DNA from: a virus
Taxonomy: Duplodnaviria > Caudoviricetes
IMG/VR virus record: IMGVR_UViG_3300047159_000056
Coordinates: 143,397 to 207,396 of that record
Strand: one strand, 5' to 3'
Length of the DNA stretch: 64,000 nucleotides
Of the stretch, positions 1 through 64,000 are shown one piece after another; position 1 is the first letter of the stretch; the number at the start of each line of letters is the position of its first letter. A program made the translations under genes and the position numbers. The notes under the pieces were generated by a model. The model was not told the DNA's origin, did no database searches, and worked only from the letters and a program-made list of their open reading frames with translations.

Positions 1-3000
1 TTATTTAATATAGATTTAGTATTAAAAGATTCTCGCTCCTTTTTAGCTTCATTTGATGCCTTACTAAATATACTTTTCATACTACCAATCTTACCTACAG
101 ATATTGCTTCTCTAGGATTTTCTCCAACAATACTAAATGTAAGATTAAGATCGCTTCCACCTGGATCTATATCTCCAGATCTTTCTTCACTAAAATCTCT
201 AAGAACAACTAGGAGATCATACTTAGATATAGTTTCTAGTTGTGGAGTTAAAGAATATATAATACATCTAAATGTCACATTCTTGTACAAGGCTGGACAA
301 ATAAAAGATTTATCTATTGAAGTCAGTGCTCTTAATTTAACTGGTGTATAGTTTCCATTAGAATATCCATAATACCCTTGATCATGTGGTTCACTACTAT
401 AAACAGAAGCATCAGCGCATCTTTCAAAGTATGTTCTCCAGGATTTATACTGATCATCTGCTATTGTTAGTCTCAGTTCATTTGTATATTCCATAGAGAT
501 AGGATAATTTATTTCTCCATCATATAGCCCAAGAGATTTAGAATTCATCTTGCTCTTACTTAGATCAAATGAGGTGAATGGTATCCATTTATTATAGTCA
601 GTATTTACTCCATAATGAACCATATTCCAAACATTAATCTCATCTATACTTGGTAGATAAGAATAATATGCATTTTCATAACCAACAAAAGGATCAAATA
701 CTATTTCCCAGAAAGAATTATCGTCTAAGGTATATACTCTTCCTCCTTTTGCTATATTGGCATTTGAAGTTGAAAATTTATCTACAGTTGTTGAGAATAA
801 ACTATTTTTTAGAGTATCTTTTAAGTCTTCTACGGATTTTATATCAGATGGATAGGAACCACATAATTCTTGTAGAGTTGTTGTCATTCCCCAAGAGCTA
901 ATATAATTCTCATGAAAAGTATATGGAGTTTCAGGTATATATCCTAATAATCCTTTACCAAGAGCTGCCTTAGCTGCATTTATTACTTTCTTGAAAAAAC
1001 TTGTCTTAGCTACACTAGTTGTAATAGAAGTATCAGTTACATTTGAATGTTTAGTATCATGAATAGAAGTATTTATTCTGTTATTTCCATATTCCCATCC
1101 CTCAGTAGGAGTTTTCTTTTGAGGTCTATTTAATGGGGCCTCAGTATCTACCATAGAACTAGAAGATGCACTTTTCTTTACACTACTTATGATACTTGAT
1201 AATGCTCTCTTACCAGCTAATACTACATCACCACTTTGAGCTAAATTTTGAATTACACCAGAATCTTTTCCAGGAAGTCTATCTCTATTGGATTTAGAAG
1301 CAACTTCACTTACTCTTCTTGCAGCAACTAAGGCCATAAGAACAGTATCGAGCGCCTCTTCTCTAATATTAGTAGTAGTGTCTCCCGGTTTACTTCCTAA
1401 AGCCCACGTACCACTTTTACCAGGAATCCAACTAACAGATTTTTCAGCTAACCATCTAAGATATGTACTGGCGCTTAAGGCATTGCTCCAAGATACATTT
1501 AATTTATACTTAGCCATTTGAACAGTTCCTTGGTCTCTTATTATAGTTCCAAAAAGTTCTGATTCAAATTGCTCTACTTTATCCTGTGTAAGTTCCCCTC
1601 CGCTCAAGTATCTGCTCATAAGAGTTTTTACCTTACTAGCCCAACCTGTATCTAAGTTTTTATTATCTGCAAAATGAAGTAAGTTATCATAGTAAGAATC
1701 TAAGTTATCTCTAGAATTAAATACTTTCTCTAGTTCTTTCTCTTCATCATTTGCAGGACTAATTACTTTTGGTCTAACAGCTTCATCTACATTTCTGCTG
1801 GTTATTGTTTCTAGTAATTCTTCTTCGCTCTTATCTTTTCCTGTATCTAATCTTGGTTTATCTTTATTTTCTAATCCAGTTTTTACATCTTCTGGACTAT
1901 AAGAATTTACTTTATCTTTTAGGAAATCTTCATCTAAGGTACCATTAGTTGCTTTATCTACTTTCTCATAACTTTTATCTAACTTATCTTGAAATCCAGT
2001 ATGAGTAAAATCATCCCTTGTAGTATCTGTTTCAGAATCTCTTTTAAAATTACCTCCAAGGTTTGTTTTAGAAGTATCATCTTTTGAAGCATCCACTAAG
2101 GTACTACTAAGACTATCTATTGGTGTTTCTTTATCTATATCTTTTACACCAAGTCTAGTATCATAAAGTTGACCATCACTTATATTCTCAAATTGTCCAT
2201 GATCAGCCTCACCATTTGTATTAAGCTTACTAGTATCGTCTTTTGTAGCATCTATTAGAGTAGTACTAAGACCAGAATCAGTAGCTTTATTAGTTTCATC
2301 TCCTGGATTAATGGTATGTTTGTCAGTATCAATTACGTCATCCAAGAAAGTACTAAGTGGAGACTCTTTATCTTCTCCTATTACATCTTCTAGCTTATCA
2401 CTAAGAGGAGAATCTTTATCACTACCTATTACATCATCTAAGAAAGTACTAAGTGGAGACTCTTTGTCACCTCCTATTATATCTTCTAGATCAGTACTTA
2501 AGGTAGCTTCATCAGGATTTGTTCCAGATGTTGTACTTTGACTAATATTCTCTAGGTCTGTACTAAGAGGATTATTACTTTCTACATAATTATCAACTGG
2601 CTCTAGTTTTGTACTTAGACTAGAGGGATCATTACTATCTCCCTGAACCTTTTCTACATTTCCCTCTAAGCTAGGATCTTCTCCTGGGTCTATCTTACTA
2701 ACATAGTCACTAAGAGGGGATTCTTTATCTTCTCCAAGTAAATTTTCTACCTCAGTACCTAGTGGGACATCTATATTAGTTGTTCCTATTATATCCTCTC
2801 GCTCTGTACCTAAGGGAACATCTATATTAGTGGTACCAATAATATTCTCTCGCTCTGTACCTAAGGGAACATCTATATTAGTAGTACCAATAATATTCTC
2901 TCGCTCTGTACCTAGTGGGACGTCTATATTAGTAGTACCTATTATATCCGGTCTCTCTGTACCTAAGGAAACATCTATGTTGGTAGTTCCGATAATATTA

Positions 3001-4637
3001 GGTCTTTCACCATCTAGATTTGTTATACTATCATTTCCATTTCCAGGATCTAATTTTATAGATTCTGTTTTAAATTTATCAGAAACAGTAGTATCTAAGG
3101 TATCAGAATTTCCAGCACCTAATTTCTCTAAGGTTCCAGATATATTGTTATCCGATTCAGTATAATTCTCTACTTTTTCACTAGGTTCAGATCCAAGTTC
3201 TATATCACTAGGCTTAGGTTCTATATCTATTAAGTTTGCCTTAAGAGAGTCTAAGTCTTGAGGATTTTCTATTTTTTCTACATCTGTACCTAGGGGAACA
3301 TCAATGTTAGTAGTACCTATTATATCCGGTCTCTCTGTACCTAAGGAAACATCTATGTTGGTAGTTCCGATAATATTAGGTCTTTCAGTACCTAGAGAAA
3401 CATCTTTATCTTTTCCTACAACTTTTTCTAATTCTGTACCTAGGGAAGTATCTTTATTTGTTCCAACTATGTTTTCTAAGTCAGTACCTAAGGGAACATC
3501 TATATTAGTAGTGCCCTCTATATTTTCCAAGATAGAATCTAAAGAAGTATCAGAAATAGAACCAACTATCTTTGATGCATCTGTTCCTAAGCTAGTATCC
3601 TTAATTGAACCTAGGATAGAATCTTTTTCACTACTAAGACTTACTTCTTTCTTACCCGATTCATTAAGCTTTTGTAGTTCTTTTCCAAGTTCTGCATCGC
3701 TTGTCTCACCATTGATATTTTCTCTGATCCCGCTAAGTGAAGTTGTCTCATCTTTGGTATTGGAAACTTTATCGAGAAAGGAGGATAGTGAATCACCACT
3801 TTCTTCCCCTCCAATTATATTTTCTCTTTTACCTTCTAGACTAGGATCTTCTGACTTTCCAGTTATTTTCTCTAAGTCTGTTTCAAGAGCTGTTTCTGTT
3901 TGTTTACCTAAGACTTTATCTATAGTTCCAGATAATTCTTTGGGATCATTAAGTTTATTTTCTACTTTTTCTAAGTCTCCATCTAAGGAAGTTATCTTAG
4001 TATCTTTCCCTTCTATCCTAGTAACCCCTTTTTCGAGACTACTAGGGGAATGTGTACTTCCAATAAGCTCAGATGCACTAGAACTTTTAATTTCTTTCTC
4101 CGCTAAAGTCTCAGAACTCTTAGAATTTTTTATTTTTTCAATTTCTGATTCTAGAGTCTTTAACTTATCCTTTGAATTTATAATAGGAGAGACTTGTTCT
4201 GATAGTGTATTATCTTCCTTTGGTGAGAGTATTTCTTTAAACTTGCTAAGAGACTCAATATCTTTAGTACCAGGCTCTATATCCTCTAAGTTATTTCCTA
4301 GAGAAGGGTCTTTTCCTATATTTATATCAAGTCTCTTTCCTTCAAGTTTATCTATATTTTTATTAGAGGCTATCCACTCTTTTTCACTAACTAATTTGGA
4401 AACCTCTTTACCACCTTTATTTAAGACTTCTAATTTATCACTAAGGCTATTTATTTCCTTAATGGAACCGTATCTTCTTCCACTTACCTCTAGATTATCC
4501 TTTCCGAGTTCAGTGTGTTCATCTACTAGTTCTCTATTTTTCTTTAAATATTTACTAAGGGCTAGTATTTCCTCTGGTTTTGTAAATCTATCACAACCTG
4601 TCTGGATCTTATTTTCTTTTCTAATTTCTGTATCCAT
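1..4637 (-). CDS. Giant (>1545 aa) virion protein with a long acidic ~17-aa repeat region and a C-terminal tail-tube/baseplate-initiator-like domain; runs off the window edge
   Basis: ATG at 4637 (MDTEIRKENK...). The frame is still open at position 1, so it is absent from the ORF track. The + strand ORFs at 1288, 2311, 2830 and 3304 all share one shadow frame. C-terminal ...YPISMEYTNELRLTIADDQYKSWRTYFE resembles T4 gp19/gp48/gp54-type tube folds (inference). Confidence 0.75.
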   Translation of the reverse strand, partial: MDTEIRKENKIQTGCDRFTKPEEILALSKYLKKNRELVDEHTELGKDNLEVSGRRYGSIKEINSLSDKLEVLNKGGKEVSKLVSEKEWIASNKNIDKLEGKRLDINIGKDPSLGNNLEDIEPGTKDIESLSKFKEILSPKEDNTLSEQVSPIINSKDKLKTLESEIEKIKNSKSSETLAEKEIKSSSASELIGSTHSPSSLEKGVTRIEGKDTKITSLDGDLEKVENKLNDPKELSGTIDKVLGKQTETALETDLEKITGKSEDPSLEGKRENIIGGEESGDSLSSFLDKVSNTKDETTSLSGIRENINGETSDAELGKELQKLNESGKKEVSLSSEKDSILGSIKDTSLGTDASKIVGSISDTSLDSILENIEGTTNIDVPLGTDLENIVGTNKDTSLGTELEKVVGKDKDVSLGTERPNIIGTTNIDVSLGTERPDIIGTTNIDVPLGTDVEKIENPQDLDSLKANLIDIEPKPSDIELGSEPSEKVENYTESDNNISGTLEKLGAGNSDTLDTTVSDKFKTESIKLDPGNGNDSITNLDGERPNIIGTTNIDVSLGTERPDIIGTTNIDVPLGTERENIIGTTNIDVPLGTERENIIGTTNIDVPLGTEREDIIGTTNIDVPLGTEVENLLGEDKESPLSDYVSKIDPGEDPSLEGNVEKVQGDSNDPSSLSTKLEPVDNYVESNNPLSTDLENISQSTTSGTNPDEATLSTDLEDIIGGDKESPLSTFLDDVIGSDKDSPLSDKLEDVIGEDKESPLSTFLDDVIDTDKHTINPGDETNKATDSGLSTTLIDATKDDTSKLNTNGEADHGQFENISDGQLYDTRLGVKDIDKETPIDSLSSTLVDASKDDTSKTNLGGNFKRDSETDTTRDDFTHTGFQDKLDKSYEKVDKATNGTLDEDFLKDKVNSYSPEDVKTGLENKDKPRLDTGKDKSEEELLETITSRNVDEAVRPKVISPANDEEKELEKVFNSRDNLDSYYDNLLHFADNKNLDTGWASKVKTLMSRYLSGGELTQDKVEQFESELFGTIIRDQGTVQMAKYKLNVSWSNALSASTYLRWLAEKSVSWIPGKSGTWALGSKPGDTTTNIREEALDTVLMALVAARRVSEVASKSNRDRLPGKDSGVIQNLAQSGDVVLAGKRALSSIISSVKKSASSSSMVDTEAPLNRPQKKTPTEGWEYGNNRINTSIHDTKHSNVTDTSITTSVAKTSFFKKVINAAKAALGKGLLGYIPETPYTFHENYISSWGMTTTLQELCGSYPSDIKSVEDLKDTLKNSLFSTTVDKFSTSNANIAKGGRVYTLDDNSFWEIVFDPFVGYENAYYSYLPSIDEINVWNMVHYGVNTDYNKWIPFTSFDLSKSKMNSKSLGLYDGEINYPISMEYTNELRLTIADDQYKSWRTYFERCADASVYSSEPHDQGYYGYSNGNYTPVKLRALTSIDKSFICPALYKNVTFRCIIYSLTPQLETISKYDLLVVLRDFSEERSGDIDPGGSDLNLTFSIVGENPREAISVGKIGSMKSIFSKASNEAKKERESFNTKSILN
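2750..3510. repeat. 51-bp (17-aa, LGTERENIIGTTNIDVP-like) tandem repeats plus a ~77-bp duplication (2931-3007 / 3310-3386)
   Basis: Unit tctgtacctaagggaacatctatattag...ataatattctctcgc is visibly repeated. Confidence 0.85.
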
Positions 4638-4640
4638 ACA

Positions 4641-5087
4641 CTATTCATCCAACGTTTCAGCAAGACTCATTAAGGTATAGTAATAAATTACATCTGCCGT
4701 CTCTGAGTATCCCTGTTTTTGTGTTATTTTAAATCTATAGGTTCTTTTCTCTCTAGTATATTGAAGTTCATCTCCAACCTCAAGAGAACCATCATTTGTT
4801 ATGGATTCTATACTATCTCTGTTTCGATTCCATACATCTCTCATTTCCCCTAGATTTATAATTAGTTTAGTTGTAAATTGATCATAATCATTTTCCAGAG
4901 TACTATCAGAAGAATATGTTCCTCCAAAGACTTGTTTCCATTTAGAATTATCTTTTGGTCTGAGTACCACAAAGTCTGTTCCTATTAAGTATAACTGAAT
5001 CTTAATGGCCTTCATTCCTATTGAGTAAAGTTTATTGGCTTTATCTAATTGGGAATTAACCATTCCTTCTTTTCCCCCTGTTGTCAT
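4641..5087 (-). CDS. Putative head-tail connector/neck protein
   Basis: 148 aa, beta-rich, in the structural operon; function inferred from context only. Confidence 0.4.
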   Translation of the reverse strand: MTTGGKEGMVNSQLDKANKLYSIGMKAIKIQLYLIGTDFVVLRPKDNSKWKQVFGGTYSSDSTLENDYDQFTTKLIINLGEMRDVWNRNRDSIESITNDGSLEVGDELQYTREKRTYRFKITQKQGYSETADVIYYYTLMSLAETLDE

Positions 5088-5089
5088 AA

Positions 5090-5476
5090 TTATTTCTTAA
5101 GATTTATATCCACAATAGAACAAAACCCCTCAAGTTCTATAATTTTCTTAACTAAGCCAAGAATATCTTCATACTTTAAGGTTCCATTCATTGTCATAAG
5201 TAGCATAGTTCTTGTTGCATTCCCAGTATTTGTTCTTATGAATCTATTTGCACTTCTAATATAGTCATCTATATCATATTGATCGTAGTCCATATCTTCG
5301 GGAATATATATCTTTATGCCATCTTTCACTCTTTGATCTGGAATAATACTAATTGTGTCAGTAGGGATTTTTCCAACTACTTCATAATCTTCTATCTTTT
5401 CCTTATCCAGATCCCTAACTAATTTATCTATCATTGCTCCAGATGAGTAAGAATATATTTTTTCTAAGATCATCAT
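5090..5476 (-). CDS. Leader-family virion protein (MMILEKIYS)
   Basis: ORF with N-terminal KxYS motif. Confidence 0.55.
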   Translation of the reverse strand: MMILEKIYSYSSGAMIDKLVRDLDKEKIEDYEVVGKIPTDTISIIPDQRVKDGIKIYIPEDMDYDQYDIDDYIRSANRFIRTNTGNATRTMLLMTMNGTLKYEDILGLVKKIIELEGFCSIVDINLKK

Positions 5477-6768
5477 TTTTCAAATATATTAGGTTTCTCT
5501 CCACTAGACATAAGTTTCTTTAAGACAAAATCAAACTCATTTCTGTTTTGAATACAATATGTATATACTGTAGCTTTACCAATAGTGGACTTTTTTACTT
5601 TTCCACCAATTAATCCTTTAAATGATTTTTCTACTTTTTCTTCTTCCTTACTTCCACTAACTACTGAAACCATAAAAACTCCAGATACTAGAGAAATATT
5701 AATAGGACATTTAGTATCACCAATTGTATAATTAAATCCCTCAATATAATGTAAGTTGCCTAATCTTGATTTTAGAAATTCGTTATTAAAGTCCTGTGCT
5801 CTTGCTGGGAGACCTGCTTTAATTGCTTCATCGTTTCTAAGTTTACTAACACCAGAGTTTAGCATTTCAATTACTGATTCAGAAATAGCTTCTTTAGGAC
5901 CACCTCCAAAACCAAAACCTCCTACTAAACTACCAATACCATTAGAAATAATTTTAATGATATCGTATTTATTCAATCTTCCAAGTCCACCAACATTAAA
6001 GCTAAAGGTTTTTTCTTGATCACTTCCATCTCCCCCAGCTAAGTTTTCTTGATTTGGATATTGAAAATTAGTAGATGCATCCTCTAATCTTCTAGATATA
6101 ATTGCGTTATTATCAAGAAGATTAATTCTAGTTCCAAGTGTACTGCTAAGCTCCATTATAAAGTTACATATCACCTGATAATTAGTAAAGGTTATATCTA
6201 CTGCATAGGCCAAAGCTCTAGCATTTATTACTTTAGAGCTATATTCCATACTAAAATATTTCTTGCAATAATAGTCTAGAGTCTTATCTACTTTGTTAAA
6301 TTCATCTTTAGTTAAGCCAAATGTATATAAGGTAACTGTATTGTCGTGAATAGCTATGTTAATTTTATATTTAGAAACATCCCTATCGTTAAATTCAAAT
6401 TTCTCACTTATATTAGCTCTTCTATCTATACTATCTCCAACAGTGATGCCAGATACTTGATAAACTCCAAATTGTCTTCTAATGGCTTTATCAACTTCCT
6501 GATATTTAACATGATTCATTGGCTTGTGAAGATAATTAACAAAGAATTTAGCTGCTATACCAGATAGAAAACCAGCCTTAGCTCCAGTTATTGCATCGCT
6601 TATAATATGACCATCTCTGGATATTCCACCAACTAAGCCACCAATTCCAGCTCCTGCAAAAGTTCCCTTCGCTGCTAGTTCTGCTGCTCCAGGTATGTCT
6701 TCCATATCTTTAGGACCAGTATAGTGTCCCTCGGGTATAGTATAATTTTTTATTCTAAACTTAATCAT
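5473..6768 (-). CDS. Leader-family protein with glycine-zipper segment (MIKFRIKNYT; internal EKTFS)
   Basis: GAGIGGLVGG glycine zipper; leader motif. Confidence 0.6.
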   Translation of the reverse strand: MIKFRIKNYTIPEGHYTGPKDMEDIPGAAELAAKGTFAGAGIGGLVGGISRDGHIISDAITGAKAGFLSGIAAKFFVNYLHKPMNHVKYQEVDKAIRRQFGVYQVSGITVGDSIDRRANISEKFEFNDRDVSKYKINIAIHDNTVTLYTFGLTKDEFNKVDKTLDYYCKKYFSMEYSSKVINARALAYAVDITFTNYQVICNFIMELSSTLGTRINLLDNNAIISRRLEDASTNFQYPNQENLAGGDGSDQEKTFSFNVGGLGRLNKYDIIKIISNGIGSLVGGFGFGGGPKEAISESVIEMLNSGVSKLRNDEAIKAGLPARAQDFNNEFLKSRLGNLHYIEGFNYTIGDTKCPINISLVSGVFMVSVVSGSKEEEKVEKSFKGLIGGKVKKSTIGKATVYTYCIQNRNEFDFVLKKLMSSGEKPNIFEK

Positions 6769-6777
6769 AATATATAT

Positions 6778-7404
6778 TTATCTTCTTACAGGTACCATTC
6801 CAGTTGGTACACTCATCCTACCATATCCACTTTCCATAGTATTACCTATAGACTTAATGGTTGTCTTATTATTTCTTAGAGATTTGCTAAAGTTAGTTTT
6901 GCCATACCTATCAGATACTTTTTTCATAGCCCTAATGGCTCTATTTGGCATAAGAGGAACTTTTTGAACTACTGGAATTGCTGCACTATAACCAGGAGCA
7001 GTTAATGCAGCGCCAACAGGACCACCAATAGCTAAACCAACTGGAGTAGTTACTTGAGATGCAGCAGCTACTATTGCTACGTCAGGTCTTTGTATAGCAG
7101 TCTTTATTCCATTATCAACTACTCTTCCTATTGGAGTATTAACTACATTATTTACTCCTTGTTTTATTTCTACTGCTTCCCTATTAAGAGCCACTCCCTT
7201 TTTAGGAGAAAATCTAAATGCATCCGCAGGACTATTAACTGGCCTCTTTCCAAACATCCCTTTTACAGTTCTTTTGACAGAATCTCCAGCTCTTAAACCA
7301 GCATTATCTATCTTAGTCATGGTATTAGAATTGGCTAGTTTTCTATATTGTCTTACTAATCTTAGCGATTTGCTAGAATAAGTTTTATCTCGTAATATTA
7401 TCAT
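6778..7404 (-). CDS. Leader-family basic protein (MIILRDKTYS), paralog of 7411-8025
   Basis: Shares MTKIDNAGL and VVNTPIG..VD.GI...I.RPDVA with its neighbour. Confidence 0.7.
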   Translation of the reverse strand: MIILRDKTYSSKSLRLVRQYRKLANSNTMTKIDNAGLRAGDSVKRTVKGMFGKRPVNSPADAFRFSPKKGVALNREAVEIKQGVNNVVNTPIGRVVDNGIKTAIQRPDVAIVAAASQVTTPVGLAIGGPVGAALTAPGYSAAIPVVQKVPLMPNRAIRAMKKVSDRYGKTNFSKSLRNNKTTIKSIGNTMESGYGRMSVPTGMVPVRR

Positions 7405-7410
7405 AATTTT

Positions 7411-8025
7411 TTAATATGCTACAGAATTAGGTATAAATCCAGTGGACATAGGCATATGAGAAGCTCCTTTACTAATTCCTTGTCCTATAGTCTTTAAAGA
7501 AGCTTGACTATTATTTAATGTCTTACTCATACCAGTCTGACTATATTTTGTTGCTAATTTATCTAAAGAACCAAGGGCTTTCTTTGGAAGAAGTGGATGT
7601 TTCTGTACAAAACCAGCTGCCGCTTCTAAAGGTGCAGCACTCATGGCAACTCCAGTAGTTCCTCCAACAATTCCTGGGGTTAATTCAGCCGCTACTAAGG
7701 TTCCAGCTACATCTGGTCTTCTAATGGTTGCTTGTATACCTTTGTCAACCACACCACCAATAGGAGTATTAACTACCTTAGACGCTGTATTTTTCATACC
7801 AATAGTTTCTCTCCCGATTTGAGTTGCAGATTTTGGAGCTAATTTCTCAAGCTTATTCAATGGACGCCCACCACCTCGAATTGTATTTTGTAATGCCTTA
7901 TTTGTTGCTAGACCGGCATTATCTATCTTAGTCATGGCTTTATTCGCCACAGTTTTTGCGCCAGCTATTAGTTTTGTAAGGGCAGCTGAGTATTCCTTTT
8001 GTTCTTTATGTCTTAGTAGTATCAT
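7411..8025 (-). CDS. Leader-family basic protein (MILLRHKEQKEYS), paralog of 6778-7404
   Basis: Shared blocks as above. Confidence 0.7.
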   Translation of the reverse strand: MILLRHKEQKEYSAALTKLIAGAKTVANKAMTKIDNAGLATNKALQNTIRGGGRPLNKLEKLAPKSATQIGRETIGMKNTASKVVNTPIGGVVDKGIQATIRRPDVAGTLVAAELTPGIVGGTTGVAMSAAPLEAAAGFVQKHPLLPKKALGSLDKLATKYSQTGMSKTLNNSQASLKTIGQGISKGASHMPMSTGFIPNSVAY

Positions 8026-8031
8026 AGTTAT

Positions 8032-8802
8032 TTACATTAAGAGTTCGCCATACCAACCAGACTGTAGGGCATATTGATCACATCTACCCCTTAATTCCTG
8101 ATAAGCACTATCTATATTTGCTAATATATCAACAGCAATGTTAGTTATATTAATACTTGCTTTTAATTGTCTAATATAATCAAAAATATTCATCATGATT
8201 AAGTCAAGAAAGTAATTACCTCTAGCTCCGCCATCTTCTACATTCATCCAATAAATAGCACTAGTTTCTGAATCCTCATTAAATTCCTTTACCTTATCAC
8301 TTTTCCAGTCAGGTACTATAGGTCTAGAACATATTGCCCTAAGATAAAATTCATCGGGAAGATTAGATATAAAAAGATATGGTCTCTGATAGTCTAAGCA
8401 AGTTTCATAAGATAATGCTTGTGGATATGATGCTGTACCTCCAAAAGATGAGTAAGTTACACCATTACTAGATATTCTCCACATAGGTATAGCATTAGGA
8501 ACAAGAATAATTTGATGTTCCGATATCATACATTTTAAGTAAAGTAAAAAATTAGATTTAACCTCACCATAACCCTCACGTCCAAAACAAGTTCCCAGTT
8601 GACTCTTGTTAACAGGCATTTCTAGAATAAGAGGACAAGTTATTTCAAATTCTCTTAGGGACTTCTTTATAATTTCTAGAATGATCTCATCTGCTGTAAG
8701 ATAGTCATTTAGTCCAAGTATATCTTCAAGTCCGCTTAATGATATAAGGCTTGATCTTATAAATATTTTCTTCTTAAGATCTACTAGAAGTGTTTTTTCC
8801 AT
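8032..8802 (-). CDS. Putative neck/head-completion protein
   Basis: 256 aa, next to the sheath gene; context only. Confidence 0.4.
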   Translation of the reverse strand: MEKTLLVDLKKKIFIRSSLISLSGLEDILGLNDYLTADEIILEIIKKSLREFEITCPLILEMPVNKSQLGTCFGREGYGEVKSNFLLYLKCMISEHQIILVPNAIPMWRISSNGVTYSSFGGTASYPQALSYETCLDYQRPYLFISNLPDEFYLRAICSRPIVPDWKSDKVKEFNEDSETSAIYWMNVEDGGARGNYFLDLIMMNIFDYIRQLKASINITNIAVDILANIDSAYQELRGRCDQYALQSGWYGELLM

Positions 8803-8874
8803 ACTTAATCTATAAATTAAAAATAGAGTAATACCCCATAAATCAATATGAGATATTACCCCAAAAAGTATATA

Positions 8875-11392
8875 TTAAATTTGTCCAGTAAATGCAAGAC
8901 CCATATCCAAAGCTTCATTGTAAACCTCAATGAACTTAAGACTTCTATTGAATCTGACTTCTATTAGAACTTTCATCCTGTTTGCTCTCTTATCCTCGTC
9001 TGTATTTAGATCTGCGATTGTAATTCTATAATCGTCAATCGTGTACTGCATCGGTAGGATATTCTGAATAAACCAGTAATCGATCACACTATATGCATCA
9101 GAATAAAGAGTATCCGTAATATGTCTTCCATGGAATTGACGTAACAGTCTTGGCATTGATTTACTAATTCTAATCATAAGTCTAGAATTACCATCTTCGT
9201 CAAGGATATTATTTTCACTTTCCTTTGTATAGGCATCATTCATAACCCAAGTCTGAATTTGAGTATCCCACATTACTGTATTGATTCTCTTAGAGAGTAG
9301 AAGCTGTCTTTGTCTCTTATTAAATTCAACAACAGGAGACTGCATCTGTGCAACTGCTCTCTGACCAAACATAGACATGAACTCTCTATCAAGTCCTCTA
9401 TTTCTATTAACTGATTCCCAATAGATTGTTGAAGGAGCTGCATAGAACTTAAATCCTACTGTGCCAGTATCAACATCCCAAGGAGCTGAGCAATATAATT
9501 TATAGTGGTCTTTAGCCAATCTATTTACTGAGTTTGCAATAGCTAGATAGTTAGTACTATTTACAGTAGAAGCTGCATAGAAGTAGTTACTATTAATAGC
9601 CATGTTAGCCATATAAGACTGGAAAATGCCATTAGTATTTCCAAGGTCTGCTAATCCTTCTGTCTGATATACCTCGTCATCATCAATCTTATCGAGAGCT
9701 TTGAGAAGGTTAATATCAGTTACATTCAAGATATCATACTTAGTTGGATTGATGCTAAGATCAACATAGATTTCCTCAGGTTCAACATCAGTTACCACCT
9801 TATACTGATAATAAGTTCCAGCAACGTCAGTACCAATCTTAGCGTAATCTCCTTCTTTAGGATTAGTTACAACAGTTGTTAGTTCTGTTTGAGAAGTTGC
9901 AGTATAGCTAATTGTACCAGAAGCTGTAGTGATATCAGTTAGAGTCGTAGGAACCCACTGTCCACTTGTATACTTAAGATATGTTGCGTTAACTTTACCA
10001 ACTAGAGCATAATCACCTTCTTTTGGATTAGTAATATTAGCCAGAGTCTTCCTTAGTTGATACTGCATTCCCATCAGCAATTGTTACACCTGTTGGAGCC
10101 GTAGTAAGAGCAACCCATCCTGTTTTCTTGTCATCAGATACATAGCCATAATAGTCAAGACCTAAGTCTAACATATTATCTGGCAGCTGAACCTGGATCA
10201 TATTTAAGAGAGCATTAAGTTCTGCCTCTGTCATATCTCCACGACCAGTGATCTTACCAACATTATAATATTCAGGAATTCCACTTACACTAGGATCTAA
10301 GATAGCTAGCTCATAGAAGTCACGATCAGTAATTGTTGTGCTTAAGACACCACCATTAGCTGCCTTGCTCTTTGCATATGTAGCCAGGACTGATTCTAGT
10401 ACAATATAAGGAGAGTCACCACCAGCATCTGCACTATTTGTACTTAGTTCTTTTGTAACTACTGCATCATGATTGAATCTACGAATTCTAAGCTTAAGAT
10501 CGCTACTAGAATTATAAGCATTAGTTGCATAATTAGGAACATCATCAAAAGAAGATACTGTTACTAAGTCAACTAAGTGCTGATTCTTATTTGTTTCATA
10601 AGTCCAATCAGGTTCACAGATAACTACATAAGATACACCATTAGGGCATCTTGAATCAGTTGTATCAAGGAAGTCCGAGCCAATGTAAACTTCACTAAAG
10701 ATTACACTAGTTGCTGCTGTTGTAACTGAACCGTCTGCATTAATAGCAATTTCTGAAGTACCCTTTTCGTCAGAGTAGAACTTATAGCTAGGTGAGAAGA
10801 ACTTAGGAGAATCATTTAAGAAATCAACAAGTTCCTGAAGGTTCTGTACATAATAGTCATACTGAGCACCGGCATCAGTAGTTCTATTACCAATTACACC
10901 AACATCACCAACTGCAAGACCCCAACCGTCTGTGCTATGTTCTGCGCTATCCTTATCTTCATCAACCACAATCTTGAAAGACTGAACTTTCTTAAGTAAT
11001 TGACCATCTTTTAGGATATATACATTTTTATCTGTCTTACTAAGTGGTTTAGCAAAGTAGATATTGTCACCTTTGAATGCTCTAACAATCAGCAAATTAC
11101 CAGCACCAGCTAATCTATAAGCATTAAGCCACATAGTAGATGCAACAGTGTCTTTACCATTTCCATACAGTGTATCAATAGCTGTCATATAATCTTCTGT
11201 TAAATCTTTAGAAGCATATGTAGCCAAGAACTCTTTCTGGGATGTAATAAGTGTTGGAGTACTTGGACCAGCATCAGATACAATAGTACATCCGACAATT
11301 AGATCTTCTCCAGCTGTAGGATTGATAGCAGCAGTTCTAATTTTCTCATGAACGTGAATATACGGTTCAAGAGTTTCTTTCCATTGTGCCAT
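8875..11392 (-). CDS. Contractile tail sheath protein, split by a 1-nt frameshift near 10045 (ORFs 10037-11392 and 8875-10080)
   Basis: N-terminal EPYIHVHEK...GPSTPTLITSQKEF and C-terminal LLSKRINTV...RLMIRI...MKVLIEVRF are sheath-like. Removing one base restores STKEDLANITNPKEGDYA, matching the internal repeat VTNPKEGDYA. Confidence 0.8.
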
Positions 11393-11424
11393 ATTTAATT
11401 TATTTCTTTCTTTTTATACATTAT

Positions 11425-12111
11425 TTAACCAACCTCTACTATATAAATGGGATAGCCAGACTTAATAAATGAATTAGCAATCTCTGATACTAGATCTGAA
11501 TCATTTGTCTTTCCTCCCGATATGGTAGATACAACTATTTCATTGAATTTATCTGACGTGGTATTTGTTTTAATCGCTCCATTAGGTACATTCTTAGAAA
11601 TTTTGTCAGTTAATGTTTTTAGTTTATAGTCATTTACAGTATTAATTAAGATCTTTAGGTCATTACTGTATTTATAGATAGCAATGCATACCTTCGTCTT
11701 AAGTTCAGATGCAGCCTTGGGATCTCTTGTAAAATCAATTCCTTCTCTGAATCCTTTTCTCTTAAGATCTGAGATAATTTCTTTCATCATTCTATTATCT
11801 ACAGTAGTTGACCTATTGAACTTTTCATTAATATCTCTAACAGCACCACATAAAGCTCCTAATGCTGCTCCAAGGATTAATCCACCACCAGTGATAGCTA
11901 AAGATCTACGATTAAATCCTCCGCCCATTTGATCATTCTTCTCATTAGAATCTGTCTTTAGGTACTTACTGAGGAATGGTATCTTATCACCAAGACTAGT
12001 ATGACCTAGGACAGCAGAAGATAATGCTCCTGTAGCTGCACCAATCTTAGCCCCATTTAATGTATCAGAGATAATATGACTACTAAATTCTTTTGCTCTA
12101 AATTTAATCAT
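11425..12111 (-). CDS. Leader-family glycine-zipper membrane protein (MIKFRAKEFS)
   Basis: GAKIGAATGA and GGGLILGAALGALCGA segments. Confidence 0.65.
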   Translation of the reverse strand: MIKFRAKEFSSHIISDTLNGAKIGAATGALSSAVLGHTSLGDKIPFLSKYLKTDSNEKNDQMGGGFNRRSLAITGGGLILGAALGALCGAVRDINEKFNRSTTVDNRMMKEIISDLKRKGFREGIDFTRDPKAASELKTKVCIAIYKYSNDLKILINTVNDYKLKTLTDKISKNVPNGAIKTNTTSDKFNEIVVSTISGGKTNDSDLVSEIANSFIKSGYPIYIVEVG

Positions 12112-12129
12112 AGTCTTTTATACTAGGTA

Positions 12130-12369
12130 TTAAGGATTGGTTGTTGTAGTACCTGATCCTGTTGTTTCTGCTTTAGTTGTACCAATCATAGATACAGTAC
12201 CATTGTTATTCTGCTCTTTAACAGCTACGTCAAGAATATCAGAAATAACTTCATCATTGTTTACATCTTCCACAGTAGCAGAAACGATTGCATCATTAAC
12301 AGTAGTAGTTGCAGTTCCACCAACAATGTAATACTTCTCTTCGTCGGCGGTTAAACTTCTATTTTCCAT
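12130..12369 (-). CDS. Small Thr-rich hypothetical protein
   Basis: ORF in the operon orientation. Confidence 0.55.
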   Translation of the reverse strand: MENRSLTADEEKYYIVGGTATTTVNDAIVSATVEDVNNDEVISDILDVAVKEQNNNGTVSMIGTTKAETTGSGTTTTNP

Positions 12370-12386
12370 AATAGTTTATATTTTAT

Positions 12387-12767
12387 TTAGTTATTATCAT
12401 TACCAATTCTTCTATGTCTACCTAAGAAACTAGAATTCTTCTTTTTCTTTGGTTGCTGAACTGGCTCCTCTACATGATTTTTATTGAAATTATCCATTGA
12501 AGAACTAACTCTATTCATTGTAGATGATGTATTCTGTAATTCATTAGTTAGTTTATTCATGGCATCCAACTGCTTATCTTGATAAATTTTATCACTTGCT
12601 TTTTTGTGCTTGGCATCTAGATAGTAAGCTGTTGATAAACCTAAAGAACCCATACCCATAATAGGAGTACCATATTCTTTAAAGGCTCCCCAACCTTTTT
12701 TTAATCCGCCCTGTACCTTTTTACCAATAATAGCGGCTGAGAATTCTTTTGCTCTGAACCTTATCAT
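12387..12767 (-). CDS. Leader-family protein (MIRFRAKEFS)
   Basis: Leader, then a hydrophobic Gly-rich helix and a coiled coil. Confidence 0.65.
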   Translation of the reverse strand: MIRFRAKEFSAAIIGKKVQGGLKKGWGAFKEYGTPIMGMGSLGLSTAYYLDAKHKKASDKIYQDKQLDAMNKLTNELQNTSSTMNRVSSSMDNFNKNHVEEPVQQPKKKKNSSFLGRHRRIGNDNN

Positions 12768-12785
12768 AATTCTTTGCTTTTGAGA

Positions 12786-13202
12786 TTAATAGGAGTATCC
12801 ATCTCTATTAACCATATTATTTACCCAGTCTTTTCTTTCTCTTCTACCAGCTTGTCTCTTAGCATATGCTAGTCTACTATTAAAGAAATTATTTTCCTGA
12901 GCTTGTTTTCTGCCTTTCAAGTAGGATAGGCCTGCACCAATACCTGCACCTAAGAGAGCTCCCTTCTTAGAACCTAGGAGCATGCCTTTACCAATACCTC
13001 CACCAGCTTTTGAAAATCCTCCCAATACTGTACCAACTGCGGCACCACCTAGAGTACCAGTTATAGCACTTCCGGCAATATCTCCATAATTATGTGTTGG
13101 CCTTTTCTGAGTAGCTAAGATATCGGCATCTTTCATTCTCTTGAGATTGTCTGTATCATCCCATTGAGTAAATATTTTCCTTTTTAAAGTATATTTTGCC
13201 AT
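12786..13202 (-). CDS. Leader-family glycine-zipper protein (MAKYTLKRKIFT)
   Basis: GTLGGAAVGTVLGG and GALLGAGIGAG segments. Confidence 0.65.
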   Translation of the reverse strand: MAKYTLKRKIFTQWDDTDNLKRMKDADILATQKRPTHNYGDIAGSAITGTLGGAAVGTVLGGFSKAGGGIGKGMLLGSKKGALLGAGIGAGLSYLKGRKQAQENNFFNSRLAYAKRQAGRRERKDWVNNMVNRDGYSY

Positions 13203-13216
13203 AATTATTTACTTAG

Positions 13217-14452
13217 TTATTGAATAGGAGGTTGATAGTATTGCTGCATATCTTGTTGCTGCTGTTGAACTTGTTTATCTTTAAAGTCTTGATACTTGAA
13301 TGCATTAGGATCAATTGCTCTAGTAGCCTTATCCATAGCCTTCTGTCCGCCTTCCCATCCTACTTTCATCATACCCATACCAACAGGAATAGAAGCAGCC
13401 AAGGCAATCTTAGAAGGCTGAACAACTCCATTCTTATCCAGGAAAGTCATTTTCTTAGCCATAGCCTGTGTCCAACTAGATTTTCCATGTAGTTTAAGAT
13501 CTTCAGCAACTGCTTTTACCCCGGCCTTTCCACCTCCCATTGAAAGGTTGGATGCCGTTCCAAGAAGTGTTTGCGCAGGATGATCTCTAAATGTTTTAAA
13601 TCCACTTTTTGTAGCATTCCAGGCAGCCGATGCTCCCTTTTTTATATTTGCTGGTCCATTTTTAAAGAAATTACTAGCTACTGATTTTATTCCATTCATT
13701 CTAACTAGCCTCATTACTGATGCAGGACTAGCATACTGTTTCTGCTGAGGACCACTAATACCGCTAAGAACTGAGCCCACTTGCTGATCTGGTAATTCTG
13801 TGCTGGCTAATTGATCTTTTATAGCTCTCTTGTCAGCTTTATATGCCATTACAGCAGGAATTGCAGTTAAACCACCAAAAGCTAGAGTCGAAGTCATATT
13901 ATTTTTTATAGCTCTTCTTCCAACTTTTAGCCCTCTCCTAGTTGTATCTCCCATAAGTGATGCAAGAGAATATGATTTAGTTCCCGGTTGACTTTGATCT
14001 TCGCCAGTCATAACATCTGTAAGACCACTTTTCTTCATATCATGCTGTATATATTTATTGGCACCATAACCTGCTAATGACATTCCAGCACCAGATACTA
14101 AGAGCCCAGCCATTTTTCCTTTATGTCTACTAGCTAAACCAACCATATCCTTTACAAATAGTTTTCCATTCTTCAGGGTAGTTGGATTAATTAGACCATA
14201 AAATTTTTCGTGTGGTTTATTTTGCATAATATCTGGAATTTGTCCAACTGCGCTAGGATCTTTTCCAACCTTCTCGGCAATATTATCCAATCTTCTATTC
14301 TGTTCTTTCATAAGATCTGCTTGTCTACTTGCTTCTTCTGCATTTTGTTCATCTGATTTCTTTTGCTGAGCTACACCTAATAATGAACTACCAACTAAGG
14401 CACCATTTATTAGGAGAGGCAGGAAGAATATTTTTTGTCTGTACCTTATCAT
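13217..14452 (-). CDS. Leader-family putative polyprotein (MIRYRQKIFF; internal KFYG, KSYS, KQYA)
   Basis: Four modules, each a motif followed by a hydrophobic helix and a Q-rich linker. Confidence 0.6.
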   Translation of the reverse strand: MIRYRQKIFFLPLLINGALVGSSLLGVAQQKKSDEQNAEEASRQADLMKEQNRRLDNIAEKVGKDPSAVGQIPDIMQNKPHEKFYGLINPTTLKNGKLFVKDMVGLASRHKGKMAGLLVSGAGMSLAGYGANKYIQHDMKKSGLTDVMTGEDQSQPGTKSYSLASLMGDTTRRGLKVGRRAIKNNMTSTLAFGGLTAIPAVMAYKADKRAIKDQLASTELPDQQVGSVLSGISGPQQKQYASPASVMRLVRMNGIKSVASNFFKNGPANIKKGASAAWNATKSGFKTFRDHPAQTLLGTASNLSMGGGKAGVKAVAEDLKLHGKSSWTQAMAKKMTFLDKNGVVQPSKIALAASIPVGMGMMKVGWEGGQKAMDKATRAIDPNAFKYQDFKDKQVQQQQQDMQQYYQPPIQ

Positions 14453-14472
14453 ATATTTCCCTCCTATTTTAT

Positions 14473-14769
14473 TTAGCTCTGGAGAGAATCACTTGCAGAC
14501 TTTAGACCTTTACCTAATCCTCTTACAGCAGCACCTTCTACACCAGCACCAACTACACGTCCTAAGATTTCTCCTCCTGGAACACCTAGTCCTGATAGAG
14601 TCGATCCTATAAATCCACCTACTGGACCCATAGCACCGTGAGCTGCACCAGCAATAGCAGCAGGGGTAGAATCAAGAGCTTTGCCAACTCCTCCAGCTAC
14701 TCCACCTATTGTATTTTGAGCCGCCTCAGCAAATCCAAATGTTTTTCTTTTTAAATGATATGTTGCCAT
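14473..14769 (-). CDS. Leader-family Gly/Ala-rich protein (MATYHLKRKTFG)
   Basis: ORF with leader motif. Confidence 0.65.
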   Translation of the reverse strand: MATYHLKRKTFGFAEAAQNTIGGVAGGVGKALDSTPAAIAGAAHGAMGPVGGFIGSTLSGLGVPGGEILGRVVGAGVEGAAVRGLGKGLKSASDSLQS

Positions 14770-14771
14770 AA

Positions 14772-15002
14772 TTATTCTTTCAAATCATTTATGTTAATTC
14801 CTCTATTCATCATGGAATTCATATTTCTGACCTCTTTACCAATATCCCCTATTCTAGATAATTCACGATGAGAAGTTTTCATTCTACCAAGACGATCGAG
14901 GTCTGTATCATACTTTCTTCCCTTAATAAATCCAAACTGTGAACCAGCATTAGTATTTAATATCTGATTACTAGAATATTGTTTATTTCTTAAGATAATC
15001 AT
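14772..15002 (-). CDS. Leader-family small protein (MIILRNKQYS)
   Basis: ORF with leader motif. Confidence 0.65.
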   Translation of the reverse strand: MIILRNKQYSSNQILNTNAGSQFGFIKGRKYDTDLDRLGRMKTSHRELSRIGDIGKEVRNMNSMMNRGININDLKE

Positions 15003-15006
15003 TATT

Positions 15007-15651
15007 TTAATCCCCCAATAAATATATCTTATAGTTAAGCCCGAACGGTAATATATTAAGAGCAGCTATTGCATCTTGTATACTGTCAAACTCTAGCACT
15101 AATGATCTGCCAGGCTTATCATATTTTATTGCATCTCCTAAGAGTTTATGCACTGTCTTAGTTACATTGAAGTTTGGAGAGAATCTTGCGGAAGTAAATG
15201 GTGCCGGACCTTTCTTTTTATCATCAAAGCACTTAGTAGTAGGTCCATTAATAGACTCAGTTTCACTAAATTTCTTTCCACCCTTTCCTTGATTCTGGTT
15301 GTTATTATTATCCCCACCTGGAGCTTTCTTTGCAAACAATCCATTATCAATATTTAAAGATAGGTTACCAAGTCTTTCGTCATAATATTTACCAGGTAGT
15401 CTTACTTCATCTGGCATCTTAGCTCTTGCCCCAATCTTTAGATACATTCTGTATTTATCTTTTCCAAAGAAGGAAGTGCTAATTACAAAACGTTCTATTA
15501 CTATATTATTTCCTCTGAGTATAGGAATAAGAGAAGATTTATCTATAATAGGAAATCTCTGTTTATCATAATTTGTCAGCTTCATAAGTTCCACATATAG
15601 TGATCTCATAGCATCATACTCAGAAAATGTCTTTTCTCTAAATTTTATCAT
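15007..15651 (-). CDS. Leader-family protein (MIKFREKTFS)
   Basis: ORF with leader motif and internal KKFS. Confidence 0.65.
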   Translation of the reverse strand: MIKFREKTFSEYDAMRSLYVELMKLTNYDKQRFPIIDKSSLIPILRGNNIVIERFVISTSFFGKDKYRMYLKIGARAKMPDEVRLPGKYYDERLGNLSLNIDNGLFAKKAPGGDNNNNQNQGKGGKKFSETESINGPTTKCFDDKKKGPAPFTSARFSPNFNVTKTVHKLLGDAIKYDKPGRSLVLEFDSIQDAIAALNILPFGLNYKIYLLGD

Positions 15652-16021
15652 AAACTAATGATAAGTTAAAATGTGGATTCAAACCTAAGATCTCTATAAT
15701 ATCTAGAGCTATTCCTATGAAGTCTGTTTCCGCTGTTATTATTCTTTTGGAAGTATCAATATCAGTTATTCTCATTCTGAATTTCTCGGTAAGTAATTTT
15801 TTTACATACCCGTATACCTCTTTGCTCTGAAGCTTTATCTGATAGTATCCCTTTCCTGTCTTAATAAACGATAATAATACCATTGCCTTAGAATTTAGTT
15901 TACTAGTCTTGTCAGCTTCATCTAGAGATATCTTATTATAACCTATTCTCTCGTCATCCAGTCTTTTAATAGCTTCTGGCATTAGATCTTCCTCAAGAGT
16001 TTTTGGTCTAAATTTAATCAT
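15638..16021 (-). CDS. Hypothetical protein with variant leader (MIKFRPKTL)
   Basis: ORF overlapping both neighbours. Confidence 0.6.
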   Translation of the reverse strand: MIKFRPKTLEEDLMPEAIKRLDDERIGYNKISLDEADKTSKLNSKAMVLLSFIKTGKGYYQIKLQSKEVYGYVKKLLTEKFRMRITDIDTSKRIITAETDFIGIALDIIEILGLNPHFNLSLVYDKI

Positions 16022-17154
16022 TTGCTTTTTAATATCTGGTTATCTTCAACCTTATTTTTTCCACTTATATCTTCACTATCAAGCTCTAGATTTATTTCCT
16101 TTAAGAACTCATATCTAGAATCTTTGACCTCATAAAAATTAAGCTCACACCTAAATTGACATTGATGAGCGAAATTAGCACTATCATCTTGTTGATAGCT
16201 ATTTCCATTCTCAAAATTATCAGTAAGATTAAACCACTTAACTGCAGCAGTCCATCTTTCTCCATACCGATCTGTAGTCTTAAACTCTACTAGATTTGTT
16301 AAAAGATCTACATTGGAATATTTATTTTTAAAATCATGAAACAAAACCATATCAGGAGTATGTAATGTAAAATCTACTCCTTGCCTATGAGATATTATTC
16401 CATTCTCAGTATCACGTCTTTTAGGGTGGGAATATAAGATTGGTGTTTGATTAAATTGGTATGTTATATAAGATGTTTTTACCAGTGAAACCTCTTTATT
16501 AAGTCTAACTAGCTCTACGCCATAATCATCAAGAATTCTTCTCATTTCAAGAATAAACTGATCTTGATAATCAACCTCTCTTATAACATAGTCATTATAT
16601 CGTTTTCTAAGAGTATAAACTGTCTCGGAATTAGAATCTAGATCTATATCATAGTCAATTATAATTTTAGGGAAGTTTCTTATTTCATAACCAACCGGCA
16701 TTTTTCCAACTGGTTGTAAGAATAAAAGATTTCCCGAATAGAATAGAAAGTTTATAAATTTTGGATCTTTATAATCTTTCACATTCACTACAATTACAGT
16801 TCTAGAATAACTTTGTACTACTCTTGATTCGGAGTCTGATACTATAACAATATTTATAACATGGGAATCCCTTGTTAACCTTCTTAGCTTAAATCCATTA
16901 AGGGTTACTGTTGTAGTCTTAAATTTATCAGCTATAGATCCCGTAGGTTCCATTTCTAATCCATCGTTTCCAACAGTAGGTATTCCTAGGGCAACTGATA
17001 GAGACTTCGCAGTGCTTCCAGCTACATACGTAAGTGTCAAGCAAGAAGTTTTTGTATCTTCAACAATAGAATTAGTAGAACCTTCATTAACCTGAAAATA
17101 TCTACACTTGGTCGTTCTTAATCGAAGACCTCTATAAATTACCTCGTTATTCAT
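16018..17154 (-). CDS. Putative structural protein (possibly tail terminator-like)
   Basis: 378 aa; context only. Confidence 0.4.
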   Translation of the reverse strand: MNNEVIYRGLRLRTTKCRYFQVNEGSTNSIVEDTKTSCLTLTYVAGSTAKSLSVALGIPTVGNDGLEMEPTGSIADKFKTTTVTLNGFKLRRLTRDSHVINIVIVSDSESRVVQSYSRTVIVVNVKDYKDPKFINFLFYSGNLLFLQPVGKMPVGYEIRNFPKIIIDYDIDLDSNSETVYTLRKRYNDYVIREVDYQDQFILEMRRILDDYGVELVRLNKEVSLVKTSYITYQFNQTPILYSHPKRRDTENGIISHRQGVDFTLHTPDMVLFHDFKNKYSNVDLLTNLVEFKTTDRYGERWTAAVKWFNLTDNFENGNSYQQDDSANFAHQCQFRCELNFYEVKDSRYEFLKEINLELDSEDISGKNKVEDNQILKSK

Positions 17155-17529
17155 TTATTTAGTAAATCTATTAAGCATTCTCTTTCCAACTTTTTCTGCT
17201 CTAGAAGCTAATTGATTAGAGGTCAATGCAGTCTTTCCCTTAGATACTAAATAATTATTCAAATTATTAGCTGAAGCTTTTCCATATTTTTCCGCTCCGG
17301 ATAATACCATATTTCCAGATTTTAGTGCTCTACCAGCTCCCATCCAGGCTTTGTTTGCTCCCATGGCTGCCTTTGCTCCAAACACTCCGTTTCTAGCTCC
17401 AGCTACTGCTAATGCTGCTGTACCCAGGGCTCCTGCTCCAATAGCTAATTTCTTACCAAGCCCCATACCTTGTTTAGGCTGTTGATCGTCATCACTATAG
17501 GTTTTTCTTTTTAAAATATATGTTGCCAT
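17155..17529 (-). CDS. Leader-family protein (MATYILKRKTYS)
   Basis: Leader followed by the LAIGAGALGTAALAVAG helix. Confidence 0.65.
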   Translation of the reverse strand: MATYILKRKTYSDDDQQPKQGMGLGKKLAIGAGALGTAALAVAGARNGVFGAKAAMGANKAWMGAGRALKSGNMVLSGAEKYGKASANNLNNYLVSKGKTALTSNQLASRAEKVGKRMLNRFTK

Positions 17530-17545
17530 AATTTAGTATATCCTT

Positions 17546-17782
17546 TTAATATCCTTCACCATTTTCCTTACCCATATCACCGGTAGCTACATCCTTAAGA
17601 GTACTACCAGCCTTTACAGCTCCAATACCTAATCCAGCTGCAGCGGTTGCACCAGTTGCTCCTGCTATAAGCTTTGTTTTGGATATTCCAGCTAGAGCAT
17701 TTTCTCCTTTAGCTGCACTAGAGCCCATTTTAAACAAGCTAGCAAGTCCAAATGTTTTTCTCTTTAATGTATATGTTGCCAT
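17546..17782 (-). CDS. Leader-family protein (MATYTLKRKTFG)
   Basis: Leader followed by an Ala/Gly helix. Confidence 0.65.
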   Translation of the reverse strand: MATYTLKRKTFGLASLFKMGSSAAKGENALAGISKTKLIAGATGATAAAGLGIGAVKAGSTLKDVATGDMGKENGEGY

Positions 17783-17919
17783 CTTTTTATATATATTTTA
17801 TAAAAGAAGAGGAACTCACTCAAGGCCTTTTATAACCTTAAGAGAATCCCTCTGTTTTATATTACTATCCTTTTATTGCTTAAGGAATGACTATAAGAGT
17901 TTATAAGTCATTCAAAGGA

Positions 17920-19374
17920 TTAGAGTCCAATCTTGAAGGTAACTTTCTGTACCAACTCAGGAGCCATAGTGCGAACACCTTCCTGATAGTAGATACCAGA
18001 AGCCATCTGTGTAGGATTGCTGTAGTTACCAATAGTTGGAGTATCTGTCAAAGGCATATAAATACCACGTGCAAGAGGAGCCATCTGACCGTCAGCAGTC
18101 TTGTGAATAGCATAGAATGTACCTTCACCGGTTGCTTCAGTGATATCAGTTGAACGGAGAACTGGAACACCATCATACCAACCTAAGAGGTCATTGATGT
18201 ATGTCATCTTCGTATTCTTCTCAAATTTACCAATCATTCCACCTTTCTGGAACTGGTTAGAAGCTGCGTTACCTGCAACATAAGCTGTAGTATTGACACC
18301 CTTAACAGCCTTTGTAGCAAGAGCTGTTTCAACATCAATCAGGTATGCATCAAACATATCAATTCTAGAACGATAATCCATGAACTGTTTTGTTAGACCA
18401 GTACTAGCTGTGCTAAGGTCAAGGTCAGTCATAGTAGTTCCATGAGCCTCTGTATAACCATTCTCCAAAGTAGTAACAAGACGATAGTTAATCATCTTTG
18501 TATACAACTCACGTAGTTTGGTGAACAGGAATGTAGCCATATCAGAACCAGTGGCTTTCTTCATTGCACCGAGAGCAGCGATATTGTACTCAGCTACCAA
18601 CATATCGGGTACTGTAGACAAACCAATCTGTTGCATCTTAGCAATAAATCTCTTATCATTTGCATGTGCATTTGCAGATCCAGTTGTACAGCTAGGTGTA
18701 CCTGTAACATCCTCTTTACCTACAATAGTAATAGACTCTTTCGTAGCATCACCAGTCAAAGCTGTGCTAAGAGAGAATGTAATCTTACCATTCAGGTAGT
18801 TTACTTCAGAAGATTTCAGTTTACCAGCAACAGCCATGAATGTTCCCTGACCGTTATCAATCAGTTCATAAGATTCGGTTGCATTCTTAATCTTAATACG
18901 CAATGAACCTGGGATCAATTTACGACCAACTAGTGAGTTATAATCAGCTGTAGCAGCCGGAGTGATTTCAAGTTCAAATCCACCCATAGAGTTAATATCC
19001 TGGTAGCTATCTGCACCAAGGTTAGGAATAACTGGACGTAGATCCGTTACACCAAGAACGTCAAACCAATAGAACAAACCATTAGGCTGATCAAAGTCAC
19101 GTTCAATTGACATATAACCTGCAAAAGAGCTTACATAAGAAGCAACTGATGCATTAAAATATTGAGTACTCAAAAGCGGAGTCTCTGCATAACCAGAGAA
19201 CAATTTCTGCTGTAGATTGCTCTGTGTACCAAATACGTCTCTCATATCTTCATTACGTGAGAACATTTTGACATATTCGTTCGCACGCATCTTAGCATCT
19301 GTATCAGACACTGAACTTCCACGCAAAGCCTGTTGCATTGCGGTATTCTGTGAAATAAGCTGTGAATAATCCAT
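17920..19374 (-). CDS. Major capsid protein (HK97 fold, T4 gp23-like)
   Basis: 484 aa directly after scaffold and protease; QPNGLFYWF and LARGIYMPL blocks resemble gp23; biased codon usage; followed by a terminator-like hairpin. Confidence 0.8.
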   Translation of the reverse strand: MDYSQLISQNTAMQQALRGSSVSDTDAKMRANEYVKMFSRNEDMRDVFGTQSNLQQKLFSGYAETPLLSTQYFNASVASYVSSFAGYMSIERDFDQPNGLFYWFDVLGVTDLRPVIPNLGADSYQDINSMGGFELEITPAATADYNSLVGRKLIPGSLRIKIKNATESYELIDNGQGTFMAVAGKLKSSEVNYLNGKITFSLSTALTGDATKESITIVGKEDVTGTPSCTTGSANAHANDKRFIAKMQQIGLSTVPDMLVAEYNIAALGAMKKATGSDMATFLFTKLRELYTKMINYRLVTTLENGYTEAHGTTMTDLDLSTASTGLTKQFMDYRSRIDMFDAYLIDVETALATKAVKGVNTTAYVAGNAASNQFQKGGMIGKFEKNTKMTYINDLLGWYDGVPVLRSTDITEATGEGTFYAIHKTADGQMAPLARGIYMPLTDTPTIGNYSNPTQMASGIYYQEGVRTMAPELVQKVTFKIGL

Positions 19375-19397
19375 TTTATCTTATTATTTATTTTTTA

Positions 19398-21944
19398 TTA
19401 TTTTAACTCTCCAAGCCAAGATACTAGGGTATCTGCGGAGTTTTCGTTGTCGCTGAATGTTCTTTCTTCAGCTTCATAATCATAATCAGAGAATGTTGCT
19501 TCCTGAAGGTCGGGTTCTGCACTAGCTGCTGGAGCTGCTTTAGCCTCTGCAATAGTTGCTGCTGCATCTGCTGCGGCTGCTTGGATACCCTGGATAGCTG
19601 CTTCTGCTTTATCCTCTGCCTCTTCAACAGTAGGAGCTACAGGAACTGCTGCTACCTGACCAGTTGTAGGATCTACCTGAACTGGAACTTCATTACCTTG
19701 CTCGTTCTGAACTGTAGGAACTGCTGCCTGTGCTGGAACCTGTCCGGGAGCTGCTGGAGCAACCTGATTCATTGCAATGTCTGCAAAGAATTTATCAAGT
19801 ACTCTATCATCTGAATAAGAGAATTTCTTATCCTCATCCTTTTCATTATCCTCTACAGCAAGACCATCTGTTAGTTCGTCTGCCTCATCCTCATCAATCT
19901 TATCAACTGACATCTCATCTTCGTTGTCAATTGTAGCCTTAGTAAATTCACCATTAGCCTTATCTTCAATAACGGCAGTCTTAGCATCAACAGGAGTAAT
20001 AACTTCACTCTCGTTTTCAATCTGATCACCTGAAGCAATAGCATCTTCAATTTCATCCTGATCGGCCTCTTCACTAAATAGTCTCAGCATATAGTCTGTA
20101 AACTCTTCATTCTCTGAGAAGAACTTAGTTTCTGCTTCATCAGTATAAATTTCTGAACACTCTTTCTCTTCAGCATCTTCTTCACCCTCTGCAGGTGCTT
20201 CATCTAGATCTTCTTCGTTATCTTCAACGGCTAGATCTTCAGTCAGATTATCTGCTTCATCTTCGCTAATTGGATGTAGATTAATAGTATCTTCATCTGT
20301 TATAGTAGCTTTCGTAAATTCACCATTAGCCTTATCCTCTACCACTGCAGTCTTAGAATCAACTGGAGTAATAACCTCTGTGTCATTCTCTACTTGATCA
20401 CCTTCTTCAATAGCAGATTCAATTTCATTCTGGTCAGACACGTCACTATAAACTCTAACCATGTAGTCAGTGAATTCCTCGTTTTCAGAGAAGAATCTTG
20501 TTTCTGAATCATCCGTATAAATTTCAGAACATTCTTTCTCTTCCTCGTCTCCCTCATCTTCTACTTCGTCTTCGTCATCTTCTGACTCATCTTCATCTTT
20601 ACCATCACCAGCTGTAGCACCAGGAGCATCAGCAGCCATTGTCTTCTTAATATTACTTTCATCCTCAATAACACTCAAGTCTTCTGTAATATCTTTAGCT
20701 TCCTCTGGACTGATCTTCTCAAGTTTTACATCCTCGTTGGTAAGAGTAGCTTTTGTAGTCTCACCAGTATTTTTATCTTCAATTACTGCATTTTGTGCAT
20801 CAACCGGAGTGATAACCTCATCGTCTGTTTCAATTTGGTCACCATTATCGATTGCATCTGAGATAGTGTCTTGCATTTCAGATACACCATCTACTGTTTC
20901 TGAGAACATTCTGCACATATAGTCAGTGTTATCATCTACGTAGGATGTAAAGAATACATCATGATCTGAATATTCTGCCTGTACCGGCTCTTCAACATCA
21001 CCTTCTTTTACGCCCAGACCATTTAGAAGATTAATGGCATAATCACGAGCCTCTTCCTGATTATCAAAAATCTGTACGGCATCTACACCATCTTCTGTTA
21101 ACTGCTGAGCAAGTTCGTCTGCTGATTCCTGTGAATATTCTGGAGCATCTACAATAACATGATCTATTGTGTCAACACCTACTACGAATAGAGGCATAAA
21201 CTGTTCGTCATTGCTAAATGTCTTAGAATCTAGTTCTGTAACATTCATATTTTCGTTATCTAATTCAACCTTAGCCTGGTCACCAGTTGTCTCGTCTGTT
21301 ACAACTACTGCATTGTCCTCGTCACCGACCTTTTCAATTTTTAGATCACCAACTTTTGCTGTATCCTCACTCTCAATAACTTCTGAGAAGATTCTTTCAC
21401 AAAATTCCTGATCTGAGAAAATTCTTTGTACTACAGTATTGTCTGTACTAACTGAGAATTCCTTTTCTCCCTCGTCACCACATGTACAAGGCTCATTTCC
21501 ACACTCTGGACATGGCTCTTCCATTTCAGCAACTTTACGTTCGTGGCCAGCACTTGGATTTAGTCCACCATCTTCTAGGTTTGGAGAGATAACACTCCCA
21601 TTACTAAAATGATTCTTAACGTTTTCATCACTTGCACCTACCTGATTACCAACTTTAATACTACCATCTACTACTGACGGATGGAGAAATTTTTCCAACT
21701 GACCATCCGGAACAGCGATAAGATCATAAGTATCAGCTGCATCAGAAGCCGCTTGTGCTATCGTTACTTCACCATTTTCTTTATCTGTAATAGCAACATT
21801 GCCATCACCTACATGTTTATAATTAACTTCATCAGTATCAACTTCACCATTATCCTGTGCGGACTTGATGTCATTGTCTACCTGATCTGCCAGTTCCTCA
21901 TCATTGTTTGAGAACATGACTTGCATGAATCTAGTAGTTTTCAC
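19398..21944 (-). CDS. Acidic scaffolding/prohead core protein with internal repeats
   Basis: 848 aa, very D/E-rich; triplicated GDQ.E...EVITPVD...A..EDK..GE.TKAT domain; many xFS motifs; lies just upstream of the capsid gene. Confidence 0.7.
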   Translation of the reverse strand: MKTTRFMQVMFSNNDEELADQVDNDIKSAQDNGEVDTDEVNYKHVGDGNVAITDKENGEVTIAQAASDAADTYDLIAVPDGQLEKFLHPSVVDGSIKVGNQVGASDENVKNHFSNGSVISPNLEDGGLNPSAGHERKVAEMEEPCPECGNEPCTCGDEGEKEFSVSTDNTVVQRIFSDQEFCERIFSEVIESEDTAKVGDLKIEKVGDEDNAVVVTDETTGDQAKVELDNENMNVTELDSKTFSNDEQFMPLFVVGVDTIDHVIVDAPEYSQESADELAQQLTEDGVDAVQIFDNQEEARDYAINLLNGLGVKEGDVEEPVQAEYSDHDVFFTSYVDDNTDYMCRMFSETVDGVSEMQDTISDAIDNGDQIETDDEVITPVDAQNAVIEDKNTGETTKATLTNEDVKLEKISPEEAKDITEDLSVIEDESNIKKTMAADAPGATAGDGKDEDESEDDEDEVEDEGDEEEKECSEIYTDDSETRFFSENEEFTDYMVRVYSDVSDQNEIESAIEEGDQVENDTEVITPVDSKTAVVEDKANGEFTKATITDEDTINLHPISEDEADNLTEDLAVEDNEEDLDEAPAEGEEDAEEKECSEIYTDEAETKFFSENEEFTDYMLRLFSEEADQDEIEDAIASGDQIENESEVITPVDAKTAVIEDKANGEFTKATIDNEDEMSVDKIDEDEADELTDGLAVEDNEKDEDKKFSYSDDRVLDKFFADIAMNQVAPAAPGQVPAQAAVPTVQNEQGNEVPVQVDPTTGQVAAVPVAPTVEEAEDKAEAAIQGIQAAAADAAATIAEAKAAPAASAEPDLQEATFSDYDYEAEERTFSDNENSADTLVSWLGELK

Positions 21945-21954
21945 GTTTGTTATT

Positions 21955-22830
21955 TTATTTATTTATAGTTATTTGATTTCCATCAATCCTAATTGCACCA
22001 TGAGATGTTAAGAGGTCTATAATATTATCAGGAGCATCATCATAACGCTCTCTCAAGATATCCATAAACTGCTTAATTCCAAAACTTGTGTTTCCATACT
22101 CTACCTTTAAGTCAGGTATAATATTAGAATCTGTTAACCAAGCCTCTTCACTATTAGGACCTTCTTCTGCTCCCTCACTAAAATTACTTTCAAAAGGAGG
22201 CATTAAACCGTGAGCCTTTCTAATAATAACAATTCCTTTATCAGGTAGAGCTCCATGATTTTCTAAGTCAGATAATACTTCTTCCTTATCCTTGATTCCT
22301 TCAGTTATTTCAGGATCTAGGTCAAGCTCTTTAGTTACTGTTATAATCAACTTACTAAATAATTTTTCTGTCTGATAAGCGGTGTCAGAGATTTTAACTC
22401 CAGAATCAGTATTAAGAGCAATACCATTTCCAAGCATCTCTTCAGAATTAGAAAACTCTTTCTGAAAAACGTCAGAAGATATAGTCTTCCCACTATACTC
22501 TTTCAACTTTTTTTCATATGGGTTATCCTTATCAAACAAAGATAACTTACTAACCTTTACTGTTTCTACTGTTTGAGCAGGAGATTCAGGAACAGTCATT
22601 AAGTTAAATCTTTTTCCACCACAATGAGGACATACTAAGTGAGATACATTTGCAGACGTTTCCATAACATATCCACAATCTGAACACTTAACTTTTCTTA
22701 GGGTTACTCCTCCCTCATTGTATTCTTCATTTTCGTGAGAGAATAACTTAATCCTTCTTGTTGAAGAAGTATTGGAGAATATCTTTCTTCTATAGTCATT
22801 CCCAAATAATGATATTCTACTTCTTAACAT
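21955..22830 (-). CDS. Zn-ribbon prohead-associated protein
   Basis: CSDC...CPHC; motifs KIFS, KLFS, KEYS, KEFS. Confidence 0.6.
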   Translation of the reverse strand: MLRSRISLFGNDYRRKIFSNTSSTRRIKLFSHENEEYNEGGVTLRKVKCSDCGYVMETSANVSHLVCPHCGGKRFNLMTVPESPAQTVETVKVSKLSLFDKDNPYEKKLKEYSGKTISSDVFQKEFSNSEEMLGNGIALNTDSGVKISDTAYQTEKLFSKLIITVTKELDLDPEITEGIKDKEEVLSDLENHGALPDKGIVIIRKAHGLMPPFESNFSEGAEEGPNSEEAWLTDSNIIPDLKVEYGNTSFGIKQFMDILRERYDDAPDNIIDLLTSHGAIRIDGNQITINK

Positions 22831-24058
22831 TCTTATCCCCTCCTTCTGTTGACTCCTCTAAGGCGGCCTGTTCTACAATACCCTCTGGTAATGGACTAGC
22901 ACCAAATACTTCATCAGTCATAGCTTTTATAAATTCTGTATAAGCTTCCTGAATCTTCTTGTACCTCATAGGAGATATTTTGCCTGTCTTAGATATTTCT
23001 TGCATAGCATATCTATAAGGCATCTGTAAATTTTGTGCAGCAACTCTTACATTCTTTCCCAGAGAAGATGCACCAATTAAGGTATTTATTTGTTTACCAG
23101 AAATAATATCTGCATTAATACCTTTAATTATATCCAAAACATCTGTGGCAAAAAGTGACTTCATCGTTTTTAGAGTTTCAGGATCAGGCTTCCCAGCTCT
23201 CATTGCCTGCTTGTAATCTATAAACAATCTACGAAATCTCATTCTAGGACTCATCTTAGAAATTCTAACTCTTTCCTTTATTGCAGATGCGGAAAATTGT
23301 TTTGTCTTTAGGCTTTCTCCAACCTCTTCTATTGTACTATTTAGACTGAACTCTTTAGCTTTTAGTACAGTAAAGTGATTGTCTATCTTAGAGGTCTTAG
23401 CTATATTATCAGCACCCAAGACACTAAGGTCTGAGAATGATTTTACTTTAAGACCATCATACTTAAGATCATTACTAGTATCAGAAAAACCTCTTTCTTC
23501 ATCTATCGCTGCAATTACTTTTCCATTCTCAGTAACACTAACTACTTGAGCTTTCTTCCAAGAGGGATTCAGTGTGTAGTCGAAGGATTTTATATTAACT
23601 AGTTTCTTCAATACATCACCTGAGTTTGTACTATCCCAATAACCAAGAATTACAGCACTGGCACCTATAAGACACCCGTTCATGAGAAGACCTTTCAATC
23701 TTCTAATATTCTGTTTTGCATTTTCATCCAATGACTCTTCATCTAGGATTTTAGCATTCGCATATAACCAACCATCACCCTCAATTTCAAGAGAAGTTAT
23801 ATAGTGTGTTGGTGAAGCATCCATAATATCTAAGAGCATATCATCTTTTCCTATTGTATTCTTTACACCAGGATTCAATGACTTAGCACCAGTAGATATA
23901 TTTCTTGCTCTGTGCGTAAGAGTTCCTAACATCTTATGCGAAGCAATAGCATTCTTATATTCTGTGCTTTCTAGATATTGACGAACTACCTCTACTGGAA
24001 TGTGACTACCATCCGACGCAGGTTCATTAAATGAAAGGAGTTTAACTCGTACTTCCAT
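22817..24058 (-). CDS. Prohead maturation protease (T4 gp21-like)
   Basis: LGTLTH (His), IGASAVILG (Ser) and FDYTLNPSW (Asp) parallel the gp21 motifs; lies between portal and scaffold. Confidence 0.8.
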   Translation of the reverse strand: MEVRVKLLSFNEPASDGSHIPVEVVRQYLESTEYKNAIASHKMLGTLTHRARNISTGAKSLNPGVKNTIGKDDMLLDIMDASPTHYITSLEIEGDGWLYANAKILDEESLDENAKQNIRRLKGLLMNGCLIGASAVILGYWDSTNSGDVLKKLVNIKSFDYTLNPSWKKAQVVSVTENGKVIAAIDEERGFSDTSNDLKYDGLKVKSFSDLSVLGADNIAKTSKIDNHFTVLKAKEFSLNSTIEEVGESLKTKQFSASAIKERVRISKMSPRMRFRRLFIDYKQAMRAGKPDPETLKTMKSLFATDVLDIIKGINADIISGKQINTLIGASSLGKNVRVAAQNLQMPYRYAMQEISKTGKISPMRYKKIQEAYTEFIKAMTDEVFGASPLPEGIVEQAALEESTEGGDKNVKK

Positions 24059-24093
24059 ATCTATTTTTTATTATATTATTTTTATTACCTAAG

Positions 24094-24144
24094 TTCCCAG
24101 AATCCAATTGAATGGTAGATATCATAAAAATATCGTTCTGGGAA
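24094..24144 (-). ncRNA. Three-way-junction RNA element, copy A
   Basis: UUCCCAGAA-c-GAUAU(uuuuaug)AUAUC-UA-CCA(UUCAAU)UGG-a-UUCUGGGAA. Confidence 0.7.
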
Positions 24145-24175
24145 GAGAATTATATATGAACGAATGTGAACAAAA

Positions 24176-24661
24176 TTATTCCTCACTAGTCTGTTCTGGT
24201 GCCTGATTATAGTGCTTCTTGATATATGCCTTCTTAGACATTTTTCCATCAGCAACCTTTTTTAGATCACCATCACTAGACTTATAATAATCATCTATAT
24301 CTTTCTCTACTTTTTTCTTAGCAAGATGTTCAGCTCCAATGCCAGCTAATGCTCCTATACCAGATCCAATTAATCTACCTTTTCTAGTATTAAAAGATTT
24401 CTTAGTTGCACTAGCTACAGTATGCCCTAGTAAGCCTCCCATGAGACCAGCCTTTGCATAAGCAGCACCAGGAATAGCGAATTTTTCATTTCTATCTTTT
24501 AGAGCTATTTTTCTTAGCATCTTTTTGTCAGCTCCAGTAAGCTCTTCCTCTTCATCATCCTTAGAAAACAAAGATTCATCAAGATACTCAGTTGTACTGA
24601 ATAATCTCTCTTCACCACTCTCATCTTGCAGTACAGAGAAAACTTTACGTCTTATATACAT
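24176..24661 (-). CDS. MYIRRK-subfamily protein
   Basis: MYIRRKVFSVLQDESGEERLFSTTE leader plus glycine zipper. Confidence 0.75.
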   Translation of the reverse strand: MYIRRKVFSVLQDESGEERLFSTTEYLDESLFSKDDEEEELTGADKKMLRKIALKDRNEKFAIPGAAYAKAGLMGGLLGHTVASATKKSFNTRKGRLIGSGIGALAGIGAEHLAKKKVEKDIDDYYKSSDGDLKKVADGKMSKKAYIKKHYNQAPEQTSEE

Positions 24662-24666
24662 AGGAT

Positions 24667-25170
24667 TTAATCTTTATTTTTATTCTTAATGTGGTCGTAA
24701 AGCTTATAACCACCATAAGCAGCACCTGTAGCAGCAAGAGCTCCACCAGTAATCTCAGCAGTTAATTTAGCATTTGGATGTTCCTGTGCATATTTAGCAA
24801 CAGCAGCTGCGGCCTTCTTAGCAGCATCAGCAGTAACCTTACCACCTGCAGCAGCTTTACCACCAACATATTTACCACCTGCAGCAGCTTTACCACCAAC
24901 ATATTTACCACCAGCAGCTACCTTACTTCCTACATACTTTGCACCAGAAGCTACAGCATTACCAACAAATTTTCCACCCTGAACAGCTTTGCCACCTACA
25001 TATTTACCTGCAGATACTACTTTATCAGCTGCACCTTTTGCTACTTCCTTTATACCAAACTCTCTCTCATCCAGATAAGAGTCTTCATACATAAATTCAG
25101 TTGTACTGAATAATCTCTCTTCACCACTCTCATCTTGCAGTACAGAGAAAACTTTACGTCTAATATACAT
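24667..25170 (-). CDS. MYIRRK-subfamily protein with 11-mer repeats
   Basis: Same leader; GGKYVGGKAAA repeats; C-terminal anchor. Confidence 0.75.
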   Translation of the reverse strand: MYIRRKVFSVLQDESGEERLFSTTEFMYEDSYLDEREFGIKEVAKGAADKVVSAGKYVGGKAVQGGKFVGNAVASGAKYVGSKVAAGGKYVGGKAAAGGKYVGGKAAAGGKVTADAAKKAAAAVAKYAQEHPNAKLTAEITGGALAATGAAYGGYKLYDHIKNKNKD

Positions 25171-25242
25171 AACTATTTCTTTTTATTTATTTTATTCATT
25201 TATACTTCTTTCGAAGCACCCTTATTCATTATAAAGATATTT

Positions 25243-25500
25243 TTATAGATATCTTTTTTCTTTATTTCTTAATCTTCTAAGCTTTTTTATTGGCCTAGTA
25301 AAACTGAGTACTCTATTTCTAATCTTAGAAGACATTTCACCAACTACAGGAGTATCACCAGCTAAGTTAACTACATGTTCTACACCATCTAGCCCTACAT
25401 CAATTCCGTTATCTATAGCTTTTCCAACTTGAGCAGAACTATATGAGGTTCCTAAAATTGGAATATAACCTGAGTATGTTTTGTCTCTAAGTATTATCAT
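25243..25500 (-). CDS. Leader-family small protein (MIILRDKTYS)
   Basis: ORF with leader motif. Confidence 0.65.
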   Translation of the reverse strand: MIILRDKTYSGYIPILGTSYSSAQVGKAIDNGIDVGLDGVEHVVNLAGDTPVVGEMSSKIRNRVLSFTRPIKKLRRLRNKEKRYL

Positions 25501-25503
25501 AAA

Positions 25504-25608
25504 CTAATTGTTATCAGATTCTCTAAGAGGATTAAATAGATTTTCTTTATCTAAGTCTTCTATATTATCCTCTACATTCTTTGTAAATGTTTTTTCTTTT
25601 AGTTTCAT
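25504..25608 (-). CDS. 34-aa leader-family peptide (MKLKEKTFTKNVEDNIEDLDKENLFNPLRESDNN), below the ORF-track cutoff
   Basis: Translated by hand; fills the gap between neighbours exactly. Confidence 0.55.
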   Translation of the reverse strand: MKLKEKTFTKNVEDNIEDLDKENLFNPLRESDNN

Positions 25609-25609
25609 A

Positions 25610-25876
25610 TTACACTAAGAACATTATACCAGCACCTACAATACCACCAATTACCCAAGAAGCAAAATTCCATACATTAAATTTTCTTGACAAAACTAAT
25701 GTACAAACTCCTTCTACAAAAGCACCACTAATAATATCAATAATTATAGCAAGTACCCAAGCATTCTCAGCTGTACCAAGTGATCTCTCCTGCCAAATAG
25801 CTAAAACAGCCAGGATTAAACCTAGGACTGCAAAAAAGATCTTACTGTTAAACAATGTTGTTAAAATGGATTTCAT
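25610..25876 (-). CDS. Small membrane protein with about 3 TM segments (holin candidate)
   Basis: 88 aa with three hydrophobic stretches. Confidence 0.45.
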   Translation of the reverse strand: MKSILTTLFNSKIFFAVLGLILAVLAIWQERSLGTAENAWVLAIIIDIISGAFVEGVCTLVLSRKFNVWNFASWVIGGIVGAGIMFLV

Positions 25877-25894
25877 ATTTTATCCTCCTAATAT

Positions 25895-26359
25895 TTATTT
25901 GAAAGGCATTCCTACTGGAGGAACTGTCTTTGCTTTTGATTTATAAAGACCAGTATTATCATTCATCTTCCTTGTTTCATCGGAAGTCTTCTTTATCTTA
26001 ATATTATTACTCTTCTCCTTCTCAGACTTCTCATCCTCTTGCTTCTGTCTTTGACTAAGCTGCCTCATATCAGACATCTTTTGTTGCTGTTCTAACTTAT
26101 TTCTAGCTATCTGATTCTGAACCAACTGCTTTTGTAATTTCATTTGCTGAAGAATTAGTTGTCTAGAAGTAACGTCATTTGTTCTTTGTGCAGCTGACTG
26201 TTGAGCTGATACTTCTGGGGAAACCTGTTGCTGAGCTTGAGCCTGAGATTGTTGTGGAGAAATCATTACCTGTGAACCATCTGTAGGAACATCAGTCTGA
26301 TCCCCTTGTACACCCTCCGGATTCTCAAGAGTAAACGACTTTCTTCTTAGTAGTATCAT
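25895..26359 (-). CDS. Leader-family Gln-rich coiled-coil protein (MILLRRKSFT)
   Basis: ORF with leader motif. Confidence 0.65.
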   Translation of the reverse strand: MILLRRKSFTLENPEGVQGDQTDVPTDGSQVMISPQQSQAQAQQQVSPEVSAQQSAAQRTNDVTSRQLILQQMKLQKQLVQNQIARNKLEQQQKMSDMRQLSQRQKQEDEKSEKEKSNNIKIKKTSDETRKMNDNTGLYKSKAKTVPPVGMPFK

Positions 26360-26670
26360 TTTTTGTCTTTATCTTTATTTCCGTATTTCTTTTTATTCTT
26401 ATAGTGCTTATATGCTGAATAACCACCAACTATGGCAGTTCCAGCTAAGAGAGTATTTCTAAGCATAGGTTCTTTTAGAGCACCCTTAATTGTCTTATCC
26501 TCAAAAAACTTCTTAGGTATAGGTTTGCCATCTACCTTAGCTTTTTTTACAAGATGATTAAGCAATATATCTGTACCAGCCAAAGCACCTAAACCTCCTG
26601 CTGCCATAGCACTTTTTGAAGCTAAACTCTTATCTAACATCTCTCTTTCTTCATCAGTTAATTTTTTCAT
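26356..26670 (-). CDS. Small protein with C-terminal AYKHYK anchor
   Basis: Shares the tail motif but has no leader. Confidence 0.6.
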   Translation of the reverse strand: MKKLTDEEREMLDKSLASKSAMAAGGLGALAGTDILLNHLVKKAKVDGKPIPKKFFEDKTIKGALKEPMLRNTLLAGTAIVGGYSAYKHYKNKKKYGNKDKDKK

Positions 26671-26679
26671 AATAAAGTT

Positions 26680-28374
26680 TTACATGTTTTGTTCTGGATT
26701 CTGCTCATCTAAGAAACTAGCATCTATTCCCTGTTGCTCTGCCTTAGTCTTTAACATAGCTGAAGACCACTTAACATAATTCTCAATAGTAGAATCAGTT
26801 ATAATAGACTCTGTATTTGGATCAATATCTTTAACCAAGTTTTGTATATATCCCAAGAAAGATTTAGTATCTATTAGGGGTGCAGCTTGATCTAAGGTAG
26901 CTAGTGAATTAGTAATAATACCAGTTATACCAGTAACCAAACCACTAATAGACTCACTCTGATTTATCTGATTATTATATTCTACAGACGTCTTCTCAGT
27001 TAAGTGAAGTTTTATTAGGCTGGAATCTATGTCCTTATTGTATAAGATATTGTAGATAGAACATACTAGGTTAGTCATGGAATCTTTTATACCATCCATG
27101 AAACCAGTAATCTTAGAATTAGCTCTTTCACTCTGCTGTAGAATAGCCCATTTAGAACCAGAAGTAGAATCTAAGATAGTACTAGGAATACCAAGAGGAC
27201 TAAGAACAGAACTTTTACAATTATCAAGATTCTGCATTAAGTCTAGTAGTTTATCAGATAACTTATCAAGAGGTAACATACTATTCTTATTGCCTAAGGT
27301 AGAGTTATAATCTGGTACAAACTTAGCTGATTGTGATAATGTATTTTCTATAAAACTAACTACATCAAACTGTGAAGTCAAAAAGCTAGCTAGTTCATTT
27401 GTATTATTCGCTAGCTTCGTAGTTCTAGCACATAAGTCATTAGCCGTTTCAAGAGGAGTAGACTTATCAAATTGTAACAAAAATATCTGAACACTGCTAA
27501 GATCCCTCAATGATATAAGAGAAATCAGAAGCTCCTTAATAACTAATTCTTTTACTTTTAGAATTAATGAGTAAAACAATGGCTCACCAGCACTAAAAGA
27601 CTCTTTCCTAATTACCTTACTTCTATTATTATCTTTGTCTGAATTCTTTCCAAAACTAGGCTTTAATATTTTCTTATTATTGTAATCTTCGTCTAAGTCA
27701 TTAATAAGTCTAAGATTAATGTTTCCTATATAGATTACTTCATTACTCGGTATCTCATATATTTTTCCATCTTCTCCCCTAGCTAAAAATAACTCTTCAT
27801 TTTCCCCAGTTTCACTTACACTTCTCTTTTTCTTAGATACAACAGTCACTGGATCATAAAGCTCTTCTATATTAAATACTAGGTGCCCTAAGTCATCCCT
27901 ACTGTGTCCAAGCATAGAAAAGTATTCTCCATAATATACATAATCTTTTGAATGATCTCGTATAAAATCAAAAATCTTTATTTGCTTTAGTAAGATATCA
28001 TTTATTCTCTCTGTCTCTGTTTCTTGCTTATTTCCTTCTTCATCTACTATTGTTATAACCTCTCCAGTATTTTGAACTAAGAAATTTATTATATAATCTG
28101 AGAAAAAGTTTGTTGCTAATTTGGATATATCTAATAATTGATAACCCCTTAATTCATCAACCCTCTGATAATACATTGATAATCTATTGGAAGGTGATGC
28201 ATTTCCTAAGAGTGGAGATTCTCGCATTCCTGAAAACATTCTATTAGCTGTTCCACCAATAGGGGAATAACCTCTGCCGCCGCCACCACTAAATACATTA
28301 GATCTTAGAGGAACCCTGGAACCGTATCCAATTCCTCCAAATACCTTCTGAAATAATCCTTCGTGCTTTTTCAT
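26680..28374 (-). CDS. Portal protein
   Basis: 564 aa; DYVYYGEYF and SPLGIPSTIL blocks are typical of T4 gp20-like portals; lies between terminase and protease. Confidence 0.75.
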   Translation of the reverse strand: MKKHEGLFQKVFGGIGYGSRVPLRSNVFSGGGGRGYSPIGGTANRMFSGMRESPLLGNASPSNRLSMYYQRVDELRGYQLLDISKLATNFFSDYIINFLVQNTGEVITIVDEEGNKQETETERINDILLKQIKIFDFIRDHSKDYVYYGEYFSMLGHSRDDLGHLVFNIEELYDPVTVVSKKKRSVSETGENEELFLARGEDGKIYEIPSNEVIYIGNINLRLINDLDEDYNNKKILKPSFGKNSDKDNNRSKVIRKESFSAGEPLFYSLILKVKELVIKELLISLISLRDLSSVQIFLLQFDKSTPLETANDLCARTTKLANNTNELASFLTSQFDVVSFIENTLSQSAKFVPDYNSTLGNKNSMLPLDKLSDKLLDLMQNLDNCKSSVLSPLGIPSTILDSTSGSKWAILQQSERANSKITGFMDGIKDSMTNLVCSIYNILYNKDIDSSLIKLHLTEKTSVEYNNQINQSESISGLVTGITGIITNSLATLDQAAPLIDTKSFLGYIQNLVKDIDPNTESIITDSTIENYVKWSSAMLKTKAEQQGIDASFLDEQNPEQNM

Positions 28375-28408
28375 ATTCGTCTAATAATTCTTTTTATAAT
28401 TCTTTTAG

Positions 28409-28459
28409 TTTCTGTAGTCTCATTGAAGAGTAGATCCTTATTTCAAATCACTACAGAAA
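28409..28459 (-). ncRNA. Three-way-junction RNA element, copy B
   Basis: UUUCUGUAGU-GAUU...GGAUC-UA-CUC(UUCAAU)GAG-ACUACAGAAA. Confidence 0.7.
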
Positions 28460-28468
28460 GTATATATT

Positions 28469-29038
28469 TTATTTCTTTTTATTCCACTTCTTAGCAAATT
28501 CAGACTTTGTCATATTGCCATTAGCTACTTCTGTTAAATCAACATCTCTCTCGAATGCCTTTTCATTATTCTTCCAGAATTTCTTTCCTGTTGGATTTTT
28601 GGATTCTTTTATAGAGTGATTTCTAATAGCTTTACTAACTCTAGTACTTCCATATCCTAATCCAGCACCTACTCCAGCACCAGCAAGACCACCAATAGCG
28701 GCTCCTTTAGCTCCTCCTTTAACATAGCCTAAACCTGCTCCAGTAATAGAACCAAGAGCACCATTGACAATAGCCTCTCTTTTCCCGGCTTTTTTCCATG
28801 CCTCTGGATCATTTTTACCAAGTCCTACAACCAAATTTCTTTCTCCTTTTGTCATAAGATGCTTTCTATTCCATGCGGTGACTTTGTCTAGAAGCTTCAT
28901 CTTAGGCTCATCTTCTGGATCTGAATACATTAGCTCATCTAAGTATTGATCTTCATCTACAAATTCTGTGGTGCTAAATAGTCTTTCCTCTCCACTCTCA
29001 TCTTGTAGTGTAGAGAATACTTTTCTTCTTATATACAT
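28469..29038 (-). CDS. MYIRRK-subfamily glycine-zipper protein
   Basis: Leader plus GAKGAAIGGLAGAGVGAGLG. Confidence 0.75.
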   Translation of the reverse strand: MYIRRKVFSTLQDESGEERLFSTTEFVDEDQYLDELMYSDPEDEPKMKLLDKVTAWNRKHLMTKGERNLVVGLGKNDPEAWKKAGKREAIVNGALGSITGAGLGYVKGGAKGAAIGGLAGAGVGAGLGYGSTRVSKAIRNHSIKESKNPTGKKFWKNNEKAFERDVDLTEVANGNMTKSEFAKKWNKKK

Positions 29039-29067
29039 ATTCTTATTCTTTTTATAATTCTTTTAGT

Positions 29068-29116
29068 TCTCTCAGTCTCATCGAAGAGTAGATTCATTTT
29101 ACAAATCGCTGAGAGA
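29068..29116 (-). ncRNA. Three-way-junction RNA element, copy C
   Basis: UCUCUCAG-c-GAUUU...GAAUC-UA-CUC(UUCGAU)GAG-a-CUGAGAGA. Confidence 0.7.
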
Positions 29117-29127
29117 TAATAGTTAGA

Positions 29128-29673
29128 TTAGAAATTATAATTTCTCTTCATATATTCTTTCTTAGACATCTTGCCATCTGCTACCTTCATTAGGTCTACG
29201 TCATCCTGCAATTCCTGTCTATAATTATTTGTATATTTGTGTCTTAGGGCTTCCTTCTGATTTTTTGCCAACTTTCTTGAAGCAAGAGCACCAATACCTG
29301 CACCAACTCCAGTACCAGCAAGAGCACCAATAGCAGCTCCCTTAGCACCAGCCATAGATCCCATACCTGCTCCATAGAGCCCGCCAATTACACCACCTAC
29401 TTGGCCACCACGTTTGGTTGTATGTTTAATATACGGCTCCCAATCATTTTTCTCAATAGCATTCTCTGCTACTTCTCTTCCTTTTTTGGTTTTAAACCAC
29501 TTAAGATCTCTAAGTCTAGCTTTATCGGATTTTGTAAGTTCCTGATCTTCATCATCAGAGAAACAAATTTCGTCTAGATATTCGTCTTCATTCATAAATT
29601 CAGTTGTACTGAACAATCTTTCCTCACCATTTTCATCTTCAAATGTAGAGAATACTTTCCTTCTTATATACAT
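29128..29673 (-). CDS. MYIRRK-subfamily glycine-zipper protein
   Basis: Leader plus GAKGAAIGALAGTGVGAGIG; C-terminal KVADGKMSK shared with 24176. Confidence 0.75.
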   Translation of the reverse strand: MYIRRKVFSTFEDENGEERLFSTTEFMNEDEYLDEICFSDDEDQELTKSDKARLRDLKWFKTKKGREVAENAIEKNDWEPYIKHTTKRGGQVGGVIGGLYGAGMGSMAGAKGAAIGALAGTGVGAGIGALASRKLAKNQKEALRHKYTNNYRQELQDDVDLMKVADGKMSKKEYMKRNYNF

Positions 29674-29678
29674 AGTTT

Positions 29679-30068
29679 TTATTTCTTTTTATTTTTGTAG
29701 TGATTATATGCCATTATCCCAGCTCCTGCAAGAACCGTTCCAGCTGTAGCAAGAGAAATGGCTTTTTTATTTCTCTTAAAGAAAGAGTCCTTTGGCTTTA
29801 CTATATAATAATTTTGTGGTAAGTGCTTAGCAATTTCCTGTTCACTTTCTGGAATAATAGTTTCCATTCCAGCTAGCTTCTTTGCCTTCTCTAATGCTTT
29901 TTCTCTATTATTATCTAGATATTCTTTCAAAGGTTTAAATGGACCTTGCTTTCTTAGTTTTCTATATTTATCAGCCAGTTCTTTTCTGGTTTTCTTTAAA
30001 TACTTAGATTCAGCACTATTAAGAGAAATATAATCCCTCTTAGCAAAATTTTTATTTAGTAGTATCAT
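29679..30068 (-). CDS. Leader-family tail-anchored protein (MILLNKNFA...AYNHYK)
   Basis: Carries both motifs. Confidence 0.65.
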   Translation of the reverse strand: MILLNKNFAKRDYISLNSAESKYLKKTRKELADKYRKLRKQGPFKPLKEYLDNNREKALEKAKKLAGMETIIPESEQEIAKHLPQNYYIVKPKDSFFKRNKKAISLATAGTVLAGAGIMAYNHYKNKKK

Positions 30069-30598
30069 TTCTTATTAAGTTTCTTTAACCTATCCTTAGT
30101 ATTTATCTCAGCACCAAGAACAGCAGATTTTCTCTTTTTTAATATCTTAGGAATATGTGCTCCTGCTGCTACTAATGCTACTCCAGCTCCTATAAGACCA
30201 GCCTTTTTACTTATCTTTGGAGCTACCCCATTAGCAAATGCAGTAGCTTTATTATATGGTAATTTGCCGTTCTCTTGTAAATAATTTATAGCATTCTTTC
30301 CAAACTTAGAAACTAAGTAAGCTGCTCCTCCGTATTTTACTGCATCTTCTACTGGATCCTCCATATTTTCAAGAAGAACCTTATTTCCGGCAGCTCTTTT
30401 TGCAGCCTTTACTATATGCTCATCATCTTTACCTTCTGCAAAAGCTTCATCTGCTGCTTTTTGTCCAGCCCTAAATGACTCTTCAGCTTCAGTTTTCTTA
30501 TTTCTATCTTGAGTCCAACCTACACCAATTCTAGATCCTGGTAAAACAGTTCTAGTTCTATTGGATGATTTACTGAAGTTTGTTCTCCTTAGTATCAT
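30065..30598 (-). CDS. Leader-family protein (MILRRTNFS)
   Basis: Leader plus hydrophobic helix. Confidence 0.65.
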   Translation of the reverse strand: MILRRTNFSKSSNRTRTVLPGSRIGVGWTQDRNKKTEAEESFRAGQKAADEAFAEGKDDEHIVKAAKRAAGNKVLLENMEDPVEDAVKYGGAAYLVSKFGKNAINYLQENGKLPYNKATAFANGVAPKISKKAGLIGAGVALVAAGAHIPKILKKRKSAVLGAEINTKDRLKKLNKK

Positions 30599-30609
30599 AA
30601 TTTATAAAC

Positions 30610-31017
30610 TTATTTAGACTGGTTCTGTTTTTTCTTCTTGTAGTGTGTATATGCTAAGGTTGCAGCGCCCGCTAAAGCACCACTCATTGCAGCACTACCC
30701 ATAGCCATCTTATGATTCTTAATAAAATTTCCGACCCTCTTTGTAAGCTTCTCTTTAACAGGAGTTATTACTTTAGTTTCACCATTCAATATCTTATATT
30801 TAGAATCTAAGAGTTCTTTCCTAGCATCAGAAATAGCAGATTGTCTTAAGGCATCCTTAACTGGTTTACCAAATATTATTCCCTTAAGTCCACTAGCTCT
30901 TGTATTTCTAATTGAGTCAGCTACGGCCTTTCTTTTGCCCTTGAGAATTTCAGCTTCTCTTTTTGTTAAGCCTTCATAATCGGCTCTAGCAAAATTTTTA
31001 TTTAGGAGTATTATCAT
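30610..31017 (-). CDS. Leader-family tail-anchored protein (MIILLNKNFA...AYTHYK)
   Basis: Carries both motifs. Confidence 0.65.
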   Translation of the reverse strand: MIILLNKNFARADYEGLTKREAEILKGKRKAVADSIRNTRASGLKGIIFGKPVKDALRQSAISDARKELLDSKYKILNGETKVITPVKEKLTKRVGNFIKNHKMAMGSAAMSGALAGAATLAYTHYKKKKQNQSK

Positions 31018-31018
31018 A

Positions 31019-32887
31019 TTAAAATATATTTTCTAGCATATCTTGTACTACCTTTGCTGACTCTTCTCTAGAATCTTCAGCCATTTTAGAGATAATGCTA
31101 AGTTGTTTATCTACCCCATTACTATATCCAGATTCCTCTCCAGCATCTATAGACATTTTTAAGCTATAACATGCACTAGCCAAGGAATCCCAAACATCTT
31201 TACTTCCTTTTCCATTATTAACATCAAAGACATTAGAATTTTGAGTTGCTTTCTTAGGGTGATCTATTTTATATCCCTTTGAAGTAGGAACATATCTAAG
31301 ATCATAAGCCTCCCTTAATAATCTTCTATTTTCTGGTATCTCAATCATTTCTAAGAGTATGAGATTTTTTAAATATAAGGCTGGATCACAAGGAACATTA
31401 TCAGTAGAAATTCTTCCGTTAGTAGCTATGTTTTCCCTTTCACAATCTTGAAGAATTTGTTTAGAGAAAGCTATATCGGCACTAACTACAATATTATATG
31501 TTTTCTTAAGAGACATAATTAAGTCAAATACATGAAATAAACTAGTCTCTTGTCCTTCCTTTCGAGCTATAGCCAAACTAAATATACACTTAACTTTAGG
31601 CCACTTAACTCCATTTATTATCTCCCAACCATCAAACTGAACTGCACTCATTCCAGTATAATCATCTACTGTAGCTAAGTCAAGTCCTAACCAAATAGTA
31701 GAAGTTGGTCTAACTAATGATAAGGCAGGAGAAATTTTATCTATTATTCTATCAGTCTTATCAAAAAAGTCAACCTGGATAATCTCTGGTATATTATTCT
31801 TTTTCTTATAACAATTTACCATATGCTCCATGTTTCCACCAAAGAATGAATCAGATGCACTAGTAGAAACACCACACTTATCCTGTAATGTTTTTTCTAG
31901 ATTCAATTTGCATTCAACCATTAATTGCCAGGGTAATCTAAGAACTCTATCTGGATCTTGGTCTTCTGCTAATTTATAATCTTCAGCTAATATTTGTGGA
32001 GGATATTTACCATCTCCTATATATACTGGGAAAGTTCTACCACGACTCTCTTTATAGGATTGTGGTTTAACTTCATAATGAGTTGGCTTACAGTACCAAG
32101 TTAAATCAGAAGGAGAATTATCTAAGAACCATTCAGTACAGGAATTATTACCTTTTGCTGAGGAGTCTATAATTAAGTTTCCCACCTTAGTCATTGCATC
32201 TCTATCAAATCTAGATGTAAAACGACCATATGCTGTTTCAACTATTCCTTGCGCTTTCTCTTGATTAGGATAGAAGTTAATCTCACTTATTATATATACA
32301 AGAACATCACTACCAAGACCAGCCTGACTTAGAGGGCCTGATGTTAGTACTTGAAATTTAAAACTTTTCTTAGTATTTTTGAAGAATGGTGACTTTTCCA
32401 AAACTTCTTGAGTAAACCAATACTTAAACTCTTTTCTTGCAACCTCTTCATCCCTGTGATAGATAACTGCACTAAAAGGCTTTGGAGTTAGTTTAAGAGT
32501 TCTACTAGGATTATTCATACAAAGAAGTCTAGCATAAGTCATAGCTAAACATAATCTAGATACAGTAGACTTACCAGTACCAATTGCTCCAGATAGAACT
32601 AAGAATGGTTTTGCAGTTAAGACAGAACTGGGATAAATTATTGGTAAACTCTTCTTCCAATAGTCAAAGAGATTATTTCCTTTATCAAAAAATTCTGTTC
32701 CTCCTAAGAAATACTCATCAGAATATAATTGCTCTATACTAGGTGGTATTTTATTGTAACCATTTATCTTACAAAATATTAATAGTTTTTCTTCATCCGT
32801 TAACTTTGCATATTGCTCCTCTATTGAAACTCCACTGAAATCAATTAGGGATGTTGGGTCTGTATGATCTATAAAACTATTTATCAT
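31019..32887 (-). CDS. terL: Terminase large subunit
   Basis: Walker A SGAIGTGKST, Walker B-like YIISE, coupling motif DSS, nuclease GLDLA...KDVWDSLA. Confidence 0.85.
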   Translation of the reverse strand: MINSFIDHTDPTSLIDFSGVSIEEQYAKLTDEEKLLIFCKINGYNKIPPSIEQLYSDEYFLGGTEFFDKGNNLFDYWKKSLPIIYPSSVLTAKPFLVLSGAIGTGKSTVSRLCLAMTYARLLCMNNPSRTLKLTPKPFSAVIYHRDEEVARKEFKYWFTQEVLEKSPFFKNTKKSFKFQVLTSGPLSQAGLGSDVLVYIISEINFYPNQEKAQGIVETAYGRFTSRFDRDAMTKVGNLIIDSSAKGNNSCTEWFLDNSPSDLTWYCKPTHYEVKPQSYKESRGRTFPVYIGDGKYPPQILAEDYKLAEDQDPDRVLRLPWQLMVECKLNLEKTLQDKCGVSTSASDSFFGGNMEHMVNCYKKKNNIPEIIQVDFFDKTDRIIDKISPALSLVRPTSTIWLGLDLATVDDYTGMSAVQFDGWEIINGVKWPKVKCIFSLAIARKEGQETSLFHVFDLIMSLKKTYNIVVSADIAFSKQILQDCERENIATNGRISTDNVPCDPALYLKNLILLEMIEIPENRRLLREAYDLRYVPTSKGYKIDHPKKATQNSNVFDVNNGKGSKDVWDSLASACYSLKMSIDAGEESGYSNGVDKQLSIISKMAEDSREESAKVVQDMLENIF

Positions 32888-32912
32888 ATATTATCCAACT
32901 TATTTTATTTAG

Positions 32913-32959
32913 TTTCTGTAGTCTCATCGAAGAGTAGACACCTAAAGTCGCTACAGAAA
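32913..32959 (-). ncRNA. Three-way-junction RNA element, copy D
   Basis: UUUCUGUAG-c-GAC(uuuaggu)GUC-UA-CUC(UUCGAU)GAG-a-CUACAGAAA. Confidence 0.7.
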
Positions 32960-32967
32960 GTATATTT

Positions 32968-33453
32968 TTAAATTCCGATTATTTCTCTAAGAGGACGTCC
33001 TTTTCCTCCATTAATAGATTGCATTCTTGAATTAAATTTTGCAAGGTCTACAGCATTCTTAACGGCTTTCTTAGTAACTGGCTGACCAGATTCTCTAAGG
33101 CCTACTCTAGCAAATCTTCCTAAAGCTTTTTGTACACTTGGATTAGTGGTGTTATATATTCCTTTTCCGGCTCTTCCAGATCTTCCAGCTATACCAATGA
33201 CTTTATTTATTACTTCCTCCTTATTTGCATTCTCTATTCCTCTTCTGCTGATCTTTTTACCAATATCTCTTATTCTAGAAAGTGCTTTGGCCTGACTTCT
33301 TATAGATGCATACTCTTTCTGTTCAGGTTCTTCGTCAGAATACATCATTTCATCCAGATATTGATCTTCGTCTACAAATTCTGTAGAACTAAATAGTCTT
33401 TCCTCACCATTCTCATCTTCAAATGTCGAGTATAGTTTACGTCTTATATACAT
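32968..33453 (-). CDS. MYIRRK-subfamily basic protein (true start 33453)
   Basis: MYIRRKLYSTFEDENGEERLFSSTE; internal QKEYA. Confidence 0.75.
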   Translation of the reverse strand: MYIRRKLYSTFEDENGEERLFSSTEFVDEDQYLDEMMYSDEEPEQKEYASIRSQAKALSRIRDIGKKISRRGIENANKEEVINKVIGIAGRSGRAGKGIYNTTNPSVQKALGRFARVGLRESGQPVTKKAVKNAVDLAKFNSRMQSINGGKGRPLREIIGI

Positions 33454-33454
33454 G

Positions 33455-34179
33455 TTATTTCTTTTTATTATGTTTATATTGGTAATATTTATAACCACCA
33501 TATCCAATACCACTAGCTAATGCCAATCCTCCAGCAACTTTGCCGACTGTCTTAAGATTTTTGATTCTTCTTAATTTGGCATTTTTTAGAATCTCAGTCT
33601 TCTTTGCTGCGGCTTTAGCTTCTGCTCTAGCAATATTTTCAGACTTAGCTCTAGCCTCTGCTCTAGCTTTTTCTCTCAACTCTTCTTTTATTTTTGCCTT
33701 AGCATTTTCAGCATTAATTCGCTTCTTGATATCATCCTCTACTTGTTTTTCTATGGCGGATTTATTACGTTTTAATTTATTATCAAAAAGTTGACTTTGA
33801 TGTTCTGGACTAAGTCTATGGATTCTAGAGAACTTATCATTAAATAAACTCTTAGCTCCCCTTCTTTGAGCGGCTCTTCCTTCTTTAAGTAGTGATTCCT
33901 GCTTATCGGCCAGTTTAGATATATCTTTCATACCTTCTACTTTGGGACTCCAAGATCCTCCTTTAACTAAAGGTGTGGTAGAAGCAACCTTATATTTATC
34001 ATATACCTTCTTATAGCTTTTATCTATAGGGTTAGTAAGAAAATTATCAGTTGAAGCACTTTCTAATCCTATCTTCATATCAGACAATGCTCTTCTAGCC
34101 TTTTGTGCTTTGGAATTAAAGGTTCTTTCCTCTATCTCCCCCCCCCCCCTGAGAGGATATTGTTTCTTAATATTATCAT
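33455..34179 (-). CDS. Leader-family tail-anchored protein interrupted by a G12 tract (34138-34149); in frame at G10 or G13
   Basis: ATG at 34179 overlaps the upstream TGA; G10 gives MIILRNNILSGGGEIEERTFNSKAQKARRALSDM... Confidence 0.7.
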
Positions 34180-34469
34180 TTTATTTTATTAATTAGAGCT
34201 CTTCCTTTTTCAAGAGCTAATTGTTGTCTAACTGCAGTGTCTAATTCTAGTGTCTGAGGTGAAAACTTAGGATTATCAAAAGGAACAATTAGGTTTTTAT
34301 ATTTTTCCAGAGTCCTAAGAGAACCGCCCTTAGTTACTGGTTTCTGTATAGCGCTTTTGTATAATGCTTTCTCATACATAGGACCTTCAATCCCCTTTTT
34401 CATAATCCACTTATTCTTTAGAATCTTATTAAGCCTATTAGAATAAGTTTTTTGTCTTAAGACTATCAT
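34176..34469 (-). CDS. Leader-family basic protein (MIVLRQKTYS)
   Basis: ORF with leader motif. Confidence 0.65.
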   Translation of the reverse strand: MIVLRQKTYSNRLNKILKNKWIMKKGIEGPMYEKALYKSAIQKPVTKGGSLRTLEKYKNLIVPFDNPKFSPQTLELDTAVRQQLALEKGRALINKIK

Positions 34470-35173
34470 GATATTCCGTTATCTTTTTTTAATAAGTCCA
34501 TAAATTTCTCTATGGTTTTCTTTGTTTCTGGATCATCAAATTCTTCATTACCAGTTTTTTCTGCTAATTTCTTCAATTCTAATTCAGAACCGTCAATCAT
34601 AATGTCATCTTTCATCTCTTCTATCTGTGTAATAAAGTTCATGATCTCTCGTACAGCTAAGAAGGTATCTTGAATTGTCATCTGAGACTTATCAAAAAGG
34701 TTCTTAGGATCCAGTACATAATCAATAGCCAAGCTTAATTTACTTAGCATATGAACAATTAAGATAGGACGAATTGACTTAAATATTTCACTGAGATATA
34801 ATTCTAATGTTCTTCTGCTCTTTGGGTCACTTACATTTACTAGAGTTTGAGATAGAGAATCAAAATTTATCTGAAGGTCTGTTCCATACTCTTTATTATA
34901 TTTTGTAAATACCTGACTAAGAGCTAATTGCATTTCTTGTGCTTTTTGTTCTTTTTCGTTTTTAGACAGGGCAGAGGCATCTACTATTATATTCTTAGCA
35001 GTTCCAGATAGAGGTAATTTAGGAGCCTTTGATATAATTGATTTCATATCTGACTCTACATCTTGATCAGGCTCTATTAATTCATAGTTGTCTGACCTAT
35101 GATCTTCTTTACTATTACTTCCTAAGATCTGGCGCTTAAATTCTTCATTATCAAAAGGATTTATTGCCTCCAT
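34466..35173 (-). CDS. Helical acidic protein, terminase small subunit candidate
   Basis: Only sizeable non-family gene upstream of terL; positional inference. Confidence 0.35.
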   Translation of the reverse strand: MEAINPFDNEEFKRQILGSNSKEDHRSDNYELIEPDQDVESDMKSIISKAPKLPLSGTAKNIIVDASALSKNEKEQKAQEMQLALSQVFTKYNKEYGTDLQINFDSLSQTLVNVSDPKSRRTLELYLSEIFKSIRPILIVHMLSKLSLAIDYVLDPKNLFDKSQMTIQDTFLAVREIMNFITQIEEMKDDIMIDGSELELKKLAEKTGNEEFDDPETKKTIEKFMDLLKKDNGIS

Positions 35174-35185
35174 AATTATAACTCC

Positions 35186-35335
35186 TTAATTTGTAGTTGA
35201 TTTATCAGTTGCAGCTGCCTTTGATGCTCTTTCCATTTCCTCACCAAGAGATGCAGCTTGTTCTCCGTAGTCTTCATTTTGCATAGCCTCTACGTCAGAA
35301 TCTGAAACTGAATATTTCTTTCTTAATAATATCAT
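35186..35335 (-). CDS. 49-aa leader-family peptide (MILLRKKYSVSDSDVEAM...), below the ORF-track cutoff
   Basis: Translated by hand; ATGA overlap with the upstream stop. Confidence 0.65.
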   Translation of the reverse strand: MILLRKKYSVSDSDVEAMQNEDYGEQAASLGEEMERASKAAATDKSTTN

Positions 35336-35781
35336 TGCTGTGGTTGTTGTTGAGATTGATCTAGATTACTTTTCTTCTTTAGAAACATAGATCCAAGTAC
35401 ACCAGCTGCAGCTAATCCAAGTCCAGCTTTTCCCATTCTTGCTATATTTTTTCCAGCACCTGTAGCACCAAATTTACTCATGTCTCTAACATAACCAGAT
35501 GCTTGTTTATAATTCATCCTCATATTGGGGCTAGTAAGAACAGTTTTTAATCCTCCTTCTACTCCATTATTAATCAAAGCTTTATTTGCAGCAATACCAT
35601 GTTGAATTGCAGAGGCAGTGGCTAGACCTGCTCCAGTTACAGCAGCTCCTTTGGCTATAGTGGAACCTATATTGCTTCCTTGAGAATTATCTTGTGAATC
35701 ACCATTAATGGATCCAGTATTTTTTCCACTTCCAGTCATAAAATCCATCATCCCAAAAGATTTATTTCTTAGTATTATCAT
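35332..35781 (-). CDS. Leader-family protein (true start MIILRNKSFG at 35781)
   Basis: Leader plus two Gly/Ala helices. Confidence 0.65.
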   Translation of the reverse strand: MIILRNKSFGMMDFMTGSGKNTGSINGDSQDNSQGSNIGSTIAKGAAVTGAGLATASAIQHGIAANKALINNGVEGGLKTVLTSPNMRMNYKQASGYVRDMSKFGATGAGKNIARMGKAGLGLAAAGVLGSMFLKKKSNLDQSQQQPQQ

Positions 35782-36421
35782 TTCTACTATTCTTATCTTT
35801 ATAGTGTTTATATGCAACTAATCCAAGACCAGCTAGAGTTAAGGCAGATGCTCCACCAACTAATAATTTTCCCTTCTTTGATTCTAGGAAAGTATCACCT
35901 AGATTTGGATTAGACATAACATCTTTTAACATGGCAGATTTTTCTCTACCTATTTCTATATATCTATTTGGAAACTCTTTTCTAACCTTTCTTATTCCAG
36001 AGGCTAGAGCTTTCCTATAAGACTTCAATGCCTTAGTCTGATTTTTATTAAGACCTTTAAAATCAGATCTAGAGAAACTTTTTATCATATCCATCCTATT
36101 ATTTCCAGTATCATTAGATTTAACCCAACCTAATTTAGTATATAGGTCTACAGCTTTCTTATTACTTTTTGTTACTGATAATTTTTTAGCAGGGCTACGT
36201 TCTAAAAGACTTGTTGCTATTCCTTGATTTCTATATTTTGGATCTACAAATAGTGCAGTTATCCAATCATTTTCCCAGGATTTAAAACCAACCAGGGAAG
36301 ACTTATCAACTAACATTATTCCTTTAGTTTTACCAGGAATATATCTAGCATGGCAAAGAGAATTTCCAGGCCTTTTATATTGTAGTATATTTTCCTTGTT
36401 ATATTCTATTTCTTTTACCAT
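35762..36421 (-). CDS. GNAT acetyltransferase fused to a leader-family tail-anchored module
   Basis: LFVDPKYRNQGIATSLL and N..AVDLYTKLGW GNAT motifs, then IKSFS...AYKHYK. Confidence 0.75.
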   Translation of the reverse strand: MVKEIEYNKENILQYKRPGNSLCHARYIPGKTKGIMLVDKSSLVGFKSWENDWITALFVDPKYRNQGIATSLLERSPAKKLSVTKSNKKAVDLYTKLGWVKSNDTGNNRMDMIKSFSRSDFKGLNKNQTKALKSYRKALASGIRKVRKEFPNRYIEIGREKSAMLKDVMSNPNLGDTFLESKKGKLLVGGASALTLAGLGLVAYKHYKDKNSRNDNTKK

Positions 36422-36560
36422 AATTTATTTCAGTTTATTTTTACATAATCTGGGGAAGTGTGTTTAACTCAGGTCTCCTCTTTCTACCTGACACCTCCCA
36501 CTAGCATCAATTAGTTTTACCGTTAGTTATGTTAGCTACTGTACTTCACTAAACTTACGA

Positions 36561-36707
36561 CTATAACCACATTGGACCTTTGTATCCCTTGTCGTAAAGA
36601 TTTTCATAACTCTTAGCTGCTAAAAGTATATAAGCTTTAAACGGCAAAATCAAATAATGACCTGTCGTTTTAGCAGCCGTCTTAATAAAATTAAAAACTG
36701 CTTTCAT
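36561..36707 (-). CDS. 48-aa peptide (MKAVFNFIKTAAKTTGHYLILPFKAYILLAAKSYENLYDKGYKGPMWL)
   Basis: Translated by hand. Confidence 0.45.
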   Translation of the reverse strand: MKAVFNFIKTAAKTTGHYLILPFKAYILLAAKSYENLYDKGYKGPMWL

Positions 36708-36753
36708 AATAGAACTAAGATGTGGAGTCGAACCACAACCTAGTTAAATTTGT

Positions 36754-36797
36754 TCTCTCAGTCTAATTGAAGAGATAGGTTCTTCACCTCTGAGAGA
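36754..36797 (-). ncRNA. Three-way-junction RNA element, copy E (diverged)
   Basis: UCUCUCAG-a-GGU(gaaga)ACC-UAU-CUC(UUCAAU)UAG-a-CUGAGAGA. Confidence 0.55.
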
Positions 36798-36802
36798 TAT
36801 AT

Positions 36803-37439
36803 TTATTTATCCTTATAATGATTATATGCAAGTAATCCAGCACCAGTTACAGCAGCGGCTCCTGTTACAGCAGTTGCTACTTTATGATTGCCAATAAATT
36901 TACCCATCTTTCCTATAAAAGATGTATTATTAGGTTTAAATGTTTGATTTGTTACCCCACCGTGAACAAAATTTGCAGCTTTAACCTTTGGGCTAATAAT
37001 TTCTGCCTGTTTAGTTACCTTGGCTGCAGCTTCTCTTGCAGCTTTTGATTGAGCTAATTGCTGCTGATGCTCTTGTGAAAGATTACCTATTCTTTGATTT
37101 ATATTTTGTCTAGTTGTTTGATTAGCAACAGATTTTGGAATTCCGGCCCTATTAGCAGATCTTCCATTAACTAATAATTCTTCCTGTATAGCTCCTTTAT
37201 TTTGTGTAGCTTTATCTTGAAAAATTTTAAATTTTGCATTCTCTGTTCCACGCTTAGCTACAATTGGACTATTTGCTGCACCATTAACATCATATTTAGC
37301 ATTATATTTAGGATTGGCAGCAATATTTCCCTGATTCATATCCCAGGAAGCTCTTCTAGCTTTCTGAGCTTGGGAGTTAAATGTCTTTTCACTTAGTACC
37401 CCCCCCCCCGAGGAAGGTATTGTCTCTCAGTATTATCAT
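36803..37439 (-). CDS. Leader-family tail-anchored protein interrupted by a G11 tract (37399-37409); in frame at G10
   Basis: G10 gives MIILRDNTFLGGGVLSEKTFNSQAQKARRASWDM...; C-terminus AYNHYKDK. Confidence 0.7.
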
Positions 37440-37589
37440 AATTTAATTTATTTATATGGTTTCAAAAACAGATTCGAAAGTACAGGAAAAGAATGGAAAA
37501 TTTTACTAGGTATCCAACCTAGTATTAATTCCTCAATCTTAATTCAACAACCTGCACTAACGAATCCTCTGAAAATTTGTTTCAATTTC

Positions 37590-37700
37590 TACAAATAAGG
37601 AATTGTTAAAAAATAGGGTCAATTTTTGGGCGTTTTTTGTAAAAATTTGGCCGTTTTATTCAAAAAATTGACCTGATTAACCATAAAAACCTTATCTTTG
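37590..37700. promoter_or_regulatory. Divergent promoter pair around an inverted repeat GGTCAATTTTT/AAAAATTGACC
   Basis: CCTTATCTTTG (+, 37690) contains the Bacteroidota -7 box TAnnTTTG; CCTTATTTGT on - at 37600; each has TTGACC about 22 nt upstream. Confidence 0.55.
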
Positions 37701-37719
37701 ATTAAAAATAATAAAAAAT

Positions 37720-38124
37720 ATGATAAAAAATCTAATAATTTCAGTTGACTTTGATGGCACTTGTGTAGCACATGATTTCCCGAGAATAGGGGAAGACATA
37801 GGAGCTATTCCAATCTTAAAAAGAACAGTAGAGAATGGAAATAAGCTTATCTTAAACACAATGAGGTCTTATGGTGATGGTGAAATAGAAGACACAATTT
37901 CTCCAGCTATTGATTGGTTCTATGATAATGGCATTGAACTATGGGCAGTTAATAAAAATCCTAGCCAACATAAGTGGACAAATAGCAGTAAGGTGTTTGC
38001 TAATTACTATATAGATGACACAGCCTTAGGAGCTCCACTTAAGATAGACCTAAGATTAAGCAGAAGACCTTTTATTGATTGGGAAGCTATGGAAAAAATA
38101 TTAGAAGGAAAAGGAATAATTTGA
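37720..38124 (+). CDS. HAD-superfamily hydrolase/phosphatase
   Basis: VDFDGT motif I and YIDD motif IV. Confidence 0.8.
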   Translation: MIKNLIISVDFDGTCVAHDFPRIGEDIGAIPILKRTVENGNKLILNTMRSYGDGEIEDTISPAIDWFYDNGIELWAVNKNPSQHKWTNSSKVFANYYIDDTALGAPLKIDLRLSRRPFIDWEAMEKILEGKGII

Positions 38125-38165
38125 AAAAAGAAGAGAAGGAATTTAAACCTTCTCTCTTTTATTTT

Positions 38166-38870
38166 TTATATTTTTGTAATAATCTCATCTATCATACCAT
38201 ACTTTCCCCAGTCTCCACCTTTAGAAACTGGTAAAGCTTTTTCTGGTCTGACCCAATTATCTCTATCCATTCTTTTCCAAATCTCGTCATGATCTAGTCC
38301 GGTTGAATCCATATAGATCTTACAGATATCCTCTTTTAATTCTGTAATAAATTTAGCTTCTATTTCTATATCTGTTTGCTGACCTGATGTTCCTCCCATA
38401 GGCTGATGACATAGGAGTTTAGCAAGTGGTAGAGCTCTTCTTTTTCCTCTTGTCCCTGCAGTAAGTAATAGATTTGCACAGGATGCTGCCTTACCAATAG
38501 CTGTTGTAGATATATCATTTTTGACAGCTCCCATAGTTCCTAGTAAACCAAATAAGTCAGTTATATTTCCACCAGGAGAATTTATATAAAACTCTATATC
38601 TTTCCCATCGTCCTGTTGATTTAAGAATAAGATTTCTCCAATTGCTATATTACAGGTCTCTGGACAAAACTCATCTCCAAAAAATATAATTCTATTCTCT
38701 AAGAGGTGAGAAAATATATCTTGTTGTGACATATTTAATTCTGCCTCTTTTACAATATACGGAGATATTGTATTTCTTGTCTTACTTACTCTATCATCAA
38801 AACTAGTCATCTTATAAGGGTTTTTATCCTTATAAAAATTTCTGAAATCTTTAAATGTTTTCTTTCTCAT
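38166..38870 (-). CDS. clpP: Clp protease proteolytic subunit
   Basis: YINSPGG; triad AAS(Ser), HQP(His), RD(Asp). Confidence 0.9.
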   Translation of the reverse strand: MRKKTFKDFRNFYKDKNPYKMTSFDDRVSKTRNTISPYIVKEAELNMSQQDIFSHLLENRIIFFGDEFCPETCNIAIGEILFLNQQDDGKDIEFYINSPGGNITDLFGLLGTMGAVKNDISTTAIGKAASCANLLLTAGTRGKRRALPLAKLLCHQPMGGTSGQQTDIEIEAKFITELKEDICKIYMDSTGLDHDEIWKRMDRDNWVRPEKALPVSKGGDWGKYGMIDEIITKI

Positions 38871-38943
38871 TTTTATATTGTTTTAATCATAAGTAAGGAA
38901 AAGAAGGGGAGAACTATTGCTAATTCTCCCTTTCTAATGTTAT

Positions 38944-40257
38944 CTATTTATCTACTGTTGAAAATTCCTTCTCAATTGTCAACATTGCTTTCTCATTTTT
39001 TACCTGAGAACTATCCAATGTGGGACCGAGTATAGTTTCTTCTCTCCAGTATCTAGAAATTTTTTCGCTCAAATTTATCTCAGAATCTATTCTCTTTCTG
39101 AGACTTGTTGAGACTATCTCTACTTGTTTTCTATACTTTCCTACCAGGATAGATAGAGAACTAAATGAGATGTAACTACTGTCTATGTCAAAATTTACCA
39201 GACCTAGTGCAGTATTATCTTCTTCGATTGGGAAAATTTTTCCCAACTCCTCTACAAAATTATGGTCTTTATAGATTATTCCAACCTCTTCCAATTTATT
39301 AAAAGGGTTGAATCTCTCTATCAAATTATGACCTTCCTTCTGATACTTAACCAATCCAATTATTTTTCTACAACTATCCATAGAAAAAACATCTGGATAT
39401 AAGTTAGCGAGTGTGACAAGTTTTTTATAATCAACCCTATCAAACTCTGGCTTGAAACAAGTTTCCCTTACTGATTTAAGCAAGTTATCTACACTCTCAT
39501 ATCTTGAACTACTTAATAGTAATCCACCTATTATGAATAGAAGATACTTGTCTGATTCACTAATATTAGAAACCTCTTTTCTTACTATCTTTATTTCTTT
39601 CTTTTCTTCTTGTTGAACCGGAGCAGTCTCACCAATAAACTCTCTATATTTTTCAGATATGTTATGGTGAACAATGCTACAATTCATTATGTCTACAAAA
39701 CCATCTCTATTGCTAGAAATATACTTAATCTCAATGCCAGTACGAGCTTTTACACCCTTAATAACTGTATCAAACTTAGAGATGGTCATATTGTTTTTTC
39801 CAAGAATTTTTCCCATTCTAGACAGAGAAATTCTACTGTGCTGATCTTTCTTGGCCTCTGCTAAGAGTATCATCACTTTCTTAATCTCCTCGTCTGTTGG
39901 GATATGATTTCCTCTTCCACGTCCTTTTATTTTTTTTGTCTTGGATGTGGAACTCTTCTCCTTTTCCTCAGGCACTACATAAGTCCCTATTGAATAGACA
40001 CTCATCATATTTCTTTGCCCAAGCTTTCCTCTTTCTGGATTGATAACTTTTTTCTCAGATACAGAATACCTCTTTTGAAGTAATCCAATGATCTGATAAT
40101 ATTTACCAGAATTCGTAATTTTTCGCAATCCAAAAGCCTTATTAGCTTCATCTATGATCACGAACATTCTTTTTCTAGATACCTCTCCTTCTTGAGATAT
40201 CCTCTTACATACAGCGTTATAATAAAGCGCTGTTCTTCTGTTTTCTTCTTGTTCCAT
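38944..40257 (-). CDS. Hypothetical basic protein, possibly DNA-binding
   Basis: 437-aa ORF. Confidence 0.6.
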   Translation of the reverse strand: MEQEENRRTALYYNAVCKRISQEGEVSRKRMFVIIDEANKAFGLRKITNSGKYYQIIGLLQKRYSVSEKKVINPERGKLGQRNMMSVYSIGTYVVPEEKEKSSTSKTKKIKGRGRGNHIPTDEEIKKVMILLAEAKKDQHSRISLSRMGKILGKNNMTISKFDTVIKGVKARTGIEIKYISSNRDGFVDIMNCSIVHHNISEKYREFIGETAPVQQEEKKEIKIVRKEVSNISESDKYLLFIIGGLLLSSSRYESVDNLLKSVRETCFKPEFDRVDYKKLVTLANLYPDVFSMDSCRKIIGLVKYQKEGHNLIERFNPFNKLEEVGIIYKDHNFVEELGKIFPIEEDNTALGLVNFDIDSSYISFSSLSILVGKYRKQVEIVSTSLRKRIDSEINLSEKISRYWREETILGPTLDSSQVKNEKAMLTIEKEFSTVDK

Positions 40258-40303
40258 TTTTTTTGTTGTTTTTAAAATTTTGTCCTTAGATCTGGGCTAA
40301 AGA

Positions 40304-40543
40304 CTAATATACCTGATGTCCCACAGATGACATTTTCTTTCCTAAACCATAATTTAATTTTCTTATGGTTTCTTCCTCTCCACGACATAAGTCACGGAGA
40401 TTCATGTTCTCGTTTTCCAGGCTTCTAATCCTTTCATTTTTAGAACCTAGAACTTTTCCAATTGACAGGGATATAATTGTCAACCCTAATCCAGCTGCTG
40501 TTACTTTTACCCATGTCTTTTTAAATAGTTTTTTTATTTCCAT
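40304..40543 (-). CDS. Small membrane-anchored coiled-coil protein
   Basis: N-terminal TM segment; own promoter at 40564-40574. Confidence 0.6.
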   Translation of the reverse strand: MEIKKLFKKTWVKVTAAGLGLTIISLSIGKVLGSKNERIRSLENENMNLRDLCRGEEETIRKLNYGLGKKMSSVGHQVY

Positions 40544-40709
40544 TTCATTTTTTTTGTTTAACTCACATATAAGGGTTTGGGATGAAAAAATAAGAAGAGG
40601 ATTTTACACCTCTTCCTGTTTTAGTTTCTTCTTTATCCACTTATTAATAGTGGGTTCTAATTCTCTAAATATTTTATTGAATGAGAAGACTGCAATTCTC
40701 TTCAACAGT

Positions 40710-41054
40710 TTAATTATCTCTGTATTCATTTGCTTTATCTTCCTCCTCTCTAAACCTATCGAGATCATCCCTATTTCCAATTGAATAAAGAATATCTCTT
40801 ACGATTCTTTTTAATCTCCTAATTAATTTTATTGGAGGCATCTTATTTAGAATTCCTTCCATCATAAGAACCTTCTCCCTTATATAGGAGATCTCTTCCT
40901 GTGCGGCTCTCTCTCGCCACCAGTTTATCTCGGCTTCTCTATATTCTTTGTCGAAGATAAACTTTAACTTATGCGCAATGGCAGACCCTATGGATCCTCC
41001 TATTGCCGCCACCACTAATGATAGGATGGCCTCTACTATTCTTAACTCAATCAT
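40710..41054 (-). CDS. Membrane-anchored hypothetical protein
   Basis: N-terminal TM segment; lies downstream of the hammerhead. Confidence 0.55.
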   Translation of the reverse strand: MIELRIVEAILSLVVAAIGGSIGSAIAHKLKFIFDKEYREAEINWWRERAAQEEISYIREKVLMMEGILNKMPPIKLIRRLKRIVRDILYSIGNRDDLDRFREEEDKANEYRDN

Positions 41055-41135
41055 GTTTTTTTCATAATTTTTTTGTTTTAAAATTGTTTGTTATATTGTC
41101 TATGTCAGGTTTCTATAATCTTTAGTATATACTAA

Positions 41136-41203
41136 TGAACATCTGTTTCGATCTATAATTGATCTCTTCAGTCTAGGAGTTTAACCTAGATACAGTTTGT
41201 TCA
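41136..41203 (-). ncRNA. Type III hammerhead ribozyme
   Basis: UGAACA-aa-CUG-UA^-UCUAGG(uuaaacu)CCUAGA-CUGAAGA-GAUC(aauuaua)GAUC-GAAA-CAG-a-UGUUCA; all core nucleotides and all three stems are present. Confidence 0.9.
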
Positions 41204-41246
41204 AAATTAAAATGGAGAAAGAGTATTAAACTCTCTCCCCAAATTT

Positions 41247-41444
41247 TTATTCTTCATTATCGCCCCTAAATGGAGCATCTTCGCTCCAATAGAAAGCATA
41301 TAGTATCATCAATACTATCCCGGCGTTTACTGCGCCGAGGATATAGTTGATCCATAATTCTGTTGTATTATTACAGATTATGATCAGATTTAATATAATT
41401 ACCGCGATATAAAACCATGGTAAATTTACTTCTTTCTTTTTCAT
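41247..41444 (-). CDS. Small 2-TM membrane protein
   Basis: Hydrophobic 65-aa ORF. Confidence 0.55.
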   Translation of the reverse strand: MKKKEVNLPWFYIAVIILNLIIICNNTTELWINYILGAVNAGIVLMILYAFYWSEDAPFRGDNEE

Positions 41445-42312
41445 ATTTTTTAATTTTAATTGTTATTCTCTTCATTAAAAGGAGCCCATTTAAGAGCTCC
41501 TATAGTTGTTGCTTATGCATCCAAGACTTCTATGAGCCTTAGTTGGATGCTCTTAAAAAAAATTATAAATTTTCATTTTATATTTTTTAAAAGTTATTTT
41601 CTCCATTAAATTGGACCTATGATTTCTCTTCATAGGATTTCTATATTAGAATTATATCCTCCCTCAAACCTCTTCAGTTTTTGTTTTAGATATAATAGGA
41701 TTGCTGTATACTTTCCCGTTCTAATAAATCCACCCTCTTACTAATATATGTTATGTGATACAGTCACATTATACATAATTTTCTGAGTTCATCCCTGTAC
41801 AAGGATTACTGTGTTTTTTGATCCAGCAATTATTAACTCTTCATTAATAACCCTATGATCTTGCTTTAATATTTCCTCAATATTAAAATTTTATATTTTG
41901 TTATAATATGTAGGCAAAAAGCCAATAGCCTCTCGCTCTACTATATTATGTCTCCAACCTTTAATACGCTGCCAGCCTATAAAATATACAAAGGTATAAC
42001 AACTCCTTCTTTCTGACTATATATGTCATAAGTATATTTTGTTTAGCATTTTTACATTGCTGGCACAATGCTGAGTATGTCATTCTCAGTTGTCCTTATT
42101 AGATTTACCCTAAACCACCTTTAGCATGATCTTAATAAGTTAGTGTTATTCGTTTCAACACACATATAAAAATTAATAGAATACTTTAATTTTTCAAAAG
42201 TACTCTAGGAAGATTTCGAAAGATACTAAGTCTTTCTCTCTCCACATATAAGGGTTTTTTGCCATTCCTAGACGGAAAAAAGAAGAGAGCTATTTCTCTC
42301 TCCTTATTACAA

Positions 42313-42885
42313 TTATAGGCTACAAATATCGTCTATTCCTCCTAAGTTTTTTATTTTTCCTTTAGTTCTTAATCTATAGCAAACCTTATTATAATTTCCG
42401 GCTCCATAGATATATAAGAGGATAAATTCTTTCTTCTGTCCAGGTTTATGAAATTTTACTACTACATAATTATCTTCAAATTCATCGTAGTATTCACCCC
42501 AAACTTTTTCTAGCTTATAATTAGTTACTTTGCTTTTTACAAACTTATATAGATCCACTAAGTTTCCATTAAAGTGATTTTTAGTTAGAACCATCTTAAT
42601 TAACCAAGCTGCTATATCTTCAGGATCTTCTTGTCCAAATAGATTTAGTTTAAGATATGGGTTCTTAGTACCTCTCTTCTTACTAATTAATTCAACTTGA
42701 GAAATTTTATCATCTTTCTCAATTGGATATTTCTTTGTCTTAGAATAGCTATAAACCACAGTATAATCTACCCATGGTCTCTCAAGTACTCTAAAACTAA
42801 ATTCATTATCAACTACTTCTGTCCAGTCCATAAGAAGACCGCCCTCTATTAAGTTTTGTAATATTTCATTGGCACTAGTCATCAT
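42313..42885 (-). CDS. Hypothetical protein
   Basis: ORF followed by a terminator. Confidence 0.6.
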   Translation of the reverse strand: MMTSANEILQNLIEGGLLMDWTEVVDNEFSFRVLERPWVDYTVVYSYSKTKKYPIEKDDKISQVELISKKRGTKNPYLKLNLFGQEDPEDIAAWLIKMVLTKNHFNGNLVDLYKFVKSKVTNYKLEKVWGEYYDEFEDNYVVVKFHKPGQKKEFILLYIYGAGNYNKVCYRLRTKGKIKNLGGIDDICSL

Positions 42886-43615
42886 TAATTATTCTAATCA
42901 TAAATTCTTTCAGGATAATTTTTAATTGTTCATCAGGTATAGAGGTCAATCTATCTAAGTATTTATAATCGTCTATCCCTATTCTCTCTAGGTTTCCTGA
43001 TTGTAAGTAGTAATTTATTTTAGATTCTGGATTAATTCCTCTTCTAATAAATTTAACTGGAGAATAATCTACACTCCAAAACTTACTGCTAATATATTTT
43101 ATGCTCTGTCCTAGGTATAAATCAGCTCTTCTAGAATCATCAAAGAGAAAGCTAATATTTCCTAATTTCCAAGTATCATTATTAAATCTAAAAACATAGA
43201 AGTTATAGAAATCAACATCCTCTACTAAAAAATTTATATCTTTCTCTTTCTTAAGACCATTAATTAATTCATTTAGTGTTTTCTTTATATAGGATGTTCT
43301 ATTACGGAGACAAAAGTAATAATCCATTTTTTCTTCTACTACTTTTTTAAACCAGTCTAGACAAGAATAGGAATCATCGTTTTCTGAATTATAGAAAATA
43401 AATTTTATAGTTTTTCCTTCCTCCGCTTCTTTTCCTAATCTTTCTATCTTAAATTCTGACATCTTATCTTTTCTAGGGCCATGATAAGAAATTCTATATC
43501 GTAAATGAAATGTCTTATCCCTAAAAGAAATAAAGTTCAGTTTATATCTATCTAGTTTAAACCTATTATTATTCTTTATATAATCAAGAAGTTCTACGTA
43601 GTTAAATATTTTCAT
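42875..43615 (-). CDS. Hypothetical protein
   Basis: ORF. Confidence 0.6.
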   Translation of the reverse strand: MKIFNYVELLDYIKNNNRFKLDRYKLNFISFRDKTFHLRYRISYHGPRKDKMSEFKIERLGKEAEEGKTIKFIFYNSENDDSYSCLDWFKKVVEEKMDYYFCLRNRTSYIKKTLNELINGLKKEKDINFLVEDVDFYNFYVFRFNNDTWKLGNISFLFDDSRRADLYLGQSIKYISSKFWSVDYSPVKFIRRGINPESKINYYLQSGNLERIGIDDYKYLDRLTSIPDEQLKIILKEFMIRIINDD

Positions 43616-43697
43616 TTCTTCTTTTTAAATAAGGAAAGGGGACAACAATAATGTATATCCCCTTTTTATTTTTCAATATATTCTTTAATCCTCCTCA

Positions 43698-43910
43698 CTA
43701 TCTATTGACATCATAGACTTTAGGGTTCTCAATTCTCTTTTTTAAGTTATAGTTCTCTTTTCTTAGAGAATCAATCCCTTCAGTCATTCTTTTGACCTTC
43801 TTCTGTAATCCTTCTTGAGATTTAATAAGCTCCTTTATAGATTTGAAGTTATTAAGGATCTTCTCGGTCATTGTATCATTAGTCATAGTGTTAAAAAAGT
43901 TAAGTTCCAT
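43698..43910 (-). CDS. Small coiled-coil protein
   Basis: ORF. Confidence 0.5.
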   Translation of the reverse strand: MELNFFNTMTNDTMTEKILNNFKSIKELIKSQEGLQKKVKRMTEGIDSLRKENYNLKKRIENPKVYDVNR

Positions 43911-43938
43911 TGTTAGACAAATTACTAACTGACATTAT

Positions 43939-44631
43939 TCACTTTTTCCTCAACTCAAAGATTTCGTCTATACCAAGTCCGTGATATATTTTACTTCCTA
44001 TATTTCCAGAATAACTATGATGAAAATGTCCATAAAACCAATATGAAAATCCCATCTCTCCTATGATACTGGTTAGGTAGGGTTCGCTCAGATACAATAG
44101 AGTTATAAGTTTCTTCTGTCATATCACGGTCTCTAAAACTACAGGTTCAAATGATATGGGCGCTGTATGGGAGACAATTATATCTGCTCTCCCGGGATAT
44201 TTATCTACTCGTTCAATTTTTTCTCCTTCCCAGAAACACTTAGTCTTTATCTTTTTCTGAGCTTCTATTCTAGCTGCTTTGTCAATAGAAGTAGCTCCAC
44301 CAATGGGATATATACTCCAACCAGCAATATTAACTAGTTCATGGTCCTCTAAGAATTTTAATCTTGGATAGTCATGTTTTCCATCAAACCAAGCTGGATC
44401 ATCATGATTTCCTCTAATTGTATAAAGTCGTATATCATTTTTCTCCAACCTCTTAAGTACTCTAGAATACATAACATCCATAGACTTAGGACGACCAAAA
44501 CCTACTCCAAAATCTCCACAAACGACTAGGTCAATATTGGTAGCTTTATATCTTTCGGTTATAGTCCATACAAGTTTTCTTAATTCTCCATGTATATCCC
44601 CACAAAAATAGATAGACTTCTTCTCACTCAT
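43939..44631 (-). CDS. Calcineurin-like metallophosphoesterase with a frameshifted C-terminus
   Basis: GDIHG, GDFG, RGNHD, SHTAP; the final WFYGHFH motif lies past the annotated stop (44119) and needs indel correction. Confidence 0.8.
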
Positions 44632-44890
44632 CGCATGATATTTTTAATCTAGAAACTATTTCTTCTGCTACTTTCTCTTTTATAGAGTTAATGTTTTTCT
44701 CTAACTTATCCTTCATGAGATTAGACATAATAGATTGTATGTTATAATCGTCAAATGAATTAGCAATTAATTTTTTGGCTTCTTGTTCTACTGCCTCTTT
44801 AATCCACTGCTTAATATCATCTTTTGTAATTCCTAAATCATTGGCCATGTAATTCTTGAACATTGACCACTTATCATATTTTTCACTCAT
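44624..44890 (-). CDS. Hypothetical protein
   Basis: ORF. Confidence 0.55.
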   Translation of the reverse strand: MSEKYDKWSMFKNYMANDLGITKDDIKQWIKEAVEQEAKKLIANSFDDYNIQSIMSNLMKDKLEKNINSIKEKVAEEIVSRLKISCDE

Positions 44891-45270
44891 TCTTTTTCCT
44901 CCACAACTCTAGTAAGTAAATTATTTTCTCTGGCAATTCTTATCATCATCATAGTACCTTTGCTTTCTACTTTAGGTTTTAAGAATGCTATTAGACCATT
45001 ACTAAGTGAAGCCATCAAGGTATTTCTTTTAAACCCAGCTGACTTACCATATTTATCCCAATTTGCAGGATAGGTTTCACACTCTAGTCCTTTTTCCCTA
45101 GCATATTCTTCTCCTAAGGTATCAGCTCCTCTAGCATGACCACTAACTATAATTACCTTAGTATCTTTATCTTCTAATTTTTTCTTTAAAATATTGTCAC
45201 ATTTTTCTTTCAAGAGAGGATAGTCTGTGAACTCTCTTGATCCTGCTATAATTACTCTAAACTCTTTCAT
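44887..45270 (-). CDS. SLOG/YspA-like (DUF2493-type) protein
   Basis: IIAGSREF.DY, IVSGHARGAD, SAGFKRN, SKGT. Confidence 0.75.
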   Translation of the reverse strand: MKEFRVIIAGSREFTDYPLLKEKCDNILKKKLEDKDTKVIIVSGHARGADTLGEEYAREKGLECETYPANWDKYGKSAGFKRNTLMASLSNGLIAFLKPKVESKGTMMMIRIARENNLLTRVVEEKE

Positions 45271-46163
45271 TCTTTTATATAATCTAAAATGTCAAGAGCA
45301 CTTTTCATCCAAGAAGCTCTTATATTTTTCTTGCCATCTCCTATACTATTTATCATATCTATAGTAGCTTGTAAACTTCTCTTCATACCTGGATCCCACT
45401 CAGATTCTCCTAGAATACCAACAAAACAGAATCCTCCATCTAAGTGTTTATAAGCAGAATCAATACACTCTGCTATAGAAAATACTCCTTTCATTTCCGG
45501 AGTAATTATATAAAGATGTGTATTGCAAATTTCTTTTTCTTGTACTTCTATTTCTCTACACTCAGGAGTCCAATCAGGAACAACTGGATTAAAATAAGAA
45601 ATACCTAATTTTTCTAGTTCAGGAATTAAATCTTTTCTCCAGTCAGTAAGAGCACAAGTCCCTCCTAAGAATACTCTCTCTGGTTTTTCTATTTTATCAA
45701 ACCTTAGATTAAACTTAGACTCACTTAGTTGAATACAGGCAATTTCTTCTTTTGCATTTGGTATAATTGACTTATATGCATGAACTTCAACATGTAAAGA
45801 ATCATCATAAGTAGAAATACCTAAGTCATCTTTTACAAATCTTGTCCAAATATCCTCTAAATTTTTTATATAATTAGATGTATCTTTCTTCTTAATATTT
45901 TTCTTAAGAATAAATTGTATTAAGAGCCGGAATTGTTTTGTATTCTTTAGGAAGTCAAGGTACTCTGTAAAATCCACTGCCCTAAGTTGATCTTTAATTA
46001 TTCTTTCAACTGTATTAGCCTTTGGATTTTTATAAACTTGAGCATGTGGATGACCTCCTGAATAAGATACCTTTGCTTTATATAAGTCATTGGTACTAAC
46101 AAATCCATCTTTTATTTTTACTACTAGTTTTAATTCTTTCTTCATATAGTTCTCATTAAACAA
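45267..46163 (-). CDS. RusA-like Holliday junction resolvase fused to a nucleoside 2-deoxyribosyltransferase-like domain
   Basis: VSTNDLY...KKDTSNYIKNLED...YDDS (RusA-type), then VFLGGTC..WR...YFNPVVPDW...E (NDT-like). Confidence 0.65.
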   Translation of the reverse strand: MFNENYMKKELKLVVKIKDGFVSTNDLYKAKVSYSGGHPHAQVYKNPKANTVERIIKDQLRAVDFTEYLDFLKNTKQFRLLIQFILKKNIKKKDTSNYIKNLEDIWTRFVKDDLGISTYDDSLHVEVHAYKSIIPNAKEEIACIQLSESKFNLRFDKIEKPERVFLGGTCALTDWRKDLIPELEKLGISYFNPVVPDWTPECREIEVQEKEICNTHLYIITPEMKGVFSIAECIDSAYKHLDGGFCFVGILGESEWDPGMKRSLQATIDMINSIGDGKKNIRASWMKSALDILDYIKE

Positions 46164-47598
46164 ATGGACTAGGACCTGGAGCTGGCATCCAACCTCCTCC
46201 TACTCCTTGCTGCTGTTGATTATTCATTTTATTCTGTACAATACCATGAGCAACCCGAGAAGCACCTTGATAAGAAGCTATCATGCCATCTATATCTTGT
46301 TCTGTAAATTCTCGTTTCTCAGTAATATTCTTTATCTGTTCATATACTCCTCTTGGCAGAATCTTAAACCTACCATTTCCAAGTCGTATACTATAAGCTA
46401 TAACATTTTCTTCACCTCGTCTAGACTTAACTATCTTAAAAATACCAAGTCCATTAAGATCATTTATTTCCCTAGATCTTGTCATAGCCCAATCAACTGC
46501 ATGAATTTTTCTTGAACTCTCACCTACCATGTCTATATTAATTGTTGCTAGACTCTGTTGAATTTGCCAAGAAGCTTTCATCGGTTGTGCTAAGATAAAT
46601 ACTAATTTTTTGTCTTGTACAGTTAATTCAGAAAGTTTAGAATATATTTCTCCATACACTAGGTACATAGAATCTGTAAATACTTTGGACTTAAACTGAC
46701 TATCATAATCTATAAAACAAATCTGATAACATCCTTTCTTTCTAATAAAATCAACATATTCATCTACTGTTATCTCATTAGCAGGTACGACAGTTATTTC
46801 AAGATTATCTCCTATTACCCCTTTTAATGTAGAGTATGTATTCTTAAGATCCAGTTTAACTTCATAAAATTGTTTCCCAAGATACATTGCTCCCATTCTA
46901 GTAATAAAGTCCAGTTCAATCATATCACCCATACACAAGTAATGAACCTTATAACCACTTAGGGCCATATTAAGAGCTTCCTGCATGGCAAATAAAGTTT
47001 TACCTGTACCTGGTGGCATACATATTAAATTTAAACCTGTTGCTGGATATCCCATCTCTGGCTTAAAAGTTTGATTAATAAAGTCAAATTTACTAGGGAT
47101 ACTTCTATTATCTCCCTCAGCTATCATCGTATTAAAATCAAGACTAGAAAAACCAGTTCCAATTAATTCTACCTCTTTCTCTGAAGTCTTAATATCCAGT
47201 GACTTAATATAATTTATATAATCACTTGGATGATCTACATATAGTTTTCCAGCTTTTTGTAAGGCATTATCTGCACATATATCTTTTATTAATTTTCTAA
47301 CTGGCTCCGTCTGCTCTTTGGAATAATTCTTACAGTTTATGATATCAGACATTATCTTTTCTGACTCACCCTCTGATTTTCCAGATTTTATCATTATTCC
47401 TCTAAACAACGGAACACCAATAGATTCAAAATCATAAGTCTTAATTGCAGCAATAAGATTCTCTACTAGCTTATTTCCTACAGTTGGTGGAAATGTATCA
47501 AAGAAATGCTGTATGTCTATTATATTATCTTTCGCAGTCTGATATACATACTGATTAAAACATGTATATAAGAAATCTAAATAATTATCTGTTAACAT
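46156..47598 (-). CDS. Replicative DnaB/gp41-like helicase
   Basis: Walker A PPGTGKT, FIDY, LAQ, KSRRG. Confidence 0.8.
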   Translation of the reverse strand: MLTDNYLDFLYTCFNQYVYQTAKDNIIDIQHFFDTFPPTVGNKLVENLIAAIKTYDFESIGVPLFRGIMIKSGKSEGESEKIMSDIINCKNYSKEQTEPVRKLIKDICADNALQKAGKLYVDHPSDYINYIKSLDIKTSEKEVELIGTGFSSLDFNTMIAEGDNRSIPSKFDFINQTFKPEMGYPATGLNLICMPPGTGKTLFAMQEALNMALSGYKVHYLCMGDMIELDFITRMGAMYLGKQFYEVKLDLKNTYSTLKGVIGDNLEITVVPANEITVDEYVDFIRKKGCYQICFIDYDSQFKSKVFTDSMYLVYGEIYSKLSELTVQDKKLVFILAQPMKASWQIQQSLATINIDMVGESSRKIHAVDWAMTRSREINDLNGLGIFKIVKSRRGEENVIAYSIRLGNGRFKILPRGVYEQIKNITEKREFTEQDIDGMIASYQGASRVAHGIVQNKMNNQQQQGVGGGWMPAPGPSPFV

Positions 47599-49091
47599 AA
47601 GATATCATCATTTATATATGTTGTCTCTATATCACAGAACTTGTAATATTTTCTTAACATCTCATTCCTTTCATTTGCTCCCTTTGTATATACTGGTATG
47701 ATTCTTCCTCTTCCAGATGCTAGGGTAATTACATTCATATGCTTTCCTCTAGCTGTTCTACCTATTGCCTGAAGAACAACACCAGCTACTTTTCCAATAC
47801 ATAGTAAGATATTCTCTAAGCCAGGAAAATCTAAGGCCCTATAACCAGCTGCTGTACTTGGAATAACATCAACCAGGTCATTCTTAATATAATCGCAAGC
47901 TTCAGTTAAGGTCAGACTTTTCTTATTTCCCTCTAAGTCATAATAAATATAACCCTTTCCACATACTAGGAGAATTCTAAAAGTACCAATGAAATAGTTA
48001 TTAATCCAACCATCTAAGATAGTCACTAAGTTATTCATTGGTATAAAAGTCTTCGGAAATCTCTTAACTATTTTTACTATAGTTTCACATACATCTGGAT
48101 CTGTCCATAGTTGATTCATAATTTCTCCATAAACATTTCCAGCACTCTCTATTGCTTCATTATCTAGGACTAAGTTATCTAAGGCTCTCGAATTTACCAC
48201 TATATCATCTATTGACATATTAAGCGGTAATCTAAATACAAGAGCAGGACCAAAATACTTAATAAGATTTCTATTCTTTAAGACAGTATCGCTAAGACCT
48301 TGAGCAAAAGTAACTGCAGCTCCTGTATATTTATCAGCAGTACCACTAAAACCATAAAAGTTAGTGGCATTTACTAATTTAGAATATATAAACTCTCCAC
48401 TAGGATTAATCGTATACTCTACCTCATCAACTAAGACAACATCATAAGAAGCTAAGACAGTTTCCATTTGTTGTATACCAGAATCTCCTTTATTCTCTTT
48501 TCTCCTAAGAATTCCAGAAGTGATTATACAACAAATAGGTTCCCCTAAGTCTTTGCTAACCTCTAAAGAAAATCTAAGTTTTGCTCTCTTAATAAGTTCA
48601 TCTCTGGCTTTATTACCGGGAGTCACTAAGAGAACACGCTTACCAGACCCTACAAAATAATTTGCTAAGGTTGCTATTGTTTCTGTTTTTCCATAAGATG
48701 TATTTACTTGAAATAATCCTATCTTATATTTTAGTAAGAATAGGACATCCGAATTTTGATAATCCCTAAGATTTGGAAATGGTATATCTCTATATTCGGA
48801 AGAAGTTATAGCATTTCTAAGACAAGTCCAATCATCTAGGCTAATAACATTCGAAAAAGCTGACATAACATATGCTGCCCAACCTAAGCCTAAGATATAT
48901 TTAAATTTACCTCCACCTAAGTTGTGTCTACCTCTTTCGAAAATATGAACTGTTGTCTTATATGCTCCAAACTTCTTAGTCCAAACATTATAACCACTTT
49001 CGTCTAAATCACCCTTTAAAAAATTTTCTACAGTAGGATCATCAGTCAGAATTTCTATCTTATTTCCTTTTATAATCTTGGCTGAAAACAT
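47592..49091 (-). CDS. SF2 DNA helicase (UvsW-like)
   Basis: LRDYQ, TSYGKT, DEVE, SGT, QAIGRTAR. Confidence 0.8.
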   Translation of the reverse strand: MFSAKIIKGNKIEILTDDPTVENFLKGDLDESGYNVWTKKFGAYKTTVHIFERGRHNLGGGKFKYILGLGWAAYVMSAFSNVISLDDWTCLRNAITSSEYRDIPFPNLRDYQNSDVLFLLKYKIGLFQVNTSYGKTETIATLANYFVGSGKRVLLVTPGNKARDELIKRAKLRFSLEVSKDLGEPICCIITSGILRRKENKGDSGIQQMETVLASYDVVLVDEVEYTINPSGEFIYSKLVNATNFYGFSGTADKYTGAAVTFAQGLSDTVLKNRNLIKYFGPALVFRLPLNMSIDDIVVNSRALDNLVLDNEAIESAGNVYGEIMNQLWTDPDVCETIVKIVKRFPKTFIPMNNLVTILDGWINNYFIGTFRILLVCGKGYIYYDLEGNKKSLTLTEACDYIKNDLVDVIPSTAAGYRALDFPGLENILLCIGKVAGVVLQAIGRTARGKHMNVITLASGRGRIIPVYTKGANERNEMLRKYYKFCDIETTYINDDILC

Positions 49092-49095
49092 CTAT

Positions 49096-50007
49096 TTATT
49101 TTATCCATTGTAAGTTGACACCTTGACCCATTTTTCTTTTCATACACTCTTCTGGATCTTCTCCGTCTGACCTAATAATACTAATAGGACAGTAATCAAT
49201 AACGGATCTTAATTTCTTAACAATCCCCTCTGATATACTAGTCTTATCCATATATACTAAGATCTTCTCTGGCACATACTCTCTAAGAAACTCAATCTCA
49301 TAATCCGATACTGAACTTCCTAAGACAGCACATGGAGTATATTCTGGTGCCATAATCAAACAAGCTATTGCATCATACACTCCCTCACATACAATGAACT
49401 TCTTATTATCTCCATGCTCAATTATGTAAGGTGGTTTTGCGCTAATTGGAGGAAAGAAATACCTAATCTTACTATTCCCAGAAAACCTAATCTGATAATA
49501 GAATAGTTCTCCATGATAGAAAAACGGCATTGCTACATTTCCATCCATAAACTTAAAACCAAGTATCTTATATAGTTCACCTAAGTACTTATGACGTCCA
49601 AGTAGATAATTATAACCTACCTCGCTAAAATCATCAAACTCAAACTTAAACTTATCCAAACTCCATTCAGGATCATCTAGTCTAACTAAGCTAAATGGTT
49701 TCCTATATAAGCCAGGTAAGAACTGTTGCTCCCTTACCTTTACTGTTACTTCATCCGTTACATTTATATATTTTCTACAACATACAAAACAAAAGCCAAC
49801 AGTTAAGTCACCCTTTATATACAACTTATGCTTAGTGTGACCTGCCTCTTTACAAAACGGACAATGTATTATATATTCATCATTGGAATTTAAGAACGGT
49901 TTTACTTCTTCCATACTAGACACTCCATAAAATTCTTCTAGGAGAGTCTCAAAATTACAGAATACTAGTTTTGAACCATCTTTTTTCTCTACTTCTTTAT
50001 ACTCCAT
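49096..50007 (-). CDS. DNA primase
   Basis: CPFC...H...CFVC zinc domain; TOPRIM CEGVYDA and DPEE. Confidence 0.8.
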   Translation of the reverse strand: MEYKEVEKKDGSKLVFCNFETLLEEFYGVSSMEEVKPFLNSNDEYIIHCPFCKEAGHTKHKLYIKGDLTVGFCFVCCRKYINVTDEVTVKVREQQFLPGLYRKPFSLVRLDDPEWSLDKFKFEFDDFSEVGYNYLLGRHKYLGELYKILGFKFMDGNVAMPFFYHGELFYYQIRFSGNSKIRYFFPPISAKPPYIIEHGDNKKFIVCEGVYDAIACLIMAPEYTPCAVLGSSVSDYEIEFLREYVPEKILVYMDKTSISEGIVKKLRSVIDYCPISIIRSDGEDPEECMKRKMGQGVNLQWIK

Positions 50008-50079
50008 CTGATAAAAATAAAGGAATCCTTGAGAAAATATTTGATTTATAATCCCAAAGATTCCTAAAGTAAAATTTAA

Positions 50080-50523
50080 TTAATCTTTTTTCTTTGAAGC
50101 TGATTTATGACTCTTTGCCTTTGGAGCTTCTACCACAGGCGCATCATTAATTCCATCTTCTTCTCCCTTTTCCTGGGCTACATCTTCTGCCTCCTCTACA
50201 ACAACATCCTCTTTCTTATTATCAGGTACAGGATTTACCTCTACCTTATTCTCTTCCTGCTTTGGCGAAAATCTCTTTACTGCCTCATCAAGATCCTGAA
50301 CTAAGAGAGGTGTGGATGCAGGAATAGCAGCACACATACTCATTTCAAAACGACCACCTAAGACTAAGGCAATCTCTTTCTCATCGTAAGTAGTTACAAT
50401 AAGAGCAATAAACTCATTAGTAGGCATAAAATCCTGACTAACTGCCTTTGGTGCAATAGATAATCTTGTATTTCCCGACAATGGGAGATTAATCTGTGAA
50501 TTTGTTCCATTAAAAATTCTCAT
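50080..50523 (-). CDS. Hypothetical protein with acidic tail
   Basis: ORF followed by a terminator. Confidence 0.6.
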   Translation of the reverse strand: MRIFNGTNSQINLPLSGNTRLSIAPKAVSQDFMPTNEFIALIVTTYDEKEIALVLGGRFEMSMCAAIPASTPLLVQDLDEAVKRFSPKQEENKVEVNPVPDNKKEDVVVEEAEDVAQEKGEEDGINDAPVVEAPKAKSHKSASKKKD

Positions 50524-50606
50524 AATCTTTTTATATTTTTAAACATTTTACTTTTTCCTCTCCTATATAATCCTATTCGGAAAGGCTTTTCTCAGTAGTA
50601 GGGATT

Positions 50607-51809
50607 TCATGGCTCGGGGAGAGCGTTTTCTTCCTTTACTACTATATCTTTTATATCTGGTGTAACTATAATTGTAATAGTTTTGCTCTCTTCTGGGTCC
50701 GGTTTCTGCCAAAATCTTCTCTTTATAGATGGCTTATAGAGAGAAAAAACTATAACATCTGGATTAACTATATAAGACCTAATCAACCAACCATCATCTG
50801 GCTTATGATCTACTAGGAGAAATTCTTTAGCCTTATATCTAATAATAGCAGACCTAGTAGACTCTTCACTAACATCACTAGGTATATGTAAGACCTCTAG
50901 TTGTTTCTCTAAGTCACTCCCAGATTTAGTAGGTATCTTATCCTGCTTCTTCCCAATAGAAAAACTTATCTCTGGGTATATAGAACTGGGATCGTCATAA
51001 TCTACTATAGCTAAACCCTCTTCATCAAGCTGTAAGGAAGTATATATAGCCTTCTTAATCTCTTTAACTGGTTTAAATATACTCTTCCTCATAGTAAATT
51101 TCCCTAAGTCAACTGGATGAACTGGATGATCAAAGACTTCACTTATTAGGTAATTAAAATCTCTGTAAGTCTTGTAATTATCACGACCAGATAAGACTAG
51201 GATATCACAATTGGCTGAACAAAACTTAAGAAGATAAGGAACAGTAAAAGCCTCTATATCCCTCTGAGCACTAAGATGACCACCAAGAGGATTAAAACCG
51301 ATTACCTTGACATTATTAGACTTACACCACTCCAAGACCTCATAGTTATAATTAAGAGGAGAAATAGGTAAGCCAACATAAGATATCTTCCTAATCTTCA
51401 TAATCTCATCAAGCCTCTCTGTAGAACTAGGATTGTCTACACCAAACTCACCAATAATAGGACTACTAGAGGGAAGAGACTCCCACTTAATATCAGGACT
51501 TAAGAGAACTATGTCAGCCTTAAACCAACTAAGCTCATCTAAGTGATATAATAAGATCTCTTCTAAGCTATCCGAAAAATCAGCTTTTACAATAAGTTTA
51601 GATGTCTTACTAAACCTAGATGCTTCCTCACCTATTCTACAGTCATTGTTTGCCGATATACTAGTAACTATGTACTCTGGCTTAAACAAAGAACTAATTA
51701 GAGCTCCATCATTTGTACTAATATCAAGAGCTACACTGGATACTTTAAATCTTTCTTCTGTCATAATATAGAAATGTTTACAAAATTTTCTCTCTTCTCT
51801 GGCAACCAA
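50607..51809 (-). CDS. Degenerate aldo-keto-reductase-like fold protein
   Basis: LEWCKSNNVKVIGFNPLGG resembles the AKR C-terminal signature; catalytic residues are not evident. Confidence 0.4.
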   Translation of the reverse strand: MVAREERKFCKHFYIMTEERFKVSSVALDISTNDGALISSLFKPEYIVTSISANNDCRIGEEASRFSKTSKLIVKADFSDSLEEILLYHLDELSWFKADIVLLSPDIKWESLPSSSPIIGEFGVDNPSSTERLDEIMKIRKISYVGLPISPLNYNYEVLEWCKSNNVKVIGFNPLGGHLSAQRDIEAFTVPYLLKFCSANCDILVLSGRDNYKTYRDFNYLISEVFDHPVHPVDLGKFTMRKSIFKPVKEIKKAIYTSLQLDEEGLAIVDYDDPSSIYPEISFSIGKKQDKIPTKSGSDLEKQLEVLHIPSDVSEESTRSAIIRYKAKEFLLVDHKPDDGWLIRSYIVNPDVIVFSLYKPSIKRRFWQKPDPEESKTITIIVTPDIKDIVVKEENALPEP

Positions 51810-52885
51810 GTAATATTAGTATTTATCTTGGACCAGGGATTTACATTAACCGTATTCTTAAGAAATATACTATCCCGATATATACTACTACTCTTACAAG
51901 CCTCCTCTAAGACACTAATTATAAGCTTCATAAAAGTCTTATTTCTAAGCAAAACTAATTTAAGTATAATATAATCAGCTTTTCCTAGTCCAGAGGGGTT
52001 AATCGGAATTCCCGCTTTCTTAATCTGAAATAATGAACACGCTTCACAAGGATTTCCAGTATTATTAAAAAACTTAATACACTTGGACTCCCCAGAACTA
52101 GTTGGTATTCTTAATTTCTTTGTCTTCCTATTATCTGTAGGATTCAGAATATTATACCTAGAATGATGTCTGGTATCATATGGCACAATCTCAGGATAGG
52201 AAATCTCATAATCCTTTAGCTTAATAGTCTTTTTATCACTAAGAGCTGTAAATAGATTACTGAGATCCACTATCTTAAGACCCTCTAAGTTATCTTTACA
52301 AATAGTATGAGGATACCCAGGAACATAATCAATTAACCATAACTTATTTCTGTCCTTGGGATATAAGAGCTTTAATACTTTCTTAAATTCATTAAACTCA
52401 TGACTAAGAGTAGTTCTTATATATATATCATCTATTATAAACGTCTGAAAATACCTATCCCCAGATATAATGCTGTAAAAATCATGTATAGCATCCTGTA
52501 TGGTCTGTATAGCTTGAGTCTTTTCGTACTTCTTCTTACCTATACAATCCCAACAAGGCAAATGATAATCACATATATCACTATCTAAGAGAGTAAGTGG
52601 TGGCCTGAAAGTATTACATTTCCAACAATAACCGTTATCCTTTGTAGTCCTATTCGGCCTCTCATAATAATCAGATAAGGTAGTAAAATGATAATCTTCT
52701 AGGTGTTTTTCTAAGTCTTCAAAAGAATCTAGACTGCAACCACATAAGGGACACCTAATCTGTAATTCTGGCGTACTTAGTAAATTCGTATCTAAGATCG
52801 TTCCCATAAAAATATTGTCTTTCCTTACACTCAAAATCTCCAAAATATGACGGGAAAAATACATCACAATCCTCTGGCGTATCAA
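51761..52885 (-). CDS. Zinc-finger protein (true start probably MGTIL near 52808)
   Basis: CPLC..HLEDYH C2H2, CWKC, CWDC. Confidence 0.6.
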   Translation of the reverse strand: MIRQRIVMYFSRHILEILSVRKDNIFMGTILDTNLLSTPELQIRCPLCGCSLDSFEDLEKHLEDYHFTTLSDYYERPNRTTKDNGYCWKCNTFRPPLTLLDSDICDYHLPCWDCIGKKKYEKTQAIQTIQDAIHDFYSIISGDRYFQTFIIDDIYIRTTLSHEFNEFKKVLKLLYPKDRNKLWLIDYVPGYPHTICKDNLEGLKIVDLSNLFTALSDKKTIKLKDYEISYPEIVPYDTRHHSRYNILNPTDNRKTKKLRIPTSSGESKCIKFFNNTGNPCEACSLFQIKKAGIPINPSGLGKADYIILKLVLLRNKTFMKLIISVLEEACKSSSIYRDSIFLKNTVNVNPWSKINTNITWLPEKRENFVNISIL

Positions 52886-53285
52886 AAACCTCAGTCAAGT
52901 AAAGAGAATCTACTAGGGAATAAGCCTCTCTATATACTTGGCCTCCACCTATAATAAATACATGCTCCTCTTCTTGACAACTCCGTAATGCATCCTGAAG
53001 ACTACTATAAACTTCACAACCAGGAAAGTCTCCTCCCTGCCTGCTAAGTACTATATTTCTTCTCCCCGAAAGAGCTCCCCCTGGTAAAGATCTAAATGTA
53101 TTAGACCCCATAATAATAGGATGACCCCTGGTGAGCTCTTTAAAATGCTTCATATCATCCTTAATTCGATAGCAAAGATCATTCCCCCTACCTATAGCAA
53201 AGTTACCCGTCGCTACACACGCAATAATAGATACTTCCATAACCCTATTCTTCTCCTTCTCTATTGCTCCTGCCCTTAATACCAT
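52755..53285 (-). CDS. folA: Dihydrofolate reductase (start probably 53240)
   Basis: IG..NDL, DMKHFKELT, IMGSNT, GRRNIVLS, IIGGGQVY. Confidence 0.9.
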   Translation of the reverse strand: MVLRAGAIEKEKNRVMEVSIIACVATGNFAIGRGNDLCYRIKDDMKHFKELTRGHPIIMGSNTFRSLPGGALSGRRNIVLSRQGGDFPGCEVYSSLQDALRSCQEEEHVFIIGGGQVYREAYSLVDSLYLTEVFDTPEDCDVFFPSYFGDFECKERQYFYGNDLRYEFTKYARITD

Positions 53286-53502
53286 ACTTATCTAAGACAG
53301 GCACAAGAGAACTATCACAGAAATTTTGTAAAGAATCAATCTCTAATAACTGCTTAACTCCATACATATACTCCTCATGAATCTCCCTCTGCCTACTCCT
53401 CTACTGCATGAATATTAAATACTAAGTAAGCTAATTCCAAACATAAGATACAGAGAATACATAAGAGCATTATTTCAAAAAACTTAATGCTAAATCTCAT
53501 TT

Positions 53503-54285
53503 CTAAACCGCTACCTCCGCTTTTATACTAGGCCAAGGATCATAACCACTTAAGACAAAATCCGAATAAGAAAAACTAAATATATCCTTAATATCTGGAT
53601 TTAATTCCATCTTAGGCAACGCTCTAGGCTCTCTCTTAATCTGTTCCCTAGCTAAGTCTAAGTGATTAAGATATAAGTGAGCATCCCCAAAAGTATGTAT
53701 AAAATCTCCTGGCCTATAACCTGTTACTTGACTTACCATAAGAAGTAGTAGAGAATAAGAAGCTATATTAAAAGGAACACCAAGAAAACAATCAGCACTC
53801 CTCTGATATAATTGTAAATCTAAGTATTCACCCCTAACATTAAACTGAAATAAACAATGACAGGGAGCAAGCGGCATCTCTGGTATATCCGAAGCATTCC
53901 AAGCACTAACTACTAAACGCCTAGACTCTGGATGCTCCTTTATCAGGTTAACTACATTCTTAATCTGATCTATACAACCATTCCAAGACCTAAACTGATA
54001 ACCATATATCTTCCTCAAGTTACCATCTTTATCCGCCCACTCATTCCAAATCCTAACACCATGCTCCTGAAGATACTTAACATTCGTATCCCCAGAAAGA
54101 AACCAGAGTAACTCATATATTATACTCTTTAAGTGCAATTTCTTTGTAGTGAGTAACGGAAAACCAGAACTTAAGGAAAATCTAAGCTGACGACCAAATA
54201 CACTCCTAGTCCCTACACCAGTCCTGTCCTTCTTCTCTATGCCGTTCTCTAAAATATCCTCTAGTAAATCAATATACTGTTTCAT
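53503..54285 (-). CDS. thyA: Thymidylate synthase
   Basis: [36 protein letters not shown]. Confidence 0.95.
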
Positions 54286-54300
54286 TTTTTCTCCCTTCTC

Positions 54301-54798
54301 TTAATATGTGAAAAATTTTAAAGACCTATCACCACTAATCCCTCCTATATGCAAAAACTTAGACGAAATCTTCCAGAACTCTACATCAAATCCAGAATCA
54401 TTCACGATCTCAGTAAAACATGTAGGATTAATAGAACTAAAGAAACCAGGATTATAACCTAAGATCTCATCCCTATACACAACACAAGTCTGACCAGAAA
54501 TCTGCAGCATAACCACCAATCTCTTTTGATGACTTTAATAATTTCTCAATTGAACTCTGACTTTTATAAAATTCCTCTAAATAATCCTTAACATTACTTA
54601 GGTCACACGGGAGTAGTATAGACCTTCCCAAGTTCCATCCCCTACTCCCGTATTAGAAAACCATAAAATCAGTAAAACCTAACCTATCTAGCTTGGTGCC
54701 ATACTCAGATGTTTCCCTATCTAAGTACTTGGTCTCTTCCCTGATTAAGTAACATGGGATCCGTAATAACTATGTTTCTTCCTTTCTTAAATTTCATA
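54301..54798 (-). pseudogene. Multiply frameshifted gene (TDPCY-motif protein); probably assembly indels
   Basis: ATG at 54798 (MKFKKGRNIVITDP); coding-like sequence continues across frames into ORF 54301-54519. Confidence 0.45.
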
Positions 54799-54872
54799 AT
54801 TCCCTATTTTAGTCATTTCAATTATAAGGGGACAAAGACCAAAATATGAGCATTTTATTGAAAAAACTTTTT

Positions 54873-54905
54873 CCGCCTAGGAAGATATTAAACGCCTTAT
54901 ATATG
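54873..54905 (+). promoter_or_regulatory. Bipartite promoter CCRYC-N17/18-CCTTATATRTG (first of at least 12 copies)
   Basis: Core box at 54895, 55135, 55416, 55680, 56021, 56313, 57447, 61063, 61645, 62230, 62727, 62836 (+) and 40564, 42243 (-). Confidence 0.75.
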
Positions 54906-54950
54906 AAAGGAATACAATAGTGTAGTTCCTTAATTTAAAGATAAAAGAAA

Positions 54951-55079
54951 ATGAAAAATATTTTTAGAGATCTTAAGTTTAGTGAAATAGACGAAGATGA
55001 TAAACAGGTAGAGGAAGAAAAACCTAGTAAGAAAGTGTTAGATTATTTGTTTGCTCCAGATAAATTTAATGGAGCATAA
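54951..55079 (+). CDS. 42-aa acidic early peptide (MKNIFRDLKFSEIDEDD...)
   Basis: Has its own promoter, leader hairpin and terminator. Confidence 0.6.
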   Translation: MKNIFRDLKFSEIDEDDKQVEEEKPSKKVLDYLFAPDKFNGA

Positions 55080-55191
55080 AAATAGAAGGGAAGTAAAATT
55101 CTCTTCTTTTTTTCACCCAAAATATATGCAGAATCCTTATATGTGAAAGGAGGATAATAGTATCTTTCCTTAATTTAAAAAAATAAAAAAT

Positions 55192-55332
55192 ATGATTAAT
55201 AATTTAATCAATTTATATTACTCAGAGATGAGACCAAATTTAGACGGCCCTCCTGAGAAATATAGAAGAGGACGAGAATCCGGGATTAGTAGACCGAATT
55301 ACTTACAAGTGGTTTCCATGGTATTAATATGA
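55192..55332 (+). CDS. 46-aa early peptide
   Basis: Has its own promoter, leader hairpin and terminator. Confidence 0.45.
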   Translation: MINNLINLYYSEMRPNLDGPPEKYRRGRESGISRPNYLQVVSMVLI

Positions 55333-55424
55333 TCATGGACAAAATTATGTTTAAAAGAAGAGGAGAAGTAAAATTCTCTTCTTTTTTTTTCTTCCGTCTT
55401 AGAAACCCGGGAAAACCTTATATG

Positions 55425-55657
55425 TGATAGAGAATAATAAAATAAAATCGGCGACGAGGTCATAGTGCACTCCCATAGAGGAGACGAGCAGCAGACCACC
55501 CGGTAATCTCTCTATCATATTTATGATGATCAAGTCATAATCCAGTGGCAATAGCGCAGGGCCACACGCGAGGATTACGGCCGCCAAGATCATCAGGGGA
55601 GCCAGTTCCGCAAGTCCCTAGTATGGATATCGAACTATAACTGGCTCCCAATTTTTT
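55425..55657 (+). ncRNA. GC-rich structured ncRNA candidate with three hairpin domains
   Basis: Follows the promoter at 55416; no + strand ORF; TGATAGAGA/TCTCTATCA, TGATGATC/GATCATCA and GGGAGCCAGTT/AACTGGCTCCC helices, then a U-tract. Confidence 0.65.
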
Positions 55658-55731
55658 CCGTCCCAATAATATATAGGATCCTTATATATGAGAGATAATA
55701 ATGTCCCCTCATAATTTAAAATTTAAAACAT

Positions 55732-55956
55732 ATGAGAATGTTTAAGGAAGTCTCTTTCAGAGAAGTGAATGAGACAAAGATAGACTGGAACACAATATTA
55801 CAGGGAGTTCCAGTTACAAAAGAAAATATAGAAAAGGTTAGACAAGCATTGCAGCCTGAGAATAATAAACCAGAAGAGGATGATCTATTTGTAGATCGAT
55901 ATCCTGGTAACTATGAAGATCTATCGGACGAAGAACTAAATCGTCCCCCTAGGTAA
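55732..55956 (+). CDS. Small acidic early protein
   Basis: Cassette gene. Confidence 0.65.
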   Translation: MRMFKEVSFREVNETKIDWNTILQGVPVTKENIEKVRQALQPENNKPEEDDLFVDRYPGNYEDLSDEELNRPPR

Positions 55957-56073
55957 GTAAGTAAAGAGAGAGGGACAATTAAAGTTCTTTCTTTTTTCCA
56001 TCTCAATTTATATATAGGATCCTTATATATGAAAGATAATAATGTCTTTCATGATTTAAAAATAAGAAAAAAT

Positions 56074-56248
56074 ATGAGCAAAGGATTTAGTGGGATCTTT
56101 GAAGATGATAAAACAACAAAGATCAACTGGAATACAATACTATATAAAACAGGGGTATTCCAAATACGAAAAATAATATAAAAAAGATAAAAACAGGCTA
56201 TCCTAAAGCCTGTGGGAGTGGGGAAATATATTTTTTGAAACCTACTAG
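56074..56248 (+). pseudogene. Frameshifted paralog of 55732-55956
   Basis: TKINWNTIL, then after a shift GIPNTKNNIKKIKQA, versus TKIDWNTILQGVPVTKENIEKVRQA. Confidence 0.55.
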
Positions 56249-56371
56249 AAAGAGAAGAGAGGACAATTAAAGTCCTTTCTTTTTTTCTTCCGTCTTAGAA
56301 AATAAATAGGATCCTTATATATGTATGAGAGAAGCAATAGTGCAAACTCTTAATTTAAAAATTAAAAAAAA

Positions 56372-57388
56372 ATGAAAAAGATAAATGAAAAAACGATTCT
56401 TACACCGAATGATAGTAGGAACCTGAGAGTCGTAGTTGCTGAAGACTGCGACACTAAGAATTTATTATTTGGGTTACAAGAACCTGGATATAAAATTGAT
56501 GATGAATTTTCTGATTATATTGGTAAACACGATAGAATAATCAGGAATGCCCCTCTGCCAAGATGGTGCAGGGAAGAATTAGACCTAGGAAAATGGGTCA
56601 TGATAAACAAAATTGAGTTTGACCCAGAGACCAGATGGGTAAAGGTCATAGGAAAAAGCGATTGGCCAGAAGAATCAGAAATAGAAACTGACCCGAAATG
56701 GTCAATAAGATCAGAGGGCAGTAATTTTTATAAAACGGCCATTCTGACAAAGAGAATTGATAGAACGACTAAGATATTTGGTCAGGAAATCGAGGATTAT
56801 AGGTTCAAGGACGTTGAAAAGATTAAATGTCCATATGATACCTCTAGTGGGTATTGTGATAATCCAGCATACAAGAAAGAAAGTATTGGCTGGACAATAG
56901 GGGAACCAGAAATAGATGACAAAGGAACAGTAGTGTGGCTATTTAGAGACCACATGCTGCTTCATGAAATCAATGTTAAATTTACAACAATCTGGAAAAT
57001 AAAAGAGACCAGAGTTTCTAGTTGTAAGTTTGACGAAACAACAAAGACTTGGGGAGAACCTGAGTTCGAGGATAACGTAGTAGAAAAAGAAATAACTACT
57101 ACGGTCTACGGCGACGGCAAAAAGGTATGTAGTTGTGGAATAAGCGAAGATTCAGCACCAGCAAAAGAAATAAATGCTAGAGCTGAAGAACTAAAATCTA
57201 AAGCTCTGTATCTGATGGAAAAAGCTACAGAGTGGAAGGAAGAACTCCTTTCTGAATGGGAGGAGTGTACAGGTAAAGAGGAGAGTGAAGACCAGAGAAG
57301 AATGTGTGATACTTACTCTACCTATAGAAAATATAAGGTAGAAGCTAAGTCTGAGCACTTAAACTTCAATGGGATGGTCACTATCTAG
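56372..57388 (+). CDS. Hypothetical early protein
   Basis: 338-aa cassette gene. Confidence 0.7.
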   Translation: MKKINEKTILTPNDSRNLRVVVAEDCDTKNLLFGLQEPGYKIDDEFSDYIGKHDRIIRNAPLPRWCREELDLGKWVMINKIEFDPETRWVKVIGKSDWPEESEIETDPKWSIRSEGSNFYKTAILTKRIDRTTKIFGQEIEDYRFKDVEKIKCPYDTSSGYCDNPAYKKESIGWTIGEPEIDDKGTVVWLFRDHMLLHEINVKFTTIWKIKETRVSSCKFDETTKTWGEPEFEDNVVEKEITTTVYGDGKKVCSCGISEDSAPAKEINARAEELKSKALYLMEKATEWKEELLSEWEECTGKEESEDQRRMCDTYSTYRKYKVEAKSEHLNFNGMVTI

Positions 57389-57586
57389 ATATATAAAGGA
57401 GAAGCAGGAAGAAAAATCCTGCCTTTCTTTTTTATTCCCCTAGGTTCCTTATACATGATGAAAGAGAGGAGAAATTTTTTTACCTATCCTTTTATAAATT
57501 CAAAACTGGAGAAAGATGGATCGCGATGGTTAGTCTTTCTCCTTAATTTTTGCTCCTAGGATAAATAAAAATCCTTATTAGTAATT

Positions 57587-57889
57587 ATGAAACTAAAGAA
57601 ATTTTTTAAACTGCACTTCTTATATAGATTGGCAGAAATAAAGTCAAAGGAAAACTATCTAGAAAAAGGAATATATATAACTCCTACACTGGATAATATA
57701 AGCGAACCAGATAAAGAATGGATAAGAAAAGAATGGGATAAGCTAGAAATTAAAGAGACAAAAACAGACTTCGAAAAATTTAAAGACATAGAATCAGTGG
57801 TAATCCCAATTATGTACTGCTCTACACTAGCCATTATATTCTTCCTAGCCGCTATCCTCTATATAACTGGCAATATCCTAAGAAACTAA
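57587..57889 (+). CDS. Protein with a C-terminal TM segment
   Basis: ORF. Confidence 0.6.
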   Translation: MKLKKFFKLHFLYRLAEIKSKENYLEKGIYITPTLDNISEPDKEWIRKEWDKLEIKETKTDFEKFKDIESVVIPIMYCSTLAIIFFLAAILYITGNILRN

Positions 57890-57913
57890 AAAAGAAAAGA
57901 GAGAGAAGATAAA

Positions 57914-58273
57914 TTATAAATCTTCCCTCCCTATTTTTTCTCCTAGAACCAAACTATCAAGATCATGTAAGGTAAATCTCTTAAACTCTTCCTCTATCTC
58001 CTCTCTCCACTCAAACCAATCATTTCCTTCAATCTTAAACTTCCTATATCTACACCTAAGAGCAGTTTTATGAGCCATAGTCGCACCCTCTAGAAAAACC
58101 TGAGAAACTATAACCTTACCAGAAAACTCCCTTAATGTCCTCTTCACATTATTCGTAAATCCTATCCTCATCTTATTATTGTCTAACCTAATTAAATATA
58201 TAGTACCTTTCATATCATTAGTAAGGATTTTTAGCGGGAAAATAAGGAAGAGACTTTTTATCGTCCCTTCCAA
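57914..58273 (-). CDS. T5orf172/GIY-YIG-like domain protein (start probably near 58213)
   Basis: GTIYLI...RIGFT.NV..R and EGNDWF. Confidence 0.65.
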   Translation of the reverse strand: MEGTIKSLFLIFPLKILTNDMKGTIYLIRLDNNKMRIGFTNNVKRTLREFSGKVIVSQVFLEGATMAHKTALRCRYRKFKIEGNDWFEWREEIEEEFKRFTLHDLDSLVLGEKIGREDL

Positions 58274-58281
58274 TTTTTTCT

Positions 58282-60449
58282 TTAATTTTTTAACCTCTTA
58301 AGTAATTCAAAACCATGTGACCTTTTGTTATTTATATCGTATACAAAAATGTCTTTAATATCAAACCACCCACTAATATCTGATGCTTTTGCTTTTTTTA
58401 TATATTTGCATTTGTTATAAATATCTTGTAACTTTAACTTTAGATCAGCTTTAGAAAATTTATCTCCTTCTTTATAGAAAGCATAAACTTCTTTATCTAA
58501 GACAGTCAGGTTATTCTTTATAAACAGATTATCAATTTCCTTATCTAGTTTTACTTTGCTATACCCCAATGATCTTATTTTTGGTGCACCTAGGATATCA
58601 TAATAATTTCCATAAATAGGAGGAATTCTAGAAAATAAGATCTTAGCCTCCAATGGTTTAATATTAGAGTCACATAAATATTTCATCTTATTATAAAAGT
58701 TATCCAACATATTAAAACAATCAATAATTCCATTAACCCTCTTTACCTCAATTGAATCAAATCTATTATCAATTGCGTTAAACACTGTACACCTGTCAGC
58801 ATAATCTACTTGTTGAATGTCAAATGCTCTCTGTTCTGCTACTAAGACTAGATTATTAAATACGGCTACAGGAACTCCACCAGCATGTCTATTTAAAGCT
58901 AAATAGTCATCCCTATAATTATTAACCTTAATATTCAACTCATAAAGTTTAGCTGAGCCTAATTGTTCCTTACTGGATATCTTATTCCAAATAGATAGAT
59001 AAGTATTAGTGCTCTCAGTTTTCTCCTTGATCTTACTATCAAATTCTTCCTGTAACTCCTTCTTGTTTTTCCTAATTGGATTAAAATAAATAGTAGCTAT
59101 ATATTTCCAAGGATTTTTATCATTCCTCATTCTTCCTAAGATCTGTGGTAGGTCTATAGAAATATCAATAGCAAGACACTCTACGTTCGCATCACTAAAT
59201 ATATAAGGTCTTTGCATTGTCTGTATAGAAAGTCAGCACCTAAGTAGACGGTCCTTGTACAAAAGGTAAATAGTTTCCATTCTTCATCTGGTAGAGGAAC
59301 AGATCCTATATATTTATTTGGATCACTTGGCTTAATCTTAAATGCACTTCTAATCTTCTTCTCATTTTCAGAAGTATCAGCACATAAGATATTACATTCA
59401 TCTGGAGTAAGCTTTAATCTATTAATAAGACTACATATAGAAACAACTGAATTAAAATATAAAACAGCATGCTTTGGAGGAATGATTATTATTTTTTCAG
59501 TATAAGGTTCTTTGTATCTATAACATTCTTCTGGTCTAAAACCATCTTCACTTCTAAACTTTGTAATAATTTCCTCAGCTTTTCTTAACATTTTTGCACA
59601 AGGATAAGATTCAATAATAGGATGAATTACTCTTTCCTTATCTTCTTTTTCCCAATCTAACTCTATGTAAGGAAGATCTTTGAAATCATCTAACTGATCT
59701 AAGTATTTTTCTAACATAGGAGTAGCAGATACATAACAAACTTTAGGATTATCTTGTAAGTGTCCAACAAACTCCATCTCTGTTGAAGGCTTGAATCTAG
59801 AATCCGTCATCACTGATTGGAACTCATCAATAACTATATGAAATCTATCATATACTCCAATCTCTTGCAAAGCTTCTTTAACCTTCCTGAAACTATCATA
59901 AGTAACTAAGATCTTACAAGGCTTAGCAGACTCTTTATTAACAAAAGGATCAACTTGACAAGACTTCCAATGATCCTTTACCTCATTCTTAAATTGAACT
60001 AAAGCATTTAATCTTTTCTCTGCCTCTTGCTTAGCTAATTCTATTTCCTCAGGTGTAGGATCTTTTTTAAATATCTTATCTTTGCTTTGATACTTCTTTT
60101 CATTTTTCTTAGTATCTGATATATCTTTGTCCACTTCCAAAGAAATATCCATAAATTTATTCTTGACATACAAAACATTGAGATCTTTCTTATGTTGATC
60201 AGCTTTATTTTGTAAGAGAATCTTTCTTGGACTACAAAGAATAATATTTAAGTTTGATGTAATAGCCCACTCAGTAAAACCACATCCTGTTAATTTCTTG
60301 TCAATTATACAGGGAAAATCTGGTAAACTGAAATCTTTCCAATCCGATAAATATTTTATACCTCTTGGAACATTTTTTATTATCTTTTTCATATTTAATG
60401 ATTTTTTTAATTCATATTTCCTGGCGAAAGGAGTTTCCCCAGTATTCAT
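58282..60449 (-). CDS. SF2-helicase-like protein (origin-binding type), split by frameshift(s) near 59200-59230
   Basis: LTGCGFTE, IDEFQ, SATP, TRTVYLGADF, then IFSD...DLPQILGRMR (motif VI) in the second ORF. Confidence 0.7.
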
Positions 60450-61096
60450 AATTAAGGTTTCAAACTATTTTATAGAGGAATTTTTGACTATTTTTTACCT
60501 CACAAATGTCTGTATCTAATGGAATACAAAAAATAGATATGGACAATTAATTTTAAGTCTATCTAATTTTACTTTAATTTAAATATTTATCTGATCTCCC
60601 CTCCCGAGAGGAGGAGATCAGGGCTTACGCAAATATTAATGTAAAGTAAAGATAAAGGGAAATAGATCTACATAGTCCCTTTCTTTAAATATAAAATATA
60701 GGCTGATCCCCGCCCAAGGGGGATCAGGCGTTGCTCTATTTAATATTAAAGAATCATACACTCTTTGGTCGTTCCTCCCAAAGAGCTCACAGAATCCTCC
60801 CTTCGGTCGTCTTCTGCTCATTCCAATGTAGAAATTTAATATAATCTTTTTTATATCCAAATAAAAAGATATATTTAAATTTGCATATATGAATGATTAA
60901 GCCTGTATAAATTGGGAAACTCCTAAGTGGTTAGGGTTATATTCAAGTTTAGAAAAGATTTTTGAGAGCCAATATACGACTGCGCCGCTTTTTTAAATTG
61001 TATATTTTTGGCCAATTCCTCCAATAAAGTCTACATTTTCTTTTGTGATTTGTATTTCAAACCCTTATATATGTAAGAAAAACAAATAGAAAAATT

Positions 61097-61591
61097 ATGA
61101 AAAAGATTATTATGATTTTGATGATGTTACTAGTGGGAGTATTAGGAACATCAGCCCAAAGAACATACCAGGGCATAAATGGTAGTTATGTATCAATTAT
61201 AAGTCAGTTTAAGAGAGCTGGCTTAGTAGTAGATAGGAGTAATAAGAAAAAGAACTGTACCGGGTTATATATACCTGGGAAAGATGATTTTTACTTAGTA
61301 GTTTGGAAAGGAGCTGGAGGAAAGATTATGTCCGTTGTGGAAATTTATAAGTTTGAATGTAGAGCTTATGGATTAATTAAGACAAATGAGATAGAGGATG
61401 AATTTAAGGCGCATGGGATGAAACCAAAGAGAGTAGTTAGAGGTGGTGAGCCTTATGATGTCTATAAAAGTAAGTTCAGAGGAGGAAATTATTGTAGTGT
61501 GACTGTTAGTTGGCCACAGAGTTTAAATAATCCTGATCCATTCAACGGTTATAATTATTTAGTAATGCAGTTTTTCTATCCAACTAGGTAA
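61097..61591 (+). CDS. Secreted/periplasmic protein, paralog 1
   Basis: SPI signal peptide ...GTSA|Q; shares KFRGGNY and FYP with its neighbour. Confidence 0.75.
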   Translation: MKKIIMILMMLLVGVLGTSAQRTYQGINGSYVSIISQFKRAGLVVDRSNKKKNCTGLYIPGKDDFYLVVWKGAGGKIMSVVEIYKFECRAYGLIKTNEIEDEFKAHGMKPKRVVRGGEPYDVYKSKFRGGNYCSVTVSWPQSLNNPDPFNGYNYLVMQFFYPTR

Positions 61592-61676
61592 ATAAAATTG
61601 AGGGGAGTGATGAAAAGTCTCTCCCTTTATTTTCATCTTAGAACCCTTATATATGTAAAATAAAAAAGGAAGAAAA

Positions 61677-62162
61677 ATGAAAAGATTTATTATTATTCTG
61701 ACTATGTTAATGGGAGTGTTAACAAGTCAGGCGCAGATTAAGTTGATTGGAATTGGAGACAGTTTCAATAGTATGGAGAGGTCTTACTATGCATGTGGTA
61801 TGGACCTTTACGAAAACACCAGGAGTTATAAGAGTTTTACTACTGGTGATGAGGTAGTTCTTATCTTGTACAAGGATGGACAAGGTGGGATAAAGAGAGT
61901 GACTGAAAGACATTACGCCATTAATAAGAAGGAGGCGTTAGAGGTTCAGTCAAATATATTCTATACCATGAGCAATCAAGGTTTAAATCTTAGATCTTAT
62001 AAGTGGATAAAAGAAGGAAAAGGATACAAGAGATTTTATAAGAACAAATATAGGGGAGGAAATTATGCTGACGTTTCAATAGGAGGGCCAGTAGATACGG
62101 GTCTCTCAGATGATGTCTTATACAATTATTATGTAGACTTATCTTTCTATCCATCAAAGTAG
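61677..62162 (+). CDS. Secreted/periplasmic protein, paralog 2
   Basis: SPI signal peptide ...TSQA|Q; KYRGGNY, FYP. Confidence 0.75.
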   Translation: MKRFIIILTMLMGVLTSQAQIKLIGIGDSFNSMERSYYACGMDLYENTRSYKSFTTGDEVVLILYKDGQGGIKRVTERHYAINKKEALEVQSNIFYTMSNQGLNLRSYKWIKEGKGYKRFYKNKYRGGNYADVSIGGPVDTGLSDDVLYNYYVDLSFYPSK

Positions 62163-62280
62163 GTCTAAAAGAGAAGGGGAAGGTGATATTTAGCCTTTCC
62201 TCTTTTTCCGTCTGAGAAGATGTTTATTTCCTTATATATGAAAGATAATAATGTCTTTCATGATTAAAATATAAATTAAT

Positions 62281-62568
62281 ATGAGTGAAATAAAAAATGA
62301 AGGTGGTTATACATATATTAAAGACCACGGTAATTGGTTTCAAGTAGATGATAATATAGATGTTGATAAAATAAAAGGTGGAGAAATATTTCTTTTAAAT
62401 GGTGATATTGTAAGAGCTGCTACTGTTTATATGAGTAATAGTTCTAATAATTGTTCTTTATGTGATAGAAAAGAATGTAAATTTTTATGTCCAAATAGAG
62501 TTCATTGGTATCGTCCTGGAAATATTTTCTTTACAACAATGGCAAAAAATGTAAATAGATTTATATAA
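62281..62568 (+). CDS. Small Cys-containing early protein
   Basis: Cassette gene; CSLC..C...C. Confidence 0.6.
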   Translation: MSEIKNEGGYTYIKDHGNWFQVDDNIDVDKIKGGEIFLLNGDIVRAATVYMSNSSNNCSLCDRKECKFLCPNRVHWYRPGNIFFTTMAKNVNRFI

Positions 62569-62569
62569 G

Positions 62570-62682
62570 ATTAGCTACAGCAATTAATATTTATAATTGA
62601 ATGCCGTAAAACCCACAGGTCTTTAGCCTGTGGGATGTAAGGCACTATCGGCAGGGACTGTCGATTACACCGATGGAGAGGA
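62570..62682 (+). mobile_element. IS200/IS605-like remnant (terminal hairpin plus tnpB 3'/omega-RNA-like fragment)
   Basis: CCCACAGG-tcttta-GCCTGTGGG hairpin; flanks read ATAINIY and LSAGTVDYTDGE, reminiscent of TnpB C-termini. Confidence 0.5.
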
Positions 62683-62891
62683 TAGATCGTGACGATTAGT
62701 CCTCTTTTTTTTCAACCCCGGGAAAACCTTATATATGGAAATTATTTTATAACAAAGTCAAATGTCGAGGAAAGGTGGACTGTGAAGTTAGTCTTTCCTC
62801 ATTTTTTTTTCGACCGTCTAGAACTACAATCTTACCCTTATTAATAGAGAGTGGTAATAGTGCCAATCTCTAATTTAAAAAAAAAAGAAAA

Positions 62892-63935
62892 ATGGAAGAA
62901 AGTAAGAACAAAATTTTCTTGGACACAATATATACTGCCCTGGAAAAAGATGAAACTGAAGATGAGTGCATGTTGGGATACACTTACTTTAAGGTGTTTG
63001 GGAAAAGTAGCATTTATTATTCTGTCTTAGTGAAAAAAGATGGAACTAGGGATTTACTGTTTCCTATGAAAAAAGACATGGATCCTCGAAAATTTAGCGA
63101 GGAGAAAAATAAAATTGTTCCCAGAGATATAGAGTCATTGATTGGCTGGGAAGAGAGAATAATAACCTCTACCAGCGCGTACTTTCTTTACTCTAAGGGA
63201 ATTTTAGCTATTCAGATTTCCCCTAATAAACTAAGAAGAGCATCCTATGTTGTGGCTAATAATGAAGAGGATGCAAATGAGATCTTAGATAATTCCGGAA
63301 TTGTTTGGATACATACAGATACTGAACCTAATATATGTCAGTACCTTGTGTATAATAAGAACATGATCAGATCTCACACTATTAATTTCGGAGATTTTGA
63401 TTATGATCCTAGTGGTTATAACAAGGATCTACCAGAGGATAGAATATGTGAGTTTGTTAAATCCGATAAAGAGGGTTTAGTTCTATTATACGGAAAGCCA
63501 GGAACAGGAAAGAGTACATTTATTAAGCACTTGATGAATTCTAACTCAGGTGTAAACTTTGTGCTCTTAGATTCTAGTTTCTTGGATCAGGTAAGTAATA
63601 ATGAACTAATTGCTTTTATGGAGAAACACAAAGGAGCTGTTTATGTTTTAGAGGATTGTGAGAAGGCATTACTTAGGAGAGAGAGGGGTGGACAGAATGT
63701 TAACACTGTCTTAAACTTAACTAATGGAATCTTAGGATCTTCATTTAGGACTAAGTTTATCTGTACATTTAACACAGATCTTAATAACTTAGATCAAGCG
63801 CTTCTCAGAAAAGGTAGGTTATTTCTGAAATATGAATTTACCAACCTAGGAAAGAGTGGAAAAACTATTTCTGAAATAAAGAATAGTGAAGAGAATGATT
63901 ATAGTAAAGAATCAGGAAAGAAAATTGGATTCTAG
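62892..63935 (+). CDS. AAA+ ATPase
   Basis: LLYGKPGTGKST, VLEDCE, TFN...LDQALLRKGR. Confidence 0.85.
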   Translation: MEESKNKIFLDTIYTALEKDETEDECMLGYTYFKVFGKSSIYYSVLVKKDGTRDLLFPMKKDMDPRKFSEEKNKIVPRDIESLIGWEERIITSTSAYFLYSKGILAIQISPNKLRRASYVVANNEEDANEILDNSGIVWIHTDTEPNICQYLVYNKNMIRSHTINFGDFDYDPSGYNKDLPEDRICEFVKSDKEGLVLLYGKPGTGKSTFIKHLMNSNSGVNFVLLDSSFLDQVSNNELIAFMEKHKGAVYVLEDCEKALLRRERGGQNVNTVLNLTNGILGSSFRTKFICTFNTDLNNLDQALLRKGRLFLKYEFTNLGKSGKTISEIKNSEENDYSKESGKKIGF

Positions 63936-63949
63936 ATAGGGGAACAAAA

Positions 63950-63990
63950 AAGAAGGAGAGATGTAAAATTCTCTCTTTCTTTTCTTTTTA
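63950..63990 (+). terminator. Intrinsic terminator, representative of those closing each cassette
   Basis: AAGAAGGAGAGA...TCTCTCTTTCTT followed by a U-tract; similar ones at 55085, 55357, 55965, 56250, 57403, 61600 and 62170. Confidence 0.7.
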
Positions 63991-64000
63991 TTTTTCAATA

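Follow-up and report, generated by a model that had tools for sequence, protein, structure and literature searches.

Why should dozens of mostly unrelated small proteins, encoded among the head genes of a single phage, begin with the same nine or ten residues? In the 207-kb record analysed here, which derives from an uncultured jumbo phage of wastewater and is ~56% complete, an N-terminal M-I-x-[LF]-[RK]-x-K-x-[FY]-[SGTA] is found on ~36 of the 57 genes of a head block on the minus strand. This tag is probably a removable head-assembly propeptide in the style of bacteriophage T4, cut at a different predicted site by the phage's own protease of the gp21/assemblin fold.

A shared N-terminus in the head-gene block

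Within the window, the 64,000-nucleotide stretch of this record that was analysed, 28 leader genes were counted by hand between positions 5090 and 37439, two of them degenerate or tiny (15638-16021 and 25504-25608), and 8 or 9 further ones occur immediately to the left of the window in the same record (window coordinates -9932 to -3572); all are located within one 45-kb head-gene block on the minus strand (Table 1). The leaders quoted in the sequence-only reading (MIILRDKTYS, MIKFRAKEFS, MATY.LKRKT[FY][GS], MYIRRK[VL][FY]S and others) were all found at the start of ORFs on the minus strand. Limitation of the motif to the late operon had been set beforehand as a check, and in this record the tag is confined to the head-gene block; a strict regular expression for the tag matches 29 of the 57 block genes versus 5 of the 214 other genes (Fisher p = 2.7e-18). 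The five outside matches are chance-like and carry the bare pattern only, and the M-I-hydrophobic prefix occurs in none of the 214 genes outside the head block. As an observation, the shared leader is confirmed.

Table 1. Tagged genes and other head genes in the window.
Feature	Position	Strand	Evidence
Leader gene	5090-5476	-	N-terminus
Leader gene, 431 aa, 2 additional internal core sites	5473-6768	-	N-terminus, site count
Leader-gene paralogous pair, pI 10-11	6778-7404 / 7411-8025	-	N-termini, sequence similarity
Leader gene, 228 aa, glycine zipper immediately behind tag	11425-12111	-	Pfam Gly-zipper_YMGG 29.3 bits, cut-off 28.9
Seven leader genes in a row, first two	12387-12767, 12786-13202	-	N-termini
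Leader gene of the same run, 411 aa, 3 more internal K-x-Y-[GSA] sites	13217-14452	-	N-terminus, site count
Leader genes of the same run	14473-14769, 14772-15002, 15007-15651	-	N-termini
Leader gene with degenerate tag, last of the seven	15638-16021	-	N-terminus
Two leader genes, M-A-T-Y-x-L-K-R-K-x-[FY] subtype, G+A-rich bodies	17155-17782	-	N-termini, composition
Major capsid protein, gp23-like, 484 aa, without N-terminal tag	17920-19374	-	hhalign, Protein Atlas lead
Acidic scaffold-like protein, 848 aa, pI 4.1, gp22 position	19398-21944	-	Repeats, core sites
Zinc-ribbon protein, 291 aa, five core sites	21955-22830	-	Sequence, site count
Predicted prohead protease, 413 aa	22817-24058	-	gp21/assemblin fold by model
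Two leader genes of five-member family	24176-24661, 24667-25170	-	N-termini, similarity
Leader gene	25243-25500	-	N-terminus
Leader gene, 34 aa	25504-25608	-	N-terminus; tiny ORF conserved in L001
Leader gene, 154 aa	25895-26359	-	N-terminus; tagged orthologues in 12 loci
Portal-like protein, 564 aa	26680-28374	-	Protein Atlas lead Portal_T4
Five leader genes	28469-29038, 29128-29673, 29679-30068, 30065-30598, 30610-31017	-	N-termini
Terminase-large-subunit-like gene, 622 aa, without tag, head-module landmark	31019-32887	-	Weak P-loop matches, gene order
Leader gene, fifth M-Y-I-R-R-K family member, directly upstream of terminase gene	32968-33453	-	N-terminus, similarity
Leader gene, 97 aa	34176-34469	-	N-terminus
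Two leader genes	35186-35335, 35332-35781	-	N-termini
GNAT acetyltransferase domain + body of 29679/30610 family	35762-36421	-	Pfam Acetyltransf_7 36.9 bits, cut-off 27

The bodies behind the tag were compared by BLASTP (E 1e-3) with the first 12 residues stripped. The links found join five bodies into one family and four into another and also form two pairs, and at least 20 bodies in the window are sequence-unrelated, so that the earlier description of the bodies as unrelated is largely right. They had also been described as mostly Gly/Ala-rich helices or glycine zippers, which is partly right: many have a G+A content of 0.2-0.44, and one passes the Pfam glycine-zipper cut-off. A basic pI is a more general property of the tagged bodies than Gly/Ala richness: tagged proteins are mostly basic (pI 9-11), untagged structural proteins are acidic, and a hydrophobic segment is found in only some of the tagged proteins, which leaves the idea of a membrane-active cargo, ejected into the host envelope, unsupported. 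The five-member family (M-Y-I-R-R-K) has a second site, R-L-F-S, at residue ~22 behind the tag. The bodies of 29679-30068 and 30610-31017 share, at the C-terminus, a hydrophobic helix with a conserved Y-x-H-Y-K motif behind it, and 35762-36421 carries a tag-like M-I-K-S-F-S at the GNAT/body junction (residues 113-118).

Outside this record, 79 related IMG/VR loci, which derive from 200-400-kb contigs, have 980 ORFs, of which 357 carry the tag. The tags of the 12387-16021 genes are kept in the orthologues of one related locus (L001); elsewhere the tag is present in some orthologues and absent from others, and in another relative (L050:8386-9369) a clean tag stands ahead of a GNAT domain. This gain and loss between orthologues, together with the occurrence on a GNAT domain, indicates that the tag is portable. 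The phage group, which has no cultured member, is met repeatedly in metagenomes from wastewater and sludge, and its relatives include 360-400-kb contigs.

Both the independent origin of the GNAT domain and the presence or absence of the tag between orthologues argue against the shared N-terminus being a relic of one old paralogous family, as does the internal enrichment of the core motif in non-paralogous head proteins described below, even though several tagged genes are demonstrable paralogues and the low-complexity, Gly/Ala-rich character of many bodies could mask homology. A translation-initiation element acting at the nucleotide level is a related alternative. The Ile, Leu, Arg, Phe, Tyr and Ser codons of the tag, however, differ between copies, and the DNA upstream of the leader genes shows no conservation between copies; therefore, selection acts on the peptide, with conservation at the protein level. 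We consider either origin very improbable.

The core motif in head proteins and the predicted prohead protease

The end of the tag also recurs inside head proteins. Internal [RK]-x-[FY]-S sites number 41 in the head block versus 10.4 ± 3.1 in shuffles, and there is no excess outside the block (51 versus 48.8 ± 7.3 in shuffles). The internal sites cluster at positions expected for maturation by a prohead protease, and the leader ending pointed out in the sequence-only reading proves to be the motif that recurs at the expected maturation sites of the scaffold-like protein, the capsid protein, the portal and the protease. The scaffold-like protein has three ~120-aa repeats and 13 [RK]-x-[FY]-[SA] sites; its N-terminus is tag-like if read from a GTG start, and the N-termini of its orthologues are conserved. 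Two of the five sites in the zinc-ribbon protein lie in the first 34 residues, beside a tag-like N-terminal stretch ending L-F-G, and all three core sites of the portal-like protein fall within residues 10-51 of an N-terminus conserved in 20 loci. Homologues of the terminase-large-subunit-like protein are found in 17 loci.

Both core sites of the capsid protein are within residues 36-63 of 484. Among 20 aligned close homologues, K36-M-F38 and F59-S60 do not vary, and at least 90% have K57; the first 60 residues are otherwise variable and the rest is near-invariant. Since the core sites are followed by this near-invariant body, a propeptide of ~60 residues is predicted. Direct Pfam search, including PF07068, was silent for this protein; PF07068 was a lead in Protein Atlas, and hhalign matched the protein to the IME392 capsid protein (probability 96.3%), which itself passes PF07068 (26.5 bits, cut-off 24.4). 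The structure model (pLDDT 50) is too poor to place the core sites on a fold.

The tag, being short and amphipathic, might instead act as an uncleaved docking peptide or anchor, attached by strand addition to the scaffold, the portal or the inner capsid surface and kept on the mature protein. This is improbable, as the motif at the end of the tag is the very one with which the scaffold-like protein is saturated, as are the linker of the protease and the variable N-terminal regions of the capsid and portal proteins; if the internal motifs are cleavage sites, the exposed N-terminal copy should be cut too.

The gene for the predicted protease lies between the portal and scaffold/capsid genes. Its product consists of a gp21/assemblin fold (residues 1-187), a linker (189-259) and a helical C-terminal domain (260-400). 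The structure model (pLDDT 86) matched the T4 gp21 fold (5jbl) in Foldseek with a probability of 1.00, and VIA-align gave Z 11.8 against 5jbl (rmsd 2.7 over 130 residues) and Z 9.4 and 8.1 against the herpesvirus proteases of VZV and HCMV, respectively; the fold thus bears out the earlier assignment of this gene as the prohead protease. Ser134 is invariant and His49 near-invariant among 60 homologues, and alignment offsets suggest that the two are counterparts of the gp21 catalytic residues. Pfam S77 and S78 do not match the protein, no Pfam match was obtained for it or for the 60 homologues, and the PF03420 profile (T4 gp21 peptidase) detected nothing in the whole record at E ≤ 1. With S77 and S78 silent, it is the fold and the gene order that support the homology. 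All four F-S core sites of the protein are in the linker and are conserved in 18 close relatives, and relatives down to 25% identity have 2-5 F-S sites per linker. To our knowledge, every gp21-type phage protease characterised so far cleaves behind Glu, and an aromatic P1 would be unprecedented among the phage members.

Because the record is ~56% complete, another protease could lie elsewhere in the genome, and the tag might be removed by a different enzyme, for example a host or phage cysteine protease like Prp. Prp removes nine residues of ribosomal protein L27 as well as of the capsid and scaffold proteins of Staphylococcus phage 80alpha, and the geometry is the same, namely a nine-residue N-terminal peptide with an aromatic P1 and a small P1′. 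However, neither a PF04327 match nor an L27 gene was found in the ~56% of the genome that the record represents, the Prp motif (hydrophobic-N-L-Q-F-F↓A) is unlike that of the tag, and family-wide conservation of the core motif in the linker of the gp21-fold protease ties the motif to that enzyme. Removal by a Prp-like enzyme is accordingly highly unlikely.

Proposed loading and processing of the tagged proteins

In the mechanism proposed here, the prefix M-I-hydrophobic-[LF]-[RK] would confer affinity for the prohead core, and ~36 small proteins, most of them basic, would join the prohead during its assembly, together with a few enzymes, and be set free within it by cleavage. The last four residues of the tag, [KR]-x-[FY]-[SGTA], would be the recognition site of the prohead serine protease; through the same site, the acidic scaffold-like protein would be broken up, the gp23-like capsid protein would be shortened by ~60 residues and the portal by ~50, and the catalytic domain of the protease would be detached from its C-terminal helical domain. 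We infer that the protease cuts the motif and that the tagged cargo is present in the virion. By analogy with herpes assemblin (A↓S) and with the preference of SPN3US gp245 for Ser at P1′, the scissile bond would lie between [FY] and the small residue.

The prefix itself is most likely a head-targeting signal. Alternatively, the peptide may be a processing site only, with head entry directed by the bodies and the prefix merely extending recognition (P9-P5). Two linker sites of the protease carry L-K-x-K-x-F-S and so have the L-K part of the prefix in common with the tags; P6 and P5 may hence belong to an extended site, and the internal sites would function, if cut at all, on the four-residue core alone. 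On the other hand, the prefix is conserved in full on the N-terminal tags but missing from most of the 41 internal sites, there is no evident reason for ~36 unrelated proteins to keep a nine-residue propeptide that has no role before its removal, and the equivalent peptide of T4 is both necessary and sufficient for targeting (PMC9026906). A pure processing site is therefore unlikely, and a cleavable targeting propeptide is the reading that we adopt.

A wider proposal is made more tentatively. In a widespread clade of 200-400-kb phages, the specificity of the gp21/assemblin protease may have shifted from cutting after Glu to basic-x-aromatic↓small, and a matching nine-residue address tag may pack at least 40 different proteins (basic DNA-associated proteins, glycine-zipper proteins, and enzymes, acetyltransferases among them) into the head, to be delivered together with the DNA. 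Cleavage of [KR]-x-[FY]↓S by a protease of the gp21 fold is a precise prediction, inexpensive to check, for a group without a cultured member. If it is true, the motif allows mature protein ends to be read and head cargo to be listed straight from the sequence in hundreds of huge phages that have not been cultured, roughly one gene in ten of the 207-kb record encodes capsid cargo, the T4 principle of "tag, load, clip" scales to dozens of cargo proteins under another cleavage motif, and the tag becomes a ready handle for packing foreign proteins into such phages. For annotation, it should be kept in mind that current Pfam and PHROG profiles miss the head protease, the capsid protein and the portal of this clade.

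Comparison with known systems

The resemblance to bacteriocin leader/core libraries suggested earlier is a loose analogy only, none of the tags ending in the double glycine (G-G). Prp shares the peptide geometry but is a cysteine protease with a different motif and only two known phage substrates. Herpesvirus assemblin (VZV, HCMV, HSV-2) is similar in fold (Z 8-9) and in its Ser/His centre, and in cutting scaffold and protease, as predicted here, at a short motif whose P1′ residue is Ser (A↓S); it differs in having Ala instead of an aromatic residue at P1, in the lack of an N-terminal cargo tag and in belonging to eukaryotic viruses.

The heads of phiKZ, 201phi2-1 and SPN3US are matured by the gp175/gp245 proteases, which cut after Glu at (S/A/G)-x-E, in SPN3US gp245 with a reported preference for Ser at P1′; most of their propeptides are long (20-254 residues), and SPN3US has nine known substrates, with 42 head proteins left uncut (PMC10052503, PMC5694885). 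Common to this group and the present phage are jumbo heads made up of dozens of proteins, a protease related to gp21 that has a C-terminal propeptide, several redundant sites per propeptide, and trimming of portal and capsid, the last two being predicted here from the motif. In contrast, the motif that recurs here is [KR]-x-[FY]-S, not (S/A/G)-x-E, and the phiKZ group has no uniform short tag.

The closest parallel is provided by the capsid-targeting sequence (CTS) of T4, a peptide of 10 residues that carries determinants of targeting in its N-terminal part and of processing at its end, which is present on the internal proteins IPI-III and Alt and is removed by gp21 (Mullaney and Black, 1996; reviewed in PMC9026906); gp21-type proteases are themselves processed at the C-terminus (PMC9026906). 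In both phages, a ~10-residue N-terminal tag is found on otherwise unrelated, mostly basic head proteins and ends in a site that recurs in the scaffold and the capsid propeptide (here a shared motif known from sequence), the protease is of the gp21 fold with a self-processing region at its C-terminus, which is predicted in the present case, and gp20-, gp21-, gp22- and gp23-like genes follow the T4 order. The differences are that the predicted site here is [KR]-x-[FY]-[SGTA] whereas that of T4 is [LI]-x-E, that the tag sequences are unrelated, that ~36 or more genes are tagged compared with a handful in T4, that the portal is apparently trimmed too, and that Pfam S77 and Gp23 models miss the protease and capsid protein. 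The parallel to T4 capsid targeting drawn in the sequence-only reading is therefore apt with respect to the protease fold, the recurring motif, the confinement to the head block and the occurrence of the tag on independent folds such as GNAT, but it does not extend to the [LI]-x-E motif, and the tag is a T4-type CTS by architecture only. Thus, the best reading is a capsid-targeting propeptide scheme of the T4 style with a different predicted site and far more tagged proteins.

The head-gene block and its N-terminal tag

The 207,396-bp record, of which the window forms the final 64 kb, was rated 56% complete by CheckV, implying a jumbo phage with a genome of roughly 370 kb. The sequence has ~33% GC, and the minus strand holds nearly all genes from window position 1 to ~54,000. 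Wastewater and bioreactor-sludge metagenomes of at least ten studies (2021-2025) contain near-identical DNA (95-100% of sampled words). Contigs from RNA libraries cover the head-gene block as sparse, short, exact pieces only, a pattern that fits transcription and also fits carried-over DNA.

The whole record was annotated (271 genes called), and translation of its minus-strand ORFs reproduced every leader that the sequence-only reading had listed. The tag is a 9-10-residue N-terminal peptide, M-I-x-[LF]-[RK]-x-K-x-[FY]-[SGTA], with the core [KR]-x-[FY]-[SGTA] at its end; subtypes include M-Y-I-R-R-K-x-[FY]-S, M-A-T-Y-x-L-K-R-K-x-[FY], and shortened forms such as M-I-L-R-R-x-F-S. All are restricted to one block, which starts ~10 kb beyond the left edge of the window and ends at window position 35,781, and are absent from the tail-type genes farther left and from the genes for replication and nucleotide metabolism on its right. 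By hand, ~36 of the 57 genes in the block were counted as tagged, 28 of these within 5090-37439. A strict regular expression matched 29/57 block genes and 5/214 elsewhere (Fisher p = 2.7e-18), and the five outside matches all lack the hydrophobic prefix. The earlier expectation that the leader motif should be confined to the late operon, and not be equally frequent on early and replication genes, was thus borne out.

The codons of the tag vary freely (ATA/ATT, TTA/CTA/CTT/TTG, AGA/CGA/AGG/CGT, TTT/TTC, TCT/TCA/AGT/TCG) and the DNA upstream of tagged genes is unconserved, which indicates selection on the peptide and argues against the alternative that the tag reflects common descent or a nucleotide-level element. 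The sequence-only reading had also described the bodies behind the leaders as unrelated. This is mostly right, since BLASTP after removal of the first 12 residues joined few of them, but some families remain: one of five members, two pairs, and one of four members left of the window. A member of the five-copy M-Y-I-R-R-K family directly precedes each of the terminase, portal and protease genes, and is followed each time by an intergenic spacer of 80-117 nt.

Core sites inside the head proteins

The core, in the form [RK]-x-[FY]-S, also occurs inside block proteins, where 41 sites were found past residue 14 against 10.4 ± 3.1 in composition-preserving shuffles; outside the block, observation and shuffles agree (51 and 48.8 ± 7.3, respectively). 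A common origin of tagged genes, or a nucleotide-level element at their starts, is again disfavored by this internal enrichment. Judged from sequence, the surplus sites cluster at places on which prohead proteases are known to act (see table).

Features of the head-gene block and of related IMG/VR loci (window coordinates unless a locus is named)
Feature	Position (strand)	Character	Core sites
Scaffold-like protein	19398-21944	848 aa, acidic, pI 4.1, scaffold position	13
Zinc-ribbon protein	21955-22830		5
Portal-like protein	26680-28374 (-)	564 aa	3, all in residues 10-51
Capsid protein	17920-19374 (-)	484 aa	2, both in residues 36-63
Protease	22817-24058 (-)	413 aa	4, all in residues 189-259
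Intergenic spacers	24059-24175, 28375-28468, 32888-32967	80-117 nt	
Untagged acidic proteins, mid-block	3-4637 and gene left of it	1557 aa and 764 aa, no Pfam match	
399-aa protein	8875-10074	similar to the 764-aa protein	
Plus-strand ORF	25587-25946 (+)	picked by simple gene caller	
Minus-strand ORF	25610-25876 (-)	88 aa, transmembrane-like N-terminus	
Counterpart of minus-strand ORF	L001:5245-5502		
GNAT fused to tagged-family body	35762-36421	tag-like M-I-K-S-F-S at junction	
Tagged GNAT	L050:8386-9369	clean tag	
Separate GNAT	L033:1742-2125, L003:1864-2232	120-130 aa, degenerate tag	

The scaffold-like protein contains three ~120-residue repeats bounded by core sites, and each repeat opens with two near sites, x-[RK]-F-F-S and then x-R-x-[FY]-S ~14 residues on. 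Comparison with the related loci L001 and L007 suggests that an upstream GTG is its true start, which would give this protein, too, a tag-like N-terminus. In the capsid protein, an alignment of 20 homologues shows K36-M-F38 and F59-S60 to be invariant and K57 to be present in at least 90%; the sequence varies in the 60 residues that lead up to the second site and is almost invariant from there on, the pattern expected of a propeptide and a mature body. The predicted propeptide of ~60 residues is similar in length to that of T4 gp23.

When 34 N-terminal tags and the 41 internal sites were aligned on the aromatic residue, the tags showed K at P3 in 31, F or Y at P1, and S (24) or G/A/T (10) at P1′, preceded by R/K at P5 in 26, L/I/F at P6 in 29, and hydrophobic residues at P7-P8. 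Internal sites have only P3, P1 and P1′ in common with the tags and are flanked by acidic residues, although two sites in the protease linker carry L-K-x-K-x-F-S as the tags do. Because most internal sites lack the prefix, it looks like an added function beyond that of the core site, whereas an alternative reading gives the tag a role in processing only.

The 413-aa protease and the head module

For the protease, Pfam, PHROG and PDB sequence searches gave no match, nor did tblastn against 50,697 deposited phage genomes; 183 homologues were found among 50%-identity cluster representatives. Two distant homologues, each used singly as a query for related loci, retrieved none. In 60 aligned homologues R52 and S134 are invariant and H49 nearly so. 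Its AlphaFold model (pLDDT 86) best matches the T4 capsid assembly protease gp21 (5jbl; Foldseek probability 1.00; VIA-align Z 11.8, rmsd 2.7 over 130 residues), and the next VIA matches are the proteases of varicella-zoster virus (Z 9.4) and cytomegalovirus (Z 8.1). A helical domain spans residues 260-400, and the linker between the two domains contains four F-S sites conserved in 18 close relatives, with S192 and S209 invariant and K206, F208, F237 and S238 in at least 90%. C-terminal self-processing is common to gp21, phiKZ gp175 and SPN3US gp245 (PMC9026906, PMC10052503). Since [KR]-x-[FY]-[SGTA] occurs 2-5 times in this linker in every full-length relative, at identities as low as 25%, the motif is tied to the protease family and not just to this genome. 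Among homologues P0035-P0150, many consist of the catalytic domain only (~165 aa) or join the C-terminal helical domain to another N-terminus, so that the two domains are shuffled between phages. Profile searches of this ~56% complete record for Prp (PF04327), L27, S77 and S78 were all negative; a Prp-like enzyme that removes the tag instead would be encoded in the other ~44% of the phage genome or by the host.

The genes of the head module are ordered terminase-like, portal-like, protease, zinc-ribbon, acidic scaffold-like and capsid. For ten large head-block proteins PHROGs and Pfam gave no useful match, searches of PDB sequences with profiles from the protease and capsid alignments gave none, and the capsid protein hit just two E. 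coli phages over a short stretch, one of them IME392. The assignment comes from leads and transitive evidence: the capsid protein aligns with that of E. coli phage IME392 (hhalign probability 96.3%, E 1.8e-9), which itself passes the PF07068 cut-off, and in the Protein Atlas the capsid protein has a Gp23-family lead and the portal has Portal_T4 neighbours. These point to a module of T4-like architecture. Modelled with AlphaFold from a shallow alignment whose sequences share at least 76% identity, the capsid protein gave a poor structure (pLDDT 50). The motif is absent from the head proteins of IME392, and so the tag system has no cultured model.

In the 370-kb relatives L003, L009, L014 and L017, the 622-aa terminase-like protein finds its best counterparts in ORFs of only ~430-515 aa, which may be split or insertion-bearing genes; according to the paper on the Jug phages, that group has fragmented portal and protease genes. 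At 25610-25876, the 88-aa minus-strand ORF, which has its counterpart in L001, is more likely to be the real gene than the overlapping plus-strand ORF.

Portability, putative cargo and comparison with known systems

Searching with a back-translated pattern of one tag subtype gave 78 stretches, on IMG/VR contigs that are mostly 200-400 kb long, and in those loci plus one further locus 357 of 980 called ORFs are tagged. Orthologues hold the consensus tag positions while other positions drift. One untagged protein of the window has a tagged homologue in another phage, and in L050 a tag stands ahead of a GNAT acetyltransferase domain that scores above the Pfam cut-off. Because the tag comes and goes between homologues and is found on such a domain, it is a portable module, contrary to what common descent or a nucleotide-level element would give. 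The window also has an in-frame fusion of a GNAT acetyltransferase to a tagged-family body; in relatives the GNAT is a separate protein. Pesticin, Form_Nir_trans and TMEM51 matches on relatives' tagged proteins were sub-threshold in Pfam and were rejected as unreliable.

About 24 of 34 tagged proteins have a pI of 9-11.4, against 4-6 for untagged structural proteins, and as small basic proteins they resemble the internal proteins of T4. Many are Gly/Ala-rich, one passes the Pfam glycine-zipper cut-off, and some end with a hydrophobic helix; the earlier idea of membrane-active cargo ejected into the envelope is at most a possibility, for the glycine-zipper subset.

We propose that the hydrophobic-basic prefix binds tagged proteins to the assembling prohead core. 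Upon completion of the shell, the gp21-fold protease would be activated and freed by cutting its own linker, and would then clip the tags, fragment the acidic scaffold-like protein, and trim the N-termini of capsid and portal, leaving mature, mostly basic proteins in the head with the DNA. By analogy with the A|S site of assemblin and the P1′ Ser preference of gp245, the scissile bond would lie between [FY] and the small residue. Alternatively, the tag may act as a docking peptide that stays uncleaved.

Literature searches found no paper describing the tag or motif, and the paper on the Jug phages (360-402-kb gut phages) makes no mention of either. The closest parallel is the capsid targeting sequence (CTS) of T4, which has the same architecture: within its 10 residues, targeting determinants lie in the N-terminal part and processing determinants at the end (PMC9026906), and the split between prefix and core mirrors these halves. 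The T4 and phiKZ proteases cut after Glu, whereas the motif here differs, and the protease also falls outside the profiles of the T4-type family, which places the present system outside the T4 and phiKZ types on these points. What sets it apart is that both the site and the tag sequence have changed and that a very large proportion of genes is tagged.

Follow-up and report, generated by a model that had tools for sequence, protein, structure and literature searches.

For prohead proteases of the gp21/assemblin fold, the residue known to precede the cut is Glu, as in phages T4, phiKZ and SPN3US, or Ala, as in the herpesviruses, whose protease consensus is V/L/I-x-A|S. In herpes UL26-type fusion proteins and in phage P2 gpO, an N-terminal assemblin-fold protease is followed by release sites and a C-terminal assembly domain, a layout like the one modelled here. 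Self-processing is known for T4 gp21, SPN3US gp245 and the herpes proteases (PMC9026906, PMC10052503). A literature search for KxFS/RxFS motifs and for Phe-specific prohead proteases returned nothing relevant, and we found no paper describing such a code; the Jug-phage (PMC12880540) and bS21-phage (PMC9723584) papers mention prohead proteases but not a cleavage motif.

Here we describe a motif, [KR]-x-[FY]-[S, less often G/A/T], that recurs in the head genes of a 64,000-nt stretch of viral DNA (IMGVR_UViG_3300047159_000056:143397-207396, hereafter the window; positions are counted from its first nucleotide, and all features given below lie on its minus strand). From the patterns in these proteins, we consider it probable that this motif is the recognition site of the head protease, which would cut after the aromatic residue in a T4-type maturation of new specificity.

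Motif enrichment in the head genes

The four head genes at 17920-24058 encode 22 [KR]x[FY]S motifs in 2036 amino acids. Every motif listed in a preliminary description of this sequence was found, all on the minus strand, and the enrichment over shuffled proteins that it had proposed as a check is clear: within-protein shuffles predict 0.96 motifs, and 0 of 5000 reach 22. Taken singly, the scaffold candidate carries 11 motifs (0.15 expected), a Zn-ribbon protein 5 (0.24 expected) and the protease candidate 4 (0.31 expected), while the capsid candidate, with 2 versus 0.29 expected, is marginal on its own (169 of 5000 shuffles reach 2). The motif is also enriched relative to the rest of the genome, as the remaining 240 ORFs of the 207-kb record hold 1.15 internal motifs per 1000 amino acids versus ~1.0 expected, which is chance level. 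For scrambled versions (S[FY].[KR], [KR].S[FY], [DE].[FY]S and others), the count in the four head proteins is 0-2, and when 48,000 gapped residue triplets are scanned without bias, K.FS (13 versus 0.36) and R.FS (7 versus 0.16) rank first and second.

The fourth motif position is Ser at 22 of 22 internal sites, encoded by codons of both the TCN and AGY families. Because these families are mixed, selection acts on the protein rather than on the DNA, which rules out a DNA-level signal as the cause of the motif. An artefact of composition or repeats is likewise ruled out by the shuffles, the scrambled-motif controls, the mixed Ser codons and conservation in relatives.

The candidate scaffold/core is an acidic repeat protein of 848 amino acids (19398-21944), so assigned from its 11 motifs (residues 161, 174, 184, 241, 345, 483, 497, 607, 621, 706 and 828), its acidity (pI 4.05, 28% Asp+Glu) and the position of its gene between the protease and capsid genes. 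Motifs begin at seven of its 11 Arg residues, and degenerate motifs are present at its N-terminus (VMFS) and at residue 816 (ATFS). Some of the sites fall within three internal repeats of ~125 amino acids each and are therefore not independent events. In the Zn-ribbon protein (291 amino acids, 21955-22830), the motifs start at residues 16, 28, 110, 124 and 156. Its CxxC...CPxCG signature is invariant in seven orthologues, and its zinc-ribbon Pfam matches are weak, lying below threshold.

Six relatives, with proteases 49-57% identical, display the same motif pattern and the same site counts. Their motifs appear as conserved islands within variable sequence: pairwise identity reaches 0.83-0.90 in the key motif columns versus 0.42-0.48 in other columns (0.83 versus 0.48 for the scaffold). 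The middle motif residue is free in the protease linker (identity 0.20), and at 0.52-0.61 elsewhere it also stays below the key positions. The Zn-ribbon relatives carry 5-6 motifs in aligned places and the scaffold relatives 11-18 each. Several scaffold motifs sit within longer conserved blocks (YMxRLFSE, AETKFFSENEE) and internal repeats, and part of their conservation could be structural.

The protease candidate and its family

The gene at 22817-24058 encodes a 413-amino-acid protein that its AF2 model identifies as most likely a serine protease of the T4 gp21/herpes assemblin fold, in agreement with the identity first proposed for it. The candidate catalytic domain (residues 1-187, 23498-24058) is modelled at pLDDT 77-93 except in one loop. 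Residues 1-188 match T4 gp21 (5jbl) with Z 12.1 and an rmsd of 2.8 over 131 residues (Foldseek: prob 1.00, E 3.5e-4), followed by the VZV (1vzv, Z 10.4) and HCMV (8j3s, Z 8.5) proteases; the next, unrelated fold matches are helical bundles that align to the C-terminal domain. A likely catalytic triad is formed by H49, S134 and D160, all three invariant in 23 homologues. The order of these candidate residues and their Ser-Asp spacing (26 residues versus 25) resemble those of SPN3US gp245, whose triad H77/S153/D178 has been aligned to that of gp21 (PMC5694885). No protease family was matched in Pfam or PHROGs at E <= 0.01, and neither PDB searches with the single sequence and a profile nor tblastn against 50,697 phage records gave a match. 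Given this lack of a sequence-profile match to protease families, membership of the gp21/assemblin group holds at the level of the fold only.

All four motifs of this protein (R189GFS, K206SFS, K235EFS and K253QFS) lie in a disordered linker (residues 188-258, 23285-23497, pLDDT <50), directly behind the catalytic domain and ahead of a C-terminal domain (residues 259-413, 22820-23284) that is confidently modelled as a helical bundle. The 23 homologues all have K206, F208, S209, K235, F237 and K253, and the stretches between them differ in both content and length. This pattern makes the four motifs candidate self-release sites. Structure searches with the C-terminal domain return generic helical-bundle matches only; it is probably the core- or scaffold-binding part. 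Short-form relatives of ~166 amino acids end exactly ahead of the linker position. A complex prediction for the catalytic domain with capsid residues 28-72 gave a median score of 0.29 (mark 0.32) and is uninformative either way.

The protease family is small, with only 120 representatives among 1.8 billion proteins. In 45 distant long-form representatives we counted 161 motifs versus 18.9 expected; residues 150-300, just past the catalytic domain, hold 135 of these, and 44 of the 45 representatives have at least one motif in this interval. Neighbouring genes of three distant members carry it as well, among them seven small genes starting MK[IV]FS, MRVFS, MKVYS or MNKLFS, and one for a 976-amino-acid protein with 12 motifs. 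Together, these counts support the view that the motif travels with the protease family across deep divergence.

Such co-distribution bears on whether the motif might be cut by a host protease, or by a second one of the phage. In Staphylococcus phage 80alpha, the Phe|Ala bond of both capsid and scaffold proteins is cleaved by host Prp, so an enzyme of the host can take off short N-terminal leaders with an aromatic residue at their end (PMC5744158). Here, however, motif and phage protease family stay together across very different phages, with the motif always flanking the family's own catalytic domain, and we regard the involvement of another enzyme as extremely improbable.

Capsid, portal and leader genes

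Nine head-region proteins scanned against Pfam and PHROGs matched no usable family. The order of the genes (portal candidate, protease, Zn-ribbon protein, scaffold, capsid candidate) is the same in the window and in the six relatives.

Within the capsid candidate gene (17920-19374), conservation delimits a candidate propeptide of residues 1-59 (19198-19374) containing the sites K36MFS and K57LFS. Residues 1-59 have 20% invariant columns versus 58% across the remaining protein, alignment indels fall directly ahead of K57LFS, and from Q56 on hardly any residue varies among 20 homologues, so that the switch from variable to near-invariant sequence occurs at QKxFS|GYAETPLL. In one relative (L007), the first site is shifted by four residues (KQYS) and the Ser is gone at the aligned position. 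The candidate mature protein would begin at S60 (SGYAETPLL...; 17920-19197). Over 89 residues, its C-terminus shares 39% identity with the protein annotated as capsid in Escherichia phage vB_EcoM_IME392, a weak and partial match (E 2e-12 pairwise, 8e-6 against the database); in that phage, a gene with a match to a head maturation protease family lies upstream of the capsid gene. AF2 modelled the capsid candidate poorly (mean pLDDT 48). Its insertion domain, the confident part, matches the capsid proteins of phages P1 (Z 9.7) and S6 (Z 7.4), and its C-terminal part matches HK97-fold, encapsulin, lambda and other capsid chains at Z 5-6. PDB searches with the single sequence and a profile gave no match. 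The assignment as a capsid protein, also made in the preliminary description, is thus weakly supported, by the C-terminal match and by HK97-type fold matches to a poor model, while the protease assignment made alongside it finds support in the fold.

A candidate portal protein (564 amino acids) was assigned from size and position, with no family match in Pfam or PHROGs. Its Gly-rich N-terminus (28225-28374) holds K10VFG, R34GYS and R45MFS; K-x-F-[GS] recurs at residues 10-13 in seven of seven orthologues, and RGY[ST] in five of seven.

The same motif that occurs in the capsid N-terminus, the scaffold and the protease linker also ends short leaders on small, otherwise unrelated proteins encoded near the head genes. 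About 22 such genes lie within the window between 5090 and 34469 (for example 14772-15002, 15007-15651, 17155-17529, 17546-17782, 24176-24661, 24667-25170 and 25243-25500), and six further ones, with one weaker N-terminal match, lie directly upstream of it. The window genes have leaders of 5-12 residues, which end in [KR]x[FY][SGAT] and take the forms MIILRxKxYS, MIKFRxKxFS, MATYxLKRKT[FY][SG] and MYIRRKVFS...ERLFS, with a few looser variants. Genome-wide, 32 of 244 ORFs have the motif in their first 15 residues, and ~28 of them lie together on the minus strand, in a single block of the virion region; three N-terminal matches outside the block bear no resemblance to the leader.

From these data we infer cleavage itself, the exact Phe|Ser bond and the packaging of the small proteins. 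The choice of bond is argued by analogy with the P3-x-P1 logic of the T4, SPN3US and herpes proteases, the site being read as P3-P2-P1|P1' with a basic P3, an aromatic P1 and a small P1'. Were the register shifted so that the cut followed the small residue ([KR]-x-[FY]-S|), the aromatic residue would be P2, the basic residue P4, and the mature capsid protein would start at G61. This would suit a fourth position that admits small residues only (Ser at the internal sites, S/G/A/T in the leaders). Herpes assemblin has a small S1 pocket and cuts Ala|Ser, which a small fourth residue would fit, and herpes proteases are among the fold matches (Z 8.5-10.4). The free position would then be P3, however, whereas the T4, SPN3US and herpes enzymes leave P2 free and are specific at P3 and P1. 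SPN3US moreover prefers Ser at P1' rather than P1 (PMC10052503), and in fold the protease candidate is nearer to gp21 than to the herpes enzymes. We consider the shifted register unlikely and retain a cut after the aromatic residue.

Enrichment, conservation and co-distribution demonstrate selection on the motif, which is not the same as cleavage, and the first two would look alike for a docking motif that is never cut. Such a tag would bind a pocket on the shell, the core or the protease, load its bearer into the prohead and stay on, like encapsulin cargo-loading peptides. The two functions are separable in T4, where a tag with Asp at residue 10 still targets but is not processed (PMC9026906). 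Against this, the motifs occupy places where prohead proteases are known to cut, namely the end of a variable capsid N-terminus, the stretch behind a catalytic domain and the whole length of a very acidic core protein that must exit the head. They also accompany a protease family in which no candidate catalytic residue varies, and 11-18 copies per scaffold suit degradation better. An uncut tag therefore seems to us highly improbable, and cleavage after the aromatic residue remains the preferred reading.

If so, the region would be the head-maturation module of an uncultured jumbo phage, comprising the portal, small proteins, protease, Zn-ribbon protein, acidic scaffold/core and capsid. Inside the assembled prohead, the protease would free itself from its C-terminal domain at the four linker sites. 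The enzyme would also break the acidic core protein down into pieces of ~10-160 residues, cleave the Zn-ribbon protein, shorten the capsid protein by ~59 residues to leave the new N-terminus SGYAETPLL, trim the portal N-terminus and take 4-12-residue leaders off ~30 small head proteins, on which these leaders would act like the T4 capsid-targeting sequence. The capsid, the scaffold, the protease and ~30 small head proteins bear one tag, most likely the cutting site of the T4-like head protease, and the processed head proteins could therefore be read from sequence. The proposal that these motifs are where a prohead protease is expected to cut, made when the sequence was first described, gains support from the conserved islands in variable sequence, the co-occurrence with the protease family, the conservation boundary at S60 and the leaders of ~30 small proteins.

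A bolder extension, which we put forward as doubtful, is that the four-residue core [KR]-x-[FY]-S is the whole address. The protease or a core protein would capture any bearer, the enzyme would double as cargo receptor and cutting would release the cargo; the plain MK[IV]FS starts of small proteins in distant relatives would then be the shortest capsid-loading tag known, at 4-5 residues, packing dozens of proteins across a Bacteroidota-type jumbo phage clade.

If the proposed specificity is true, a branch with basic P3 and aromatic P1 widens the known range of the gp21/assemblin fold. It would also provide a simple rule for reading the processed, probably packaged head proteome (capsid, portal, core and ~30 small proteins) from sequence, with a reach across a clade of 340-430-kb uncultured phages whose head genes lack family annotation. 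The short leader could serve as a capsid-loading tag in phage engineering.

Comparison with known maturation systems

The system proposed here resembles that of T4 in the gp21 protease fold, in an acidic core protein with many sites, and in the leaders: T4 likewise has ~10-residue leaders on small proteins that are not related to one another, and these leaders end in the protease motif, its specific residues two apart (PMC9026906, PMC9958956). In the leader MIILRxKxFS these residues are K7 and F9, and the T4 targeting sequence, 10 residues long, has its processing residues at 8 and 10 (PMC9026906). The T4 gp23 propeptide measures 65 residues versus the 59 proposed here (PMC9958956). The two systems differ in the motif, which is Leu/Ile-x-Glu in T4 and basic-x-aromatic then Ser here, and in the number of leader genes, a handful in T4 versus ~30. 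In addition, gp21 has no detectable sequence similarity to our protease candidate, which places a 155-residue helical C-terminal domain behind a four-site linker.

The prohead proteases phiKZ gp175 and SPN3US gp245 are gp21-like enzymes of jumbo phages whose substrates include the capsid, the portal, themselves and many head proteins (PMC10052503, PMC5694885). The SPN3US motif, A-x-E|S, shares the P3-x-P1 form and the preference for Ser at P1' (PMC10052503). These enzymes cut after Glu (A-x-E, or S/A/G-x-E), whereas the key residue here is Phe/Tyr, and the preliminary description was fair in setting this proposed specificity against the preference of T4 and phiKZ-type enzymes for Glu (PMC10052503). 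Their propeptides often exceed 100 residues, as against leaders of 4-12 residues in this phage.

With herpes assemblin, the motif has in common a specific-free-specific pattern followed by Ser. The herpes enzymes differ in having Ala at P1 and in showing no sequence similarity to the protease candidate, whose C-terminal domain has only a putative scaffold role.

Phage 80alpha, finally, offers a parallel for the aromatic residue: N-terminal leaders of 13-14 residues are removed after Phe and before a small residue, and the same tag is found on non-homologous phage proteins (PMC5744158). Its Prp is a host cysteine protease that is also used on ribosomal protein L27, in contrast to the phage-encoded assemblin-fold enzyme modelled here, and the motif of the present phage also occurs internally, many times.

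Head genes and the distribution of the motif

The DNA belongs to an uncultured jumbo phage, because a contig of 340 kb carries an identical copy of its capsid protein and its relatives are as large as ~430 kb; the 207-kb record itself is estimated to be 56% complete, with a G+C content of ~33%. Its minus strand carries a portal candidate (564 aa, 26680-28374), then several small genes, a protease candidate (413 aa, 22817-24058), a Zn-ribbon protein (291 aa, 21955-22830), a very acidic protein (848 aa, 19398-21944) and a capsid candidate (484 aa, 17920-19374). No Pfam or PHROG family matches any of these five proteins. The acidic protein is a scaffold candidate because of where it lies, its repeats and its extremely low pI (4.05). 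This gene order is kept in all six relatives whose neighbourhoods we compared (proteases 49-57% identical). In some relatives, genes of mobile-element type separate the portal gene from the protease gene (L005, 7419-9059; L006, 7563-8618; L003, 3170-3841); their products are a TnpB-like protein carrying a Cas12f1-like TNB domain, a GIY-YIG endonuclease and a PDDEXK_5 nuclease.

The preliminary description had proposed [KR]xFS as a prohead protease cutting code, and every copy that it listed was found in place. The scaffold, Zn-ribbon, protease and capsid proteins hold 22 [KR]x[FY]S motifs in 2036 residues against 0.96 expected, confirming the anticipated enrichment, with the caveat that some scaffold copies fall within three internal repeats. 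None of 5000 within-protein shuffles reaches 22, and scrambled versions of the motif occur 0-2 times across the four proteins. An assumption-free scan of 48,000 gapped triplets ranked K.FS first (13 vs 0.36) and R.FS second (7 vs 0.16). Taken alone, the capsid's two motifs are only marginally above chance. In the remaining 240 ORFs, internal motifs are at the chance level (1.15 per 1000 residues), and a small surplus there is due to copies at the extreme N-terminus. Both TCN and AGY codons encode the motif serine and Lys and Arg alternate at the basic position; the constraint therefore acts on the protein. Composition, repeats or a DNA signal as the source of the motif are ruled out by these controls.

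Motif counts are similar across the six relatives (capsid, 2; protease, 4-5; Zn-ribbon, 5-6; scaffold, 11-18), with ~0.2-0.4 expected per protein. Pairwise identity is 0.83-0.90 at the three defining positions versus 0.42-0.48 in other alignment columns. The middle residue varies freely in the protease linker (0.20); in the Zn-ribbon and scaffold proteins (0.52-0.61) it is less well kept than the defining ones. An uncut docking tag would account for these statistics equally well, but fits the positions of the motifs less well than a protease recognition site would. The Zn-ribbon protein (22500-22690) and its relatives also show additional degenerate sites that lack a basic residue at P3 (SLFD/SLFS, NFSE/HFSE), and variable insertions in the relatives add QKEFS/QKSFS motifs. 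A Cys cluster, CPECGNEPCTC, lies directly before the first scaffold motif (21483-21515, residues 144-154); it is shared with L002 and L007, and the other relatives lack it or have a reduced version.

The protease and its family

In a model built from an alignment of 23 homologues, the 413-aa protein falls into a confidently predicted N-terminal domain (residues 1-187), a disordered segment (188-258) and a C-domain made of helices (259-405). The best structural match of the N-domain is T4 gp21 (5jbl; Z 12.1, rmsd 2.8 over 131 residues, Foldseek probability 1.00), followed by the varicella-zoster (Z 10.4) and cytomegalovirus (Z 8.5) proteases. H49, S134 and D160, invariant in the alignment, are the probable catalytic triad; their order and Ser-Asp spacing (26 residues here) resemble those of H77, S153 and D178 in SPN3US gp245, which have been aligned to the gp21 triad (PMC5694885). 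The 371-aa public gene call (P0002) misses ~42 residues at the start: homologues with invariant M1, A14, D16 and S18 back the 413-aa reading. Within the linker, K206, F208, S209, K235, F237 and K253 are invariant, and the stretches between them vary in content and length.

Many family members, including those of L003, L005 and L006, carry K6-L-F-S9 at the protease N-terminus, where the window has KLLS (24032-24043, residues 6-9). T4 gp21 is activated by removing its own nine N-terminal residues (PMC9958956), and by analogy residues 6-9 may be an activation site, although they form a confident beta-strand in the model.

Searching 1.8 billion proteins with a profile of the catalytic domain yielded only 120 representatives. 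The 45 full-length members hold 161 motifs against 18.9 expected; 135 of these lie at residues 150-300, where 44 of the 45 members have at least one. A further ~40 consist of the catalytic domain alone (~166 residues) and stop exactly where the first motif would start. At one distant locus (L009, 4209-5271), the short-form protease is adjoined by a gene opening ...KVKVFS and by a 976-aa protein with 12 motifs. At another (L010, 65-1180), neighbouring genes start MIQEKKLFS and MTNEKILFS, the former (MIQEKKLFS...RLYS...REFS) being next after the stand-alone protease. These arrangements resemble a split version of the protease-linker-helical domain protein. The motif tracks the phage enzyme, which makes cutting by a host protease, on the pattern of Prp and phage 80alpha (PMC5744158), unlikely.

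Leaders and the capsid boundary

Leaders ending in the motif are found on ~28 small ORFs, all clustered in a single block on the minus strand around the genes for the head and virion, in forms such as MIILRxKxYS, MIKFRxKxFS, MATYxLKRKT[FY][SG] and MYIRRKVFS...ERLFS. The last of these, with nine residues between its two parts and its motifs 13 residues apart, opens four paralogous small proteins (24176-25170, 28469-29673), and could be a two-step leader. A fifth paralogue (32968-33513) has KLYS and RLFS at equal spacing behind a probably mis-called start. The paralogue bodies are Gly/Ala-rich, one with a weak glycine-zipper match. At a third distant locus, L011, where the protease is barely detectable (E 3e-6), seven of nine small downstream genes (3390-6561) start MK[IV]FS, MRVFS, MKVYS or MNKLFS; the leader is here reduced to 4-5 residues, and the tag can thus shrink to little beyond the motif itself.

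Assignment of the 484-aa protein as the capsid protein is weaker than that of the protease. Its last 89 residues match (39%) a protein of phage vB_EcoM_IME392 that is annotated as capsid protein and is preceded by a gene matching a head maturation protease family, and a low-confidence model has capsid and encapsulin structural matches. Only 20% of columns up to the second motif are invariant, with indels just ahead of it, and from QKxFS-GYAETPLL on the protein is near-invariant across 20 homologues. In L007 the first motif is shifted four residues upstream and the aligned position lacks Ser, a sequence pattern suggesting that a site, rather than an element of the fold, is being conserved.

Proposed cleavage and known systems

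We propose that the motif would be the recognition site of the phage protease, most likely with a basic P3, a free P2, Phe/Tyr at P1 and Ser or another small residue at P1'. Given cleavage at the motif at all, analogy makes a cut between Phe and Ser, after the aromatic residue as originally suggested, reasonably likely. Herpes proteases recognize V/L/I-x-A↓S (↓ denotes the cut). T4 uses L/I-x-E↓ and SPN3US A-x-E↓, with Ser preferred at P1' (PMC10052503); P2 is the free residue in each of these three systems, as in the proposed register. Following prohead assembly, the enzyme would free itself from its own helical domain, break the acidic core protein down to pieces of 10-163 residues, process the Zn-ribbon protein and the capsid N-terminus, and strip the leaders from the small proteins. 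The portal N-terminus would probably be processed as well; K-x-F-[GS] at residues 10-13 of the portal candidate is kept in all seven orthologues.

Our literature search found no paper describing this motif, or aromatic specificity in a prohead protease. T4 gp23 loses 65 residues (PMC9958956), close to the 59 of the predicted capsid propeptide. The leader layout, with Lys 7 and an aromatic residue at 9, mirrors the 10-residue T4 capsid-targeting sequence, whose processing is governed by residues 8 and 10 (PMC9026906). The motif system is most likely a variant within T4-type maturation and targeting, not a separate kind of system.

Follow-up and report, generated by a model that had tools for sequence, protein, structure and literature searches.

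Hammerhead ribozymes are well known in phages. In phages and prophages, they flank single genes and cleave both in vitro and in E. coli, and their proposed role is to divide long phage transcripts into messages of gene length (Perreault 2011, PMC3088659). The type III hammerheads of bacteria, prophages and phages (PMC3088659; Rfam clan CL00010, RF00008) have an 11-nt core, an A15.1–U16.1 pair, an NUH cleavage site and three helices of which stem III is open, and they lie in intergenic regions, in the sense direction, before a small phage gene. A difference of two base pairs between stems I and II has been linked to pseudoknots in this type (PMC3088659). In E. coli, RiboJ, which consists of the type III hammerhead of sTRSV and a 23-nt hairpin, removes leaders and increases the levels of transcript and protein (PMC6206723, PMC8794103). 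In the haloviruses HF1 and HF2, an early polycistronic transcript has a variant hammerhead at its 5' end (PMC3088659). The role of bacterial and phage hammerheads is still unproven, and a defined unit such as the one described here makes the question testable.

The element of interest lies on the minus strand at 41203-41136 of a 64,000-nt stretch (the window) of an IMG/VR virus contig, which is linear, 207,396 bp long and 56% complete by estimate. The virus is an uncultured jumbo (giant) phage. Almost none of the proteins of the record match PHROGs, and the nearest cellular relatives of the phage ClpP are ClpPs of Bacteroidota. The ribozyme is located between two small genes, a 65-aa ORF and a 114-aa ORF, and is oriented in the sense direction within a long run of minus-strand genes, in agreement with the minus-strand assignment made previously in a sequence-only reading.

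Judged by its structural features and by covariation, the element belongs to the known type III hammerheads of bacteria and phages. It has the core, the A15.1–U16.1 pair, the type of cleavage site, the three helices with an open stem III and the intergenic, sense-oriented position before a small phage gene that characterize this group, and the role proposed for it, cutting of long phage transcripts, is also the same. Unlike the described members, it falls below the Rfam thresholds, is present as a single copy instead of a flanking pair or triple, and has no evident loop-loop pseudoknot. Like RiboJ, it combines a type III hammerhead with an immediately following hairpin ahead of a translation start, and its cleavage is predicted to strip an upstream leader and to leave a structured 5'-OH end. 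On the other hand, it is natural, its hairpin has only 12 nt and it has no sequence relation to sTRSV, so that the resemblance to RiboJ is a functional analogy and not membership. As in HF2, the cut would define the 5' end of an mRNA, whereas the HF2 hammerhead has core insertions and a mapped transcript end, and the window element has a canonical core and a predicted end. It most likely cuts one long transcript into two messages, a habit already known of phage hammerheads, and does not represent a new kind of element. The particulars of this case are a defined unit with a single ribozyme, conserved flanking hairpins and a neighbouring candidate for a large RNA.

The hammerhead fold and its rarity

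Read from 5' to 3' on the minus strand, the element consists of UGAACAAACUGUA, the predicted cut, UCUAGG-uuaaacu-CCUAGA, CUGAAGA, GAUC-aauuaua-GAUC, GAAA and CAGAUGUUCA. It runs from the 5' strand of stem III through the cut site, the stem I hairpin, the core, the stem II hairpin and GAAA to the 3' strand of stem III; stems I and II are closed by loops and stem III is open, which is the topology of type III. The 5' strand of stem III (UGAACAAACUGU, 41192-41203), assigned from sequence and fold, ends with G16.2 and U16.1, and it is paired in every relative despite sequence differences. It is followed by A17 (41191), a non-G residue at position 17, and U1.1 (41190), between which cleavage is predicted from the core consensus, at the very position that the sequence-only reading had given. 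Stem I (41172-41190) is a hairpin of UCUAGG, the loop UUAAACU and CCUAGA with six Watson–Crick pairs. The core C3-U4-G5-A6-A7-G8-A9 (CUGAAGA, 41165-41171) is invariant in all relatives. Stem II (41150-41164) has four base pairs between GAUC and GAUC, closed by the loop AAUUAUA, and the G10.1–C11.1 pair that had been claimed for it is found at 41164/41150. G12-A13-A14 (41149-41147) and the 3' strand of stem III, again assigned from sequence and fold, make up ACAGAUGUUCA (41136-41149), with GAAA spanning 41149-41146 and A15.1 (41146) paired with U16.1 (41192). Stem III comprises four pairs plus an extension. All core-adjacent stem pairs are Watson–Crick pairs and every consensus nucleotide of the hammerhead is present. 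In all, the complete core CUGAAGA/GAAA, the GUA triplet, the 6-bp stem I, the 4-bp stem II and the extended stem III are present as had been stated.

At minimum free energy, the isolated 78-nt stretch adopts exactly this three-way junction (−17 kcal/mol, z −2.4), which is retained when the element is folded in a context of 221 nt (z −3.9). Its three helices conform to published acceptance rules, which allow neither a core-adjacent mispair nor multiple mispairs in short stems (PMC3088659). Despite a difference of two base pairs between the lengths of stems I and II, no loop-loop pseudoknot is evident in the element. Loop I (UUAAACU) and loop II (AAUUAUA) could form at most three A–U pairs, and both are unconserved among the relatives. 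A search of the window element and its relatives, in which the loops range from 3 to 16 nt and differ freely, found no conserved complementarity between loops I and II and no conserved tertiary-contact motif. A tertiary contact that joins stem I with stem II is needed for fast hammerhead cleavage at physiological Mg2+.

With our own descriptor, no type III match other than the element was obtained over the full 207,396-bp record, and a credible type I or type II hammerhead was not found in the record. When the genome was shuffled with preservation of dinucleotides (n = 300), a single match with stems of at least 6/4/4 bp was obtained, corresponding to about 0.003 per genome, and 23 matches were obtained with looser stems of at least 4/3/3 bp. 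This rarity is insufficient by itself, since many windows were scanned. Of 123 sites in viral contigs where GUA, CUGAAGAG and CGAAAC are suitably spaced, only 10 proved to be complete hammerheads. The family model R1 detected no second copy in the record. Three other sites were considered and rejected. A type I-like match on the minus strand at 57659-57730 of the genome, outside the window, is weak (4/3/3 bp) and was judged to be due to chance; its stem II has two G–U pairs and encloses a strong GGGGAGAG hairpin. Neither CUGAAGA at 41678 nor the junction at 42272-42203, which overlaps the promoter-like motif, forms a hammerhead that could serve as a second ribozyme.

No Rfam family reached its gathering score over the window. 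The search with Hammerhead_3 (RF00008; gathering threshold, 48.5 bits), which the sequence-only reading had named as a check, gave no match in the genome either at the gathering score or at E<=10. Hammerhead_1 (RF00163) gave 20.8 bits at the ribozyme against a cut-off of 34, and RF02276 had no match on the whole record. An E-value search of Rfam around the site and over 41000-42400 returned only Hammerhead_1 below the cut-off and noise. The gathering threshold of Rfam is a database criterion, not a structural one.

Relatives and covariation

Relatives of the locus were found by means of the ClpP-like prohead protease encoded 2.3 kb downstream. They form a series in which ClpP is 85% (contig L142), 72% (L146) and 65% (L152) identical, and lower. 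Each of these three contigs carries a syntenic type III hammerhead, located at 6090-6161 in L142, at 382-449 between a 62-aa and a 57-aa ORF in L146, and at 23-99 before a 138-aa ORF in L152. Hammerheads with the same stems I and II were found on two other contigs, L160 and L161, by a pattern scan of metagenome contigs; L161 is a more distant relative, with a helicase 43% identical to that of the window.

The cleavage triplet is GUA in the window, L142, L146, L160 and L161, and GUU in L152. Stem I is formed by UCUAGG/CCUAGA in the window and L142, by CUUAGG/CCUAAG in L146 and by UCUAGU/ACUAGA in L152. The sequence of stem III differs in each lineage while its pairing is always retained, and stem II is retained with a loop of 5-10 nt. 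Inspection of the raw sequences by eye is enough to recognize individual compensatory changes. A covariance model seeded with five members recovers L152, which is outside the seed, at 28 bits. In an alignment of seven sequences fitted to the model, one of them a paralogous copy (alignment A4), all pair cells are paired (93/93) and compensatory changes on both sides are found in 7 of the 14 pairs. None of 500 shuffles reached the observed values, and sliding of the partners by 1-3 columns left 27-43% paired. This comparative conservation, together with the covariation, is the decisive evidence for the predicted hammerhead, and there is little doubt that the element at 41203-41136 is a real hammerhead of type III.

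Other collections yielded little. No match was obtained by blastn against a phage GenBank collection, and no close relative was found in IMG/VR through the 437-aa protein encoded near the locus or through ClpP; alignment of ClpP in the phage and IMG/VR collections reached no locus above 43% identity, and the contigs obtained by two further ClpP searches were too short to include the region. Homologues of the 437-aa and 114-aa proteins are almost lacking, one distant homologue of the former being on a 2.5-kb contig that lacks the region. Eight metagenome contigs encode the same 114-aa protein, and they are more than 99.6% identical and thus give no covariation information. A pattern with fixed loops and free stems had no match in viral contigs, and the family pattern had none in viral contigs and bacterial genomes.

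The proposed transcription unit around the ribozyme

A phage-specific promoter-like motif (CCTTATATGTG) is located on the minus strand at 42243-42253. It belongs to a recurrent motif, CCTTATATRTG, of which the window contains 12 copies where 0.21 would be expected, two on the minus strand (42243-42253 and 40564-40574) and ten on the plus strand (54895-62737). Copies throughout the genome are intergenic and lie immediately behind terminator hairpins and a TTCCGTC-like box, ahead of small genes, and the motif presumably acts as a promoter. Scans for sigma-70 promoters and for Bacteroidetes-type promoters (TTTG...TAnnTTTG) revealed no enrichment. The minus-strand copy at 40564-40574, after the terminator at 40617-40592 and before a 79-aa ORF, has the same position in L146 and L152. 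In L142, the motif is kept before the conserved structured stretch. No copy exists between 42253 and the 114-aa ORF in the window, nor between the ribozyme and the 114-aa homologue in L146 and L152. Having no motif of its own, the 114-aa gene would therefore depend on transcripts that begin at 42253 and traverse the structured stretch, then the 65-aa ORF, and finally the hairpin and the ribozyme. The promoter at 42243-42253 that had been claimed is strengthened by the excess of motif copies and by its conservation in L142, and the claimed polycistronic unit starting from it by the lack of a copy before the 114-aa ORF and by the order kept in L142. Co-transcription and processing by the ribozyme are well supported in silico. 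In other cassettes of the phage a terminator is followed by a promoter, whereas here a hairpin is followed by the ribozyme.

Nucleotide identity between the window and L142 reveals two conserved islands in fast-evolving DNA, in which the genes are 40-65% identical. The first island (41234-41120, 77-85% identity) corresponds to the ribozyme and two flanking hairpins. On its upstream side lies the 65-aa ORF (41247-41444, minus), which has two hydrophobic segments. Its place is taken in L142 by an ORF of 56 aa and in L146 by one of 62 aa, both similar in size and character, with 24-28% identity. The ORF is followed by a stable hairpin of 12 pairs and then UUUUAAUUUU (41213-41241, minus), which was picked up as terminator-like by a terminator scan; the ribozyme is thus situated, as had been claimed, after a hairpin trailing a small membrane gene. 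In the window and L142, the stem of this upstream hairpin (41241-41213) is G+C-rich and followed by a U-run like an intrinsic terminator, and it could stop most transcripts before the ribozyme. The hairpin is also kept in L146, and because the U-run is missing there, its conserved feature is the stem and not the terminator tail. Such a stem would shield the upstream cleavage product at its 3' end.

On the downstream side, a small hairpin of 12 nt (UAGUA-UA-UACUA, 41123-41134, minus) begins 2 nt past stem III, folds in context and is followed by a conserved AAGAU stretch. AGUA-N2-5-UACU plus A(A/G)AG is common to L142, L146 and L152, and the letters of the stem are nearly fixed. The hairpin was found only once in the genome and is therefore no general motif. 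The 114-aa ORF (40710-41054, minus), proposed as the gene served by the ribozyme, has its AUG at 41054, 81 nt past the ribozyme, close to the 80 nt given in the sequence-only reading. Its product has an N-terminal glycine-zipper-like hydrophobic helix and has no match among PHROG or Pfam families. The ORFs that follow the ribozyme in the four lineages (the window, L142, L146 and L152) are homologous, the identity being 42% in L142, 46% over 41 aa in L146 and 29% over 31 aa in L152. The next gene, the 79-aa ORF, is likewise homologous, and the order of ribozyme, 114-aa gene and 79-aa gene is constant in the four lineages. A terminator-like hairpin detected by the terminator scan (40592-40617, minus) ends the unit. 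The GGAGAGAG hairpins turned out to be ordinary terminators that lack a common element downstream.

In L142, genes for a helicase, a deoxyribosyltransferase-like protein, YAcAr, a phosphoesterase and others are followed by a 190-aa gene and a long gap, and then by a 56-aa ORF, a gap, a 116-aa ORF, a 76-aa ORF and ClpP. The E/K-rich 437-aa gene that lies between the 79-aa ORF and ClpP in the window (38944-40257, minus) is missing in L142, where ClpP directly follows the 76-aa ORF (6995-7001); L146 and L152 have genes of similar size (416 aa and 457 aa). Farther upstream in the window, the metallophosphoesterase gene at 43939-44631 (minus) appears split into ORFs of 170 aa and 52 aa. The near-identical contigs L013, L017 and L018 have one 231-aa metallophosphoesterase gene, and the split is likely to be a frameshift or an assembly indel in the record.

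The second island is an ORF-free stretch of about 580 nt (41600-42181, minus), recognized by conservation and folding, about 400 nt upstream of the ribozyme. Its homologue in L142 is at 5283-5862, and the two are 73-88% identical at the nucleotide level, against 40-65% for the flanking genes, with one variable hairpin insert. The single-sequence fold of the stretch has a z of −4.6, and RNAalifold on the two sequences, window and L142, gave 126 pairs, 12 of which show double compensatory changes. No Rfam family was found in it at E<=5, no further homologue was found beyond L142, and blastn and nhmmer gave no similarity to an ORF-free stretch of L161. The stretch is a candidate for a new large structured phage RNA or a giant leader. 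Neither this conserved structured stretch, which fills most of the leader, nor the two flanking hairpins as conserved elements had been included in the sequence-only reading.

Proposed processing and alternative readings

We propose, with a probability of roughly 0.7, that the locus contains an active-type type III hammerhead within a single transcription unit, and that its cut frees the 114-aa message from the upstream RNA. The unit would consist of the promoter motif (42253), structured RNA of about 640 nt, the 65-aa ORF, the stable hairpin and the hammerhead, followed by the small hairpin, the 114-aa ORF and the terminator (40617-40592). Polymerase reading through the upstream hairpin would transcribe the ribozyme, which would fold and cut itself between 41191 and 41190. 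Hammerhead cleavage leaves a 2',3'-cyclic phosphate and a 5'-OH. The cyclic phosphate of the upstream product would be about 22 nt past the protective hairpin, and the downstream 114-aa message would begin with a 5'-OH and carry the stem I and stem II hairpins, the extra small hairpin and an A-rich leader before its AUG. Cleavage of this kind would make the promoter-less 114-aa message independent of the long structured RNA upstream in its stability, folding and translation, and the ribozyme would occupy the slot that holds the promoter in other gene cassettes of the phage. We infer that the unit is transcribed and cleaved in vivo, with ends of this nature and with an effect on expression. By analogy with RiboJ, the 5'-OH end and the 5' structure may alter stability or translation.

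The unit is informative in that it combines a recurrent promoter motif with a terminator and with a lone ribozyme exactly at the promoter slot of the other cassettes, and in that the conserved hairpins to either side of the ribozyme recall the engineered RiboJ insulator. Phages, to judge from this design, may employ hammerheads to separate a message from long structured RNA upstream of it.

The same arrangement can be read from its other end. The ribozyme might mainly serve the upstream RNA as a termination-independent maker of 3' ends, releasing an RNA of about 1 kb (structured domain and 65-aa ORF) with a hairpin-protected cyclic-phosphate end, so that any effect on the 114-aa gene would be secondary. 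The 580-nt upstream stretch is the best-conserved DNA of the region and has compensatory changes, the hairpin without a U-run in L146 suits 3' protection better than termination, and one hammerhead of L161 comes directly after an ORF-free stretch of 850 nt. However, the L161 stretch has no sequence similarity to that of the window, the upstream RNA could be checked in L142 only, the contigs of L146 and L152 ending too early, and in each of the four lineages the ribozyme is linked to the gene downstream; we regard such a predominantly upstream function as rather unlikely. A broader proposal, which we put forward tentatively as possible and not as probable, includes both products. The hammerhead would be the 3'-end maker of an undescribed large structured phage RNA (the 42181-41600 domain within a transcript of about 1 kb from 42253), with ribozyme and protective hairpin replacing termination, and the same cut would launch the promoter-less membrane-protein message by a natural RiboJ-like module. 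If this were true, a jumbo phage of Bacteroidota, with which the phage may be associated, would release a large non-coding (or dual-function) RNA by self-cleavage.

Activity itself can be questioned. The fold might be conserved and yet non-catalytic in vivo, serving as a structural element of the 5' leader (an RNA stabilizer or a protein-binding platform) with the hammerhead core retained for folding, as might be suspected from the highly variable loops, from the Rfam scores below threshold and from the failure to identify a tertiary contact joining stem I to stem II. The core, the A15.1–U16.1 pair and the non-G at position 17 are nevertheless invariant, while the neighbouring proteins are just 29-46% identical, and selection for cleavage would be expected to keep catalytic positions invariant in this way. 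Moreover, nearly all of the consensus-matching bacterial and phage hammerheads that were tested did cleave (PMC3088659), and an inactive fold therefore seems improbable to us. The position of the hammerhead might also reflect the history of a mobile, hammerhead-capped small-gene cassette of which it is the border. This idea draws on L160 and L161, where hammerheads with identical stems I and II flank other small genes in arrays of at least three ribozymes, and on unrelated phages, which have type III hammerheads that resemble the window element and share its stem II. It is difficult to reconcile with the single hammerhead of the 207-kb record, which leaves no bracketing pair, and with the constant order of the ribozyme, the 114-aa gene and the 79-aa gene in four lineages, and we consider it very improbable. 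That the element merely matches the hammerhead consensus by chance in AT-rich intergenic DNA is hardly credible: many windows were scanned, loose core patterns do match by chance (complete in 10 of 123) and the Rfam thresholds are not reached, but the strict descriptor expects only 0.003 matches per genome and syntenic copies with compensatory changes exist in at least three diverged relatives. The freeing of the 114-aa message by self-cleavage remains our preferred reading.

Hammerheads were also seen elsewhere in the contigs surveyed. At least three type III hammerheads flanking single small genes are present in L160 (1213-2258) and L161 (12-603, minus). The 850-nt ORF-free stretch of L161 (6560-7440 in minus orientation) contains repeated modules with further CUGAAGA...GAAA cores. 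Complete type III hammerheads are found on the unrelated viral contigs L001 (10279-10346 and 12878-12945), L004, L077, L079, L111 and L117. They are mostly intergenic and sense-oriented, often 11-27 nt before the next ORF, and some of these contigs have two.
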